Below, one piece after another: positions 1 through 64,000 of a stretch of 64,000 nt of DNA. The position numbers and the translations under genes are program-made. Under the pieces are notes generated by a model. The model saw only the letters and a list, made by a program, of their open reading frames with translations. It was not told the origin of the DNA and made no database searches. The first letter of the stretch is position 1. Each line of letters opens with the position of its first letter. Origin of the DNA: Methanobacteriota archaeon (GTDB lineage: Archaea > Thermoplasmatota > E2 > DHVEG-1); NCBI GenBank assembly GCA_963769885.1, contig CAVYNH010000006.1:224001-288000 (forward strand). Direction: 5' to 3'.

Positions 1-689
1 GCGTCGCCGTCCGCGTCGAGGTCAGGGTTCGAGTTCTGGCCGTTGGACTGGTCAGGGGTTGGGTCCAAGCCGTCGGAGCAGAGGGTGATGATATTCTCGT
101 CGGCGTACCCGTAGACCTCGGTGAGGGTGATGTAGATGTTGGAAAGGTCGTCCCAGTATCGGATGTGGTTGTTGCTTGAGTCGTACCCGCCATTCATGAG
201 GATCACCCATCGGTTGTCACGGCCTGAGGTTGCGGGCGCGGTTCCAGGGTGCGTCTGGGGGCGGATGTTGCGTGCGGATAGGAAGCCCTGCATGAAGGGG
301 GTGTCGATGGCGTGGTAGTCCTTGAAATTCTCCGGCGGGCTGTTGGCGTCAAACACCGTAATCTTCGTTGTGGATGCTGAGTAGTAGACGTACTGGACGG
401 GGTGGAAGAGGTTCCGCTGTGGGGAGAGGTCGAGGTAGAGGACGTACCCGGGTCCAGGGACGTCATAGACGTGTTCTCTTGTTCCCATGATGCTGTCGCC
501 TTTGGAGACTGGTCCCCAGACGTAGGCGAGGATCTGGTCGTCCGTATGCGACAGTCGGGCGAGAATGGTATGGGCGACGGCCTGGACGTTGGGCTGCGCG
601 GCCACAGTGGGAAGGATGGCCGGGTAGGATGCCAGGAGCAGGGTGGCAGCTAAGAGTAGTGCGGTTGGGATTGTGTTCTTCTTCATCAT
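1..689 (-). CDS. Secreted peptidase C13/caspase-hemoglobinase-like protein (5' part, runs off the window)
   Basis: Manual translation from ATG at 689: signal peptide MMKKNTIPTALLLAATLLLAS, then NRWVILMNGGYDSSNNHIRYWDDLSNIYITL, resembling the C13 N-terminal motif; frame open to the window edge. Confidence 0.65.
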   Translation of the reverse strand, partial: MMKKNTIPTALLLAATLLLASYPAILPTVAAQPNVQAVAHTILARLSHTDDQILAYVWGPVSKGDSIMGTREHVYDVPGPGYVLYLDLSPQRNLFHPVQYVYYSASTTKITVFDANSPPENFKDYHAIDTPFMQGFLSARNIRPQTHPGTAPATSGRDNRWVILMNGGYDSSNNHIRYWDDLSNIYITLTEVYGYADENIITLCSDGLDPTPDQSNGQNSNPDLDADGD

Positions 690-951
690 CTAGGTTGAAC
701 CCCCTCGGTAAGAATCTAATGCCAAATCCTCTTAATTAATATATTGATTGTGATAATTATACTCTGCCTCGGCCTGGAGGGGAGAGGGGCTTCCCTTTGA
801 GGCAGGGGAAACGTCATGACGGGTACTCTGAAGGGGGGCGTTCTGGCTCGAAATTGATAGGATGAGGCATGGCCGCCGGCTTTGGTTATCTTTTTCACGG
901 CGTTATCTTTTTTAAGCTCATGGATGATTCATTTTATCGGATGCGAGTGCA

Positions 952-1380
952 ATGACGACGCCGTATACGCCCATTCTCTTGGTCGAGGACAACCCGTCTG
1001 ATGAGCAGCGGGTGCTGCAGGCCTTCGACCGCAACGACATGGCGCATCTCGTCCACGTCGCCAGGGACGGCGCCGAGGCGCTCGAGTACCTCTTCGGCGC
1101 GCAGGACGGCAGCATCCTGCGGACTCCACCGCCGCGGCTCATCCTCCTCGACCTGCGGCTCCCGCGGGTCCCTGGGCTTGAGGTCCTGCGACGGATCCGC
1201 GCGCACCCAGAAGGAAAAAACCTCTTCGTCATTGTCTTCACCGTCTCCCGCGAGGAACAGGACCGGGTCGAGGCGACGCGGCTAGGCGCGGACGCCTTCA
1301 TCAACAAACCCGTCGACCTCAGAGAATTCCCCAAGACCATGGAAAAAATCGGCCTGACCTGGCTGATCAGCACCCAATAA
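952..1380 (+). CDS. Single-domain response regulator (CheY-like receiver)
   Basis: ILLVEDN, LILLDLRLP (phosphoacceptor Asp), FINKPVD. Confidence 0.9.
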   Translation: MTTPYTPILLVEDNPSDEQRVLQAFDRNDMAHLVHVARDGAEALEYLFGAQDGSILRTPPPRLILLDLRLPRVPGLEVLRRIRAHPEGKNLFVIVFTVSREEQDRVEATRLGADAFINKPVDLREFPKTMEKIGLTWLISTQ

Positions 1381-1404
1381 ACCCGAACACAACGCCGATG
1401 GACG

Positions 1405-1695
1405 TCAGGACTGCTTCTTGATGAACGGCCAGACGTCCTCCGCCGTCTTCGCGTTATCCACCATGCTCCGGCGTTCCTTCCACCAGTCCGTCGCCTCGAT
1501 GTCCTGGCGGCACTTCTCCAACTTCTCCTTCGCCTGATTGATCTCCACGATCTTCTGCATCGAATGCAAGGTATACTCCATGTACACCATCACGTCGCAG
1601 AGCAGGTCCATGTCCGTGGCGAGCTCCGGGTTGATCATACTCCGGATCTCCTCGCCCACAAACTCAAGAGAAAACGCGGGGAACTTCTTACTCAT
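1405..1695 (-). CDS. Hypothetical protein
   Basis: 96-aa ORF MSKKFPAFSLEF... with host-like codon usage. Confidence 0.6.
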   Translation of the reverse strand: MSKKFPAFSLEFVGEEIRSMINPELATDMDLLCDVMVYMEYTLHSMQKIVEINQAKEKLEKCRQDIEATDWWKERRSMVDNAKTAEDVWPFIKKQS

Positions 1696-1799
1696 CAAAC
1701 CCATGCACGCAGACCTCCACCACACCTAACCACATCGTTCTATATAAGACCTCCCACAACCCCGAGAAAAACCTAATAACCACGCCATGAGATAGGAAC

Positions 1800-1875
1800 C
1801 CCGCATGATGAGCGAACCTTCGCTGAACAACCCCAACACTTCGTTGTGATGATGACGATCTTGAGTGCTGAATTC
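1800..1875 (+). ncRNA. Box C/D guide sRNA
   Basis: C box ATGATGA 1805-1811, guide GCGAACCTTCG, D' CTGA 1823-1826, C' ATGATGA 1849-1855, guide CGATCTTGAGTG, D CTGA 1868-1871; BRE/TATA-like GAAAAACCTAATAA upstream; T-rich tract downstream. Confidence 0.85.
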
Positions 1876-1894
1876 ATCATGCACTACTTTTCTT

Positions 1895-2342
1895 TTAGAT
1901 ATGCGGCGCCAGCATCTCCGCGACCTTCTCAAAAAAATGCCGATCCTCACCCGTGAACGCATCCACCATATCCGAATCCACATCGATCTCCCCAATCACC
2001 ACGCCCTCGCGGAAGATCGGCACCACGATCTCCGAGCGCGTCGACACAAAACACGACAGATACCGTAGGTCATGACGTACATCTGACACCACCTCCGTCT
2101 TCCCAGACTTCGCCGCCGCCCCACAAATCCCAATCCCCAACGGGATCCGCGTATGCTCCGTCGCCTGCGGCCCTACCCACGGGCCCAACACCAGCATCCC
2201 CTCCCGCACCACATACACCCCCACCCATGAGTACCTGGGGGAACCACCGTACCAACGCTGCCACCACGTCCCGGACTGCCTCCGGCTCATCACGCGTTAA
2301 TAACACCTGAATTTGGTTGATCGCCTCATCCCGCCTCACCAC
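1895..2342 (-). CDS. GAF-domain protein (free Met-R-sulfoxide reductase-like), with a +1 frameshift near 2235
   Basis: YSWVGVY, GIGICGAAA, YLSCFVSTRSEIVVPI, IGEIDVDS; the N-terminus (MVRRDEAINQ...RWFP) lies in another frame; the 448-nt span is one base over a multiple of 3. Confidence 0.8.
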
Positions 2343-2355
2343 ACATCCCTCCTCT

Positions 2356-3594
2356 TCATGCCTTAAACTCCAACAAGCTCGCCTGACGATCCCCTGGCAC
2401 CGCTACTGACGCTGCCTCTGGCTCTGCCTCAGTCGGCAGCTCAATCGAGCCGTACTGCCCGCCGCCTCCTGGGATAATCCGCACCTTATGCTCACGGAAC
2501 AGCTGGATCGCATCCGCAATCGCCGGCGACGTCACCCGCCGGATCCTCCCCAGGTCCCCATCAACCAGCACTGAAATCTCGTCCCCAAACTCCGTGATGA
2601 GCTCCTCCCAACGTCTCGAAACGGTCTGGCTGAACGGTGTCCGCTGCCCCACCGCCTTCGTGATGATCTCTGCCAACGGGATCAGATGAAGATACGGCGG
2701 CCGATGGTCCGGATGCAACGGCGCCTCACGGGTCGCAATCTGCGCGACCCGATCCCGCACCCCCTTCTTGATCCGCTTCCCGCAGCGGCAGCGCCACCGC
2801 CGTCGTTCTGCTTCCACCAGCGAATAGTGCGTGAAGCAAGAGATGCACGCGGACTCGTTGTACTTCCCCTCTTGCGGCGGCAGCCCGACGTTCAACACCG
2901 GACGATTCCCCCCGGTCCGCAGGATCGCCTTGCGCAGCTCCGCAAACGTCGCCTCACCCACCTCGAACCGCGTGAACTCCCGGGCGAGACGCACCGGGTG
3001 AGGACTATGACTATCCGAGTTCGTCAGGAACGTCAGCCGATGCAGCTCATCGATCGTGTCCGCATAATCCGTGTCCGCGCTCAACCCCAACTCAACAAAC
3101 GACACATACCCCGCAGCGTCCCCATAACAATCCGTCAGGCTGTCGTGGTATGCGTACATCGACGTCCACGGCGTGAAGGCATGCGCCGGCCCGATGAGCG
3201 CCTCCACGTCCTTGGCGAGTAACGCAAGCTCCGTGCCGCCTAGGGCAATGTTCGGCCGACCGTCCGTCTCCAGATTCTTCGAGAACCCTGAAACCCGCTC
3301 CTTGAACGTCTCTACCGTGGAGAGACTGGGGAAATACAAGAGGTGATGAACCCTGTGCATGTCCTCGACTTCTGTGCTGAGGACGAAACGGGTCCCGTTC
3401 CGCTCGAACGTCCCGTCGTCAATCCGTGTGCAGCTCCGAATCTGCTCAAGCCATCCCCCATGTAGGCAGTCGCCGGTCGCCACCATCTGGATGCCCTTCC
3501 GGGGCGCCTCACGCGACAACGTCTCCAGATCCATTGAGTCGCTCGTCGCCGCGGAATACCGGGAATGGATATGCAGGTCCGCGTTGATCAACAT
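2356..3594 (-). CDS. PHP-domain endonuclease Q family protein (TIGR00375-like)
   Basis: ADLHIHSRYS, PAHAFTPW, ELGLSAD, NSDSHS, GKY followed by a CxxC Zn ribbon, C-terminal PGGGGQYG. Confidence 0.85.
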   Translation of the reverse strand: MLINADLHIHSRYSAATSDSMDLETLSREAPRKGIQMVATGDCLHGGWLEQIRSCTRIDDGTFERNGTRFVLSTEVEDMHRVHHLLYFPSLSTVETFKERVSGFSKNLETDGRPNIALGGTELALLAKDVEALIGPAHAFTPWTSMYAYHDSLTDCYGDAAGYVSFVELGLSADTDYADTIDELHRLTFLTNSDSHSPHPVRLAREFTRFEVGEATFAELRKAILRTGGNRPVLNVGLPPQEGKYNESACISCFTHYSLVEAERRRWRCRCGKRIKKGVRDRVAQIATREAPLHPDHRPPYLHLIPLAEIITKAVGQRTPFSQTVSRRWEELITEFGDEISVLVDGDLGRIRRVTSPAIADAIQLFREHKVRIIPGGGGQYGSIELPTEAEPEAASVAVPGDRQASLLEFKA

Positions 3595-3604
3595 CAGGTC
3601 GCCC

Positions 3605-5362
3605 CTATGGCTTCGGCTTCTCAGGCTCCGTCGGGACCGCTGCCCGGCCTCGCGACGAGGGATGAGCATGCTCCTCGTAGAACGTGTCCTTCACCGCGAT
3701 CTCTACCATCCCGGCGATGAAGAAGATGATACTCGCGAAAACCAACAGGTAGACGCCCCAGCCCATCTGCCAGGACACCATCATCGTGCTGCCTGGGACG
3801 TCCGGCACGGCCATCGCTATCGACCCCTGGAACGGCGCCTGAGAAATCGCAGTCAACGTCTGTGCCATCGGCGCCTTCGCCTCAGACACAGTCACCGGCA
3901 CCAGCCCCGCAAGCTGCCCGAGGACCACCGTAAAGATCAAGATCAGGATGAGCGGGAACAACAGTCGGATTCCCCGGCCGACATACCGCACGCCGAGTTT
4001 CCGGCTCCGAGAGATTCCAATCGTCCCCAGAACCAGGAGCACCGTGCCAATCAACACGATGTAGGCGAAAGGCATGACCAGCGAACCCAGCGACACCGGC
4101 CCCTGCCCCGACGGGAAGGTCGCCTGCAGTCCATTGAACGCATCGATCGTCAACAGCTTATCAAGGACGATCTCCTGACCAGCCACCGAGAATCGACCCG
4201 AGACCGTGTACCAGGGGAAGAACACCGCCAGCACCGTGAGCACCAAACCAACGATGCACAGGATGTTACTGATACTGTGTATGTTCGCCCCATCGATATA
4301 CAGCATGGAGAAAATCCTCGGCCCGAGGCCTGTGCGACGATGGCGCCGCACGACAGCAACAGCCAAGAACAACAGGGCGACGAGCGTGAACAAGACCAAG
4401 AAGATTAAGAAATTATAGACGAACCATTCCGCGATGAACAACGGCTGCTGCGCCTGCAACAGATTCGCCCCCCAGGCGAGCGGGTCCTGCCACATCTGCC
4501 CGCCCTCACGGAACATCGGGCCCTCTGGCCCTGCTTCTCCGAGGAGCGCCGCCTGGACCGCATCAGATTGGTTGCCGCCGATCCAGCCCCAGTTCCCAGC
4601 ATACGAGAGCCACGACTGATTCTCCAAGACCGTGAGCGTATAGCCATCAGGCTGCAGCACCAGTCCGTTCGCCCCCACCGAATCAGACGCGACCCCCAGC
4701 TTCCCGGAGAACGACCGCAGATACGAGGCATGGCTGCCCCGGGCAATGTAGACCTTCATGTGGTCGCCCTCGTGCTCGACCAATGACCACGGCGCCCGCT
4801 GACCCTGATTATGCTGACTGTACATCACCTGTGACGGCACACCGCTTTGGACGACAACCTGTGCCATCTCCCAGTCCGCCTCATGGCGATTCAACTCACC
4901 GGGGTTGAAGACATAGAAGAACCAGTACTGGATGACGGTCCCCTGCGGAAGGGTGTCGACCCGGGCATAGACAGTGTAGCCCAGAAAAGCACGGTTGGCC
5001 TCATAGGCCTGCACAATACCATCGTCCGACACAGTCCCCAGCTGGTTATCCAGAAAATACTTCTGCGCAGAATTGTTATACGAGCCGAGCGACTCTGGCG
5101 ACGGCGAGGCGTTCACCAACACCGGCCCCGTGTCCGTCGACCGGTACAGCTGCGAATGCTGAACATAATACGCGACATCAACAGGATAACACGTCTCACC
5201 CTGCTCAAAATACAGGACCGGCGCAAACCGGCTCGCGAGAGCCTCGTCCTCCGTGGACGCTCCCAACGCCCCAGAAGCCCCAATAATCAGGATACCGATA
5301 AGCCCCAGAGATAGAACAATCGCTCTTCTTCTCACGCTAAACCACTCCCCACACCGTATCAA
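3605..5362 (-). CDS. Membrane protein with an extracellular Vps62/NPP1-like domain
   Basis: Signal peptide, FAPVLYF, QYWFFYVFN, HEADWE, YSQH, GSHASY, followed by about 5 TM segments. Confidence 0.7.
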   Translation of the reverse strand: MIRCGEWFSVRRRAIVLSLGLIGILIIGASGALGASTEDEALASRFAPVLYFEQGETCYPVDVAYYVQHSQLYRSTDTGPVLVNASPSPESLGSYNNSAQKYFLDNQLGTVSDDGIVQAYEANRAFLGYTVYARVDTLPQGTVIQYWFFYVFNPGELNRHEADWEMAQVVVQSGVPSQVMYSQHNQGQRAPWSLVEHEGDHMKVYIARGSHASYLRSFSGKLGVASDSVGANGLVLQPDGYTLTVLENQSWLSYAGNWGWIGGNQSDAVQAALLGEAGPEGPMFREGGQMWQDPLAWGANLLQAQQPLFIAEWFVYNFLIFLVLFTLVALLFLAVAVVRRHRRTGLGPRIFSMLYIDGANIHSISNILCIVGLVLTVLAVFFPWYTVSGRFSVAGQEIVLDKLLTIDAFNGLQATFPSGQGPVSLGSLVMPFAYIVLIGTVLLVLGTIGISRSRKLGVRYVGRGIRLLFPLILILIFTVVLGQLAGLVPVTVSEAKAPMAQTLTAISQAPFQGSIAMAVPDVPGSTMMVSWQMGWGVYLLVFASIIFFIAGMVEIAVKDTFYEEHAHPSSRGRAAVPTEPEKPKP

Positions 5363-5413
5363 AAAAGGATATCATCTCGCGGCTTTTCAACCCTTCGAAG
5401 GAGACAGGGGGGT

Positions 5414-5833
5414 CTACACGGGTAGCTGCGCCGGCGAAATCCGACTGATCGACACCTCAGTCGCCAGCCCCGACTGCATCAGCGTACGGCGGATCTCCTC
5501 ATCCGGGAACGGACAGCGCGACCGGTCCGCGATGATATGCCACCGCGCCGCCTTCCCACGAGCAAAACTCTTCGACTCCGTCATAATCAGATCCAGGTTC
5601 ATCTTCGCGATCACGCTCGCCGCCTTCGCAAGACTGCCCGGCGCATCCGAAAACTCCACCTCGATCCGAATCAAATTCGCCGGCTGACCAGCGATCGGAC
5701 TGAGCACCAACGCATTGATCTTCTCGTCAAGACTCAGCAATAATTCATCGCCATCCTTCAACTGCAACGCCTCGCGAAACTCCGTCGGAATCACGAGCCT
5801 ACCGCGGTTATCAATCCTCAGAATCGTATTCAT
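5414..5833 (-). CDS. AbrB/MazE/SpoVT DNA-binding plus ACT-domain regulator
   Basis: RIDNRGRLVIPTEFREALQLKDGDEL; DAPGSLAKAASVIAKMNLDL. Confidence 0.8.
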   Translation of the reverse strand: MNTILRIDNRGRLVIPTEFREALQLKDGDELLLSLDEKINALVLSPIAGQPANLIRIEVEFSDAPGSLAKAASVIAKMNLDLIMTESKSFARGKAARWHIIADRSRCPFPDEEIRRTLMQSGLATEVSISRISPAQLPV

Positions 5834-6026
5834 CACAAACCCCCCAATGGGAACACTGTGGGCATCGCCGCCAGAGTATATAAACATACCCACAAAAAAC
5901 AGGAGAAAAACCACCCTAAAAACCATAACCTTTATTAGCCATGGAATCATATGAGTTCTCCGAGAAAAACACGACGGGAGCATGGGATGTCCTAGCTACA
6001 AAACAACCATCGCAGATACTCCATAG

Positions 6027-9267
<3,241 letters not shown>

Positions 9268-9287
9268 ACCAGTTTTGAGGAGACACC

Positions 9288-12167
9288 ATGCCAGAAGAAC
9301 AACAAGACGCAAGGGATTTCAACCAAGACATCAACGCGGAGATGAAACGCGCCTTCATCGACTACGCCATGAGCGTCATCATGAGCCGCGCCCTCCCCGA
9401 CGTCCGCGACGGACTCAAACCCGTCCACCGCCGCATCCTCTACGCGATGAACGAGATGGGGCTCACATTCGAAAAGCCGTACAAGAAGTCTGCAAGCGTG
9501 GTTGGCGAGGTTCTCGGCAAGTACCACCCCCACGGCGACCAGGCCATCTACGATTCTCTCGTTCGCATGGCGCAGGACTTTTCCCTTAGGTATCCGCTTG
9601 TCTCTGGCCACGGAAATTTCGGATCGGTCGACGGTGACAGCGCAGCGGCTATGAGATATACAGAAACAAAAGTTGCAAAAATAACTAAACTAATGTTACA
9701 AGATATAGATAAAGAAACTGTTGAATGGCGTGACAACTATGATGGCTCATTAAAAGAGCCGAAAGTTCTACCTGCAGTCATTCCAAACCTGCTTTTAAAT
9801 GGTTCCTCAGGAATCGCTGTCGGCATGGCGACCAACATTCCACCCCACAACCTCAACGAGGTCGTTGACGGCACCATCCGCCTCATCGACCAGCCTGAGA
9901 CCTCCACCACGGAGCTCATGGAAATCATCAAAGGACCAGACTTCCCCACCGGCGGCATCATCTACGGCCGCGGCGGCATCCTCTCCGCCTACTCCACCGG
10001 ACGCGGCCCCGTCATCGTCCGCGCCAAGACCAGCATCGAGGAAGGAGAGACCAAGAACAAGATCATCGTCCACGAACTCCCCTACATGGTCAACAAGGCG
10101 ACCCTCCTGCAGCGGATCGCCGAGCTCGTCAAAGAAAAGAAAATCGAAGGCATTTCGGACCTCCGCGACGAAAGCGACCGCGACGGCATGCGCATCGTCA
10201 TCGAGCTGAAACGCGACGCCATCGAAGACGTCGTCCTCAACCAGCTCTACGAGCACACCGAGATGCAGTCCTCCTTCGGCATCCTCAACCTCGCCATCGT
10301 CCAAGGAGAACCCCGCGTCCTCACCCTCAAAGAAATCCTGCAATACTTCATCGAGTACCGCATCGAGATCATCACCCGCCGGACGACCTACGACCTCAAG
10401 AAGGCCAAGGAACGGATGCACATCCTCGAAGGCCTCATGATCGCGGTCAAGAACATCGACGAGGTCATCGCCATCATCCGCAAGAGCAAGGAAGCCGAAG
10501 AGGCAAAGACCAAACTCATGGCCCGCTTCAGACTCTCGGAGATCCAGGCCAAGGCAATCCTTGAGATGCGGCTACAGAAACTCACCGGCATGGAAATCGA
10601 GGCTCTCAAGAAAGAGCATACCGAGACCAAGGCCCTCATCGAACAGCTCGAGGACCTGCTCCACGACAAAGCGAAGATCCTCACGGAGATTAAACGCGAG
10701 CTCCTCGAACTCAAGGAGAAGTTCGGCGACGACCGGCGCACCCAAATCGTCGAGGGCGAGGCCGGCATCGACATCGAAGACCTCATCCCCAAGCAGGAGG
10801 TCGTCGTCACCATCACCAAGGACGGCTACATCAAGCGCATCCCCACCGAAACCTACCGCACCCAGCACCGCGGTGGCAAAGGCCTCATCGGCATCCGGCC
10901 CAAGGAGGAGGACTACGTCGTCGACTGCTTCATCACCCACTCCCACGACTACCTCATGTTCTTCACGAACCACGGCCGCGTCTACTGGCTCAAGGCCTAC
11001 AAGATCCCGGAGGCGGACCGCCACGCCAAGGGCAAGGCCATCATCAACCTCCTCCCCCGCCTCGAAGAAGGAGAGAAGGTCGAGACCGCGCTGCCCATCC
11101 ATGAGTTCGACGACAAGCACTACCTCATCTTCGCCACCAAACGCGGCACCATCAAAAAAACCGAGCTCTCCCAGTACAGTAACATCCGCGTCAACGGCAT
11201 CCGCGCCATCAACCTCGAGGAGGGCGACGAGCTCATCAACATCGAACTCTCGGATGGCAATAGGACCGTGATGATCGCGACCGCGAAAGGCCAGGCCTGC
11301 CGGTTCAGCGAGAAGGAGATCCGGCCGATGGGCCGCGCGACCTACGGCGTCATCGGCATCCGCTTGAAAGACAAGAAGGACTCCGTCGTCGCCATGACGG
11401 TCACCGACATGACCGGCTCCCTGCTCACGATCACGGAGAACGGGTTCGGGAAACGCTCACCCATCGACGAGTACCGGTTCACCCATCGCGGGAGCCACGG
11501 CGTCCGGACCATCATCACCAACGATCGGAACGGCAACGTCGTCTTCGTCAGCCAGGTCACCGACGACAACGAACTCATCATCACCACCGAGCAAGGCATG
11601 ACCGTCCGCATCCCCGTCAAAGACATCCGAGAGCAGGGGCGCAACACCCAAGGCGTGCGCATCATGCGGCTTAACGACAGTGACAAGGTCGTTTCCGTCA
11701 CCAAAACCATCTCGGTCTCTGAGAACGGGACTCCCTGCGCCTCGGACGAGAATGGTCTGCCGCCGTCACCACAGCCCGCTGTTATCACGCCGCCGGGTAC
11801 CCGTGCTGAGCCTCTACCGCGTGCGGAACCAGCACGAGAGCCTTCAGAGGAAGCTGAGGAAGCACCGCCCAAGAGACAACCAGTCCGTAGGCGCACGAAA
11901 AAGAAGCGGGCTGCGTTGAAGGCCGCACCTAAGAAGAAGGCCTCGAAGACAGTTCGGGTGAAGCCAAAGCCTAAGCCGAAGACTAGAAAGAAGCCGACGA
12001 AAAAACCGGTGCGGGCGAAGGCGAAGCCAAAGCCGAAACCAAAAGTAACCAAGAAGCGAATCCGGCCGGGTGCGAAGAAGAAGGCGAAGGTCGTCGCCAA
12101 GAAGAAAGCGAAGACGGTGAGGGCAAAAAAGAAAATCGTTGTGAAGAAGGCCAAGAAGAAACGCTGA
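9288..12167 (+). CDS. gyrA: DNA gyrase subunit A with a long basic C-terminal tail
   Basis: [28 protein letters not shown], GyrA box QHRGGKG, pinwheel repeats. Confidence 0.97.
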
Positions 12168-12270
12168 ACGGTATGACTCGGGACGGCGGCTTCTGGTTTT
12201 GGGCCTGGCACCGTCTTTTTTGGTGCCTGGTCGAATACATCTGAGTCAGTCCTTATAAACCTCCCGCGAG

Positions 12271-13383
12271 ATGCCCAGGCCTGTGAGAAGCCCGCGCATC
12301 CCCCTCTTTGAATGGCTCCGGACCTCAGCTCCGAAAACCAAGTACCCCCTCGGCTTCAGCAACATCACCGGCGTCTCGTATGAGGAGTACCTCAGCCTCA
12401 CCGGGTTCACGATCCCCAGGGACTTCGACCTCGGCCTTGACCACCCCTACGGCGCCGCGCCGCTGACCGAGGCCCTCGCCGCGAAATACCACTGCGCCCA
12501 GGAGAACATCGTGACGACCTCCGGGGGCACCGAGGCCAACTACCTTGTCTTCTCCTCCCTGCTCTCACCCGGAGACGAGGTGATCATCGAACAACCCTGT
12601 TACGGGCCGCTCTGGCTGACGCCGCAGGCGCTCGGCGCCCGGGTCGTCCCCTGGCCGCGTCGGTTCGAAGCTAAATATCAGCTTGACCTTGATCTCCTGC
12701 CAAAGCTGATCTCGAAGCGGACGAAACTGATCGTCCTGACGAATCTGCACAACCCTAGCGGGGTGCTCCTCCCTCGGGCGACGCTGCAGCGGGTCGCCGA
12801 CCTCGCCAGCCTCCATGGTTTCTTCGTCCTCGTCGATGAGATCTTCCTGGATGGCGCGCTGTCGCCGCAGCCGTCGGCCTTCGGCCTGCCGAACACCCTG
12901 GTCACCTCGAGCATGAGCAAGGTTTTTGGGCTTGGCGGCTTGCGGACGGGATGGATCATCGCCCCGGAACATGTCGCGCTTCAATGCCAGGCGACCAAAT
13001 CCCATACCACCGGGGCATCCTCTGGGCTCTCGGAAACGCTCAATGCCTATGTCCTCTCAAAAGCCCAGGATGCACTCCTTGAACGGTTCCGGAAGCGAAC
13101 GCACGAAAACCTAGATGTCGTCAGAGAATGGGTGAGGACAAACCCCGATCTCCTCGAATGGGTCGAGCCCTTCGGAGGGACTATCTGCTTCCCTCGTTAC
13201 CATCTAAAAATTTCATCTCAGCAGCTCTGCACGCAGATGCTCGACTCCTGCGGCGTCCTGCTCGCGCCCGGGGAGCATTTCTTTCAAGATGGTCACGTAC
13301 GCCTCGGGTATGGCATCGACACCGCCCTCCTGAAGCAGGGGCTTCGTCTGTGCACAGAGCATTTTAGGCCAATGAAAAAATAG
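12271..13383 (+). CDS. PLP-dependent aminotransferase class I/II
   Basis: TNLHNPSG, VDEIF, SMSKVFGLGGLRTGW. Confidence 0.9.
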   Translation: MPRPVRSPRIPLFEWLRTSAPKTKYPLGFSNITGVSYEEYLSLTGFTIPRDFDLGLDHPYGAAPLTEALAAKYHCAQENIVTTSGGTEANYLVFSSLLSPGDEVIIEQPCYGPLWLTPQALGARVVPWPRRFEAKYQLDLDLLPKLISKRTKLIVLTNLHNPSGVLLPRATLQRVADLASLHGFFVLVDEIFLDGALSPQPSAFGLPNTLVTSSMSKVFGLGGLRTGWIIAPEHVALQCQATKSHTTGASSGLSETLNAYVLSKAQDALLERFRKRTHENLDVVREWVRTNPDLLEWVEPFGGTICFPRYHLKISSQQLCTQMLDSCGVLLAPGEHFFQDGHVRLGYGIDTALLKQGLRLCTEHFRPMKK

Positions 13384-13572
13384 CGGCTACGCAGAAAAAA
13401 AGACTGTGTTGAAAAAACGTGCACTATGAATATCATTGTGTGGTTCGAAAAGTAAACCATTGAAAGCGATGTAAGTGTTCCTCAGGATGAAAATGCGGCG
13501 GGTTTCACCTGTTTTTTCTCCTTGGGCGCTAGCTTTTTATAAGATGAACTTCTTACTCTGCTAAAAAATCAG

Positions 13573-14223
13573 GTGAGGAAAATCATGGAAAGTCCGAAAT
13601 TGCATAACGCGAAACTCTTAGGAGGCATTGGTTCCATCCTAATGCTGTTACTGCCAGTCCCTGCGGCAGGATGGCTTCTTGCCTTGGTAGGCTTTATCCT
13701 CGTCCTCGTCGCCGTGAAATACCTAGCAGACGAGCTCAAAGACCACAACATCTTTACCAACTACCTGTTCTCTTTCATTATCGTTATCATAGGTGCCGCC
13801 CTCTTTGCCATCATCGCCGTCTTCAGTTTCTTATCCACGATCGCCGGAACGAACTGGCAGACGTTCCAGAACCTGACATCGCCCCAGCAGGTCTTCACTC
13901 AGCTCCAATCGTCAGGGCTTCTAACGTTCATCGGCACGCTGCTCATCGCCCTCGCGGTGCTCTGGATCGTCCTAATTGTCTCCGCGATTTTCCTGCGGAA
14001 AAGTTTTAATAAGATCGCCGGCGACACCGGAACCCATCTGTTTCATACCACTGGTTTGCTGTACCTTATTGGAGCTGCGACAACCATCGTTTTCGGGATA
14101 GGGCTCATCATCATCTTCATCGCGTATATCTTACAAATCGTCGCGTTCTTCTCGCTGCCGGATACGCTGCATGCGGCCGCACCTGTGGCTCCGCCGCCAG
14201 TTGCGCCCCCGATGCAGCCATAA
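13573..14223 (+). CDS. DUF996-like membrane protein
   Basis: AKLLGGIGSILMLL, LFHTTGLLYLIGA, VAFFSLP; likely start is the internal ATG (MESPK). Confidence 0.8.
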   Translation: MRKIMESPKLHNAKLLGGIGSILMLLLPVPAAGWLLALVGFILVLVAVKYLADELKDHNIFTNYLFSFIIVIIGAALFAIIAVFSFLSTIAGTNWQTFQNLTSPQQVFTQLQSSGLLTFIGTLLIALAVLWIVLIVSAIFLRKSFNKIAGDTGTHLFHTTGLLYLIGAATTIVFGIGLIIIFIAYILQIVAFFSLPDTLHAAAPVAPPPVAPPMQP

Positions 14224-14260
14224 AATAATTCCGTTCTTTTTTCCTCTTTTTTTCTATTTT

Positions 14261-15541
14261 TTATCCGATGTATTGTCCGATGCGTTCGATGCCTTCAATG
14301 ATTTTCTCAGGGGTCCGGCAGAGCGGGCCGTAGGAGAATCGGATGCCGTGCGCCATGCTGGGGCCGAAGCCGGCTCCGGGGATGACGAGCACGCCTTTTT
14401 CCCGGAGGAGACGGTCGACGAAGGCGAACGGCTCTTCCGTTCCGGGGATGGGGGAGCACGTATAGAGTCCGCCGTCGGGAGTGAGCCGGGGCCAGCCGAG
14501 GTGGCGGTCCATAGCATTCAGCAGGATGCCTGCGGTCTTCTCGTAGAGTCGTCTCGTGGACTCGATATAGGATTTGAGGGTGTGGTCGGCGAGGGTCTCT
14601 TCGAGGAAGCGTGCGGTAGCCATACTGTGCATGGTGTCTGGTGAGAGCAAGGTGGATTCATTGATTTTCTCCAGGCCGGCAATGACGCGGGGGTCTGCTT
14701 CGGCCCAGCCGAGGCGCCGTCCGAGGCTGGAGAGCCACTTGGAATTCGAATGGATGGAGATCACTTTGGGATGATCTTGTGGTGACCAGGAGAAGCAGGG
14801 GGGCATGTCGCCGAACCAGAGGGCCTTGTAGGCGAAGTCGAGGATGAGGTATCGGTCGTGGTCTGCGAGGATCTGTTCGGCTTTGGTGAGGAAGGAGGCT
14901 GGGGGGATTTGGCTGGTGGGGTTGTCGGGGACGGTGGCGACCAGGGCCTTGGCTTTTGGGTTTGTTTTTAAAATTTGGTCAAGGATGGCAAGGGTCTGAT
15001 CGGGGTCGGGGAGGTATTGCCAGGAATGTGAATTGAGTGCCGGTAGGAAGGCCCATTTTCCTTGGGGGAGGGCGCAGTGGACGGCGTTGAAGTAGTTTGC
15101 GTAGGCGGGGTCGAGGAAGAGGATGGTGTCGCCGGGGTCGGCGAGGGTGCGGAGGGTGTCGTGGAAGAGTTGGGTGGAGGACTGTCCGATGAGGATGTGG
15201 TCGGGGGTGAGGTCAGGAACATGGTAGATGGTGTGTTCGAAGGTGCTGAGTTGTTGTCTGAGGTGGTGGCTGCCTTTGATGGCGCTGTAGCGGCCGCTGT
15301 GGTGGAAGAGGGTGTCGTCGGTGATGATGTTATGGTAGGCGTCTTGGAGTTGTGGCGGGGCGGTGTGGTCGCACCAGCCGCCGCCGAAGGAGATGACCTC
15401 GGATGGTGTGAGGCCGAGGGCGGTGAGGTGGTCGTCTTCGGTCATTTTCATGATGGTCTGGATGGGGCTGAGGCCGTGGAGGGTGGTCTGGACGAGGGTG
15501 GAGAGCGGGGGCGTGTAGGTTTTTTTCGGGTGTGCGGCCAT
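14261..15541 (-). CDS. PLP-dependent aminotransferase class I/II (aspartate aminotransferase-like)
   Basis: ISFGGG, PDNPT, DFAY, SNSKWLSSLGRRLGW, IPGAGFG. Confidence 0.88.
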   Translation of the reverse strand: MAAHPKKTYTPPLSTLVQTTLHGLSPIQTIMKMTEDDHLTALGLTPSEVISFGGGWCDHTAPPQLQDAYHNIITDDTLFHHSGRYSAIKGSHHLRQQLSTFEHTIYHVPDLTPDHILIGQSSTQLFHDTLRTLADPGDTILFLDPAYANYFNAVHCALPQGKWAFLPALNSHSWQYLPDPDQTLAILDQILKTNPKAKALVATVPDNPTSQIPPASFLTKAEQILADHDRYLILDFAYKALWFGDMPPCFSWSPQDHPKVISIHSNSKWLSSLGRRLGWAEADPRVIAGLEKINESTLLSPDTMHSMATARFLEETLADHTLKSYIESTRRLYEKTAGILLNAMDRHLGWPRLTPDGGLYTCSPIPGTEEPFAFVDRLLREKGVLVIPGAGFGPSMAHGIRFSYGPLCRTPEKIIEGIERIGQYIG

Positions 15542-15606
15542 ACCTGGTGATACCTGGCTTCGCGTTCTTTAAGATTATGGAGTCTTGGGAGAATGAGGTG
15601 GCGGTG

Positions 15607-17709
15607 CTATTCTTTGACCTTGGAGTCGTTTGTATTATTAATACGTTGATAATGTGGCGCCGGTGGTGGGGTCGTCTGGGAGGTGGCCGGGGGCGTGTTG
15701 TTTTTCTTTTTTTTGGGGCAGTCGGGGTTGAGGCAGAGGTCCCATGGTCGTTTGCCTTTTTGGATGATGCGGACCATGGGGTGGCCGCAGGTGTCGCATT
15801 GGGTTTTGGTGATGATGAGGCCGCCGTTTTGGGGCAGGGAGTAGGTTTTGGTGCAGGTGGGGTAGCCGGTGCAGCCGACGAAGCGTTTGCGGTTGCGGCT
15901 GATGCGGACGACGAGGTCTTTGCCGCAGGTGGGGCAGGGGCCGACGGTGTTTTGCTCTTTGACGGCGCTGCGGATGTTGTTTTTGATTTTTTCTTTTTCG
16001 GGTTCGAGGTCTTTCATGACGTTGGTGAGCATCTCGCGGGATTCTTGGACCGTGGCGGTGAGGGTTTTGCGGCCTTCGGCGATCTCGTTCATGTCGGTCT
16101 CGAGCTGGGCGGTCATCTTGGGGGTGGTGACGTGGGCGTCAGTGAGGGCGTCGACGACGGCGAAGGCGGTGGCGGTGGGGATAGGCGGGGAGCCGGTGAC
16201 GTATTTGCGGCTGTAGAGTTTGCTGAGGATCTCGTGGCGGGTGGATTTGGTGCCGAGGGCGAGTTGTTCCATCTTGGCGATGAGAGAGCCTTGGCTGTAG
16301 CGCTGGGGTGGCTTGGTGTGGTCTTCTTTGATGGTGATCTTGGTGACGGTGAGGTGTTCGCCTTGGGTGAGTTTGGGGAGGTCTTTGCGTTTTTCTTTGA
16401 TGTAGGTGTAGATGGTTTTCCAGTTGGCTTCGATGAGGCGGTAGCCGCTGGCGGTGAAGGGTTGGCCTTGGATGTCGATCTTGGCGTGGGTGGTTTCGCT
16501 GATGGTGTCTTTGGCGAGGGTGGCGAGGAAGCGTCGGACGATGAGTTCGTAGATCTGTGTCTGGTCGTGGGTGAGTTTTTTTTCGGTGGGGACGTCGACG
16601 GGGTGGATGGGGGGGTGGTCGGTGCTTTGGAGTTTGCCGCGGGTGGGGTAGTTGCGGCCGTTGGTCAGCACGATGTTGACTTCTCTTGAGAACGCGGAGT
16701 TCTTGAGTTTCTGCAGGATCGCGCTGATGTTGAGTGACGGTGGATACACGGTGTTGTCGGTGCGTGGGTACGAGGTCAATCCTAGGAGGTAGAGTTCCTC
16801 TGCTACCGACATGGCTTTGGCGGCGGGAAAACCGAGATACGAAGCTGCTTGGAGGAAGGAGGTCGTGTTGAAAGGAGAGGGGGGAAGCTCGTTGTGGGTT
16901 TTGATGTCCAAGGTTGTGACGGTGGCGGTTTTGGCGTCTTTTATCTTGTCGTAGACTTCGGTTATTTGTGGGTGATCCCAGAAGATCTCGGTCTCGTGCA
17001 AGGCTTCGAAGGGTTTCTCGTCGTGCAGCTTGGCGATGAGCTGCCAGTACGGCTTGGGTTTGAACTCCTTGATCTCTTTCTCCCGCTCTACGAGCAACGC
17101 GAGCGTGGGCGACTGGACGCGGCCGATGGAGAGGAAGTCCTTGCCGAGGCGCCGGGAGGTCAGGGACATGAACCGGGTGAGGACCGCGCCCCAGACCAGG
17201 TCGATGACTTGTCGGGCCTCGCCGGCGTTGGAGAGGTTGCAGTCGACGTCGGTGAGGTTGTCGAACGCGGTGTTGATCTCGAAGGGTGTGATGGCGCTGA
17301 ACCGCGCGCGCTTCACCTCAGAGATGTTGGGGTTGTACTCGCGGAGGAGGTTGACGACCTCCATGCCGATGAGCTCGCCTTCGCGGTCGAAGTCGGTCGC
17401 GACGATGATCGAGGGCGCCTCCTTCACCAATGTTTTGAGCGCGGAGGCGATCTCCTTCTCGGTGACGGTCTTGCAGGGGTCGACGGTGATGAGCTCGCTA
17501 GGTTCGATCTTGGTCCATTGGTTGAAGCCCGCAGGGTAATCTAGCGAGATGATGTGGCCTTTGAGGCCGATGACGGCCCAAGGCTCGTCATGGCGCGTGA
17601 ACTCGTAAACCGGGATTCTGCCGTGGTGCGTGCTTTTGACCTTTCCTCCGGAGAGGATGTAGGCGATGCGCCGTGCGGCGATCTGCTTTTCGCTTATGAC
17701 GAGTTTCAT
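15607..17709 (-). CDS. topA: DNA topoisomerase I (type IA)
   Basis: LVISEK, ATDFDREGE, SIGRVQSPTL, SYPRTD, LGTKSTR, C-terminal Zn ribbons. Confidence 0.95.
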   Translation of the reverse strand: MKLVISEKQIAARRIAYILSGGKVKSTHHGRIPVYEFTRHDEPWAVIGLKGHIISLDYPAGFNQWTKIEPSELITVDPCKTVTEKEIASALKTLVKEAPSIIVATDFDREGELIGMEVVNLLREYNPNISEVKRARFSAITPFEINTAFDNLTDVDCNLSNAGEARQVIDLVWGAVLTRFMSLTSRRLGKDFLSIGRVQSPTLALLVEREKEIKEFKPKPYWQLIAKLHDEKPFEALHETEIFWDHPQITEVYDKIKDAKTATVTTLDIKTHNELPPSPFNTTSFLQAASYLGFPAAKAMSVAEELYLLGLTSYPRTDNTVYPPSLNISAILQKLKNSAFSREVNIVLTNGRNYPTRGKLQSTDHPPIHPVDVPTEKKLTHDQTQIYELIVRRFLATLAKDTISETTHAKIDIQGQPFTASGYRLIEANWKTIYTYIKEKRKDLPKLTQGEHLTVTKITIKEDHTKPPQRYSQGSLIAKMEQLALGTKSTRHEILSKLYSRKYVTGSPPIPTATAFAVVDALTDAHVTTPKMTAQLETDMNEIAEGRKTLTATVQESREMLTNVMKDLEPEKEKIKNNIRSAVKEQNTVGPCPTCGKDLVVRISRNRKRFVGCTGYPTCTKTYSLPQNGGLIITKTQCDTCGHPMVRIIQKGKRPWDLCLNPDCPKKKKNNTPPATSQTTPPPAPHYQRINNTNDSKVKE

Positions 17710-17854
17710 GAATTGCCCCAAGGCTTGTGAGATTGCCTACATGAAATGACCCTATAATATATTTACGCTGATCAACCGCGGAGGGGCTTCCCTTCTGTTG
17801 GAACTCGGGGGTTCAAACTATTTATACGGAAATAAGATGTCCCATGACACGAGT

Positions 17855-18313
17855 ATGAAAGTCCATATTATCCTGGGGTCGAAGTCTGATATGCCCGTGG
17901 CCGAGAAGGCGCAGAAGCTCCTGTCCGACTTCAAGGTCGCGTATGAGACCACGGTCGCCTCCGCGCATCGCACCCCTGAGTACGTCCAGAAGATCGTCAC
18001 CCATAGTGATGCTGATTTGTTCATCGGCGTCGCCGGGCTCGCCGCCGCGCTCCCTGGAATCATCGCCGCGCACACCACCAAGCCGGTCATCGGCATCCCG
18101 GTCAGCGGCAAGGTCAACCTCGACGCGATCCTTTCCATCATCCAGATGCCGCCCGGCGTCCCCGTCGCGGCCGTCGGCCTGGACCGCGGCGACAACGCCG
18201 CCCTCCTCGCCATCGAAATCCTCGCGATGACCAATAAGACGCTGCAGAAAAAACTCAACGATTACCGAGAGAAGATGAAGACAGAGATCATCGCCTCCAA
18301 CCGTGGTGCCTGA
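17855..18313 (+). CDS. purE: N5-CAIR mutase / AIR carboxylase
   Basis: [33 protein letters not shown]. Confidence 0.95.
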
Positions 18314-19260
18314 TGTTCAACCCTGAGAAGTTCATCCAGACTGCCGTCGAGGACCTCAAAACCAAGATTCACGGCAAGGCCCTCATCGCGTTCTCCGGCG
18401 GCGTCGACAGCACCGTCTGCGCCGCGCTCGTCCACAAGGCCATCAGCAAAGACCTCATCGCCGTCCACGTCGACACCGGGTACATGCGCAAGGACGAGTC
18501 CAAGTTCGTCGTTGACATGATGAAGGCTATGGGGCTCAACACCCGGTTCGTGGACGCCAGCGACGAATACTACAAGGCCCTCGCCGACGTCGAGGACCCG
18601 GAGAGGAAACGCAAGATCATTGGGGAGAAGTTCATCCATATCTTCGAACGCGTCGCCAAGCAAGAACACGTCACCTACCTCGTCCAGGGGACCATCGCCC
18701 CGGACTGGATCGAGTCCGGCGGCGCCCTCCGTGATACCATCAAGAGCCACCACAACGTGGGCGGCCTCCCAAAAAAGATGCATCTGACGCTGGTCGAACC
18801 CCTCCGCGATTTGTATAAGGACGAGGTCCGCAAGGTCGCCCGAGTCCTCAACGTCCCGGTCGCTGAACGACAGCCGTTCCCTGGGCCCGGCCTCGCCATC
18901 CGCATCATCGGCGCCGCGACCAAGGAACGCGCCGACATCGTCAGAGAAGCCTGCGACATCGTCGAAAAAGAGATCGAGACCGCGGTCGCTCAAGGCCAGA
19001 TGGAGATGCCCTGGCAGTACTTCGCCGTCCTCATCCCGATTAAGACGGTGGGCGTGCACGGCGACAAGCGCGCCTACGGCTACACCATCGCGGTCCGCAG
19101 CGTCCAGAGCATTGACGCCATGACCGCGGCCTACAGCGACATGCCCCATGAGGTCCTCGACCGGATCTCACGGAAGATCACGAACACCATGGGCGCCAAG
19201 GTCAACCGGATCGTCTACGACATCACCAACAAGCCGCCGGGGACCGTGGAGTGGGAATGA
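18313..19260 (+). CDS. guaAB: GMP synthase subunit B (ATP pyrophosphatase)
   Basis: SGGVDS, QGTIAPDWIES, IKSHHNVGGLP, PFPGPGLAIR, KPPGTVEWE. Confidence 0.95.
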   Translation: MFNPEKFIQTAVEDLKTKIHGKALIAFSGGVDSTVCAALVHKAISKDLIAVHVDTGYMRKDESKFVVDMMKAMGLNTRFVDASDEYYKALADVEDPERKRKIIGEKFIHIFERVAKQEHVTYLVQGTIAPDWIESGGALRDTIKSHHNVGGLPKKMHLTLVEPLRDLYKDEVRKVARVLNVPVAERQPFPGPGLAIRIIGAATKERADIVREACDIVEKEIETAVAQGQMEMPWQYFAVLIPIKTVGVHGDKRAYGYTIAVRSVQSIDAMTAAYSDMPHEVLDRISRKITNTMGAKVNRIVYDITNKPPGTVEWE

Positions 19261-19826
19261 AGATCTATGTCATCGACAACGGAGGCCAATGGACGCACCG
19301 TGAGTGGCGGACGCTCCGCGACCTCGAGGTCGACACCAAGATCGTCCCAAACACCACCCCTTATGCTGAACTCCAAAAAGACGGGATTCATGGCTTGGTT
19401 CTATCTGGCGGCGCGCCCCGCATCGGCCTCGACAGCCCGCTCGGCAACTGCGCCGAATACCTCGAAAAAGCCAAATTCCCAATCTTAGGGATTTGCGCGG
19501 GGCATCAGTTCATGGCCCGCTTCTATGGCGGCGAGGTCAAGCCCTCCGTCGTCCCGGAGTTCGGCAAAATCGAACTCACCATCATCAAAGATGACCACTT
19601 GTTCGCCGGCGTGCCTCGGAAATCCATCGTCTGGGAATCCCACAACGACGAGGTCACCAGGATGCCCGCCTGCTTCACCCGCCTCGCCGAAAGCGAGACT
19701 TGCAAGATCCAAGCGATGCGCCACAAGGAGAAACCGTTCTACGGCCTGCAGTTCCACCCCGAGGTCGAACACACCGAGTACGGTGAACAGATCTTCCAGA
19801 ATTTCATCAAGCTCTGCAAAAAATAA
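19257..19826 (+). CDS. guaAA: GMP synthase subunit A (glutamine amidotransferase)
   Basis: IDNGGQWTHR, LGICAGHQ, QFHPEV. Confidence 0.95.
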   Translation: MKIYVIDNGGQWTHREWRTLRDLEVDTKIVPNTTPYAELQKDGIHGLVLSGGAPRIGLDSPLGNCAEYLEKAKFPILGICAGHQFMARFYGGEVKPSVVPEFGKIELTIIKDDHLFAGVPRKSIVWESHNDEVTRMPACFTRLAESETCKIQAMRHKEKPFYGLQFHPEVEHTEYGEQIFQNFIKLCKK

Positions 19827-19832
19827 AATCTC

Positions 19833-20348
19833 TTATTCCTGTTTTTTCGTCGAGGCACGCGCGATGACGTGGTAGAAGTACTCCAGGACGATGATGACGA
19901 CGAGCATGATGACCGTCGCCGCCACCATGAACACGAAGACGTAGATGAGCGCGATGGACCCCAAGTTCTGCACGAACCAGGGGACCTCTACCACGGTCAT
20001 GATCGCCGCGACGATAAGGGACACGATAATCTCCGCCCGCCAGCTCCGAGGCTTCGGCTCCAGCGTCTCCGCCGGCTCCTTTGTATGCTCCAACAGGTCG
20101 ACCACCCTCGCATCTGGTTTCTCCTCCTCCGTCTCCGGGATCGGGGCTGAGCGGGACTGCCGGAGACCCTCCAAGAACTTCTCGTACTCCCCCTCGGTAT
20201 CAAAGAGAAGCGGCTGCCCTTGGTACCCGCAGTTCCGGCACTGCATCTTCCACGAGGTCACCCCATAGATGATGCCGGCCTTCAACTGGCCCATGAAAAT
20301 TTCTTGACTGCCGCACCGCGGACACGCCTTGATCGTCACAAGACACAC
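19833..20348 (-). CDS. Zn-ribbon membrane protein
   Basis: CPRCGS...CRNCGY plus two C-terminal TM helices. Confidence 0.7.
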   Translation of the reverse strand: MCLVTIKACPRCGSQEIFMGQLKAGIIYGVTSWKMQCRNCGYQGQPLLFDTEGEYEKFLEGLRQSRSAPIPETEEEKPDARVVDLLEHTKEPAETLEPKPRSWRAEIIVSLIVAAIMTVVEVPWFVQNLGSIALIYVFVFMVAATVIMLVVIIVLEYFYHVIARASTKKQE

Positions 20349-20386
20349 CGTCCTATGGATAAAAGAAATTCCGGAGTCTTACTTAA

Positions 20387-20947
20387 TCATTTCCATGGCT
20401 TATATAACGCATGCTTAATCTGAAGCGAATCCAATATTTTACCGACGACGAAATCAACCAAGTCATTTACCGACTTAGGTTTGTGATAGAACGCGGGCAT
20501 CGCCGGCAGGACCACCACCCCCGCCTCCTTCGCGAGCAGCAGATTCCGAATCCCCGGCAGATCCAGCGGCGTCTCCCGAATAACAAGAATAAGCTTCCTT
20601 CCCTCCTTCAACTGGCAGCTCGCCGCCCGCGCCGTCAACGTATCCTCGAACCCGTGCGCCACTGCCGACAACGTCTTCATACTGCATGGCGCGACCACCA
20701 TCGCATCCAACGGGAACGTCCCGCTCGACGGCCCCGCCCACAAATCCGCGTTCTCATACACCTTGGAGACGAGCCTCTCCACAGCCCTCACCGTGTATTT
20801 CGTCTCGTACTCCAGGATCGGCCCCGCCGACTCCGACACGATCAAAAAAACCTCATGCTTACCCTTAACGAGCTCTTCGACCAACCGCACCCCATAGATG
20901 CTCCCAGAAGCACCCGTGATGCTCACCAACACCCGCACCGCCTTCAC
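20387..20947 (-). CDS. ubiX: Flavin prenyltransferase
   Basis: ITGASGSIYG, APCSMKTL, RETPL, PAMPAFYHKP. Confidence 0.93.
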   Translation of the reverse strand: MKAVRVLVSITGASGSIYGVRLVEELVKGKHEVFLIVSESAGPILEYETKYTVRAVERLVSKVYENADLWAGPSSGTFPLDAMVVAPCSMKTLSAVAHGFEDTLTARAASCQLKEGRKLILVIRETPLDLPGIRNLLLAKEAGVVVLPAMPAFYHKPKSVNDLVDFVVGKILDSLQIKHALYKPWK

Positions 20948-21684
20948 ACCTCCGAAATCGCTTTGATAATCTGCGGCAGCCGCTGCCGGAAATCCGACGA
21001 CGCCTCCAACGCAGACCCCGTCACCACAATATCAGCCCCAGCCTCGGCCTTCTCCCGCGCCATCCCCGCATCTCGGATCCCCCCACCGACCAACACCGGA
21101 ATCTCCGCCTCCTTCTTCACCGCCTGAATCATCCTATCAGACACCGGAAACGTCGCCCCCGACCCTGCCTCCAAATAAAACAACCGCATCCCCAGATACT
21201 GCGCGGCCAACGCAAACCCCACCGCCGTCTGCACATCATCCTTCCTGACAAGATCAACCTCACCCACCCGACCCACCGTCATCCCCGGCTCCACAATCAC
21301 ATACCCCATCGAAATCGGCTCCACCCCCGACTTCTTCACAAACAACGCGCCCTTCACATGCTCCCGAACCACAAACTCCAACCGCCGAGAATTCATCAAA
21401 CTCATAAAAAACACCGCATCCGCATGCCGACTCAGAAACTTCGCACCAGAAGGAAACAAAATAACAGGCAACCGACACCGCTCCTTAATCGCTAGCACCG
21501 TCGCATCCACCTGCGCCTGCGACGACAACGTCGACCCCCCCACCATCACCGCAAAACTCCCCACCGACTCCACAAACGCCGCAATCTCCCCCGCCTTCTC
21601 CGGCGCCTGCTTATCCGGATCAATCAACGAAAAATGAAGATGACGACGCCTACACTGCGCCACAATCCGTTCTCCAAGCCCCAT
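20944..21684 (-). CDS. Geranylgeranylglyceryl phosphate synthase
   Basis: HFSLIDPDK, MVGGST, YLEAGSGA, VGGGIR, GADIVVTG. Confidence 0.92.
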   Translation of the reverse strand: MGLGERIVAQCRRRHLHFSLIDPDKQAPEKAGEIAAFVESVGSFAVMVGGSTLSSQAQVDATVLAIKERCRLPVILFPSGAKFLSRHADAVFFMSLMNSRRLEFVVREHVKGALFVKKSGVEPISMGYVIVEPGMTVGRVGEVDLVRKDDVQTAVGFALAAQYLGMRLFYLEAGSGATFPVSDRMIQAVKKEAEIPVLVGGGIRDAGMAREKAEAGADIVVTGSALEASSDFRQRLPQIIKAISEV

Positions 21685-21714
21685 ACACACCAGCCAGGAG
21701 GCAGACCCCGCTAT

Positions 21715-22506
21715 TTATGCCTTTGCCCCACGAACCAACTCACGAACCACCGACTCCGAACACCCCGCCACCACACTCGACCGCTCACCCACCGAAAACC
21801 CCATATCCAACTCCTCACCCGTCACCGTCCGCACCACCCCCCCAGCCTCACGCACAATCAACGTCCCCGCCGCGATATCCCACACCCGCATCCGCGGCTG
21901 CCCCACCAGATAAAAATCCAACGCCCCACTCGCCACCAGACACAACTCCAGCGACGCCGCCCCCAACGACCGATGATTCTGCTGCAAGGCAATCAACGCC
22001 GCCTGTGCCGTCGCACTCCGCCCCAACACAATCGACGACACCATATCCTTCGACGGGACATCGCACGCCCGAATAGGAACCCCGTTCAGAAACGCCCCCT
22101 TCCCCGCCTCCGCCATAAACACATCCCCTGTCGGGATGTTCTTCACCACTCCCAAGAAGCAGTCGCTGATCCGCGACCGGCCCACCGCCAGCGAAACCGA
22201 GAAAAAAGGGATGCCCCGGTACGCGTTCCGCGTCCCATCCACCGGATCCAACACAAACGTATATTCCCCGCCCATCTCCACAACCCCCGCCTCTTCACTA
22301 CAGAGATTAACGGGATGCTTGGATTTACGGAGAATCCGCAACGCCACATCCTCCGCAGCCTTGTCGATGTAGGTCGTCGGCGTCCCATCGGACCCAATCC
22401 CGATTTGTTTCCCGAACTGGGAGAAATGCTGCCGCTGCTCACGACGGACCCGCGTCGTAATCTGATTCACGACCTTCAAGGCAAGCTGACGGATCGCCTC
22501 ATCCAT
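21715..22506 (-). CDS. suhB: Inositol monophosphatase / FBPase family protein
   Basis: SEE, LDPVDGTRN, GAASLEL, WDIAAG. Confidence 0.88.
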   Translation of the reverse strand: MDEAIRQLALKVVNQITTRVRREQRQHFSQFGKQIGIGSDGTPTTYIDKAAEDVALRILRKSKHPVNLCSEEAGVVEMGGEYTFVLDPVDGTRNAYRGIPFFSVSLAVGRSRISDCFLGVVKNIPTGDVFMAEAGKGAFLNGVPIRACDVPSKDMVSSIVLGRSATAQAALIALQQNHRSLGAASLELCLVASGALDFYLVGQPRMRVWDIAAGTLIVREAGGVVRTVTGEELDMGFSVGERSSVVAGCSESVVRELVRGAKA

Positions 22507-23809
22507 TCTCCTCGCCTCTAGATCCCGTTGCTTTCTTATCGATGCAGATGCCGATACCAGGTGAAGCCACGAGTTCCCCTTTATCGATGAGCTGCTCTCC
22601 CCTCAGAAAGACGGCCTGGGGGAAGACCGCTGCCCAGCCGTCAAAGGCACTCCAGCCGCACCGCGAATGTAATCGCTCGGCTCTGATCTTTCTGATATCC
22701 TTGAGGTCGACCACGATGATGTCCGCATCCCGGCCGACCTTCAACCGCCCCTTCTGTAATCCTGCGAGGTCCGCAGGTTGTTCACAGAGCATCGACAAAA
22801 GGAGCCCGAGATTGAGCCGATGCTGGCTGACCAGGGCGAGAAGCAGCGGATACATGGTCTCGACTCCAGGCATGCCGGACGGCGCCGCCTCGAAGTCGGT
22901 GTCTTTCTCCTCAAGGGTATGCGGCGCATGGTCCGATTCGAAGACGTCGATGTGGCCTTGGGTGGTCGCATTCCAAAGAGCCTCCCGGTCTGGAGGCGTC
23001 CTCAACGGCGGGTTGACCTTATCCCACGTCGGATGCCTCCCATCGACCGAGGCGTCTACGAAAAGATGGTGGGGGGTGACACCGACGCTGACATAGGGGG
23101 GATGAGCGGAAACCGCTTCAAGACCTTTACGCGAGGAGACATGGCAGATGTGAATTGGAGTGCTAATCTCTGTGTCCAAGATATGGCTGATTGCTTTTTC
23201 TTCGCATTCGGAGGGTTGTCGTCGGTTATGGTCAGAGAGGTTCGTTTCGGGACCTTTATTTTTTTGGAGACAGTATTCGTCCTCTGCGTGGATCAGGGTC
23301 CGCGCGTGAGTTGGTTTTACAGCTTGGAGTGCGTCTGAGAGCCTTGTTTGTGGGAGTGCGCCAGCGTTGGTGCTGCTGCCGAGGAAGATCTTGAAGCCCG
23401 CGCATTCCCTGGCGAGGGCGGGGATTTGGGGGATGTTATCTGCGGTGATGGCGGCGTAGAGGCCGAAGTCGACGAGGCTGCGTGACTGTGCGAGGCGCCG
23501 TTTCTCCCGTAGGGCGGAAAGGGTCGAGGTGAAGGGGCGGGTGTTGGGCATGTCGAAGACGGTGGTGATGCCGCCGTATGCGGCCGCGGTCGACCCAGTT
23601 TGGAAGTCTTCTTTTTGTGGGAAGCCGGGGTCACGGAAGTGGACGTGGGTGTCGATGCCGCCGGGGAGAAGGAGGAGGGCACCGAAGTCGCGGTGGGTGT
23701 CGGCGGTGAGGGTTTTTTTCAGGGCGGCGATTTTTCCGTCGGTGATTCCGATAGTGATGGGTTCGAAGACGCTGTTGTGGAGGATGCGGCCTTCAATGCT
23801 GAGGTCCAT
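22499..23809 (-). CDS. pyrC: Dihydroorotase
   Basis: IDTHVHFRDPG, DMPNT, KVNPPLR, SDHAPH. Confidence 0.88.
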   Translation of the reverse strand: MDLSIEGRILHNSVFEPITIGITDGKIAALKKTLTADTHRDFGALLLLPGGIDTHVHFRDPGFPQKEDFQTGSTAAAYGGITTVFDMPNTRPFTSTLSALREKRRLAQSRSLVDFGLYAAITADNIPQIPALARECAGFKIFLGSSTNAGALPQTRLSDALQAVKPTHARTLIHAEDEYCLQKNKGPETNLSDHNRRQPSECEEKAISHILDTEISTPIHICHVSSRKGLEAVSAHPPYVSVGVTPHHLFVDASVDGRHPTWDKVNPPLRTPPDREALWNATTQGHIDVFESDHAPHTLEEKDTDFEAAPSGMPGVETMYPLLLALVSQHRLNLGLLLSMLCEQPADLAGLQKGRLKVGRDADIIVVDLKDIRKIRAERLHSRCGWSAFDGWAAVFPQAVFLRGEQLIDKGELVASPGIGICIDKKATGSRGEENG

Positions 23810-24401
23810 TCAGATGCTTCTCCTGGATGGTCCCGTGGGGAGTCTGTTCGGTGAAGATCTGGCCGGTGAAGGTGTAAATCTTGGTCTGCGGCATGACCCA
23901 GGCGTCGGCGGTGAGGCCTGCCTTCATGCAGGCGTAGCCGAGGTAGGTTTCGATGTCCCAGTGTTCTTCGACGGGGACTTGGGGGAGGAGGAGTCCTTTG
24001 TAGAAGCCTTGTTCGATGATGAGGCCGTCGCGGCCGATGCGGATCTTGGCGGGAATCTCTGGGGGCGTGGAGGTCTTGAGCGGGCGGGGGTTGGAGAGGA
24101 TGGTGACCTCGACGATGATATGGTCGAGTTCGTTTGCGCGGAGCGGGGGGAAGCGGGGGTCATGGGTGACGGAGTGGGCTGCCTCTTCGAGGGCGTTTTT
24201 GAGTGTGAGGTCGGGGTAGGGGATGCCGATGCAGCCGCGGAGGTCGTGGGCGGGGTAGGTGTGGAGGGTGACGAAGACGCCGTGTTTTTCGTCGAAGTGC
24301 TTTCCGAGGGTGATGGTGGTCGGTGGGCGGTGTCCGACGGTGCTGGTGACGATCTGGCGGGCGTAGTGGACGGCGGTGGTTCCTTCAGCGTCGGTGAGCA
24401 T
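23793..24401 (-). CDS. AMMECR1-domain protein
   Basis: GVFVTL, LRGCIG, DPRFPP, GLLLPQV, CMKAG. Confidence 0.92.
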   Translation of the reverse strand: MLTDAEGTTAVHYARQIVTSTVGHRPPTTITLGKHFDEKHGVFVTLHTYPAHDLRGCIGIPYPDLTLKNALEEAAHSVTHDPRFPPLRANELDHIIVEVTILSNPRPLKTSTPPEIPAKIRIGRDGLIIEQGFYKGLLLPQVPVEEHWDIETYLGYACMKAGLTADAWVMPQTKIYTFTGQIFTEQTPHGTIQEKHLNGPQH

Positions 24402-24472
24402 GGCGTGTGCTGTACGGTGAAGGGGAATAAAAAATGTTGGGTGAGGCGTGGTGTCCTCACCAGGGGGTAGGG

Positions 24473-27400
24473 TTATTGTACCCGTGCCATCAGGATGTTG
24501 AAGGTCAGCTGGGGGACGTCGGCCTTGACGTCGAGGTGGAGGGCGGTGGCGTTGCGGTAGGTGATATTCTCGTTGCCCTCGCGGAGGGTTGAGATCGCGG
24601 TGACATTGTAGGCGCCGGGGGCGAGCTCGATGTGGTAGATGCCGGTGGCGTTGGCGGTGGCGACTGCGCGGATGGCGGTGTTGTTGACGGACCCGTCTGG
24701 CTGGAAGGTGATGGTGGTGTTCTTGATGTTGTGGGTGGAGTCCGCGGTGGTGCCGGTGACGGTGATGGAGACCTTCGTGAGGGCGATGTTGTAGGTGACG
24801 GGTGCCTGGCCGGGTGCGATGGCGAGCTTGCTGGTGTAGGTGTAGACGAGCGTGCTGCCCTGTTGGTTCCTGACGGTGACGTTGTAGGCGCCGGGCTGGA
24901 GCTGGGTGGTGTAGCTGCCGTTCTGATCCGAGGTCGTGGTCTTTTGGACGGCGGTGTTGTTTTCCACGTTGGCGGTGGGGGTGAAGCTGATGCTGATGCT
25001 GCCGACGCCGGTGCCGTTGTGTGTGGCTTTGCCTTTGATAGTGATGGGGGCGTACTCCAGGGAGATGTTCATCTTGAGGGTGACGTTCTCTTTGAGGGTC
25101 ACGGGTTCTTCGCTGACGTATTGCAGGGCGCCGGTGGTGGTGTTGCGGAGGGATGCGTTGATGGTGTATTTGCCGGGGACGAGTACGGTGAAGCTGTACT
25201 GGCCGGTGGCGTCGGTGGTGAGGTGGCGTGAGGGGACCTGGGCGCCGCTGAGGGTGGTGTAGTAGAGGGTGACGTTGACGTTGGGGGTTGCTTCTCCGAG
25301 GTCGACTTGGCTGTTGTCGTTCTTGTCGGTGTAGATGATGCCGTTGATGCCTGCGGGTTTGGGTTTGGAGACGTTATGCCAGAAGGCCGGGCTTTGGCGG
25401 GTGGCGGGTTCGACGTTGACGGCGCTGGTGTTGAGGGTGTAGCCGTCTTGGATGGCGGAGATGTTGTACTTGCTGGGCGGCAGGCTGGGGAAGTGGTATC
25501 GGCCGTTGGCGTCGGTGCTGGCGTCGTTGGTTCTGCCGAAGAACAAGTCGTCGAGGTGGACGGTGATGTTGGCGAGGGGGGTGTCGACGCCGGGGTCGTA
25601 GCTGCCGTTGTTGTTGGTGTCGGTGTAGACGTAGCCGGTGAGGTTGGAGTTGTTGATGTTGATGGTGTAGTTGCGGTGGTAGTTGGTGCCGGGGGTGCGC
25701 ATGCCTTCGGCGTCGGTGATGGGGCTGTAGAGGCTGTTGTTGGTGTCGTTGAGTCGGAAGCGGTTGAGGAGGAGTTCGTCGCCGGGGTAGGTCATGATGA
25801 CGGCGACGTTGCCGCCGGGGGCGAGGGTGCTGAAGGTGCCGTTCTGGTCGGTGTAGACGTTGTCGTGGGGGAAGCCGTAGTTGTCGAGGATGATGACGTG
25901 GACGTAGGGCATGGGGGCGCCGGTGGCGTCGCGGACAGTGCCGTTGAGGAAGGCGCCTTCGTAGTACTTGGCGATGACGACGGCGCTTTTCCCGCCGCCG
26001 TAGTAGGGGTAGGGGGAGACGTACTCGGTGGAGAAGTGGAGCATGGCGTAGGTGGGGAGCTGCTGGTTGGGGGTCTGGAGGTTGCCTTGGGCGTCCTGGG
26101 TGGCCGGCATGCCGATGTAGGTCTTGTAGAACATGGTGTTGAAGTAGTCTTGTTTGTAGACGGTGGTGGTGCCGGTGATCTGGATGCGGTTGCGGACCTG
26201 GGAGGTCATGTTGTTGATCTCTTGGGCGCTCCAGGTCTGTTCTTGGCCGGGGGTGTTGTCGGCGTTGAGCTGGTAGCCGGTGTATTTGACCTGTATGAAG
26301 GCGTCTTCGGGGTCGGCGAGCTGGTGTCCGGTGCTGCGGAGGGCGTAGAGGGTGTTGCTTTTGTCGGCGAGGAAGGCGAAGATGTTGAAGATCTGTTCGT
26401 CGTAGCCTTCAACGCCGTAGTAGCGGATGCTTTTGCCGGTGCTGTTCTGGATGTCGTGGTAGAACCAGGTGATCTGGTCGTCGGTGAGGCTGTCGTTGAG
26501 CATCTGGGCGGCGTCGAGGTAGACGGCGTTCTCGGGCCATTGGCTGCCGACGCGGACGTGTTGACTGAGGTTTTTGTCGTATTGGGCACCGATGGGGGCG
26601 TTGTAGGAGGGGGAGGACTTGGGGTCCTGGACCCATTGGATGAGTTTGCTGGCGTTGGTTGTGGTGGTGCCGTTGGCGGTCGTGTTGAGGTATTTGTTGA
26701 GGGTGTTGACGACGGGCTGCGTGAGGTGTCCGCCGTGCGTCTGGCTGTTGGCGAGCAGGAGGCGGGTGATCCAGACGGCGACGCCTTCTTTTTCGCTGAG
26801 GGCGGTATGGAAGTTGGCCGCGGCGGGGATGCCGTCCTGGAAGTTGTCGGCGACCGTGGGGTGTCCGCCGACCGCGACTTCATAGAACCCGTAGTCCCAC
26901 CAGGAGATGTACGCGGGCCTGTCGGCGGGGGAGAGGTTCGTGTCTTGTTGGCGGAGCCAGTCGTAGGCGCCGACCCAGTATTGTTCCTTGTAGGAGCTGG
27001 AGCCGAAGGCGCCGGTGAAGTTCTGGCCGAAGACGTCGGTTTTAAGGTTGCTGGTGCCGTTCTTGGTGATGGCTGAGGGGACGGCCGCGTCGAGGGCGAG
27101 GAAGGCGTTGGGGACGAGGATGACGAAGACGATGAAGAAGGCCCCGATGATGTGGGTGATCTTGACGCCACGGCGTAGCCCGCGGAAACCACCGCCGGCG
27201 TTCTGGATGTTCTTGATCATCTTTTTGTAGTCGAACTTGTCGATGATGAACCAGATAATCATGCCGGCGAGGAGGGCGATGACGGGGACCATGTCGTTGA
27301 GGAACCGGCCGGCGGTGGAGGTGAGCCAGAGCTGGACGACGAAGAGGGTAAGGATAAACATGTAGTCACGGCGGTCCCGGTGCTGGATGAACTTCCAGAT

Positions 27401-28687
27401 GAGGAGGATGAAGCCGAACCAGGCGAGCCAGTAGACCGCGGGACCGTACGACATGACGGTCCTGCTGATGTTATAGGTGCCTGCCTCGGCGATGGTCAGG
27501 GAGACTTTGTTGCCGTAGATTCCGGTGCCGTACAGGATGTTGGAGATCCGGCCCAGGGGGGCGAGGAAGTTGGGGATCTGTGAGGGGAATGCCCGAACGA
27601 CGTAGAGGAGTCCTGCCGTGAGTCCGCCGAAGATGGCGATGAGTGGGATGGTGATGATCCAGGGGATGTTCTTCCATTTGAAGGCGAGGCAGGCGAGGCC
27701 GAAGATGGTGACGCCGGCGGCGAGGAAGAACGGGAGGGTGAACAGGCCGAGGGGCGTGGTACTGCTGAGCCGGACGACGGGGTAGGAGACGAGGACAGCG
27801 GTGAACATCATCAATGCAGAGCTTTGGACGAACTGGACGCTGGTTTTCTTCAGGACGAGGTCGATGATGAGCTGGACGACGATGTAGACGGCGAGGACCG
27901 CGTAGAGGAACTCGGCCTCGGTCCAGACCATGGAGAGGGCGGCGAGCGGGACGCCTGCGAGGACGCCGTAGAGGATGGAGCGGATGCGGTCGGTCTCTTT
28001 GATGCTTTTGATGAAGAAGGCGAAGGTGAGGACGTACAGCAGGAGGTTCAGGGAGTCGTGGTCGAAGAGGGCGAAGGCGGAGCCGTGGCCGGAGCTGATC
28101 TCGATGGGGATGATGGCGATGAGCAGGGCGGCGATGATGCCTTCTTTGCGTCCGAAGAGCATCTTCCCTATATAGTACACCGGGAAGACGAGGAGGGCGC
28201 CGAAGAGGGCGGGGACGAACTGCATGGCGAAGCCTAATGCGTCAGTGGGGCTCATGAAGGGGAGGAGGAGTTTGCTGAAGCTGATGGCGGACATGACCAG
28301 GAGTGGGGCACGACCGCCGGTGACGCCGAGCGGGTAGTTCAGCAGCGGGTCATTGGTGTAGTAGTAGGGGAATTTGCCGGTTGCTGATGTCTGTTGTACT
28401 AGTCTCATGTTGTAGTACGGGTCGGGGCCGGAGAGGTAGTATTTGGTGGTGAGGTCGGTCCCCTGGGGGTTGATGTTGGCGTTGGAGACGATGTTGAAGT
28501 AGCTGTTGAAGAAGAGGACGAGGAAGAAGGTGGCGATGAGGGTCACGCTAATCCAGAGGTTCTTGCGGGCTTTGATGCTGGCGAAGGAGAACCGGCGTCT
28601 CTCTGGTGCCGTTTCCTGGTGCGCTGGCTGGCTGACGGTGGTTTGCGTGGACGTGGTTTGCGTGGTTTGCTGTGCGCGCTTCCGCAT
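24473..28687 (-). CDS. aglB: Oligosaccharyltransferase AglB (STT3) with C-terminal beta-sandwich repeats
   Basis: GPDPYY, FDHD, TIAE, SWWDYG, DNFQ; multi-TM N-half; C-terminal TDxxGxY carboxypeptidase-regulatory/SdrD-like repeats. Confidence 0.92.
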   Translation of the reverse strand: MRKRAQQTTQTTSTQTTVSQPAHQETAPERRRFSFASIKARKNLWISVTLIATFFLVLFFNSYFNIVSNANINPQGTDLTTKYYLSGPDPYYNMRLVQQTSATGKFPYYYTNDPLLNYPLGVTGGRAPLLVMSAISFSKLLLPFMSPTDALGFAMQFVPALFGALLVFPVYYIGKMLFGRKEGIIAALLIAIIPIEISSGHGSAFALFDHDSLNLLLYVLTFAFFIKSIKETDRIRSILYGVLAGVPLAALSMVWTEAEFLYAVLAVYIVVQLIIDLVLKKTSVQFVQSSALMMFTAVLVSYPVVRLSSTTPLGLFTLPFFLAAGVTIFGLACLAFKWKNIPWIITIPLIAIFGGLTAGLLYVVRAFPSQIPNFLAPLGRISNILYGTGIYGNKVSLTIAEAGTYNISRTVMSYGPAVYWLAWFGFILLIWKFIQHRDRRDYMFILTLFVVQLWLTSTAGRFLNDMVPVIALLAGMIIWFIIDKFDYKKMIKNIQNAGGGFRGLRRGVKITHIIGAFFIVFVILVPNAFLALDAAVPSAITKNGTSNLKTDVFGQNFTGAFGSSSYKEQYWVGAYDWLRQQDTNLSPADRPAYISWWDYGFYEVAVGGHPTVADNFQDGIPAAANFHTALSEKEGVAVWITRLLLANSQTHGGHLTQPVVNTLNKYLNTTANGTTTTNASKLIQWVQDPKSSPSYNAPIGAQYDKNLSQHVRVGSQWPENAVYLDAAQMLNDSLTDDQITWFYHDIQNSTGKSIRYYGVEGYDEQIFNIFAFLADKSNTLYALRSTGHQLADPEDAFIQVKYTGYQLNADNTPGQEQTWSAQEINNMTSQVRNRIQITGTTTVYKQDYFNTMFYKTYIGMPATQDAQGNLQTPNQQLPTYAMLHFSTEYVSPYPYYGGGKSAVVIAKYYEGAFLNGTVRDATGAPMPYVHVIILDNYGFPHDNVYTDQNGTFSTLAPGGNVAVIMTYPGDELLLNRFRLNDTNNSLYSPITDAEGMRTPGTNYHRNYTININNSNLTGYVYTDTNNNGSYDPGVDTPLANITVHLDDLFFGRTNDASTDANGRYHFPSLPPSKYNISAIQDGYTLNTSAVNVEPATRQSPAFWHNVSKPKPAGINGIIYTDKNDNSQVDLGEATPNVNVTLYYTTLSGAQVPSRHLTTDATGQYSFTVLVPGKYTINASLRNTTTGALQYVSEEPVTLKENVTLKMNISLEYAPITIKGKATHNGTGVGSISISFTPTANVENNTAVQKTTTSDQNGSYTTQLQPGAYNVTVRNQQGSTLVYTYTSKLAIAPGQAPVTYNIALTKVSITVTGTTADSTHNIKNTTITFQPDGSVNNTAIRAVATANATGIYHIELAPGAYNVTAISTLREGNENITYRNATALHLDVKADVPQLTFNILMARVQ

Positions 28688-28771
28688 GGAGTCTCACCTT
28701 GAATTGGATACACCGTAAAACCATGGCCTTATAAATACCTTATCTCTGGTCTATCTGGAGAAGAGCGTGGT

Positions 28772-29632
28772 TTAGGCGAGGTGGACGTGCAGTGCGGCGA
28801 TGCTGGGGGCGACGCTGACCTTGCTAAACTCGCTTTCTATCGTGTTGGTGGCGATGATTTCGTTGACGCCCGCGGCCGTGAGCTTCTCCTTGGCTTGTCC
28901 GGCGAAGAGGCCGTGGGTGCAGGCGACGTAGACGTGCTTGGCGCCCTGGTGTTTGAGTTCTTTGATGGAGGTGGCCATGGTGCCGCCGGTGGAGATGATG
29001 TCGTCGAGGATCGCGACGGTCTTGCCCTGGACGTCCAGACTCTTGGGATGTATCTTCACCGTGTTGCCGTCGATGCGGGTCTTTTCGAGGTAGTCGCTGG
29101 GGATGCCCATGAGGCGGGCGGCTTCTTCTGCGCGGTCTTTTGCGCCCATGTCCGGGGCGAGGACGAGGTCGATGTCTTTCCCTTTGAGGTATTCCGCGAT
29201 TTGGGGGACGGCGCTGCAGCTGCGGGCCGGGGTCGTGAAGAAGTCCAGGAGTTGTTCCTTGTGGGGGTCGACGGTGATGACGTCGTCGGCGTGGACGCTG
29301 ATGTGCTCGGCCATGGCGCGGGCGCTGATGGCCTCGCCGTCCTCGAATTTCTTGTCTTGGCGGCTGTAGCCGAAGTAGGGGAGGATGACGCTGATTTTCT
29401 TGGCGCCGGCCTCGCAGACGGCGTCCTGCATGATGAGCAGCTCGATGATCTTGGAGTCGGGGTACGCGGTCTGGACGATGAGGACGTCCTGGCCTTCGAT
29501 GGGTTCTTCGATGCGGACGTAGAACTCGTCGTCCGGGAAGCGCTTGAAGGTGGTTTTCAACAACGGTTGGTTTAAAAGTTCGGATAACTCGGCGGCGATG
29601 GACGTCGCGGATGTGCCCCCAAGGATGAACAT
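28772..29632 (-). CDS. prs: Ribose-phosphate pyrophosphokinase
   Basis: RFPDDE, PYFGYSRQD, APDMGA, ILDDIISTGGT, CTHG. Confidence 0.95.
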   Translation of the reverse strand: MFILGGTSATSIAAELSELLNQPLLKTTFKRFPDDEFYVRIEEPIEGQDVLIVQTAYPDSKIIELLIMQDAVCEAGAKKISVILPYFGYSRQDKKFEDGEAISARAMAEHISVHADDVITVDPHKEQLLDFFTTPARSCSAVPQIAEYLKGKDIDLVLAPDMGAKDRAEEAARLMGIPSDYLEKTRIDGNTVKIHPKSLDVQGKTVAILDDIISTGGTMATSIKELKHQGAKHVYVACTHGLFAGQAKEKLTAAGVNEIIATNTIESEFSKVSVAPSIAALHVHLA

Positions 29633-29764
29633 AACTCCGGCCCTGGGGAGTCGTAAACATTCGCGTCCTTTTCAGGGTTTCGTTATGAGAAAGAAGGAGG
29701 AACTTGGGGTTTTCGTCCTTAGTATTAAATAGGGAGTCGTGCAATAGGTCTACGGGGCTCTGGC

Positions 29765-31357
29765 ATGGGTAGTTTCAAGGAATTGCGGATTCATCTGTGG
29801 AGGATCGTCGCCCTTTGCATCATCATGATTGTTTTGGATCCGATTACGTTCTCTGGTTTGGCTGAGCCAAAGGTATTAAAAAATGAAAGTGGTGGCCTCT
29901 TGGATTCTGCGTGGCCTATGTACTGCCACGATGTCAAGCATACAGGGAGAAGCCCGTATGCCCCCGCTGGTAATTGGCGTGTTGAAAAATGGCATTTTCA
30001 ATTGAATTGGGGCATTACAAGATGCTCTCCAGCTCTTGATAAAAATGGCACTCTTTATGTTGGATCAACGAATGAAGATTATTTCTATGCGCTATATTCG
30101 AATGGGACAGAAAAATGGAGATTGCCTATAGGCAGTGTTCAATCCTCACCGGCAATCGGTGAAAATGGCATTATATATGTTGGTTCTGATTCCGGTCGAC
30201 TTTATGCGATCTTCCCTAATGGTACAATCAAGTGGTGGGTTTCAGTTGGACAAGGATGGGCGTGTTCATCCCCTGTCATTGATACCAATGGAATCATTTA
30301 TTGTGCCTCAGTCATAGGCAGCAGACTGGTCGCATTCTATCCAAACGGGACCATCAAATGGTCCTTCTCTGCTCAATCCTACATCTACAATGATCCAGCG
30401 ATTGGCGATGACGGAACCATCTACATTGGCTCCAATGATGGGTATCTCTACGCCCTCTACTCGAATGGTACTTTGCGATGGAAGTTCTATGGTGGCGGGC
30501 AATTGGGCGTCGCCTCTGCCTCCATCGCCGATGACGGAACAATTTACGTTGGAAGCACCGGAGGCTATCTACATGCCCTTGCTCCAAATGGGACTCTCAA
30601 ATGGAAGGTATACACCGGCTGGATTGGTGGCTCGACCCCGGCAATCGCAGAAGATGGCACCATCTACGTTGGCGACCAAGACAATCATCTACTTTATAGC
30701 ATCGCTCCGAATGGAACCATCAACTGGTCATTTAAAACCAGAGGAGACATCATGTCCTCATCGGCCATTGACTCCCACGGGAACATCTACTGCTCCTCAG
30801 GTGATGGTAACCTCTATGCCTTCAATAAAAATGGTAGCCTCCGTTGGACGTTTCCTGTCGCTAATCTAGGAATCGAATCCTCACCAGTTATCGCTGCTGA
30901 TGGTACTATTTATATTTCTGGTCGTTTCGAACCCTCAGGTTCCAATCCAAGCCACTCGCTACTATATGCACTCGGATCAATTAACGACACCCAACCAACC
31001 GTCCCGACCATCACCGGCACCGAGAACGGCCACGTTCGCCGGACCTACGAATACACTATCACCGCCACCGACCTGGACAACGACACCCTCAGCTACTACG
31101 TGGACTGGGGCGACGGTACCACCACCAACTGGACCGGCCCCACACCCTCCGGTCAGAGCATCATCCAATCCCACACCTGGCACAAGCGCGGCACCTACAC
31201 CGTCAAAGCCAAGGCACGGGACCAATACCTCTGGGAGACCGACTGGGCCACCCTCACCATCAAAATGCCCTATGAACCACCACGCTTCCCAATCCTCCAC
31301 TGGCTCCTCAACCGTTTCCCCGACGCTTTCCCCCTGCTCCACAAACTCCTCGGGTAA
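29765..31357 (+). CDS. Secreted PQQ-like beta-propeller protein with a C-terminal PKD domain
   Basis: WPMYCHD, repeats of SPAIxxDGTIYVGS...LYAxxPNGTxKW, YYVDWGDG, HTWHKRGTYTVKAKARD. Confidence 0.88.
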   Translation: MGSFKELRIHLWRIVALCIIMIVLDPITFSGLAEPKVLKNESGGLLDSAWPMYCHDVKHTGRSPYAPAGNWRVEKWHFQLNWGITRCSPALDKNGTLYVGSTNEDYFYALYSNGTEKWRLPIGSVQSSPAIGENGIIYVGSDSGRLYAIFPNGTIKWWVSVGQGWACSSPVIDTNGIIYCASVIGSRLVAFYPNGTIKWSFSAQSYIYNDPAIGDDGTIYIGSNDGYLYALYSNGTLRWKFYGGGQLGVASASIADDGTIYVGSTGGYLHALAPNGTLKWKVYTGWIGGSTPAIAEDGTIYVGDQDNHLLYSIAPNGTINWSFKTRGDIMSSSAIDSHGNIYCSSGDGNLYAFNKNGSLRWTFPVANLGIESSPVIAADGTIYISGRFEPSGSNPSHSLLYALGSINDTQPTVPTITGTENGHVRRTYEYTITATDLDNDTLSYYVDWGDGTTTNWTGPTPSGQSIIQSHTWHKRGTYTVKAKARDQYLWETDWATLTIKMPYEPPRFPILHWLLNRFPDAFPLLHKLLG

Positions 31358-31396
31358 GCAAAGTTTTTAAAAGGGAGACCGGTTAATTTGCCCTGA

Positions 31397-33622
31397 GTGG
31401 ATGCGATGCGAAAGTACACCCTATCGGTTATCGTCCTAAGCCTCACCCTCCTTCTCCTCCTCCCTAATCCAATCACCACCGCCGACACCCCCACTAGCCT
31501 CGTCGACGCCACCATCACCGCCGCGTACCAAAACGCCACGAGCCTCCACGTCACCGCCGCTATGCTCGTCCATCGCATCGACAACATCTTCGGCACCACC
31601 TACACCCAAACCGACATCGACCACCTCACCAACCCCGACGACCTCGGCGCCATCAAACTCAGACTCCACGACAGCCTCACCACCCAACTCCAACACACCT
31701 TCCCCAACGCCTTGATCACCCCCGAAGGCCGCCCCGTCTACGCCACCCCCTACTTCACCGACGACCTCACCATCACCCTCACCACCCAATACTTCGACAC
31801 CACCATCACCAACATCACCACCCTGATCACAGGCCTCCTCGACAGCGGCACCGACATCACATACCACTACACCCTCACCAGCACCCCAGGCTGGAACAGC
31901 ACCTACCTCTTCACCATCCCCCCAGCCCTCACCCTCACCACCGCCACCACCACCCGTCTCTCCCCGGATAACCGCCAAGTCACCTGGATCGCCAACAACA
32001 CCACCGGCACCACACCAGCAGTCCCCGCCAGCCTCACCCTCCACGCCACCCACCCCACCACCCCACCCAACCAACCAGAACGCATCACCCTGGACCTCGC
32101 CATCGACACCCGAACCCCCGCCACCATCTCTCTCACCGCCAACATCCAACTCCACACCCTTGACCTCACCGCATACCACGTCCTCCCCGCCTTCACCACC
32201 GGCACCACCCTCCCATCGGACGCCCTCCGGCTCCTCATCACCGACGGCCTCCTCACCCTCGACGCCATCCACACCCACACCATCCAACCCCTCATCGACC
32301 GCCTCCAACCCCTCCTCCAAAACACCACCCTCAACCAACCCCTCACCTTCACCTTCACCTGGGACAACACCACCACCAACCCCACCCCACCGTTCAACAC
32401 CACCCACATGGACACCACCCCACCCCTCACCGCCCAATACCACGACCCACACATCCGCCTCACCATCGACAACCTCACGGCCAGAGCCTACTTCGGCCTC
32501 ATCAACGCAGGCGCCAACGCCACCCTCACCCCCACCAGCCTCAACATCGACACCAAGAACACGCTCCTCGGCCTCCCCACCACCGTCACCCTCACTCTCC
32601 CCCAAAACATCACCCTCAACAACCAACACACCATCACCTGGAACCAAACCACCAACACCACCGGCACCCTCCACTCTGACCTCCAACCCCAGCCCCCCTA
32701 CACCACAGAAAAACACACCACCACCATCACCATCGACATCTCCAAGATGGACCTCAACCTCATCGGCCTCTTCACCGGCAAAACCGAACTCACCACAACC
32801 ACCACCCTTACCCAACACGACGCCCTCAACGTCATCCGCACGCCCCCAGAGATCCACCTCCCCACCACCATGACCCTCCCGTTCCTCAACGCCGACGCCT
32901 ACCGCCTCTGCACCGAAGAAGGCCTCCTCACCCAAAATGACCAGACCACGATCCTCGACACCCAACGAACCCTCTTCGAACAACGCCTCACCACCATCTA
33001 CAACGGCCGCACCATCAAAGCCCTCACCAACACTAAAACCTACACCACCAGCCTCCAATGGAATGGCGACATCGCCACCATGGACAACCTCGCCCCCATC
33101 ACCATCGACGCCTACGCCGACGACGACGCCACCCTCGCCGCCAGCCTCAGCCTCTCCCCCGCCACCTTCACCATCGCACCCCTCCACTTCACCCTCCCCC
33201 ACATCGCCAACACCACCACCACCTACCGCCTCATCTTCCCCTCAGGCCAGACCCTCGCCGCCGTCACCACCCAAGGACAGCCCTACGCACAAGGCAACAC
33301 CAGCGACGGCAGAGCCTACATCGAATTCCTCTTCAACGACACCAGCACCATCCTCACCACCCCCGTCACCTGCACCCTCGCCGTCTCCACCTTCTACGTC
33401 CTGGCCCTCTTCCTCCCCCTCATCCTCGTCATCGTCCTCATCGTCATCCTCCTCATCGTCATCCTCCTCATCCGCAAACGACGGAAACGCTCCCCTGGCC
33501 TCCCCAAACAACGTAAAACCAAACCCAAGAAAAAAGGAGAGGAACCAGAAGAACCCACCGGCAGCGAAGACGCGGAAGACTTTTATGTGCCCCCGCCACC
33601 GCCCTCATCCCGCCGCCGATAA
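31397..33622 (+). CDS. Large extracellular membrane-anchored hypothetical protein, extremely Thr-rich
   Basis: Signal peptide, C-terminal TM helix followed by RKRRKR; internal repeat LPxDAxRLxxxxGLLT. Confidence 0.75.
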   Translation: MDAMRKYTLSVIVLSLTLLLLLPNPITTADTPTSLVDATITAAYQNATSLHVTAAMLVHRIDNIFGTTYTQTDIDHLTNPDDLGAIKLRLHDSLTTQLQHTFPNALITPEGRPVYATPYFTDDLTITLTTQYFDTTITNITTLITGLLDSGTDITYHYTLTSTPGWNSTYLFTIPPALTLTTATTTRLSPDNRQVTWIANNTTGTTPAVPASLTLHATHPTTPPNQPERITLDLAIDTRTPATISLTANIQLHTLDLTAYHVLPAFTTGTTLPSDALRLLITDGLLTLDAIHTHTIQPLIDRLQPLLQNTTLNQPLTFTFTWDNTTTNPTPPFNTTHMDTTPPLTAQYHDPHIRLTIDNLTARAYFGLINAGANATLTPTSLNIDTKNTLLGLPTTVTLTLPQNITLNNQHTITWNQTTNTTGTLHSDLQPQPPYTTEKHTTTITIDISKMDLNLIGLFTGKTELTTTTTLTQHDALNVIRTPPEIHLPTTMTLPFLNADAYRLCTEEGLLTQNDQTTILDTQRTLFEQRLTTIYNGRTIKALTNTKTYTTSLQWNGDIATMDNLAPITIDAYADDDATLAASLSLSPATFTIAPLHFTLPHIANTTTTYRLIFPSGQTLAAVTTQGQPYAQGNTSDGRAYIEFLFNDTSTILTTPVTCTLAVSTFYVLALFLPLILVIVLIVILLIVILLIRKRRKRSPGLPKQRKTKPKKKGEEPEEPTGSEDAEDFYVPPPPPSSRRR

Positions 33623-34791
33623 GCCCGCAACACGTCCGGCAGACGCACCGCCAGCCCCGGCGCCGCCGCCAACACCGGCAGCACCAACCGCGACGGATAA
33701 TCAATATCCCCATAGCGATCGATCGCCGCCCGCACCCGCGGCCGCCGCAGCTCACGCAACCACGATTCTAACACTGGATCACTCATTGAGCGGTAATACC
33801 GCCGAAATGCCATCCCCCACGACAGCTCACGGCCGACCACCCGCTTCCACCGCAGCTGATACCGCTGAAGATCGTGTACGGAAAACACCGAGGCCTCAAA
33901 CGCCTCCGTGATGGTTCGCGCACATTGTCGCGCGCACAACAAGCCGGTGACGATGCCGCCGCCGGACGTCGGCTTCACCTGCGCCGCGGCATCCCCGACG
34001 AGTAAGACACGGCCTTGAACCGAAGGCATGACTGGCCCCAAAGGCACTAGGCCACCGTACCGGCAGGTTAGAGAACCATCTGCAACTGGAGGGCGGCGCA
34101 GCAGCGACTCGAAGCACTCCCGCATCGACGGTGACGAGTGCTTGGTTTTGCACAACCCGATCCGCGCACAGGTCCCCTTCTCATTCATAGGGATGACCCA
34201 GGCGAAAAAACCAGGGGCAACCCGCGAGCCGGTGAAAATCAGCGTCGTTTTCGGATCTAAATCCACATTCTCGATTTCTCCTCCGATTCCCTCAAGCATT
34301 TCGGTGGGCTGAGGAAAGTTCAAACAAGCGCGGACGGATGATAGGGCACCATCCGCACCGACGAGAATCTTCCCGGAAAACGATCCGTGAGCACTCTTCA
34401 TGATTACGCCGCTGGCATCCTGATGCACTTTTCTCACTTTTTCACCGGTCAAAAGCGTGGCTCCGGCATCGATGGCTAGCCGGCCTAGCGCCTGGTCGTA
34501 GCGTACGCGGTCGATAACAAGCGCATGAACTCGGTCGCCCCCGATGCGCTCGATGACCTCATCCGGGGAATGGATTTGAGCGCCTGTGATCGTATTCGAG
34601 ACGATGGACTCTTGAGGAAGCCGGGGGATTGAAAAGGCACGGTCAGTAACCAATCCAGCGCAATGGAGCGGACGACCAACCTCATTATGTTCCTCGAATA
34701 TCCCGACGGAGTAGCCGGCCTCGGCCACCCAGCGGCCAACCGCGCAGCCGATGGGGCCGCCGCCGACGATAAGCAGGTCGTATCGATCCAT
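33583..34791 (-). CDS. Geranylgeranyl reductase family flavoprotein
   Basis: VGGGPIG, PLHCAG, VGADG, FAWVIP, VGDAAAQVKPTSGGGI. Confidence 0.9.
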   Translation of the reverse strand: MDRYDLLIVGGGPIGCAVGRWVAEAGYSVGIFEEHNEVGRPLHCAGLVTDRAFSIPRLPQESIVSNTITGAQIHSPDEVIERIGGDRVHALVIDRVRYDQALGRLAIDAGATLLTGEKVRKVHQDASGVIMKSAHGSFSGKILVGADGALSSVRACLNFPQPTEMLEGIGGEIENVDLDPKTTLIFTGSRVAPGFFAWVIPMNEKGTCARIGLCKTKHSSPSMRECFESLLRRPPVADGSLTCRYGGLVPLGPVMPSVQGRVLLVGDAAAQVKPTSGGGIVTGLLCARQCARTITEAFEASVFSVHDLQRYQLRWKRVVGRELSWGMAFRRYYRSMSDPVLESWLRELRRPRVRAAIDRYGDIDYPSRLVLPVLAAAPGLAVRLPDVLRAYRRRDEGGGGGT

Positions 34792-34848
34792 TTTATGGCA
34801 AAGAATTATCCAAAGCTTTATAATAAAAACGGTAATTCAGAAGGACAC

Positions 34849-35187
34849 ATGACCTTCGGTGACCCGAGCCGCTTGTTTTCTGGTTCTCTCTTCTTCTTTG
34901 GAAGGCGGAAGAATGGGCTGTCGGGCGACCCGGAGATGCTTTGTAAATTCGTCTACGATTCTTCTGGGACGCGGCTCGGGGAGAGCGTCTCGTTCATGGA
35001 GGATGTCCTGATTGTGAAGGACGGGAGTCGGTTCCTTGGGGTGCCGATGAAACATGTCCATAAAAATCAATCATCGTTAGTGGTAAAAGGGATCTATGAT
35101 CTTTCCAAAGCCTATGCGTTAGGGGAGAAATGGCGGATGGAGACCCGCCGTGAGATGCCGTCCTATGATAAAGATCGCGCCCCTTGA
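34849..35187 (+). CDS. Conserved archaeal hypothetical protein (DUF5749-like)
   Basis: CKFVYD..G..LGES....D.LIVK.G..FLGVP, ALGEKWR. Confidence 0.6.
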   Translation: MTFGDPSRLFSGSLFFFGRRKNGLSGDPEMLCKFVYDSSGTRLGESVSFMEDVLIVKDGSRFLGVPMKHVHKNQSSLVVKGIYDLSKAYALGEKWRMETRREMPSYDKDRAP

Positions 35188-35542
35188 ATTCGAGTACAAG
35201 CTCGTGGTCGTCACCCGCAAGGACCTGAAGCTGTCCCCGGGGAAGCTGTCGGTTCAGGTCGCGCATGCGGCCGTAGAATGCGCCTTGTCGACGAAGAAGC
35301 ATCATGCGGCGTGGTTCTCCCGCTGGGATGCGGAAGGCGCAAAGAAGGTGGTCGTCAAGGTCCCGACTCTTGAGGATTTCTATTCTTTGAAGATGAAGGC
35401 GGAGGACCTCGGGATTGCGACGGTGATTATCGCGGATGCGGGGTTGACGGAGATCCCGCCGGGGACGGAGACGGTCTTGGGTCTTGGGCCTGCGCCGAAT
35501 ACGCTTATTGATCAGGTGACTGGGGATTTGCCCCTGTTATAA
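35165..35542 (+). CDS. pth2: Peptidyl-tRNA hydrolase Pth2
   Basis: RKDLKLSPGKLSVQVAHAA, DAGLTEIPPGTETVLGLGP, DQVTGDLPLL. Confidence 0.95.
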   Translation: MIKIAPLEFEYKLVVVTRKDLKLSPGKLSVQVAHAAVECALSTKKHHAAWFSRWDAEGAKKVVVKVPTLEDFYSLKMKAEDLGIATVIIADAGLTEIPPGTETVLGLGPAPNTLIDQVTGDLPLL

Positions 35543-36320
35543 GCAGTGCTTCGGCGGTTTTTTGGAAGTCGTGGAGGGTGCGCTGGTGGTCGTCGGGGAG
35601 GACGATGCGACGTTCGACCTCTTTCCATTCGAGGCCGTGCTCTTCGAGGAGTTTTCTGACCATGCCGGGGACGCGGGGAGCGCAGAGGATGCCGCGGACG
35701 ACGGGTTCTTTTCGGTCTTTTTTGATGTCGGTGACGTACATGCGGAGCTGGTGGGCGGCACTGATGGTGGCGAGGCTGCGTTTCACTTCGATGACGACGG
35801 GGACGTGGTCCTTGTCGTAGCCGTAGAGGTCAATGGAGCCGGTGCGGACGGGCTTCTCCCGTTTGACGATCCGGAGGCCGTCTTCGATGAGGGCGGGGTC
35901 TTTGAGAATGTCGTTGACGACGTCGGCCTCCATGCCAGCGATGACGAGGCGAGCATGATCCTGAAGGGAGGTGGCAATGACGATCTGGAGGGCGCGGAAG
36001 GTGACCTTCATTTTCTCCGCGGGTTTGGTGTGGTGGCAGTTGAGGATGAGTTGGTTGCGGCGGACCGTGAATTGGGTGATGCTGCCGGCGGGCTGCCAGT
36101 TGACAGGCTCACGTTGGATGGGCTGGTGAACGAGGACGGTGCCGTCCTGTTTGATGAGGATGAGGCGTTCGCCCCAGTCGAGGAGCGAGCGGGCGCGGCC
36201 GTGGTAGTCGACGAGGCAGTCTCCAAGAAGGAGGAGGATGGTTTTTTCTGGTCGGGTGGCATGGTGGTCGGTGATGAAGCGGAGGGCCTCGGCTGGGGTG
36301 GGATGGACTGCGGTCTTCAT
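35505..36320 (-). CDS. nucS: Endonuclease NucS/EndoMS
   Basis: YHGRA, IKQDGTVLVH, PVNWQP, IDLYG...VIEVKR, QLRMY, VRGILCAP. Confidence 0.92.
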   Translation of the reverse strand: MKTAVHPTPAEALRFITDHHATRPEKTILLLLGDCLVDYHGRARSLLDWGERLILIKQDGTVLVHQPIQREPVNWQPAGSITQFTVRRNQLILNCHHTKPAEKMKVTFRALQIVIATSLQDHARLVIAGMEADVVNDILKDPALIEDGLRIVKREKPVRTGSIDLYGYDKDHVPVVIEVKRSLATISAAHQLRMYVTDIKKDRKEPVVRGILCAPRVPGMVRKLLEEHGLEWKEVERRIVLPDDHQRTLHDFQKTAEALLITGANPQSPDQ

Positions 36321-36358
36321 AGGTCGCTGGCCTGGCTTCGTGGTCTGTTGGGGGGTGG

Positions 36359-37630
36359 TTATTTGGATTGTTCGATAGTGAGCCGGGATTGCTCTTTCAT
36401 CTTGTAGGTGGAGAGCTCTTTGAAGACGTCGTCTTCGTTGAGGACTTCTTGGAGGTCTTTGTTAGTGGAGGCGATTTGGATCTCGGTGGTGCGGCCGTGC
36501 CGTCCTTTGGAGATGACGCGGGAGGTGACGACGCCGAGCATGTCGAGTTCGGCGATCAGGTCGGTGGTGCGGCGTTGGGTGAGGCAGTTGTAGCGGGTTT
36601 TTTTGCAGAGTTCGTGGTAGAGGTCGTAGACCTGCCCGGTGGTGAGGGCTTGGTTGGTGCCTGCTTTTTTGTTCTGCTTGTCGAGGAGGAGGATGGCGTA
36701 GAGGACGAGTTTGGATTGGTTGGGGAGCGTGCGGACGACTTCGGTGATGCGGTCGAGTTCGATCTTTTCTTGGGCTTGTTTGACGTTGTTCCTGGTGACA
36801 CGGGGCGCCCGGTTGCGTTCGGCGAGCTCGGTGGCGACCCTGAGGAGGTCCAAGGCTCTTCGTGCGTCGCCGTGTTCCTGGGCGCTGAGGGCGGCGCAGA
36901 AGGGGATGACGTCGTCGTCGACTGCGCCTTTTTTGAGGGCGGTCTTGGCGCGGTCGTCGAGGATGTCTTTGAGCTGGGTGGCGTCGTAGGGGGAGAAGAT
37001 CATGCTTTCTTCGCCGAGGCTGGAGCGGACGCGGGGGTCGAGGAGCTCGGTGAATTTGAGGTCGTTGCTGATGCCGATGATGCTGATGCGGGCGTTCTGC
37101 AGCTCGGTGTTGATCCTGGTGAGGTTGTAGAGGGCGTCGTCGCCTTGGAGTTTGTCGACCTCGTCGAGGACGATGATGATGACGCTTTTTTCCTTGTCGA
37201 TCATGGTTTTGAGTTTGGTGTAAACTTCGTCGGTGGGCCAGCCGGTGAAAGGGACGTGGTCGTTCCATTCGCTCATGAATTGGTTGGCGATGTTTTGGAG
37301 GAGGCGGTAGTGGGTGTCGATGATGGCACAGTTGAGGTAGATGAAGTTGATGTTGGTGCCGAGCTGGTCGCCTTTTTTCCGCAGTTCTTTGCCGAGGTGT
37401 TTGACGACGGCGGTCTTGCCGGTGCCGGTTTTGCCGTAGATGAAGACGTTGGAGGGGGCTTCGCCTTTGAGGGCGGGGGTGAGGATGTTGGCGAGGCTGT
37501 CGATCTCTTTGGTGCGGTGGGGGAGGTTGTCGGGTATGTAGGAGGACCGCATGACTTCGCGGTTCAGGAACAGGGTTTCGTTGTTGAGGTACTGGTCAAA
37601 AATGTCCTTGGTTGACGCTGGTTTACTCAT
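36359..37630 (-). CDS. cdc6: Orc1/Cdc6 replication initiator
   Basis: YIPDNLPHR, GKTGTGKT, LDEVD, HGDARRALDLLR, SKGRHGRT. Confidence 0.97.
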   Translation of the reverse strand: MSKPASTKDIFDQYLNNETLFLNREVMRSSYIPDNLPHRTKEIDSLANILTPALKGEAPSNVFIYGKTGTGKTAVVKHLGKELRKKGDQLGTNINFIYLNCAIIDTHYRLLQNIANQFMSEWNDHVPFTGWPTDEVYTKLKTMIDKEKSVIIIVLDEVDKLQGDDALYNLTRINTELQNARISIIGISNDLKFTELLDPRVRSSLGEESMIFSPYDATQLKDILDDRAKTALKKGAVDDDVIPFCAALSAQEHGDARRALDLLRVATELAERNRAPRVTRNNVKQAQEKIELDRITEVVRTLPNQSKLVLYAILLLDKQNKKAGTNQALTTGQVYDLYHELCKKTRYNCLTQRRTTDLIAELDMLGVVTSRVISKGRHGRTTEIQIASTNKDLQEVLNEDDVFKELSTYKMKEQSRLTIEQSK

Positions 37631-37743
37631 TCCTTCACCGCTCCCCGAAGGGGGCTGGGAATGGTCTCAGCATATTTCAATGTTGCGAAGTGATTTTTCT
37701 CCTGGTTTTCTTCTGGCGTGATACCGGGTGGGAGGGGGGATGA

Positions 37744-37923
37744 TTTCGAGTGGAAACCATATGGCTTCCGGCTTTATTTTTTTATTTTTTTAAAAATATT
37801 TTTTTAAATTTCGCAATATTCAAATACGACGGACCGTATACAGTCACCGGGATACTTCGTCTATGTTTTTTTCTTAGAAACGGGATACTTCAAACAACCG
37901 AGTTCCAGTGGAAATGAAGGGGT
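37744..37923. promoter_or_regulatory. Replication origin (oriC): mini-ORB, AT-rich DUE, full ORB
   Basis: GTTCCAGTGGAAATGAAGGGGT at 37902-37923 matches the ORB consensus with G-string; TTTCGAGTGGAAAC at 37744-37757; A/T tract ~37772-37825; immediately upstream of cdc6. Confidence 0.88.
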
Positions 37924-38032
37924 CCCCCTAGAGTCCGGTTTCCTCCCTTGCTATAGCATGACAAATCATCCCTGACAGGAGAGGCGAAGGGAGTAGAAAA
38001 AAATGGGGAAAAGAGAACGCCGACCGTGTCGT

Positions 38033-38269
38033 TTAGCTACCGACGATGACGACGTCCTTAACGGATCGGATCGTGTCGAACGGGAACACCAGGTGCCCAA
38101 TCTCATCCAAATGATACAGGCGCGGGTCGATGTCCTCGGACGGCTCCACCAGGATGCTGAGCAACTCCCCGGTCTTCTCATCAACCAGGGAATTCCGTAG
38201 GATCCCCAGATAGAGACCCTCTTCGCTCATCACGGTCTTTCCTCTCAAGTCACTCTCCAAGATTCTCAT
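38033..38269 (-). CDS. PRC-barrel domain protein
   Basis: LRGKTVMSEEGLYLG...VDEKTGEL...IRSVKDVVIV. Confidence 0.85.
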   Translation of the reverse strand: MRILESDLRGKTVMSEEGLYLGILRNSLVDEKTGELLSILVEPSEDIDPRLYHLDEIGHLVFPFDTIRSVKDVVIVGS

Positions 38270-38379
38270 AGTATCATCCCTCAAATTATCCGAACAGGTC
38301 AAAAGAGAGAATAGCCAGTCCACTTTTATCCTTTTTGGCAGACAAAAAAGAAAGAAAAAATGGGAAGCACTCCCCATTA

Positions 38380-40947
38380 TTAGAGGTACTGGATGTCGCG
38401 CTCCTTGCGCTCCCGCTTCGCCACGTTGCTGAGATCCTCTTTGAACCGCCCGTAATACTTCATCACATCATCAGTGATGCTGCCGCGCGCCTCGGAGAGC
38501 GCCTGCTCGAAGTTCGACCGCTTGACCTCCTTTGCCTTGATGTCCTTGCGCAACGCCAGCATCGCGGCCTCACGCACGACACCCTCGATGTCCGCGCCGC
38601 TGAACCCAGCGGTCTTCTCCGCCAGCTCCTCCAGCGACACGTCCTTGGTCAGCGGCATCCCCTTCGTATGGATCTTGAAGATCTCCAGCCGCGCATCCTT
38701 ATCCGGCGCCGGCGTCAAGATCAACCGGTCGAACCGCCCCGGACGCAGCAACCCTGGGTCGATGATGTCAGGTCGGTTCGTCGCCCCGATGACGACGACG
38801 CCTTCCATGCTCTCCAACCCGTCGATGCTCGTCAACAGCTGGTTCACCACGCTCTCGGTCACATGCGAGCCTTCGAAGGCGCCACGACGCGGTGCAATCG
38901 AGTCGATCTCATCCAGGAATACGATCGTCGGCGCGACCTGCCGCGCCTTCTTGAACAGCTCACGGACCGCCTTCTCGCTCTCCCCGACCCACTTGCTCAA
39001 CACCTCGGGCCCCTTGATGGAGATGAAGTTCGCCTTGGACTCATGCGCCACGGCCTTCGCCAATAACGTCTTCCCGGTCCCCGGTGGACCGTACAAAAGG
39101 ATGCCACGCGGTGCGTGGATGCCCATCCGATGGAACACCTCGGGCTGCGACAGCGGCCACTCCACAGTCTCCCGCAAGCTCTGCTTCACATCCTCCAGAC
39201 CGCCGATCTGATCCCAGCTGATCTTGGGGATCTCCACGAAGAACTCACGCAAGGCAGACGGCTCGATGCCCCGGTGCGCCGCCTTGAAATCATCCAAGGT
39301 CACCTCCATCTTCTCCATCAGCTCGATCGGGATGGGGCGCTCCAGATCGATCTCAGGCAGGTACCGTCGCAGGGCGTTCATCGCCGCCTCACGCGCCAGC
39401 GCCGCCAGATCCGCGCCGACGAACCCATACGTGATGTCCGCGATGTCGTTCAGCATGATCTCCTTGGCGATCTTGCGGATGAACTCCTCCGGGTTCTCCC
39501 GGATGCTCGTCAGCCGCTCGTTGATCTGCTGGTCGCTGTGCGTGTCCAGTTCCGCGTCCTCAAGGTCAAGGGGTAGGATGTTCGTGATCTCATCCGCCAG
39601 GACCTTCACCATCCGGTCGAACAACGCCTGCGGCAGATCATTCTTCACCGAGGTAAACACCACAGAGAGGTAATCGCTAACAACCGCGGAGCGCTTGCTG
39701 CGGTTCTTCGTCTTCACCACGGTCCGCAACAGGTCCGAGATATGCACCTTCTTGATCGCCTGACGCAGGATCTCTTGGACCTTCTCGGAAGTCAATGCCG
39801 CGCCAGGGAACAGCTCCGACAGGTTCGGCGCCACCGGCATACCGCGTGTATGAATCTGCAAAATCTCCCGTCGGCCGTTGCGGTCGGGGACGTCGATGCG
39901 GATCTCTCGGTCGAACCGTCCGGGACGGCGCAACGCGGGGTCGATGACATCGGGTATGTTCGTCGCGCCGATGACGATGAGCTTCCCGCGTCCCTTCAAG
40001 CCATCCATCAATGTAAGCAGTTGTGAGACGACGCGGCGTTCGACCTCGCCGTGGACCTCGCTGCGCTTCGGCGCGATGGCATCTATCTCGTCCAAAAAAA
40101 TGATAGAAGGCGCATTTTTTTGAGCTTCTTCGAATACTTTACGAAGATTTTCTTCCGATTGGCCATAAAATTTAGACATAATTTCAGGCCCATTAATCGT
40201 GTAAAAGTTTGCACCTGACTCATTTGCGACCGCTTTTGCAATCAAAGTTTTACCAGTCCCTGGCGGACCGTGTAAAAGTACTCCTTTAGGGGGGTCAATC
40301 CCGAGCCGGTCGAACAGCTCCGGATGCTTCAGCGGCAGCTCGATCATCTCACGGACCTTGCTGATCTCGTTCTGCAGGCCCCCGATGTCCTCATAGCTGA
40401 CCCGCGGACCCTCCTCCTCCGCGATCTTCGCCGCCTCTTCCTTCACATACAGGTTCGTACGCTCCGTAATCGTCACAATCCCATGCGGCGTCGTCTCAAT
40501 AATAATGAACGGAAGCGCATTCCCAAAAAACGCGATACCAGGGATGATAATCTCATCACCCTTGGACAACGGACGGCGCAACAGGTTCTTGCGGATAATC
40601 ACGTCAATGCCCATCCCGAACTCAATACGCTGCCCCTCCGGCATCAACGGCGCCAGCGTCACGTCCCGCGCCTCGCGCACCTCAGCCCGCCGGATCTTCA
40701 CCCGATCCCCCAGCCCAGTCCCCGCGTTCTTCCGCGTCAAATTATCAACCCGAACCAGCCGCTTCCCCTCATCAGACGGATGCGCACGCCACACCGACGC
40801 CGCCGTCACCTTCCCCCCCTCAATCTCGATCACATCGCCAATCGACAAATCAAGGTCCAGCCGCGTCTGATGATCAATACGGGCACGCCCATACCCCACA
40901 TCCTGCTGAAACGCCTCAGAAACCTTAAGAACAACTTCACGAACCAT
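38380..40947 (-). CDS. cdc48: Cdc48/VAT AAA+ ATPase with a helical insertion after D1
   Basis: Two GPPGTGKT Walker A motifs, two FLDEID, RPGRFDR; N-domain [10 protein letters not shown]. Confidence 0.95.
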
Positions 40948-41114
40948 ACTCTTGACTCCCACCTAATCGAAATCTGATGGCACTGCAGACAATATGAAAC
41001 CAATATAAAGCTTTCTCCCCCACCCCCATTCACCAGAGCAGAACCATTAAATAACACACCCACGATAAAACCACCGCAATAAAAAAACAAAAAAACAGTC
41101 TGGGAGGTAACCAC

Positions 41115-41756
41115 ACGAAATTCAAACACATCATCCTACTCGCGACCCTCATCAGCCTCACCCTCCTCTACGCCCTCACCGGCATCACCGCTCCCCCCGC
41201 CATCACCCTCGGCGACGCCCACCTCTACGACGGCCAACGCGTCACCGTCACCGGCCGCATCCAAACCTACCACACCCTCACCAACGGCGCCCAAACCATC
41301 ACCATCCACGACCCCACCACCACCGCTACTCTCACCCTCTACCTCCCCACCCCCACCACCATCGCCTACGGCGACACCATCCAAGCCACCGGCACCATCA
41401 CCACCTACCAAGACACCACCGAACTCACCATCGACACCCCCCACGGCCTCACCATCCTGCACCACGACACCAACCCTCTCACCCCCCTCTGGCAACTCGC
41501 CCAAACCCCCCACACCTACCAAGACACCACCATCACCACCACCGGCACTGTCGACACCACCACCCACACCAGCTTCACCCTCACCGACATCACCACCCCA
41601 GCCACCATCCAAGTCACCGGCGCCACCACACAACCCACCAAAGGCCAAACCATCCTCATCCACGCCCGCCTCCTCTACAACCCCGCCACCTTCCGCTACA
41701 CCCTCCAACTCACCAACACCACCATCACCATCCTAGGAGGCAACACCACTGCTTGA
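41115..41756 (+). CDS. Membrane-anchored tandem OB-fold protein with an apparent ACG start
   Basis: Not in the ORF track. GGAGGT at 41103, then ACG AAA TTC AAA CAC ATC; 213 open codons; N-terminal TM; GQRVTVTGRI, GDTIQATGTI, LWQLAQTP. Confidence 0.7.
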   Translation, partial: TKFKHIILLATLISLTLLYALTGITAPPAITLGDAHLYDGQRVTVTGRIQTYHTLTNGAQTITIHDPTTTATLTLYLPTPTTIAYGDTIQATGTITTYQDTTELTIDTPHGLTILHHDTNPLTPLWQLAQTPHTYQDTTITTTGTVDTTTHTSFTLTDITTPATIQVTGATTQPTKGQTILIHARLLYNPATFRYTLQLTNTTITILGGNTTA

Positions 41757-42006
41757 CCTCCTCCTCGTCCTCCTCTTCAGCCTCCTCGGCGTCACCCTCG
41801 GCCTCCTCAGCGGCCTCCTCCCCGGCCTCCACGTCAACAACATCGCCCTCATCCTCCTCACGCTCACCCCCGCCATCGTGACCCTCTGCCACCCACTCAC
41901 GGCCTACGGTCTCTCATCTGATTTCATCCTCATCCTGATCTGCGGGTTAATAGCCTCCCTGAGCCTGGCCCACGCCCTGCACCAGTACATACCCTCCACG
42001 TTCATC
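41749..42006 (+). pseudogene. TctA-like tripartite tricarboxylate transporter permease, 5' part (interrupted)
   Basis: (CTG)LDLLLVLLFSLLGVTLGLLSGLLPGLHVNN...YIPSTFI; continues in frame at 53021 (GAPNEETALSILPAH). Confidence 0.88.
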
Positions 42007-42132
42007 CAGTAGATGGACAAGTAAAATTCTTTTGGTCTAGGCAGGACTGAAAATCGACTGAACCTATACAATGCTCTGGTTTTTCAAAGAAAAAGTAGGG
42101 GCAATACCACAATAAAACTGGTCGAAATGGAT

Positions 42133-42160
42133 GGGCTTGTAGCTCAGCTAGGGTAGAGCA
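42133..42160 (+). pseudogene. tRNA-like 5' remnant (acceptor 5' strand and D-arm)
   Basis: GGGCTTG-TA-GCTC-AGCTAGGGTA-GAGC-A; no proper anticodon stem or acceptor 3' strand. Confidence 0.5.
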
Positions 42161-42216
42161 ATCTGCTCTACATTGAGAAGAACGTGGTGACCGGCTTGGG
42201 ATCCCGATACAATAAC

Positions 42217-43785
42217 CTATCCCCCGGGGTCAATCAGCATAAACACAGTGCCAAACAGCTTAGAGGTAACCAGATGGTCTTCACCAATCTCTGAATGCAG
42301 ATGCAGCCAAACCAGGAGATCAGCTAAGATCCAGAGATTATAGAGAAGAACTGAGAACAGGAAATAGAACAGACGAATGATATAGTTCTTCGAGGTTGTC
42401 TTCGCTCGGAAGGAATGCTTCTTGACTCTATAGCTTGTCTCGATTCCCCATCGTTTGCTATAGAGGTAGAGAAGGCGTTCCGCAAGCCCAATCTCTTTTT
42501 CATCAAGGTCCATATTTGTTGCAAAGACTCTCTTCACGGGCCTCCTGAGAAGATCCAAATCGTCAACGATCACGAGGTTCATCGGGAGATTGTTCAGAGT
42601 GAACCCTTTTACGACAGCAGGCGATGGCGTTAGGTCCATGACTCGTTTTACGGAGAAATTATGGATTGCTGGCATGAGATAAGTCAGGCGGAATTTCTCA
42701 ACTGTTCTGAGGGATTGGGCGTCGAAGAATCCTCTGTCAAGGTAGACATGGCTGATTTTTACGCGTTGAGTCGCGTAGGTGAATAATCTGGAGAGGATGG
42801 ATTCCTTTGAGTCCAGCATTGAAACAGGGAGGGCCAGGAGGGTGAACCGTTTCCCGGACTCTACGATTGAGATTGTGGCGAATTTGTAGCAGGCAGCGGT
42901 CCCTCGCTCCGGTTGCTTGCCGACAACCATTGGAGCCTTCCGATTTCCATAGAAGAACCATTCGGTGAAATCAACGGCGACATCCACTCGCTTCCGAGGG
43001 CCGAAGAGGTTTGCTTGTCGTGCCATCTCCCAGACAAGCTCAAAGATACAGGTATACATCTCTTGAAGCTCTGCCATCGACGAATACTTCTTCAGATGAT
43101 AGAGCAAAGTCTTCCCCGAAGGCCCCCGGGTTCGTTGTTCCTTGAAGACTCTAGCGCCGTTCTGAGCGAAATCCTGACTGAGACCGAGATGAATCAAGAG
43201 ATTGAGGAGTTCTCCCTTCTCATACTTGATGTTATGCCTCTGATGAAGATTGATGAACGGCGCTATCCTTCGTTTAAAGAGCCGGCAGACGTCCTTGGTC
43301 TTCTCATCCCTGATTAATCTCTGATTACGATCCTGAGTCTCTTTCTGAGGCTCTACAGGCTTCAAAGTCTGATAATCGAAGATGACGTCGAACTTCTCAG
43401 CAATCTCATTAATCTTCGATACTGTGAACCCAATAGCCTCGTTTGCTTCTTGGTCGAGGATATGGTTGATGAAGTAGCCGATTTGTGTTCTGTCTGGTGT
43501 CTCGCTGAATCCTAGTTTGAATTTCTCTGCAGGATTCCTCCTGAGATACTTCGTTAACTTGGTATGGAACTTGATGTGTTTTAGCTTCTGGAAAAGAACG
43601 AGCTTCAGGAGCGATTCGTAGGAGAACTTGATCTTCCGGTATGAGTCTGCTTGAGGAACTGGAAGTTTGAGGTTTTTCAGGAGGTCTGCTATCTTGATGT
43701 TCTTCTGTTGTTTGAATGGTTCGATTGAGTTATATATCTCCTTTTCAATGGTATCAAAGGAGATACCTTGAGTGCTTCGCGGCAT
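42217..43785 (-). CDS. ISH3-like (IS4/IS5 superfamily) DDE transposase, 522 aa
   Basis: VAVDFT...FYG, YKFATISIV...RFTL, YLDRGFF, YSKRWGIETSYR, RLFYFLFSVLLYNLW. Confidence 0.9.
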   Translation of the reverse strand: MPRSTQGISFDTIEKEIYNSIEPFKQQKNIKIADLLKNLKLPVPQADSYRKIKFSYESLLKLVLFQKLKHIKFHTKLTKYLRRNPAEKFKLGFSETPDRTQIGYFINHILDQEANEAIGFTVSKINEIAEKFDVIFDYQTLKPVEPQKETQDRNQRLIRDEKTKDVCRLFKRRIAPFINLHQRHNIKYEKGELLNLLIHLGLSQDFAQNGARVFKEQRTRGPSGKTLLYHLKKYSSMAELQEMYTCIFELVWEMARQANLFGPRKRVDVAVDFTEWFFYGNRKAPMVVGKQPERGTAACYKFATISIVESGKRFTLLALPVSMLDSKESILSRLFTYATQRVKISHVYLDRGFFDAQSLRTVEKFRLTYLMPAIHNFSVKRVMDLTPSPAVVKGFTLNNLPMNLVIVDDLDLLRRPVKRVFATNMDLDEKEIGLAERLLYLYSKRWGIETSYRVKKHSFRAKTTSKNYIIRLFYFLFSVLLYNLWILADLLVWLHLHSEIGEDHLVTSKLFGTVFMLIDPGG

Positions 43786-43916
43786 TCCGGGGGTTTCCTG
43801 CCAAGGGGGCTCGAAACTTCCCTTGGCATTTACCTTATAGTTAACTACTAATAGTATGTGTCTTTTTATTGGTTTTGAGTTAAAGTTAAATACTATTAGT
43901 TAGATAGTTCAATGAA

Positions 43917-44063
43917 ATGGCAAAAGTGACACTACAAGGATACCAATGCGAACGATGCGGACACACCTGGATCCCACGCAACAAAGAAGAAATTCCCAAT
44001 GTATGCCCAAAATGCAAGAGTGCATATTGGGATAAGCCCCGTAAACTCCCCACTAAGAAATAA
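43917..44063 (+). CDS. 48-aa Zn-ribbon microprotein
   Basis: MAKVTLQGYQCERCGHTWIPRNKEEIPNVCPKCKSAYWDKPRKLPTKK; two CxxC motifs; below the ORF-track cutoff. Confidence 0.8.
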   Translation: MAKVTLQGYQCERCGHTWIPRNKEEIPNVCPKCKSAYWDKPRKLPTKK

Positions 44064-44116
44064 CTCCTCATCACGGGGATATGACATACGTTTCAATTTA
44101 TTTAGGATTTTTCGAC

Positions 44117-44212
44117 CACTAGATGGGAGTTTCAAACAATGGGAGGGCCATCTGATGGAGGTTCCATTAAATGGGAGTTTCACTGGATGGGACTACCATT
44201 TGGTGGAACTAC
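44117..44212. repeat. Six tandem imperfect 16-bp repeats
   Basis: cactagatgggagttt / caaacaatgggagggc / catctgatggaggttc / cattaaatgggagttt / cactggatgggactac / catttggtggaactac. Confidence 0.85.
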
Positions 44213-44254
44213 CAAAAGCTTAAATAATTATATTTATGTCTAGTAATAATTAAA

Positions 44255-44638
44255 ATGAAGCAACAGACGATAATAAAAGAACAAATTCCATCAAAGATTA
44301 TATCATTTGAAAAATCAAATGAGCTCTTTATGCTTCTTGGACTTAAAGGAACGCTTCAATTGATATATCATTTAACTGAACAACCACGACAATACAAAGA
44401 TATAGAAGATAACAGTGATCTTCCAAAAACAACTCTCGTACGCCGCATAGAATCCCTACAACGATATAAAATAATTAGCAAAGATCCAGTTACTGTCAAA
44501 GGAAGAAAAACTCACGTGTATAGTTTAACCTCCTTGGGACTTCAATTGATGAATTTTTCAAAACGTTATGAAAGATTATCTTCTATCCCAAGAGAACAGA
44601 AAAAAATCCCCATCGAGAGTGAAATTAAAATCAAATAA
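44255..44638 (+). CDS. Winged-HTH regulator (HxlR-like)
   Basis: LLGLKGTLQLIYHL...PRQYKDI...KTTLVRRIESL...YSLTSLG. Confidence 0.8.
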   Translation: MKQQTIIKEQIPSKIISFEKSNELFMLLGLKGTLQLIYHLTEQPRQYKDIEDNSDLPKTTLVRRIESLQRYKIISKDPVTVKGRKTHVYSLTSLGLQLMNFSKRYERLSSIPREQKKIPIESEIKIK

Positions 44639-44646
44639 TCATTCAG

Positions 44647-46146
44647 TCAAATTAAGGATAAAAAGATAGAAGCAGGAACTAAAACAGTATTTTCATATTC
44701 CTGAAAATCATTTTTTGTTATAATTAATCCTCTAAGATTATGGTTCTTTGCAAATTGACTGACATTTCGTAAAGACTGGCTCGGTATATCTGTTCTGAAC
44801 TTGGACTCCACGGGAAGAAGTTGCGGTCCCATATTTGCAATAAAATCAATTTCACTGTTGTGAGGCTCCCAGTAAAAGATTTCATTTCTTGCATCAAATG
44901 GGTCAGATGGCCTTAGATTATAAATTAATCTAATTAGATGGTCAGCAACTAGTGATTCGATAATTATTCCCCTATTGGAATCATCAGCAAGATAATTCAT
45001 GCTTGATTCAAAAGCAGTCTCTGTACCAGTTGAAGAAGTCCAATATCTCAAAGAATGAAAAATAAAAGGATCAAGTATGTAGATTTTTTTACCTTTTTTA
45101 GTGGCTTTTGATGCTTTGTCCGCTACTCGTAAATGATAGAAATATGCTAATGTAAAGCAATCATACATGTTGTCAACATACGATTTTATTGTCGGCATTG
45201 ATGCAACATCTTCTGTTAAACTATTCCAGGATACTTTGCATCCCATTGATTTTATTATTTGCTCTAAGATATTCTTAGCTGTAGTTGTTTCTCTTTTCCA
45301 ATGAGCTAAGTCTGATTGAAAAGCGTGAATGTAATCAGTGTATGTGGCATTTTGAATTGTACTAGTATTCTTATATTCATTAATAGCCTTCGCAATTCCT
45401 CCAGTAAGAAGATAAATGTCTAATAGGACATCTAAATCTTTTTTTAACATAAGAAACCATGTAAGATTATCATTTCGCTTACTTTGAATTAAATCAAGGA
45501 GAACTCGCCGTCTTTTTTCACCATTATGAAGATCTCTTTTAAAAAATTCTGCTGCCAATACTTTATCATAGCATCTAATAAACTCAGCAAATTTCATTGG
45601 GACCAATCTTTTATGTTGAACAATATCTCCCCTTCCTGTTCTGCCAGGAAGCTTCTCAGCTCCAGATTGAATGTCCATTGCATGAGAACCGCATGCAAGT
45701 AAAGTAAGATCCGTCAAAGCACCTTGATCAAATAGGCTCTTTATGGCAAGTTGCCAATTTTTAACAGAAGAGATTTCATCTATAAACAAATATAGATGTT
45801 CGTTTGTTTGTGCTCTTACTTGCTTAATATATGAAAGGATATTTTCTTCTAATTTCTTGGGAGATTTAACTAAATCACAACGAGAGAAAAATATTCTAAA
45901 AGGGTCAATCCCGGACTGTAGCTTTTCTCTGATAAGTATTTTCATCAGGGTAGTTTTTCCTACTTGTCGTGGCCCTCTCAATGTGTACAATACATAGCCA
46001 TCAACATCAAGTTGTATCCTTCTTTTAATAGCAGGCTCCCAGTGTATAGATGACGAGTCAAAGGTTTTCAAATGAATATCTTGGTTTATTGCTTCAGGAT
46101 TAGTCCACCATGGGTTCTCTGAAGCAAGCTCAAATATGCTTTTCAC
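44647..46146 (-). CDS. AAA_14-type ATPase with DUF4143 / C-terminal PD-(D/E)XK-like domain
   Basis: NPWW, GPRQVGKTT, FIDEI, LPGR, YLLTGG, KKIYILDP, EIDF...PVESK. Confidence 0.85.
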   Translation of the reverse strand: MKSIFELASENPWWTNPEAINQDIHLKTFDSSSIHWEPAIKRRIQLDVDGYVLYTLRGPRQVGKTTLMKILIREKLQSGIDPFRIFFSRCDLVKSPKKLEENILSYIKQVRAQTNEHLYLFIDEISSVKNWQLAIKSLFDQGALTDLTLLACGSHAMDIQSGAEKLPGRTGRGDIVQHKRLVPMKFAEFIRCYDKVLAAEFFKRDLHNGEKRRRVLLDLIQSKRNDNLTWFLMLKKDLDVLLDIYLLTGGIAKAINEYKNTSTIQNATYTDYIHAFQSDLAHWKRETTTAKNILEQIIKSMGCKVSWNSLTEDVASMPTIKSYVDNMYDCFTLAYFYHLRVADKASKATKKGKKIYILDPFIFHSLRYWTSSTGTETAFESSMNYLADDSNRGIIIESLVADHLIRLIYNLRPSDPFDARNEIFYWEPHNSEIDFIANMGPQLLPVESKFRTDIPSQSLRNVSQFAKNHNLRGLIITKNDFQEYENTVLVPASIFLSLI

Positions 46147-46387
46147 AAGAAATGAAGGTTATTCTTAGTATTTAAACTTGTTCATAAAGTATTTTGAAGC
46201 TAGTATTTAAAGAAGTGAAAATGATTATATTTTTTTATTTTTCTATTTAAACTTTTTTTAAATAGATTTTGAAAGATAAGCATTTTGGTCTTTTGTTGCT
46301 CCGTAAATTATTTTAAAATTCTCGAAAACTCTAAATCAAGACTCGAAACTTCTTTATCTATTATTTCGATAACCTTACCTTGAGAGG

Positions 46388-48494
46388 ATGAAGCCTAAAA
46401 AAATAATGAGACCTAAAGACAGGTTCATTCACCACGAACGATACGAGGTCGAATTATACAATGATTTAATAAAGAAATTTAATCAGCGGGGTTTTGAGTT
46501 CAAACAAAAACCTGGATTTTCAGACTTAGTTGATGAATTGAATAGGATATTAGTTGAAGTTAAACTTGGTGCAGACACCGCTGAAGATGGGGCATCACAA
46601 ATACTCTATGAGGTTGCTAAAAGCAACCTAAGAAATTTCTTATACCTTGGATTGGCAGACAGTGAGATGTTTCATCTATTCAAGAGTCCAGAGTACAGGT
46701 CATATTTTGACTTTCGCTTTATCCCTTGACCCAGAGTTATCAAAATCTCCAAGTAGTTTCAGTGGAAAAAAGATTGCCGAGGCATTAGTGATTTTTGGTG
46801 AACCCATTTGGCAAGGTTTTTGGAGAAACACAGAGGATGATCTGTCTAGGATTCTAAGTAGCGACACTCACATTCCGTTCATAGCGGAAAATCTCTTTGA
46901 TTTCCATAGGATTTTTGGATTGTACGGCATCAGAACCTCTGATGTTATTGCTGCATTTACTGATGAGGTTGTTAGCCATATTGAAGTAACAAAGGACCGC
47001 ATTGTTATTTCAAGAGAACGAGGAAATCCAGTTGTGATACGCTATTCTGGAGAAATGAAGCGAACCCACAAATGGATTTTGCAAAGGATGAGAATCCCTG
47101 ATATTAAAGCTATTGAAAAACTTCGGCAGACAAGCGATCGCTTACAGAGTCATAATAAACGAGTCGAGCGAGGTGCATTTTACACCGAGGAGTTGCTGTC
47201 TATTAAAATGAGCCTGAAGGCTCTAGAGCTTGTTCACCCTGACTTTATTATAGAGCCTTATGCAGGTGCTGGTTCACTATTGGCTGCAGTTGTCAATGAT
47301 GTCCCTAATGGCTGGGTAAACGACTATGATAAAGACGCGGCAGCTATGCTTTCGGCAGATTATGGTAGTTTAGGATACAAAGTAACATGTGAAGACATGA
47401 TTTTTTACCCAGTTCAAAAAGCTGTAAAAATCATTGGTGATGCTGAACGACCATTGTTCATTACCAATCCTCCTTTCAGTTATATTCGAGGTTTCACGTA
47501 TGGAACAGAAAAACTTGAAAAATTGAATAAGAAGTATGGGAAGAGGAATCAGATACAACTGGCTATTGGTAAAATAATGGAGATAATAGAAAATCTCGAC
47601 AGAGGTTATCTCGCTTTTTTTTCTCAGATGGGTGTGTTTTGTGAAAAAGAACAATATGTATTATTTTTGAATCAGCTTCTCAATAATTTTACATTCATTG
47701 ATGGATATATCTGGTCTGGGAAACATTTTAATGATGTACGGGAAGAGATTCCTGTTTCCTTCACAATTTGGAAATATGGGGGATCAACTGATTTAGAGAA
47801 AATAAAATTCGATTGTGAAGATTTTGGTTTAATAGGATTCAAACGATACCCTTTATTAAGAGATGGATGGAGATATAGGACACAAAAGATAATGAAAGGT
47901 GAAATAGCGGTTCAGGCACAAGGAGATTTCGATACTCGTTCTCCAAAAATATTTCATAATCAAGTAATCAAAGGTGGCTCAGAAGTAATACCTGAGAATG
48001 TAAAAAAACCTTTACATCTTAAAGGAATATCTGATGAATTGGCGTACGCTCTCTGGATTACAGTTGTAGGCCAAAAATCATTAGGAAGATCCAGCAAAGA
48101 AGGATACCCGTTTTATGATGGAGCAGCATATGTTCATCTACCTAATTTTACATTAGATAAGACAAAAGAAATTCTAGCATATGGTCTCTTATATGCCTTT
48201 ATTGGGCCAGATTATACTCAAGGGAAAATAGGTTTTATTGGCCCAAGAAAAGTAATGAGATTTGGAAAGTCTACACGTTTGAATAACGGGGCAAAATATC
48301 TGTTTGATACTTATGGCTATTTACCTGTCGGTGAGCAGACAATCTCTGAAATCCTCGATGAAATTAAAGATGGCCATAAAGGCCAACACTGGAGGATAGA
48401 TATAGTCAAAGAAATCTCTAATAGATTGGAAGCAATCGGTTATTGGGATAATATTCCCTTACCGTTGAAACATAATAATTCAACTCTTTTTTGA
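46388..48494 (+). CDS. Type IIG-like restriction-modification enzyme (nuclease plus N6-adenine MTase), with a +1 frameshift near 46697
   Basis: N-terminal SDL...LVEVK; GAFYT; IIEPYAGAGSL (motif I); TNPPF (motif IV); the two ORFs join after removing 1 nt (2107-nt span). Confidence 0.72.
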
Positions 48495-48611
48495 ATTAGA
48501 CAATGAAGGTCAATTCATTTACAGGATTGATTTTATTAAAACTCATTTACTTCATATGAAAAAGCCCTATTTTCATTGCTTTTATATATCAGTAGATTCG
48601 TTTTTTCGATT

Positions 48612-49343
48612 ATGACTCCTATAAACAAGAAACTCAGCGAAGAAGACTGCCAGCGAATTATCAAGCTCATTAGTGAGGGTCATCGAATTAAGGATCTAGC
48701 AAAGAAGTTCAGTGTTGACCCTAGCACCATACAAAAGCGATGTAAAGGCAAGTATCTGATGAGGATGGTCCCGTTAGAAATCAAAAACAAAGTCTTCCAG
48801 GCCCTCAAAGAAGGATATACTAAGGCAGAAGCAGCCAATATGTATGGCTTACAGGTCGGCACTGTCTATTCTATGACGAAGGGGATCCCTGGTGGTCGCA
48901 GGGAAGGAAACCACATCCTGAGACCGAATGGAATCAAGCTTCTCAATAGATTACTTGTTGATGGTTGTCTTATCACAGATTATTATATTGAGGTTGCTCG
49001 GAACCTTCAGAAGCTGTTCCCCTGCATCTTAACCGCTCGATACAGGGCAAAGACCTTCTTCTATCTTAAAGGAAGAGAAGAAGAGACCATTGAGGCATTC
49101 TTCAAGCAGATGCCGGATCATGTGATCCATTACGCAGCTTTAGAAGAAATCTCTTTCCTGCTTGGCGTCAAGATTAATAGGGAGAACCAAGGACGGCTTA
49201 TAGAGAAGTATAAGCAGAAGCATCGAGATTTTGTGATTTCCAAGCGCCTTCAACAACGATGCATCGAGGATTTTTTTTCTGATGAAGAGTATCCGTTTGT
49301 CTGGGAAGAACCGAAATTTCATATTCCTCCAAAGCAAAGCTGA
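48612..49343 (+). CDS. Tandem-HTH protein
   Basis: GHRIKDLAKKFSVDPSTIQK; GYTKAEAANMYGLQVGTVY. Confidence 0.7.
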   Translation: MTPINKKLSEEDCQRIIKLISEGHRIKDLAKKFSVDPSTIQKRCKGKYLMRMVPLEIKNKVFQALKEGYTKAEAANMYGLQVGTVYSMTKGIPGGRREGNHILRPNGIKLLNRLLVDGCLITDYYIEVARNLQKLFPCILTARYRAKTFFYLKGREEETIEAFFKQMPDHVIHYAALEEISFLLGVKINRENQGRLIEKYKQKHRDFVISKRLQQRCIEDFFSDEEYPFVWEEPKFHIPPKQS

Positions 49344-49494
49344 TTAAATAGGGAGTGATAAAAAATAGGCCAAGAGTTTAAGAAATATTTAAATAAAGAT
49401 ACTTGATTGTGTTACCACGAGGTGGTGCCGGTAAGATAGTAAAATAGTTAGGACAAATTTATTATACAAGTTTTATATATATTTTCGTGAAAAG

Positions 49495-49914
49495 ATGACA
49501 GAAGCCATCGAAAGAAAGACAGACTTTAATGATTTTGCTATTGCTGTATCCAAAGCCTTTGAAGATGTAAGTACAATTTTATCTAATAAAAATAAAAGTA
49601 TAGAATTATGCGAAGCAAAAAAAATATTAGTATTACTTGAAGATGATTTATCGAAGGTGATTTTACTTTCGTCATTAGAGACGAGTACTTTTGAACAACT
49701 ATTAGAATCCACTCGTATAGATCCTTTAACCTTAGATGAATGTCTGGATAATATGCATCATTTTGGGTTGTTAGAAAAATATTTCGTTAAAGGAAGTCCC
49801 TACCAACCAAGATATAAAACAACGAAATTTGCCAAAATTGTATTGAGAGATCTATTTGATGTGAAAAAAGAGAAAGCAGCAGAAGAATTAAAAAAACTGC
49901 AGAAGAAGCAATAG
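49495..49914 (+). CDS. Putative winged-helix protein
   Basis: TFEQLLESTRIDPLTLDECLDNMHHFGLLEK...YKTT. Confidence 0.6.
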   Translation: MTEAIERKTDFNDFAIAVSKAFEDVSTILSNKNKSIELCEAKKILVLLEDDLSKVILLSSLETSTFEQLLESTRIDPLTLDECLDNMHHFGLLEKYFVKGSPYQPRYKTTKFAKIVLRDLFDVKKEKAAEELKKLQKKQ

Positions 49915-49947
49915 TACGACTTTCTCATTTGGATCAAAAGGATTATT

Positions 49948-50487
49948 ATGGCAATAAAAAGTTTAGATATTCTGCTATTGGGTCCTTATCATCCAACACC
50001 TGAAGAATTATCTAAAATGTATGAAAAAGGAGAGCCAGCAATAGATGAAAAATTGAAAAAAAGAATACCCCTTCATTATATGGAAAAATTAAATCATTTA
50101 AAGGAAACATTAAAAGCCGACGGGCATGAAGCCTATTTTGTAACAGATAAAAGAACTGATATTAGAAATACATGGGAAAGAACCAATAATCTAATAAATG
50201 ATTCAGATTTGATTATTCATTTGCTTTCCAATACTGGCGGTTCTATGTTTGAACATGGTCTTATTACAGCTTTTAATCTACATTATAAAACCTATACTTT
50301 TATATCAGAGGATGAATTTAAACATGTTTCTGGTCTAATAAAAACAGGTACGAGATTACAACCAGAAGTAAATATGTATAGATACGAAAATGATGAAGAA
50401 TTATTTGATCTTGTAATTAGAAAGTTAGATAGTTTTCAAAGAGCAGATTATATAAGAGAAATTAAAAAGAAATTGGAAGTATCATAA
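49948..50487 (+). CDS. Nucleoside 2-deoxyribosyltransferase-like / TIR-like fold protein
   Basis: LLLGPY...LKETLKADGHEAY...INDSDLIIHLLSNTGGSMFEHG. Confidence 0.5.
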   Translation: MAIKSLDILLLGPYHPTPEELSKMYEKGEPAIDEKLKKRIPLHYMEKLNHLKETLKADGHEAYFVTDKRTDIRNTWERTNNLINDSDLIIHLLSNTGGSMFEHGLITAFNLHYKTYTFISEDEFKHVSGLIKTGTRLQPEVNMYRYENDEELFDLVIRKLDSFQRADYIREIKKKLEVS

Positions 50488-50530
50488 AATAGGAGTAAAA
50501 CTTTTTTTCATACTTTAACAATAAGCAACA

Positions 50531-50740
50531 TTAAAGTTTTCCTCCTGCTCTGAAGATCGCATCCATCAGAAGAGATTCTTCTTTTCTCAATCCATCCATG
50601 AATTTCTCATACCGTTCTATCTCTTCCTTACTTGATCTAGGTTTGGCCTTATTGAATAGGTCTTCCATTAGCTGAATGAGAGCTTGGCAGGCAGCTAAAT
50701 CTTTCTTCAGTTGTTCAACATCTGCTATTCGATAAACCAT
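50531..50740 (-). CDS. Small helical hypothetical protein
   Basis: 69-aa ORF with coiled-coil character. Confidence 0.5.
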   Translation of the reverse strand: MVYRIADVEQLKKDLAACQALIQLMEDLFNKAKPRSSKEEIERYEKFMDGLRKEESLLMDAIFRAGGKL

Positions 50741-50912
50741 ATCTGGAGTTAAATCGGATAAAGAGATTTAGTTTTTCTTATTGGTTACTTCCCTAGAAAG
50801 GTTCTCTACTCTTAAATTTTCTTAACATTCGTTGCAATAAAATTCATATCAAAATATTTATATGAATGTAAAGAATAGCAATTCCAGACTAATCACAGGG
50901 GAAGAGGAAAAA

Positions 50913-52829
50913 ATGCGAAATAATATGTTGAGGAAAGGATTGGTTATAGGAATCATATTGTTATTTGCAGGAACAAGTGTTCTTCCTACTAGAATGGTAA
51001 AGGCAACCAGAAATATAATTTATGTGCCAGATGATTATACAACGATTCAAGCTGCAGTTGATAATGCGAGTGCTAATGATACCATTGTTGTTCGAGATGG
51101 AACATATACTGAGAATATCAATGTAAACAAGCGTTTGACGATTCAATCAGAGAATGGTTCTTCAAATTGTATTGTCCAAACTATTTCTCCTGGTGGATAT
51201 ATCTTTGATTTAGGCGCTGATTCAGTGGTTATAAAGGGATTTACTCTTGAGGGAGCCTGGGACTGGGGATCGGGAGTTTATCTAGAAAATGTTAACTATT
51301 GCTCTATTCTGGATAATATCTGTATTAACAATTATAATGGTATTTTATTGCAATGTTTTGCAAATTATAGCACATTAAAAAATAATAATTGTTCTGGAGG
51401 TTGCCATGGTATTCATTTGCAACAAAGTGCTAATAATATCGTGATAAATAACTCCTGCTATAATAACAGGTTTAATTGGGGGGATGGCATCATGGTAGAA
51501 GGTTATTATTCCTACAACAACCTTCTTAAATATAACAGTGTCTCTGGAAATCTCCATGGTATCCATTTAGCACATGCGGAGTATGAAGCAAGCAATAATT
51601 GGATATACCTGAATAACTTCGTGGACAATGATGAAAACTCTTGGATTGAACAAACTCACATTACTAATACTTGGAACTCTACTGAAGAAATAATTTATTC
51701 CTATAATGGTAGTGTTTATACCAACTATATGGGTAATTATTGGGATGATTACACAGGTAATGATTCTGATGGAGATGGTATAGGTGATGCCTCCTATAGC
51801 ATATTTGGAGTTAATGATTATTATCCCTTAATGGAACCTTTCGAGAATTATATAAATGAAGTCTCCAAAGGCATATGGATTAATGGAGGACAATATGGGC
51901 ATTCTAATAATCCAACAACAGAACAATACATTGTAACAGCAAATCATTTCGGAGGAATAAATTCTATTATTGACCTTGTCGTCATTCTTGCCCGAGCGGA
52001 TGGTACGTATGCCGAATACCCAAGTACTGTGGCAGATCGGAATGAGAGCAAGGATTTAGTTGAGCCAATGCTTGAGGCATTGGATGAATCTGGGTATCAT
52101 TGTATTCTCAGTATCCAACCCCTTACTACTAATATCACCGATCTCATAAATGAGATTCTTTCAAGATATTCCCATCATCCTTGTATTCTTGGAGTGGGAC
52201 TTGATGCTGAATGGAAGGGACCGGTACAACCTGGATCAGTGTCTGATGCTGAGGCGGAATCTTACATCGATACTATCCAACATTTCCAGGGCTCCTACCA
52301 ACTTTTCTTAGTCCACTATGATATTAGTATGCTGCCCGATGATAGACCTAGAATGACTGTCCTATATGATGGGAAGGATGATGTTCCTACAATACTCGCA
52401 AATTATCGTGTTTGGGGTCAGAAATGGTCTTCGGTGGGAATCTATGTATTCGATAAGAGTTCACCGATTGCCGATGATGTAATCATGGAAACCGCTCCAA
52501 ATACGGGTTACATCATACATGAAGAATACACCGTCCTTGGTCTTGGCATAGAAATCAAAGGCGGGCTAGGGGTGAATGTGAATATTAAAAATAATGGGGA
52601 TGTTAAAGCCGCTAATATCACATGGGAGATCTATATCGAGGGCGGTATTCTTCAACGAATAAATAAAACAGTGAATGGTACTATCGATATTCCTGTAGGG
52701 GAATCAGGCACGGTAAGGACGGGATTATTCTTTGGATTTGGCCCTATCGCTATCACTGTAAAAGCAGCTGATGAAGAAAAGATCGCAGAGGGAACACAGT
52801 TCATCATCTTCTCGATGGTAAAGAAATAG
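50913..52829 (+). CDS. Secreted NosD/CASH beta-helix protein with a glycoside-hydrolase-like barrel and a lineage-type C-terminal domain
   Basis: VPDDYTTIQAAVD, GTYTENI, NN..GI.L repeats, GNYWDDY..DSDGDGIGD, HPCILGVGLDAEW, FFGFGPIAITV. Confidence 0.8.
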   Translation: MRNNMLRKGLVIGIILLFAGTSVLPTRMVKATRNIIYVPDDYTTIQAAVDNASANDTIVVRDGTYTENINVNKRLTIQSENGSSNCIVQTISPGGYIFDLGADSVVIKGFTLEGAWDWGSGVYLENVNYCSILDNICINNYNGILLQCFANYSTLKNNNCSGGCHGIHLQQSANNIVINNSCYNNRFNWGDGIMVEGYYSYNNLLKYNSVSGNLHGIHLAHAEYEASNNWIYLNNFVDNDENSWIEQTHITNTWNSTEEIIYSYNGSVYTNYMGNYWDDYTGNDSDGDGIGDASYSIFGVNDYYPLMEPFENYINEVSKGIWINGGQYGHSNNPTTEQYIVTANHFGGINSIIDLVVILARADGTYAEYPSTVADRNESKDLVEPMLEALDESGYHCILSIQPLTTNITDLINEILSRYSHHPCILGVGLDAEWKGPVQPGSVSDAEAESYIDTIQHFQGSYQLFLVHYDISMLPDDRPRMTVLYDGKDDVPTILANYRVWGQKWSSVGIYVFDKSSPIADDVIMETAPNTGYIIHEEYTVLGLGIEIKGGLGVNVNIKNNGDVKAANITWEIYIEGGILQRINKTVNGTIDIPVGESGTVRTGLFFGFGPIAITVKAADEEKIAEGTQFIIFSMVKK

Positions 52830-53020
52830 GGAAACCTATCTCCCCCTATCTTTCTTTTTTTCTTTTTATATATGCTTTTAACCCTTAGCTATTGGATAAA
52901 CTATTTCCTTCTCATTTTTCCAATAAAATAGGTTGAATTTCCCGATAGTGTTTTTCAATGTTTTTCTCCATATGAATCCTCGTTCCTTCTCATTTTTTTA
53001 CCTTAGCAAGTACTGTCATC

Positions 53021-54103
53021 GGCGCACCAAACGAGGAAACCGCGCTCTCCATCCTGCCAGCTCACAAGCTTCTCCTCAAAGGACGCGGCTACCATGCCCT
53101 CAGCCTCGCGGTCCTCGGCGGCATCGGCGCCATGCTCCTCTGCCTCGGCCTCCTCCTCCCGATGCGGTTCATCATCGGGCCACCCCTCAACCTCTACACC
53201 GCCCTCAGAAGCATCATGGTCTGGGTCCTCCTCGCCGTCGTCGCCATCATGATTGGCACCGAAAAATGCCGCATCGCCGAACTCGGCACGAAAGGAAAAC
53301 TCCCCGCCGCGGCCGGCATGCTCTTCGCCCTCCTCGTCTTCCTCCTCTCCGGCATCTTCGGCCTCATCATCTTCAACATGACCCCGCAGTCCCCCATCGG
53401 ACTACCCGCCCCCGTCCTCTTCCCCGCCTTCGTCGGACTCTTCGGCCTACCGACGCTGCTCGCATCGCTGGCGACCAGACCCGCCATCCCTCCTCAAAAC
53501 CTCGAGCCGCTCACCCTCAACCGCATCGATCGGAAAGCCTCAGGCCTCTCCGTCGCAACCGGCAGCCTCGCCGGCATCTTCGTCTCCCTGATTCCCGGGC
53601 TGACGACCGCGACCGGCACCGTCATTGCCATGAACGCCCGCCCCCGCGCCAGCCCTGAACAGACCATCATCACCCTCTCCGCGGTCAGCGCCTCCTCATC
53701 GTTCTTCGTCATCATCGTGCTCTTCCTCACCCAACGGGCGCGTAGCGGCGTCACAATTACGATTTCGGCGCTACAGCCCGCCGAGCTATGGTCTTCCCTC
53801 CTCCCGCCGCAGTTCCTCGTTTACCTCTTGATTTTTCTTATCGTCAGCGGCTCTATTTCCTATTTCACCGCTTTGTCCTTGGGTCGCTGGTTCGCCAAGA
53901 ACTTCTCTCGCATCCCCTATGTTCCCCTCGTCGTCTTCACCATTGCGTTCATCGTCTCGCTGGTGATCCTTTTCACCGGTCTGCTCGGCATCATGATCTT
54001 GGGGGTGGCGGCATGTCTTGGGTTCCTCCCGTTGACGTGGGGCGTCCGCCGCAGTCAATGTATGGGAGTGCTCCTCATCCCGATTATTCTGTACTTTCTC
54101 TAA
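53021..54103 (+). pseudogene. TctA-like permease, 3' part
   Basis: GAPNEETALSILPAHKLLLKGRG...LFPAFVGLFGLP...RSG...VRRSQCMG; in frame with 41749-42006 (446 aa when rejoined). Confidence 0.9.
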
Positions 54104-54127
54104 CAAAAGAAGGCATGATTGCCAGGT

Positions 54128-54604
54128 TTATTTTTTCTTGTCGAGGAGCGTAGCCTCTATTGCTTCGTAGAACCCCGAGATATCGCAGTTATGGTGCCGT
54201 GCCACCCATAATGCCGCCACCTCGGGAATGACGCTTTTTTCGTCGGCGAGCATGGCGACCTCGGCGGCGATCGCGGTCTGGGGCAAATCGACCTCGTGAC
54301 TGATTTGTGCGACGATCTGGTCGAGAAGCGAGCGGGGCATCGATGCAGGCTTCGCCAGTTTCTTTTTCGGTGTGAACCCTGAGGGGATTATGATAGTGGT
54401 GACGTCGAAGGCCGGCGAAAGACCGTTGTCCGTGGGGATGAGAAGGTTGTCTTTGATGGCCTCGTGGACGAAGGCTTGGGCGTCGCCGGTCGTCATCCAG
54501 CCGAGGTCCATGGAGAGGGAGAGGTACAGCTCGGATTCGGTCAGGACCGTTTTGCCGCTACGGTGGTAGAGGAAGGCGATGATGATGTGGCGTTCGGTCG
54601 TCAT
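54128..54604 (-). CDS. DUF2240-like protein
   Basis: IIAFLYHRSGK..L.ESELYLSLSMDLGWM, IP.GF.P. Confidence 0.75.
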   Translation of the reverse strand: MTTERHIIIAFLYHRSGKTVLTESELYLSLSMDLGWMTTGDAQAFVHEAIKDNLLIPTDNGLSPAFDVTTIIIPSGFTPKKKLAKPASMPRSLLDQIVAQISHEVDLPQTAIAAEVAMLADEKSVIPEVAALWVARHHNCDISGFYEAIEATLLDKKK

Positions 54605-55122
54605 GAGGTGGCCTCTGATGCGAGGAAGGTGGAAAGGTCGATGAAGGCCGCGGTGTAAGCGGGGTCGTCTTGTATTGGGATGGTGGGGTCGAGTACGAGG
54701 AGGTAACGGGGGCGTTGGGTATGGCTGAGGGGGACGGTGGCGGTGGTGGTGTTGGGGATGATGAGGCCGGTGATGTGGGGTGGGATGGGGGTGTCGGGGT
54801 GGTCGTAGTAGAGGTAGAGGGGGCAGTCGGTGATGGCGGTGAGGTCGGTGGTGTCGAGGTCTGGCCAGTGGGTGGGGCGGAGGATGAGGGTGGTGGCGCC
54901 TGCCATGATGAGGTCGACGGTGTCGTCGAGGGTGCGGGGGCCGGCGTCGATCCAGAGGTCGGTGTGGGTGGTGAGGCGTTGGTAGGTGTTGTAGTGGGGG
55001 CGGTTGGTGGTGAGGCCGTCGTCGTCGATGAGGTAGAGGGGGTGGTCTTGGGGGATGGTTTTGATGAGGTCGCGGGTGGTGAGGTGTTGGTGGGTGAGGC
55101 GGAGGTAGGGGTGGTGGTCCAT
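54601..55122 (-). CDS. Divergent, truncated HisA/HisF-like protein
   Basis: LYLIDDDGL, LWIDAGPRTLDDTVDLIMAGA. Confidence 0.55.
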   Translation of the reverse strand: MDHHPYLRLTHQHLTTRDLIKTIPQDHPLYLIDDDGLTTNRPHYNTYQRLTTHTDLWIDAGPRTLDDTVDLIMAGATTLILRPTHWPDLDTTDLTAITDCPLYLYYDHPDTPIPPHITGLIIPNTTTATVPLSHTQRPRYLLVLDPTIPIQDDPAYTAAFIDLSTFLASEATS

Positions 55123-55196
55123 GGTGTGTTGGGGGGTGTGAGGGGGTGGTGGGTTTATAGGGTTTTGCGCAAGGGTTATAAATCGGGTGTGGTGTT

Positions 55197-55502
55197 ATGA
55201 GCAGTGGTGGTTTTCTGATGAAGGCGCGTCTGATAGTGTGTCTGTTGATGGTTGGGCTGGTGTTGCCTGGTGTGGTGTGTGTGTCAGCTGGTCCTCCGGT
55301 GCCGGCGCGGACGCATATTATTAAGGCGGTGTATTATGTGCGGCATACGGTGCTGGATCCGAGTGTCGTGATGGAGTGGTATTATAGTCCGGAGACGCAT
55401 ACGTTTAAGTGGAATCGGGGGGCGTTTGTGCGGTATGACAGTTATACGAATTATTTCGGGTTTGGGGGGAAGTGGATCGAGTTGTATTTCTATTATAAGT
55501 GA
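55197..55502 (+). CDS. Small secreted hypothetical protein
   Basis: Signal-peptide-like MKARLIVCLLMVGLVLPG; TATA-like GGTTATAAA upstream. Confidence 0.55.
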   Translation: MSSGGFLMKARLIVCLLMVGLVLPGVVCVSAGPPVPARTHIIKAVYYVRHTVLDPSVVMEWYYSPETHTFKWNRGAFVRYDSYTNYFGFGGKWIELYFYYK

Positions 55503-55554
55503 GTAGAAAATAGAAGGAGTGGTGGGCGGGGGGTGTCCCCGTCCTTTTTTTTGT

Positions 55555-57957
55555 TTATTGGTTGAGTTTGCGTTCGGTGTCGGCGATGCGGAGGCGTGTT
55601 TTGATGACGGTGTCGGGGTTGAGGCTGATGCTGTCGATGCCGCATTCGACGAGGAAGGCGGCGAATTCGGGGAAGTCGCTGGGTCCTTGGCCGCAGATGC
55701 CGACTTTGCGTCGTGGCTGGTGGGTGTGGGCGGTGGTGATGAGTTGGCTGATGAGGCGTTTGACGGCGTCGTTGCGTTCGTCGAAGAGGTGGGCGACGAG
55801 GTCGCTGTCTCTGTCGAGGCCGAGGGTGAGTTGGGTGAGGTCGTTGCTGCCGATGCTGAAGCCGTCGAAGACGTCGGAGAATTGGTCGGCGACGACGACG
55901 TTGCTGGGGATTTCGGCCATGACGTAGACTTGGAGTTCGTTTTCGCCTTGTTTAAGTCCGTTATTGTTCATGATGGTGATAACTTTGCGGCCTTCCTCCG
56001 GGGTGCGGCAGAAGGGGACCATGGGTTTGATGTTAGTGAGGCCCATCTCGTTTCTGGCTTTCTTGAGGGCTTTGCATTCGAGTTCGAAGGCGGGCTGGAA
56101 TTTTTTGTCGTAGTAGCGGCTGGCGCCGCGCCAGCCGATCATGGGGTTGTGTTCGTGGGGCTCGTACATGTAACCGCCGACGAGGTTGGCGTATTCGTTG
56201 GTCTTGAAGTCGGAGAGTCGTACGATGACGTCGTTGGGGTAGAAGGCGGCGGCGATACGGCCGATGCCGTAGGCGAGGGTGTCGACGTAGAACTGGACTT
56301 TGTCTTTGTAGTGGGGGCTGCGGTTGTCGATGTCTTTGATGACGCCGGCGATTTTTTGGTCGGTTTTGGCTTTTTTCTTGAGCTTGTCGTAGTCGAGGAG
56401 GGCGAGGGGGTGGATGCCGATGTGGGAGTTGATGATGAATTCTTCTCTGGCGAGGCCGACGCCTTGGTTGGGGATTTGGGCTTGGGTGAAGGCTTGTTCG
56501 GGGACGCCGACGTTCATCATGATTTGGGTGCGGGTCTTGGGGAGGTTGTCGAGTTTGAGTTCGTCGACGTGGAATTTGAGGAGGTCGTCGTAGATGCGGC
56601 CGACGCCTTCGGAGCAGTCGACGGTGACGTTCTGGCCGGGTTTGATGAGTTCGGTGCCGGTGCCAGTGCCGATGACGCAGGGGATGCCGAGCTCGCGGCT
56701 GATGATAGCGGCGTGGCAGGTGCGGCCGCCGCGGTTGGTGACGATGGCGCCCGCGATCTTCATGATGGGCTCCCAGTCGGGGTCGGTCATGTCCGTGACT
56801 AGCACCTGGCCTTTCTGGAATTTGCTGATGTCTTTGGCGTCGCGGATGATGTTGGTCTGGCCTTGGCCGATCTTCGAACCTACCGCTTCGCCTTCGACGA
56901 TGATTTTCCCTTTTTTGTCGAGGACGTAGGTGCGCATCACGGCGGCGCTCTTGCGGCTGTGGACGGTCTCGGGTCGGGCTTGGACGATGTAGAGTTCTTT
57001 GGTCTTGCCGTCCTTGGCCCATTCGATGTCCATGGGTTTCCTGTAGTGTTCTTCGATGATGATGGCCCATTGGGCGAGCTTGATGATTTCGTCGTCGTTG
57101 ATGACGTATTTATTGCGGTCTTCGGCGGTGACTTTTTCTTGTTTGGTGCCGGTCTTGCTATAGATGAGTTTTTTGTCTTTGCTGCCGAGTTTTTTGTCGA
57201 TGACGGCCTTGTAGCCCTTCTTGAGGGTAGGCTTGAAGACGTAGAACTGGTCGGGGTTGACGGCGCCTTGGACGACGTTTTCGCCGAGGCCGTAGGCGCC
57301 GGTGACGTAGACGACGCCTTCGAAGCCGGTGTCGGTGTCCAGGGTGAACATGACGCCGCTACAGGCGAGGTCGCTGCGGACCATCTTTTGGACGCCGACG
57401 CTGAGGTAGACGCTGAAGTGGTCGAAGCCTTTGTCGACCCTATAGGAGATGGCGCGGTTGGTGAAGAGGCTGGCGAAGCAGTCGCGGACTTTTTCGATGA
57501 GTTCGTCTTCGCCGCGGACGTTGAGGTAGGTCTCCTGTTGGCCGGCGAAGCTGGCGTCGGGGAGGTCTTCGGCGGTGGCGCTGCTGCGGACGGCGACGTC
57601 GACGTTCTCGCCGTATTTGAATTCCATCTCGCGGTAGTGTTTGCGGATGTCTTCCTCTAGCTCTGGGGGGATCGGGGTGTTTTTGATGAGTTCACGGATT
57701 TTTTTACCGCGTTCGGCGATGTTGTTGACGTCGTGGGTGTTGAGGTCGGAGAGGATCTCTTTGATCTTGTCTTGGATGCCGGCTTTTTCAATCATGTATT
57801 TGTAGGCGTAGGCGGTGATGGCGAAGCCGCCAGGGACTTGGACGCCTTTTGGAGTAAGGCTGCGGATCATCTCGCCGAGGCTTGCGTTTTTGCCGCCGAC
57901 GGAGGGGACGTCGTTAATGGTCAGGTCTTCGAACCATTTCACGAATTCTTGGATCAT
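55555..57957 (-). CDS. ppsA: Phosphoenolpyruvate synthase
   Basis: VGGKNASLGEM, AVRSSATAEDLPDASFAGQ, GGRTCHAAI, SIGSNDLTQL, GICGQ. Confidence 0.97.
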   Translation of the reverse strand: MIQEFVKWFEDLTINDVPSVGGKNASLGEMIRSLTPKGVQVPGGFAITAYAYKYMIEKAGIQDKIKEILSDLNTHDVNNIAERGKKIRELIKNTPIPPELEEDIRKHYREMEFKYGENVDVAVRSSATAEDLPDASFAGQQETYLNVRGEDELIEKVRDCFASLFTNRAISYRVDKGFDHFSVYLSVGVQKMVRSDLACSGVMFTLDTDTGFEGVVYVTGAYGLGENVVQGAVNPDQFYVFKPTLKKGYKAVIDKKLGSKDKKLIYSKTGTKQEKVTAEDRNKYVINDDEIIKLAQWAIIIEEHYRKPMDIEWAKDGKTKELYIVQARPETVHSRKSAAVMRTYVLDKKGKIIVEGEAVGSKIGQGQTNIIRDAKDISKFQKGQVLVTDMTDPDWEPIMKIAGAIVTNRGGRTCHAAIISRELGIPCVIGTGTGTELIKPGQNVTVDCSEGVGRIYDDLLKFHVDELKLDNLPKTRTQIMMNVGVPEQAFTQAQIPNQGVGLAREEFIINSHIGIHPLALLDYDKLKKKAKTDQKIAGVIKDIDNRSPHYKDKVQFYVDTLAYGIGRIAAAFYPNDVIVRLSDFKTNEYANLVGGYMYEPHEHNPMIGWRGASRYYDKKFQPAFELECKALKKARNEMGLTNIKPMVPFCRTPEEGRKVITIMNNNGLKQGENELQVYVMAEIPSNVVVADQFSDVFDGFSIGSNDLTQLTLGLDRDSDLVAHLFDERNDAVKRLISQLITTAHTHQPRRKVGICGQGPSDFPEFAAFLVECGIDSISLNPDTVIKTRLRIADTERKLNQ

Positions 57958-58148
57958 TGAAGTCTGTCCTTTCATGAGGGGTGGTTATTACACACCTCTT
58001 TATTAAAGCTGTTTTTAAGTGAAAACCTTCAAGAGGCGACCGGCTTCCCTGGAGGCATGCCTTGGTCTGTTTGGGGAGGGGGGAAACCAGTCCAATCAAA
58101 TGAGATGCCCTGGTGGGGATTGAGTACAGGGCACAAGTGTCGGGTGTC

Positions 58149-58694
58149 TTAGTCTTCCATGAAGACCGCGGCGGCGATGACTGTCGTCCACAGGCCGTTC
58201 TTGTCGCCCTCGGCGGTCTGCGCGACGCTCTGGGTGCGCACAATCTGCCCGCTCATCTTGTATTCCTGTTTGCGTTTGTCCCAGGCGGTGTCGGGGTCGA
58301 ACTCAAGGCCAAGCGTGGTTGCCAGCATCGTGGCCGCGAGGTCCTCGACGTAGTCCTCCAGCTTCTTGCTCGTGACACCAAACGCATGATGCTCGGAGAT
58401 GTAGCCGTACGAGTTCTCATCCTTGGGGACGGCGACGCCGACCGCTGAGCCGATTAACCGGTTCGGCTCATCCGTGGTGTTGCGGGACATGACCACGTAG
58501 GTGATCTCCCCGGCGTTGAGCTCCTTGATGCCCTTCTCCCGCGAGATGATCTTGCAGTTCGGCGGGATGATGCTTGAGACGTACACGAGATTGCACTGTT
58601 CGATATCGGCGTCACGGAGCGCCAGCTCAAACGACTGCAGCGCGTGTTTATGCCTGCCGACGCCCTTCGTGAAAAAGACTCGCTTCGGAACCAT
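58149..58694 (-). CDS. pdaD: Pyruvoyl-dependent arginine decarboxylase
   Basis: [20 protein letters not shown] (Ser-Ser cleavage site), GYISEHH. Confidence 0.92.
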
Positions 58695-58731
58695 CGCCCC
58701 AGATGCAATGTTTCACATTTTAAAAAGCTAT

Positions 58732-59856
58732 CTATCCTGACACCCCGGACTTCGCCTCGTCCTTTTCCTCGTCCTCGGCCTGGTCCGTATCCTCAAGCCC
58801 CGCAGTCTTGATCGACCGCTGCTTCTTCAACAGCTCCTTCATCTGCTGCTGGATGTCCACCTGCTCCTTGCCGAATACCTCATCCGCAGGCTTATCATCA
58901 GCCTCCGCGACCTGCGGCTTCGGATGACGCGCTTTGACGGTCCGCGGCTCCGGTTCCTCCTCCTCTTCGACTTCTTCTTCGACCGCCGCGGGTTTCCGCG
59001 CACGCCCGTTCGTCTGCTTCTTCAGCAGATCCCGCATCTGCTTCTGGATGTCGACCTGCTGGCGCTGAAACTCGACCTGCTCCTTCTGGTACGGCGTGAT
59101 GTCGGTGCCCTGATGATGTTCGTTGACGACCTTCAAAATCTCCTTGAACGGATAGACCCCGAACAGCTCATAGAAACTCCGCGACCGCGGGACAGTCGCG
59201 TCCTTTCCGCCCCCAGCGAACCCGAAGAGCTTGATCCGCGAGCCGCCCCCCACCCCGCCGCCTGCGAACGTCTTGTCGTTGCCGAGACCCAATCCGGACT
59301 CACTCACAGGGATAATCGTGCCAAACCCGATGATTTGCCCCAGAACCCCCTGCTCCGTGTTGAACTCCGTAATCTTATCGTAGCGGATTGCCCGCGACCG
59401 CTTCGTCAGCACCCCGCCCGTGAAGACCAGCCGCTGGTTCGTAATAAAGTACCGATGCGACCGACGATACACCTCAACGCAGAGAAACCCAATGATCGAT
59501 GCCGTAACGGAGTAGAGCGGGATGAACAGCGCCGAGGACGACAGCCAATTCTGCCACAGGAGAACCGCCACCGCGCCGATGAAGATGGCGAGGTACAGGA
59601 AGAAAATGCTCCATCGGATTGCCACGAGCGCGATGATTACACCCACCAGCAGCAATACCAGTCCCCAAAGGATGATTGGGAACCATGCATTACTCATCAA
59701 CACGGTGTTGAACTGAGAGGCGTTCACCAGCCACCACACAACCACGCCCCACACAATCAGGAAGATGCACACGGACTGCAGCTTCATGAAAGAAAGCGGA
59801 TGCGGCGAGAGAACCGATTCAATCTTCTCACCTTTGTTCAGGTCTATGCTCTGCAT
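58732..59856 (-). CDS. Membrane protein with a bacterial PH (bPH_2) domain
   Basis: 4 TM segments, YFITNQRLVFTGGVL, QGVLGQIIGFGTI. Confidence 0.8.
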   Translation of the reverse strand: MQSIDLNKGEKIESVLSPHPLSFMKLQSVCIFLIVWGVVVWWLVNASQFNTVLMSNAWFPIILWGLVLLLVGVIIALVAIRWSIFFLYLAIFIGAVAVLLWQNWLSSSALFIPLYSVTASIIGFLCVEVYRRSHRYFITNQRLVFTGGVLTKRSRAIRYDKITEFNTEQGVLGQIIGFGTIIPVSESGLGLGNDKTFAGGGVGGGSRIKLFGFAGGGKDATVPRSRSFYELFGVYPFKEILKVVNEHHQGTDITPYQKEQVEFQRQQVDIQKQMRDLLKKQTNGRARKPAAVEEEVEEEEEPEPRTVKARHPKPQVAEADDKPADEVFGKEQVDIQQQMKELLKKQRSIKTAGLEDTDQAEDEEKDEAKSGVSG

Positions 59857-59935
59857 CGGGATCCCTCCGCTGTTCCCATCGCTGACGAGGCTTTAAAGGT
59901 ATTGGTCCCCCCGTCTCTCAACCGACCAAAAATAG

Positions 59936-61915
59936 TTACGACTGTTTGACGCCAACGACAAAGATGGCCAATGCGAACGCCGTCGCCGTCACTGTCACCT
60001 CATTGGCCCGCACGGTGATTGTAATTGAGCCAAAACCAACGATGAAGTCCCTCGCGGTGTACCACTTACCGGCAGGGATCATCCTCGAGCCGTTTCGATA
60101 CATCCCCATAAACAACAAGTCGCCCTTCACCGAGATGTTCCACTGCGCCTCCATCGCCACCTCGCCATCGTTCACAATCGTCGCAACCACACCGAACGAC
60201 GGCCGGTTCTTAATCGTAATCGATAACGGATACCGGATCTTGAAGGACTTCGACTTCGCGGTCTCCACATTCCCCGCATAATCGACCGAGAAATAGGAGA
60301 CCGTATGGTTCCCAAACCCTGAGACGTTGAAGGGTGAATGATAGAGTTGATACGTTCCGTCATCGACCTTGACCATGGTGCAGTTCACACCGGACATATC
60401 ATCGATAGCGGTCAGAGTGACCGTGACGTTCGTCGTATACTCCCCCGTGACCAGGGTACCATTAAGCGCAATCGAGGTGACCGGCGGCGTCGTATCCACC
60501 AGTTCATAGACCACGGCAACAAACGCATCGTACCCGCCGCGGCTCGTCAAGGTGATATTACCAAAAACGGCGACCGTCGAAAAGAGTCCAGCAACGTGAA
60601 TCCAGTCATTGGCCTCGACGGCCACACCGAAGCCCATATCGAAGGCATCGCTCCCCGCTCGCGAGGCCCACCGCCAGGACCCGCCCGAACTGAGCTTCGC
60701 CACAAACACGTCGGATGAGCCAACGCTCGTCAGCAGGATGCCCCCAAAGCCTATCGTGTCTTGGAACTGCCCGCTGATGACGGCGTTCCCAGACGAGTCG
60801 ACGGCCACACTCCTAGCCTGGTCGTTCGACCCTGATCCTCCTGCACTCACCGCCCATAACCAGCTGCCATTCGCGGCGATCTTCGCGACGAAAGCATCAT
60901 CACCTCCGAGACTAGTGATGTTGGCGTTCCCAAACGACGCGGTAAGTTCGAAACTGCCGACAACGAAGGCCTGCCCGGCCGCATCAAGCGAGAACCCATA
61001 AGGAGAATCGAAGGAGGCTCCTCCTCCGCGTGAAGCCCATTGCCAGCCGCCGCTCGTATTCAAGCAGGCGACAAAAACATCATAAGTCCCGGTGAGCGTG
61101 ATATTCCCAAGCGTCATCGAGCCATCGAAACTACCGAGAACGTACACCGCAGTGGTATCAACAGCGATGTCGACGCCCTCGTCATCGGAAGTTCCATTCC
61201 CGGCCACCGCCCATTGCCATTGACCGTCGGCGCTGATTTTCGCGACGTACACCTCAGGATCAATCGAGGTAGTCAATATCGTGCCGCCGAAAATCGCACT
61301 CCCACGGAACCCTCCGGTGATGTACATATTACCTGCTCCATCGATAGCAATACTGCGTCCAGAATCCTCATTTGTGCCTCCTGCACTGATCGCCCATTGC
61401 CAGAGCCCCTGATTGGTGAGTTTAGCGATGAAGACATCATACGAACCATGGCTGATGAGTTGAAATCCTCCGAAGGTCGCAGTCCCTGCAAATGCCCCAA
61501 CGACGTAGAGGGTACCATCAGTATCAACGACGATGCCCTCGCCTGCATCCTGACCGACTCCACCTGCGCTAACCGCCCATTCCCAGAAACCGAACGCATT
61601 CATCTTCGCGATGACGACGTCCTCGGCTCCCTTGCTGGTAAGGTTGATTTTCCCAAAGGTCGCGGAGTCCTGGAACACGCCGGTGACGTAGGAGTTCCCA
61701 CTGGTATCGATTGCGATTCTGAAGAACCCCTCATCGCCTCCCCCGCCCCCTTGAGCCACCCATCGCCAGACAGCATTCGGCGGAGAATCGCTCGGGGACG
61801 GTAAGAGAAACGGATTCTCCTTCGAATTTTGATTCGAACCTGGAACACTGCCAGTCCCAGTCGTAAGCAGAATTAATGTACAGGCTACGGCAATGATCCC
61901 CCGGGTTCGGTTCAT
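59936..61915 (-). CDS. Secreted SBBP-repeat beta-propeller protein with an Ig-like domain and a lineage-type C-terminal domain
   Basis: Repeats of D..GN.YV.G.F...DVFVAK...G.W.WA..AGG; DTTPPVT...GNHTVSYFSVDYAGNVE; IVGFGSITITV. Confidence 0.85.
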   Translation of the reverse strand: MNRTRGIIAVACTLILLTTGTGSVPGSNQNSKENPFLLPSPSDSPPNAVWRWVAQGGGGGDEGFFRIAIDTSGNSYVTGVFQDSATFGKINLTSKGAEDVVIAKMNAFGFWEWAVSAGGVGQDAGEGIVVDTDGTLYVVGAFAGTATFGGFQLISHGSYDVFIAKLTNQGLWQWAISAGGTNEDSGRSIAIDGAGNMYITGGFRGSAIFGGTILTTSIDPEVYVAKISADGQWQWAVAGNGTSDDEGVDIAVDTTAVYVLGSFDGSMTLGNITLTGTYDVFVACLNTSGGWQWASRGGGASFDSPYGFSLDAAGQAFVVGSFELTASFGNANITSLGGDDAFVAKIAANGSWLWAVSAGGSGSNDQARSVAVDSSGNAVISGQFQDTIGFGGILLTSVGSSDVFVAKLSSGGSWRWASRAGSDAFDMGFGVAVEANDWIHVAGLFSTVAVFGNITLTSRGGYDAFVAVVYELVDTTPPVTSIALNGTLVTGEYTTNVTVTLTAIDDMSGVNCTMVKVDDGTYQLYHSPFNVSGFGNHTVSYFSVDYAGNVETAKSKSFKIRYPLSITIKNRPSFGVVATIVNDGEVAMEAQWNISVKGDLLFMGMYRNGSRMIPAGKWYTARDFIVGFGSITITVRANEVTVTATAFALAIFVVGVKQS

Positions 61916-62070
61916 CGAAGTTCCCTGTTTTCAATAAAATATACTATAATATTTAAATATTGGCATATATAAACAAATCGCCCCGCATTTATACTGGTAG
62001 TCCAGGGAAGAAAGAATCATTTCATCCCTCTTCTTTCGAAGGAATGGACCTTTTTTCTATGCACGACAAC

Positions 62071-63135
62071 CTAGCATGTCGCAGCCCGGTGTGGACTAGT
62101 CTTCCATTTCAAGAGGCAGATCGTAACCGCCAGGGTGACGCCGAGCATCCCGAACAAGCTGGCGCCCTCCGCGTTCTCCACCGGAACGACGAAGAACAAC
62201 AGACGGAACCCCACATAGCCAAGAACCATGGACAAGAAGGGAAAGACCCGATACCGCGCCTTGATCTCATCAAGCGTCCGCAAGAACACCAGCAGAACAA
62301 AGGTCAGCAACAAAGCGAGGATCGCCAGCAAGGCGACCCACCCGAAAACTGTGACCACATCCAAGAACCAGGGTGCCCCGGCAAGGAATGAGGCAGCAGC
62401 GAGGATGTAGATGACCATAAAAACGTAGATCAAATACCGCGGCCGATCGAGGAACAAAACCTTGATGTTCCCTAGATTCGAAGAGAAGGTGATGTGCTCC
62501 TTGCGCCGTTCCCCCCGGTAACTCGGCCTGATGCCAAGGCCACAGAACAACAGGAGAACCAAGAACCCAATATGCAGCGGGTTGAAAAGGTCAAGATGCT
62601 CAAGGAATGCGACGAAGGATTGTGCAAAGCCAAACAGCGCCGTCCCAAACGACACCGCCTGACCCTGAATCGTAAACGCACTCGGCAGGATGGTGTACCC
62701 AGAGCGAAAAACGAAATAGCCGGCGAGCAGAAGCAGCCCCGCCGGGATCAAGAACGGGCCGAGAAAGAGGATGCTTTCAGCGATCCATTTGAGAGCGCCT
62801 GTCCTGGCGCGCTTCGGCTTGACCGCCCCCTCGTTGATGCTGAGACGGAACTCAGCCACACCGCTATTCGTAACCGTGTACCCAAGCCATTCGCAGAGCA
62901 TCTGGAACAGGATGCCGACAAAATTCGTGAACCGGATGAGCGGCTCATGCCGACGCCGCAGCGAAAACAAGAAGTGCTTCTGCGCCTCGATCACCAAAAG
63001 CTGAACGAGCCACAGCCCAAACACCGCCAGGACCAGGAAAAAGGGAACAACGATGAACGTGACGACATCAACAGCGGAAACCACGGTCGCATCCCACTCC
63101 CCGTAGCAGGCAATACCTATAAAAACCTGTTCCAC
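62071..63135 (-). CDS. Multi-pass membrane hypothetical protein
   Basis: About 8 hydrophobic segments; start codon uncertain. Confidence 0.6.
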   Translation of the reverse strand: MEQVFIGIACYGEWDATVVSAVDVVTFIVVPFFLVLAVFGLWLVQLLVIEAQKHFLFSLRRRHEPLIRFTNFVGILFQMLCEWLGYTVTNSGVAEFRLSINEGAVKPKRARTGALKWIAESILFLGPFLIPAGLLLLAGYFVFRSGYTILPSAFTIQGQAVSFGTALFGFAQSFVAFLEHLDLFNPLHIGFLVLLLFCGLGIRPSYRGERRKEHITFSSNLGNIKVLFLDRPRYLIYVFMVIYILAAASFLAGAPWFLDVVTVFGWVALLAILALLLTFVLLVFLRTLDEIKARYRVFPFLSMVLGYVGFRLLFFVVPVENAEGASLFGMLGVTLAVTICLLKWKTSPHRAATC

Positions 63136-63157
63136 GCCCCAGCAACGCCGACGCGCC

Positions 63158-63577
63158 TTATTTCACCCTAACGTCCAGCACCCGCCCCTCATGGTCGAAC
63201 GCCCGCCACGACGCCCGCCCCGCCGCACTCACCCCCACAATCAGATGCACCCGCCCGAAATGCCCGAACAAATCCAAATCAGCATCCGACGGGCGAGTAA
63301 TCGACGACGGATGGCTGTGTACCGTGCCGACGACACTGTAGTCGATTGGCAGCATGTACAGCTTGAAGATCGCATGCGAGTCCCCCGAGATCGTCCCCGG
63401 CAGCAGCACCACCTCGGTGATTGTCGTCTTCTCCTCTTCATCCACCCGCAACAGCGCCCCGAACTCCTTGGGATACGACGACCGTGAGCTCGCCACAATC
63501 AACTCCAGACACCGCTTCGTGATGTACCACTGCCGCGGCGCAGGCCGCTCCTTCGGCTGACAACCAAACCACCCCAC
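63158..63577 (-). CDS. JAMM/MPN+ metalloprotease
   Basis: PKEFGALL, GTVHSHPS...PSDADL. Confidence 0.9.
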   Translation of the reverse strand: MGWFGCQPKERPAPRQWYITKRCLELIVASSRSSYPKEFGALLRVDEEEKTTITEVVLLPGTISGDSHAIFKLYMLPIDYSVVGTVHSHPSSITRPSDADLDLFGHFGRVHLIVGVSAAGRASWRAFDHEGRVLDVRVK

Positions 63578-63582
63578 GGCAA

Positions 63583-64000
63583 TTACCTCATCAGCTTCAA
63601 ACGGACCATCTGATAAAAACTCTCCCCAAACCGGATGAACTTCGCGGTCCGCTCCGACCCCGTGATCACGATTTCGTTCCTCGACGACACCGGCTCCGTA
63701 TACCGCCCGTCAATCACCAGCATCGAATCCTTACTCTTCGGAAGCACACTAATCCGAATCGACCGATCCAGCGGGATGATCCATGGCCGAGCCGACAGCT
63801 TGAACGCGGCCAGCGGCGCCAAAATCATCGCATGCACCGCCGGATCCATGATCGGCCCACCCACCGACAGCGAATAACTCGTCGACCCCGTCGGCGTCGC
63901 CACAATCACCCCATCCGCCCCCATCGACTCCACCAGCTCACCATCAACAAAACACTTCAAATACAGTATCTTGGCGATCCGCGCCGTCTGAATCGTCACC
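63583..64000 (-). CDS. nadK: NAD kinase, C-terminal part
   Basis: ADGVIVATPTGSTSYSLSVGGP, IDG. Confidence 0.9.
   Translation of the reverse strand, partial: VTIQTARIAKILYLKCFVDGELVESMGADGVIVATPTGSTSYSLSVGGPIMDPAVHAMILAPLAAFKLSARPWIIPLDRSIRISVLPKSKDSMLVIDGRYTEPVSSRNEIVITGSERTAKFIRFGESFYQMVRLKLMR

Follow-up and report, generated by a model that had tools for sequence, protein, structure and literature searches.

Features of the window

The window, a 64-kb stretch of DNA from an uncultured wetland archaeon, carries a + strand that alternates between G/T-rich and C/A-rich blocks. In 1-kb windows the GC skew of this strand is lowest at 32-33 kb (-0.67) and highest at 15-16 and 55-56 kb (+0.46); the AT skew has the opposite sign, and the blocks traced in this way coincide with those of the original prediction. 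Gene strands were checked by Pfam matches and by tblastn against relatives; the gene calls come from our own caller and should be read with its 79% coding figure in mind. We call a switch 'start'-type when C-rich strands point away from it, and 'end'-type in the opposite case. The features are as follows:

1-900: + strand G/T-rich block; sense strand C-rich in the minus-strand gene that ends at 689
950-14230: + strand C/A-rich block spanning genes of both strands; minus genes with G-rich sense (GAF, Vps62-like, MazE-like) and plus genes with C-rich sense (gyrB, gyrA, an aminotransferase)
7400-8400, plus strand: gyrB intein; third-position skew about 0 within a strongly skewed host gene
11700-12167, plus strand: 3' end of gyrA; third-position skew turns to +0.7 within the gene
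14261-17721, minus strand: + strand G/T-rich block; aminotransferase and topA with C-rich sense, fourfold C 0.73-0.75
17501-18251: sharp start-type switch in the topA/purE divergent spacer, C-rich strands leading away
17798-22506: + strand C/A-rich block; purE-guaA (plus, C-rich sense), continuing past the convergent point at 19.83 kb into minus genes with G-rich sense (an unnamed ORF, ubiX, GGGPS, IMPase); skew peak of -1.0 at 21-22 kb
22251-23201, minus strand: gradual end-type switch in the amidohydrolase gene (22499-23809)
23793-29632, minus strand: + strand G/T-rich block; AMMECR1, aglB/STT3 and PRPP synthetase with C-rich sense, fourfold C 0.79-0.82
31397-33622, plus strand: extreme C/A-rich block; conserved 741-aa ORF, fourfold C 0.84, Thr 21%
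35150-37630: + strand G/T-rich block left of oriC; PTH2 (plus) with G-rich sense, NucS and Orc1/Cdc6 (minus) with C-rich sense strands
37631-38379: oriC, start-type, beside cdc6; two ORB boxes (37742-37756, 37900-37914) on either side of an AT-rich stretch (about 37776-37820)
38380-41756: + strand C/A-rich block right of oriC; cdc48 (minus) with G-rich sense, strongest at the N-terminus
41115-41756, plus strand: ORF with fourfold-like third-position C 0.85, Thr 30%
42000-53000: low-GC (31-47%) island without skew, missing from the syntenic contig of the sister species
53132-54103, plus strand: C/A-rich block; TctA with C-rich sense strand
54128-57975: + strand G/T-rich block; DUF2240, ORF 54601-55122, ppsA (minus), fourfold C up to 0.88
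55197-55502, plus strand: small ORF with G-rich sense, embedded in the preceding block
58732-64000, minus strand: + strand C/A-rich block; minus-strand genes only (bPH, JAB, others), weakly to strongly G-rich in sense; the block comes after ppsA, which is on the same strand

The start of the amidohydrolase gene overlaps the end of the IMPase gene. The extreme skew is confirmed, with a mean absolute fourfold GC skew per gene of 0.53 against about 0.07 expected by sampling. The genome as a whole is a patchwork of stretches of about 5 kb in which one strand is depleted of most of its G and T at freely changeable sites. About half of all 600-bp windows are under skew, spacers and single-copy housekeeping genes included (among them topA, gyrA and genes for ribosomal proteins), and the skew values have a broad distribution with a dip at zero. 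Foreign DNA had been noted to lack the skew, as is the case for the gyrB intein and the low-GC island at 42-53 kb; genome-wide, the mean absolute skew is 0.17 in low-GC genes and 0.53 in native genes.

Polarity and gene direction

Position is a better guide to the polarity than gene direction is. Minus-strand genes in the window may have a C/A-rich sense strand (topA, aglB, cdc6 and ppsA, with fourfold C of 0.75-0.88) or a G/T-rich one (GAF, ubiX, GGGPS, IMPase and the N-terminal part of cdc48), as had been noticed at the outset for all but IMPase, and the fourfold sites of GGGPS reach 0.78 G with 0.04 C. The window has 27 native minus-strand genes, of which 12 have C-rich and 11 have G-rich sense strands. 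Neither the divergent point near 6.0 kb nor the divergent spacer between cdc48 and ORF 41115-41756 shows a flip. Where opposite-strand neighbours are both strongly skewed, the sign on the + strand is kept in 37 cases and flipped in 18, and 65 of the 125 no-flip pairs are divergent. Pfam confirms 17 of the 20 G-rich genes sampled. Genome-wide, the sign does not simply follow the coding strand and gene orientation explains only part of the variance (R2 = 0.22-0.36).

Full independence of gene direction, as the original prediction had it, does not hold: 58% of genes are C-rich in sense and 17% G-rich, polarity and gene direction are correlated (r = -0.5 to -0.6), and the sign flips much more often where gene orientation switches. 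Since gene direction still matters, the first reading is only partly supported: its mutational, DNA-level and position-fixed process is supported, while full independence of gene direction and many dispersed origins of Orc1/Cdc6 type are not.

A positional and inherited substitution bias

Several lines of evidence place the process at the DNA level. The skew of non-coding spacers follows that of their flanks (r = 0.78, n = 362, divergent spacers included), and divergent spacers have a GC skew of +0.39 or -0.32, as in their flanks, so that the skew extends beyond transcribed or coding DNA. The first two codon positions track it, and the proteins drift as first noted, Thr reaching 21% in ORF 31397-33622, 30% in 41115-41756 and 17% in 54601-55122, and Val, Gly, Phe, Trp and Cys together making up 28% of GGGPS. 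The sign changes smoothly within genes and within one co-directional ribosomal-protein cluster, where L3, L6, L32e and L19e have fourfold C of 77-85% (L3 85%) and L30 and S2, on the same strand, have fourfold G of 56-76% (S2 76%). No strong neighbour-base context was found.

The skew map is reproduced in a second species of the genus (r = 0.87); the sister species was assembled independently and has the same polarity, as does a third metagenome contig. The C or G class of each gene is kept in the sister species and not in the family's other genera; AT-rich sister genera have weak skews only.

Polarised substitutions give the direction of the bias. On the tip branch of this genome (G000), keto-to-amino and amino-to-keto changes stand at 84:59 in genes with C-rich sense and at 13:37 in those with G-rich sense, a contrast (OR 4.05, p = 7e-5) drawn from a few hundred amino-acid-changing substitutions in 49 genes under selection. 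Transversions alone give an OR of 6.9 (p = 0.002) and transitions alone 3.05 (p = 0.014). The C-rich strand thus gains keto-to-amino changes through transitions and transversions alike, a finding that is new here; damage to an exposed single strand would be predicted to give nearly the same spectrum. Together, these data demonstrate a strand-asymmetric substitution bias at the DNA level that turns the keto bases (G, T) of one strand into amino bases (A, C), with a polarity set by position in domains of about 5 kb (median), a polarity map inherited within the genus, and its greatest strength on the recent branch of this genome.

Alternation, switches and oriC

About 170 strong switches occur in the 2.1-Mb genome, with a median domain length of 5.3 kb. 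At 5.5 kb the skew has an autocorrelation of -0.29, whereas orientation alone gives +0.04, and 200 shuffles never fell below -0.05. The skew therefore alternates intrinsically, which is also new. The two kinds of switch differ in place and shape: in co-directional runs, gene boundaries hold 12 of 17 start-type switches but 8 of 43 end-type ones (p = 2e-4), and start-type switches are narrower (p = 8e-4). That starts sit at gene boundaries and ends inside genes is a further new observation, and it supports the site anchoring suggested originally. End-type switches are not midway between starts. Most G-rich regions occupy the downstream end of a gene run (43 against 17), as a meta-profile also shows.

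A flip of the skew had been placed at oriC, and the site is a genuine oriC with two ORB boxes around the AT-rich stretch. Both of its flanks obey the rule that C-rich strands lead away from the site, the oppositely oriented PTH2 and cdc48 included. With about 170 strong switches, there is no single genome-wide switch at oriC, nor are sign changes confined to origins and termini. We found no ORB pair in the genome outside the cdc6 locus. There are one or two Orc1/Cdc6 loci, with two Cdc6-type matches, one of them beside oriC. The cumulative keto skew is weak and classical, with a slope of about 0.02 and a minimum at 240-320 kb of contig C6, where oriC lies at 261.8 kb; this replichore-scale trend is a separate, minor layer, and the local polarity at oriC is opposite to it. 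The single ORB pair, the two Cdc6-type matches and the weak, ordinary replichore skew speak against many dispersed origins of Orc1/Cdc6 type.

A proposed mechanism of polar tracts

From the anatomy of the skew, we propose, with a probability of roughly 0.45, that the bias is laid down along polar tracts which begin at fixed intergenic sites and end diffusely. The starting points would be discrete intergenic sites, namely many promoter regions and oriC, from which tracts would extend a few kb outward, whichever genes they cross. The strand that reads 5' to 3' along the direction of travel would turn C/A-rich, and tracts overrunning opposite or further genes would leave these G/T-rich. Because most tracts would run with the genes, the sense strand is usually C-rich. 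Some observations sit badly with such tracts: the skew amplitude is often highest in the middle of a domain and not beside the start site, end-type switches do not fall halfway between starts, and some divergent promoters, for example near 6.0 kb, have no start.

As to the agent, the sign, shape and spectrum of the bias make repeated resynthesis of one DNA strand, with errors that escape NucS, our best guess, though a doubtful one. Strand-displacement or long-patch repair synthesis could be primed at the start sites, possibly by transcripts. NucS cleaves only G/T, G/G and T/T mismatches (PMC6159521), so that an A or C wrongly placed opposite A or C would go uncorrected and the new strand would drift from keto to amino, by transitions as well as transversions. 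The displaced single strand, if damaged, would add to this drift. The mismatch-repair background is NucS-only: NucS_C matches occur in G000, G001 and 13 of 18 family genomes, whereas MutS_V has none in the family genomes and MutS was not detected. This background is not sufficient, since AT-rich relatives without a strong mosaic share it. AT-rich sister genera carry the same set of NucS, EndoV and UDG yet have weak skews, which argues against the proposal unless a factor specific to the GC-rich genus takes part, and the comparison with these genera found no such factor.

We suggest, tentatively, that several archaeal lineages may carry out an undescribed, site-started, kb-long transaction on one DNA strand that writes a heritable polarity map, either as strand-displacement resynthesis primed by transcripts or by a primase, or as recurrent single-strand exposure. 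If so, the skew map would be a readable record of where such events start and how far they run. The pattern resembles the imprint of strong, strand-specific mutation or repair, a process that archaea are currently said to lack.

Alternative explanations

The strongest alternative, itself unlikely, is that transcription writes the skew: the sense strand of the dominant RNA would become C/A-rich, and G-rich genes would be those dominated by read-through or antisense RNA. R-loops may stabilise the effect; forming best with G-rich RNA, they would expose the G-rich strand to further amino-to-keto damage and so make the polarity self-reinforcing. The excess of C-rich sense strands (58% against 17%), the downstream position of G-rich regions in gene runs and the broad distribution dipping at zero would all fit, as would start-type switches at promoter-bearing boundaries with end-type ones in genes, the pattern expected from leaky termination by RNA polymerase. 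Small embedded opposite genes (PTH2, ORF 55197) adopt the polarity of the surrounding operon, and weak skew in AT-rich relatives and low-GC islands is what a G-dependent threshold for R-loops predicts. However, the ribosomal genes L30 and S2 would require more antisense than sense transcription, the 65 divergent no-flip pairs are beyond the reach of a partner's read-through, divergent and largely untranscribed spacers are skewed, and the 5.5-kb alternation is not predicted from gene orientation. Moreover, known transcription-associated mutation consists of C>T on the non-transcribed strand, opposite in sign to what is seen here. On this sign, see also PMC12999951.

Replication starts that are dispersed and independent of origins (e.g., recombination-dependent replication) would make the skew a map of fixed mean fork direction. 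It agrees with the alternating, dipole-like landscape, whose arms measure about 5 kb, with starts that are sharp and ends that are diffuse, as in initiation and termination zones, and with the start-type switch at oriC. We nevertheless consider it improbable: at least about 170 switches in 2.1 Mb would demand hundreds of initiation zones, in a genome with an ORB pair at cdc6 only and two Cdc6-type matches; end-type switches lie away from midpoints; the weak, normal keto skew of the replichores near oriC indicates ordinary long-range forks; and the local polarity at oriC opposes that trend.

Selection on codon usage or mRNA, with two codon dialects, unstructured C/A-rich mRNAs or avoidance of oligo-T terminators, would account for sense strands that are mostly C/A-rich and T-poor and for a gene class conserved in the sister species, but is very improbable. 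The G-rich composition mirrors the C-rich one, equally expressed ribosomal genes are in opposite states (L3, S2), and the class is not conserved across the family's other genera. Skewed spacers and smooth sign shifts within genes largely refute translational selection. In a metagenome-derived assembly of 7 contigs one might suspect chimeric joins, sequencing damage confined to one strand, or imports with other codon usage. Such an artefact or mosaic is scarcely credible, being refuted by independent assemblies: contigs from other samples align to the stretch at 90-99% identity, the sister species and the third contig share the polarity, proteins are intact with strong Pfam matches, inversion cannot change sense-strand skew, and clearly foreign DNA is what lacks it.

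Comparison with known systems

The mosaic can be set beside known asymmetries. Bacterial replication skew, with its G/T-rich leading strand, is likewise a mutational keto/amino asymmetry at fourfold and non-coding sites, and a weak version exists here with its minimum near oriC; the mosaic, in contrast, has a local strength 20-40 times greater, reverses its sign roughly every 5 kb, is not tied to replichores and has the opposite local sign at oriC. Skews following gene orientation have been proposed for archaea (PMC12999951; bioRxiv 10.1101/2023.11.15.567178). Transcription-associated asymmetry in enterobacteria (C>T on the non-transcribed strand) resembles the mosaic in the correlation of polarity with direction and in the starts at promoter-bearing boundaries, but here the sign is reversed, the sense strand losing G and T, and the skew crosses opposite genes, divergent spacers and half a ribosomal-protein cluster. 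The N-domains of eukaryotic skew and fork polarity share discrete starts, diffuse ends and a negative autocorrelation lobe; they extend over 100 kb to Mb, whereas the mosaic is on the kb scale with far higher amplitude, no sign of many origins and ends off the midpoints.

GRINS, described as elements that recur within multi-module genes such as those for polyketide synthases and are linked to gene conversion, also show intense local nucleotide skew that recodes proteins; the skew seen here, by contrast, affects single-copy housekeeping genes and spacers. APOBEC kataegis consists of strand-coordinated clusters on resected ends, arising as somatic one-off events in a TC context. It is similarly kb-scale and polar from a break or start site, but what we observe is an evolutionary steady state without strong sequence context. 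In vertebrate mitochondria, one strand is nearly G-free at fourfold sites, the gene on the other strand (ND6) is its mirror image in composition, and proteins drift accordingly, an asymmetry between heavy and light strands comparable to the mosaic in magnitude and type. There, each molecule has one polarity graded from the origin; here, the autocorrelation of -0.29 at 5.5 kb shows no such single gradient, and hundreds of alternating domains occupy a 2-Mb chromosome.

Genome, gene calls and strains

The genome comprises 2.09 Mb in 7 contigs, the window being C6:224001-288000, and the public runs that contain the window stretch are wetland and freshwater-sediment metagenomes. Genes were predicted with a purpose-written codon-periodicity caller, which returned 1,512 genes (79% coding); within the window its calls agreed with Pfam and the gene strands were verified by Pfam and by tblastn against relatives, and outside it 17 of 20 sampled genes with a G-rich sense strand had Pfam support. 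Compared with the window, the reads of four DNA runs represent a strain diverged by ~3-4%, with about 690 differing sites (pooled). Contigs of two other runs skip 221 bases of the spacer between the aminotransferase gene and topA and carry 191 other letters instead; this spacer is an intergenic segment variable between strains. Querying metagenomes with the IMPase gene returned no near-identical strain; the matches were a relative at 81% and AT-rich kin.

Skew blocks and features of the window

Features of the window (approximate where in kb)
start-0.9, 14.3-17.7, 23.3-29.7, 35-37.7 and 54.3-58.3 kb, + strand: G/T-rich blocks
1-11.7, 17.9-22.3, 31-33.7, 38.3-42 plus 53-53.7, and 58.7-64 kb, + strand: C/A-rich blocks
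6051-9267: gyrB, intein-bearing, with the frame broken inside the intein (ORF 6051-8552, then ORF 8557-9267 in a different frame)
15487-15709: aminotransferase/topA spacer
20944-21690, minus strand: GGGPS
24473-28687, minus strand: AglB/STT3 (1404 aa), a fusion with about four CarboxypepD_reg/SdrD-like Ig-type repeats
35505-37630: nucS (mismatch endonuclease), directly adjoining orc1/cdc6 and oriC
37.7-37.9 kb: ORB pair of oriC, beside cdc6
42000-53000: 11-kb island of 31-47% GC between cdc48/ORF 41115 and tctA
58149-58694: pyruvoyl-dependent arginine decarboxylase

The blocks lie where the original prediction had drawn them, with a + strand GC skew ranging in 1-kb windows from -0.67 to +0.46 and an AT skew of opposite sign. 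It had also described minus-strand genes of both kinds, and these were found: at fourfold sites, topA, aglB, cdc6 and ppsA are 75-88% C, and GAF, ubiX, GGGPS and IMPase are 69-78% G (for GGGPS, G 0.78, C 0.04, T 0.15 and A 0.03), the two compositions mirroring each other. Among the 27 native minus-strand genes of the window, 12 have a C-rich and 11 a G-rich sense strand. The drift of proteins towards Thr/Pro/His or towards Val/Gly is likewise real, Thr reaching 30%, and GC3 and a sister-species match identify the ORF at 41115-41756 as the true frame there. Foreign DNA lacks the skew, as described, both in the gyrB intein and in the low-GC island.

The island, missing from the syntenic contig of the sister species, probably represents a mobile element that has integrated. 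In gyrB, the C-terminal block of the intein is encoded by ORF 8557-9267 together with Toprim and the C-terminus of GyrB; a frameshift, a split gene or an assembly error could account for the frame break.

Gene direction and the mutational origin of the skew

Gene direction matters, because genome-wide the sense strand is C-rich (fourfold GC skew < -0.3) in 58% of genes and G-rich (> +0.3) in only 17%, with a mean of -0.30 and an SD of 0.52. The claim that the skew does not follow gene direction therefore stands in part only: direction accounts for a minor share of the + strand variance, with R2 = 0.22 in the window, 0.26 over genes and 0.36 over 250-bp bins. Where both of two neighbouring genes are strongly skewed, 37 opposite-strand pairs agree in + strand sign and 18 differ; of the same-strand pairs, 173 agree and 3 differ. 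Along gene runs the skew shows a modest relaxation only, over the last 1-2 kb.

The skew is mutational, and codon choice is not its source. Intergenic spacers carry the same skew as their flanks (r = 0.78, n = 362), the 45 divergent spacers among them having a GC skew of +0.39 or -0.32; codon positions 1 and 2 move in the same direction, and at fourfold sites the effects of neighbouring bases are only weak. The sign can change smoothly inside a gene, as in the amidohydrolase at 22.5-23.8 kb, at the gyrA 3' end and in the cdc48 N-terminus. In a co-directional ribosomal-protein cluster on another contig (C4:271.8-288.3 kb), the third-position skew runs from -0.83 through about 0 and -0.84 to +0.86, and fourfold sites are 77-85% C in L3, L6, L32e and L19e and 56-76% G in L30 and S2. 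These compositions mean that opposite skew states coexist with equal expression and a single transcription direction, which rules out both translational selection and simple sense transcription.

Alternation, switches and substitution spectrum

The alternation is intrinsic to the skew: the + strand autocorrelation falls to -0.29 at 5.5 kb and has risen to about +0.09 by 13.5 kb. Orientation of the genes by itself yields +0.04, and none of 200 shufflings of the gene skews went below -0.05. With switches called at |skew| 0.4 in 600-bp windows, an arbitrary choice, the median domain length is 5.3 kb. Start-type switches, from which the C-rich strands point away, are narrower than end-type switches, the opposite kind (p = 8e-4). 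Starts lie at gene boundaries in 12 of 17 cases inside co-directional runs and in 38 of 46 at divergent pairs, and inside runs 35 of 43 ends are intragenic (p = 2e-4); ends show no preference for the midpoint between starts. Such an arrangement is what polar tracts would produce if their starts were fixed and their ends stochastic.

Amino-acid-changing substitutions in 49 genes, sites under selection, were polarised with AT-rich outgroups: on the tip branch of this genome the keto>amino : amino>keto counts are 84:59 in genes whose sense strand is C-rich and 13:37 where it is G-rich (OR 4.05, p = 7e-5), with an OR of 6.9 for transversions and 3.05 for transitions. The OR is 1.8 on the genus stem (p = 0.018) and not significant on the sister tip, so the process is recent and strongest in this genome.

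The origin of replication

The only ORB pair (TTCSAGTGGAAA) lies beside cdc6 and encloses an AT-rich stretch; the genome has two Cdc6-type matches, and a search for the ORB motif at the other skew switches gave scattered single near-matches only. The skew does flip at oriC, as had been noted: oriC is a switch of the start type, and the oppositely oriented gene on either side (PTH2, cdc48) carries the skew polarity that points outward from the site. Along contig C6 the cumulative keto skew reaches a shallow minimum around oriC (slopes ~0.02), an ordinary weak replication layer, and the orientation-corrected skew contained no replichore-scale component; the mosaic is not a replichore effect. Right of oriC (C6, about 262-470 kb) most genes are on the minus strand and would meet forks from oriC head-on, and a milder strand bias on the left is likewise head-on, which is unusual if oriC is the main origin.

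Candidate mechanisms

NucS is present and MutS was not detected in these genomes. NucS cleavage is limited to G/T, G/G and T/T mismatches (PMC6159521), and errors placing A or C opposite A or C would escape it; on the new strand these would be exactly the four keto>amino changes. Inside a tract, the strand running outward 5'->3' would be the one that loses G and T. If one strand were recurrently resynthesised from fixed sites, the observed sign, both change classes and the tract shape would follow, given that NucS is blind to such errors, and damage to the displaced strand would reinforce the skew. We tentatively propose such resynthesis as the agent, at a probability of roughly 0.3. That transcription or R-loops generate the skew agrees with the position of starts at promoters, but the sign is wrong for known transcription-associated mutation and antisense would have to dominate over ribosomal genes; we regard this explanation as rather unlikely. 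Many dispersed initiation sites, as originally suggested, are improbable: they conflict with an ORB pair found at one site only, with the replichore trend and with the absence of a midpoint rule.

Relatives

The sister species (G001, same GC-rich genus) is syntenic at 73-84% DNA identity, and its skew follows an identical sign map with a smaller amplitude; the skew correlation (47 genes, r = 0.87; ribosomal cluster, r = 0.90) partly reflects shared ancestry, fourfold identity being 57%. The fourfold comparison is near saturation and gives net compositional flux only (G>C, A>C, T>C); it does not resolve the elementary steps. IMPase is likewise G-rich on a third GC-rich contig, from a metagenome. 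In the family's AT-rich genera (GC 30-43%) skews are only weak and the maps uncorrelated with this one, with the partial exception of one member (G008; r = 0.38, p = 0.014). Because these genera are weakly skewed and the map is common to GC-rich relatives, the strong mosaic is a trait of the GC-rich genus. Among the repair genes sought, none distinguishes this genus: NucS, EndoV and UDG occur in GC-rich and AT-rich genera alike, and neither MutS nor a Y-family polymerase was found in any family member.

The sister species lacks GGGPS at the syntenic position, its only copy (46% identical) lying on another contig, and the topA-GGGPS synteny is kept in other genera. The weakly skewed arginine decarboxylase has 99% protein identity to the sister copy, its neighbours 67-90%, and may have been exchanged recently between the two species.

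Significance and comparison with known systems

Such skew misleads gene finders and detectors of codon usage and horizontal transfer, yields long spurious antisense ORFs and biases phylogenies. If the tract reading is true, the sequence alone supplies testable start-site coordinates of an unknown DNA transaction and ties the narrow mismatch range of NucS to genome composition. To our knowledge, the fourfold and spacer asymmetry of this genome is among the strongest outside organelles. According to published surveys, skews in archaea stem from gene orientation and mutation is not strand-specific (PMC12999951; bioRxiv 10.1101/2023.11.15.567178). The present genome contradicts that view, because its fourfold sites and spacers are asymmetric, its proteins are reshaped and the underlying kb-scale polarity map is only partly explained by gene direction; the alternation, the start/end switch asymmetry and the polarised spectrum are newly added here. 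A 2026 preprint (10.64898/2026.09.30.755763) reports a correlation of human TOP1 cleavage complexes with absolute CA-GT skew (rho = 0.61), a possible lead connecting topoisomerase nicking with skew of this kind.
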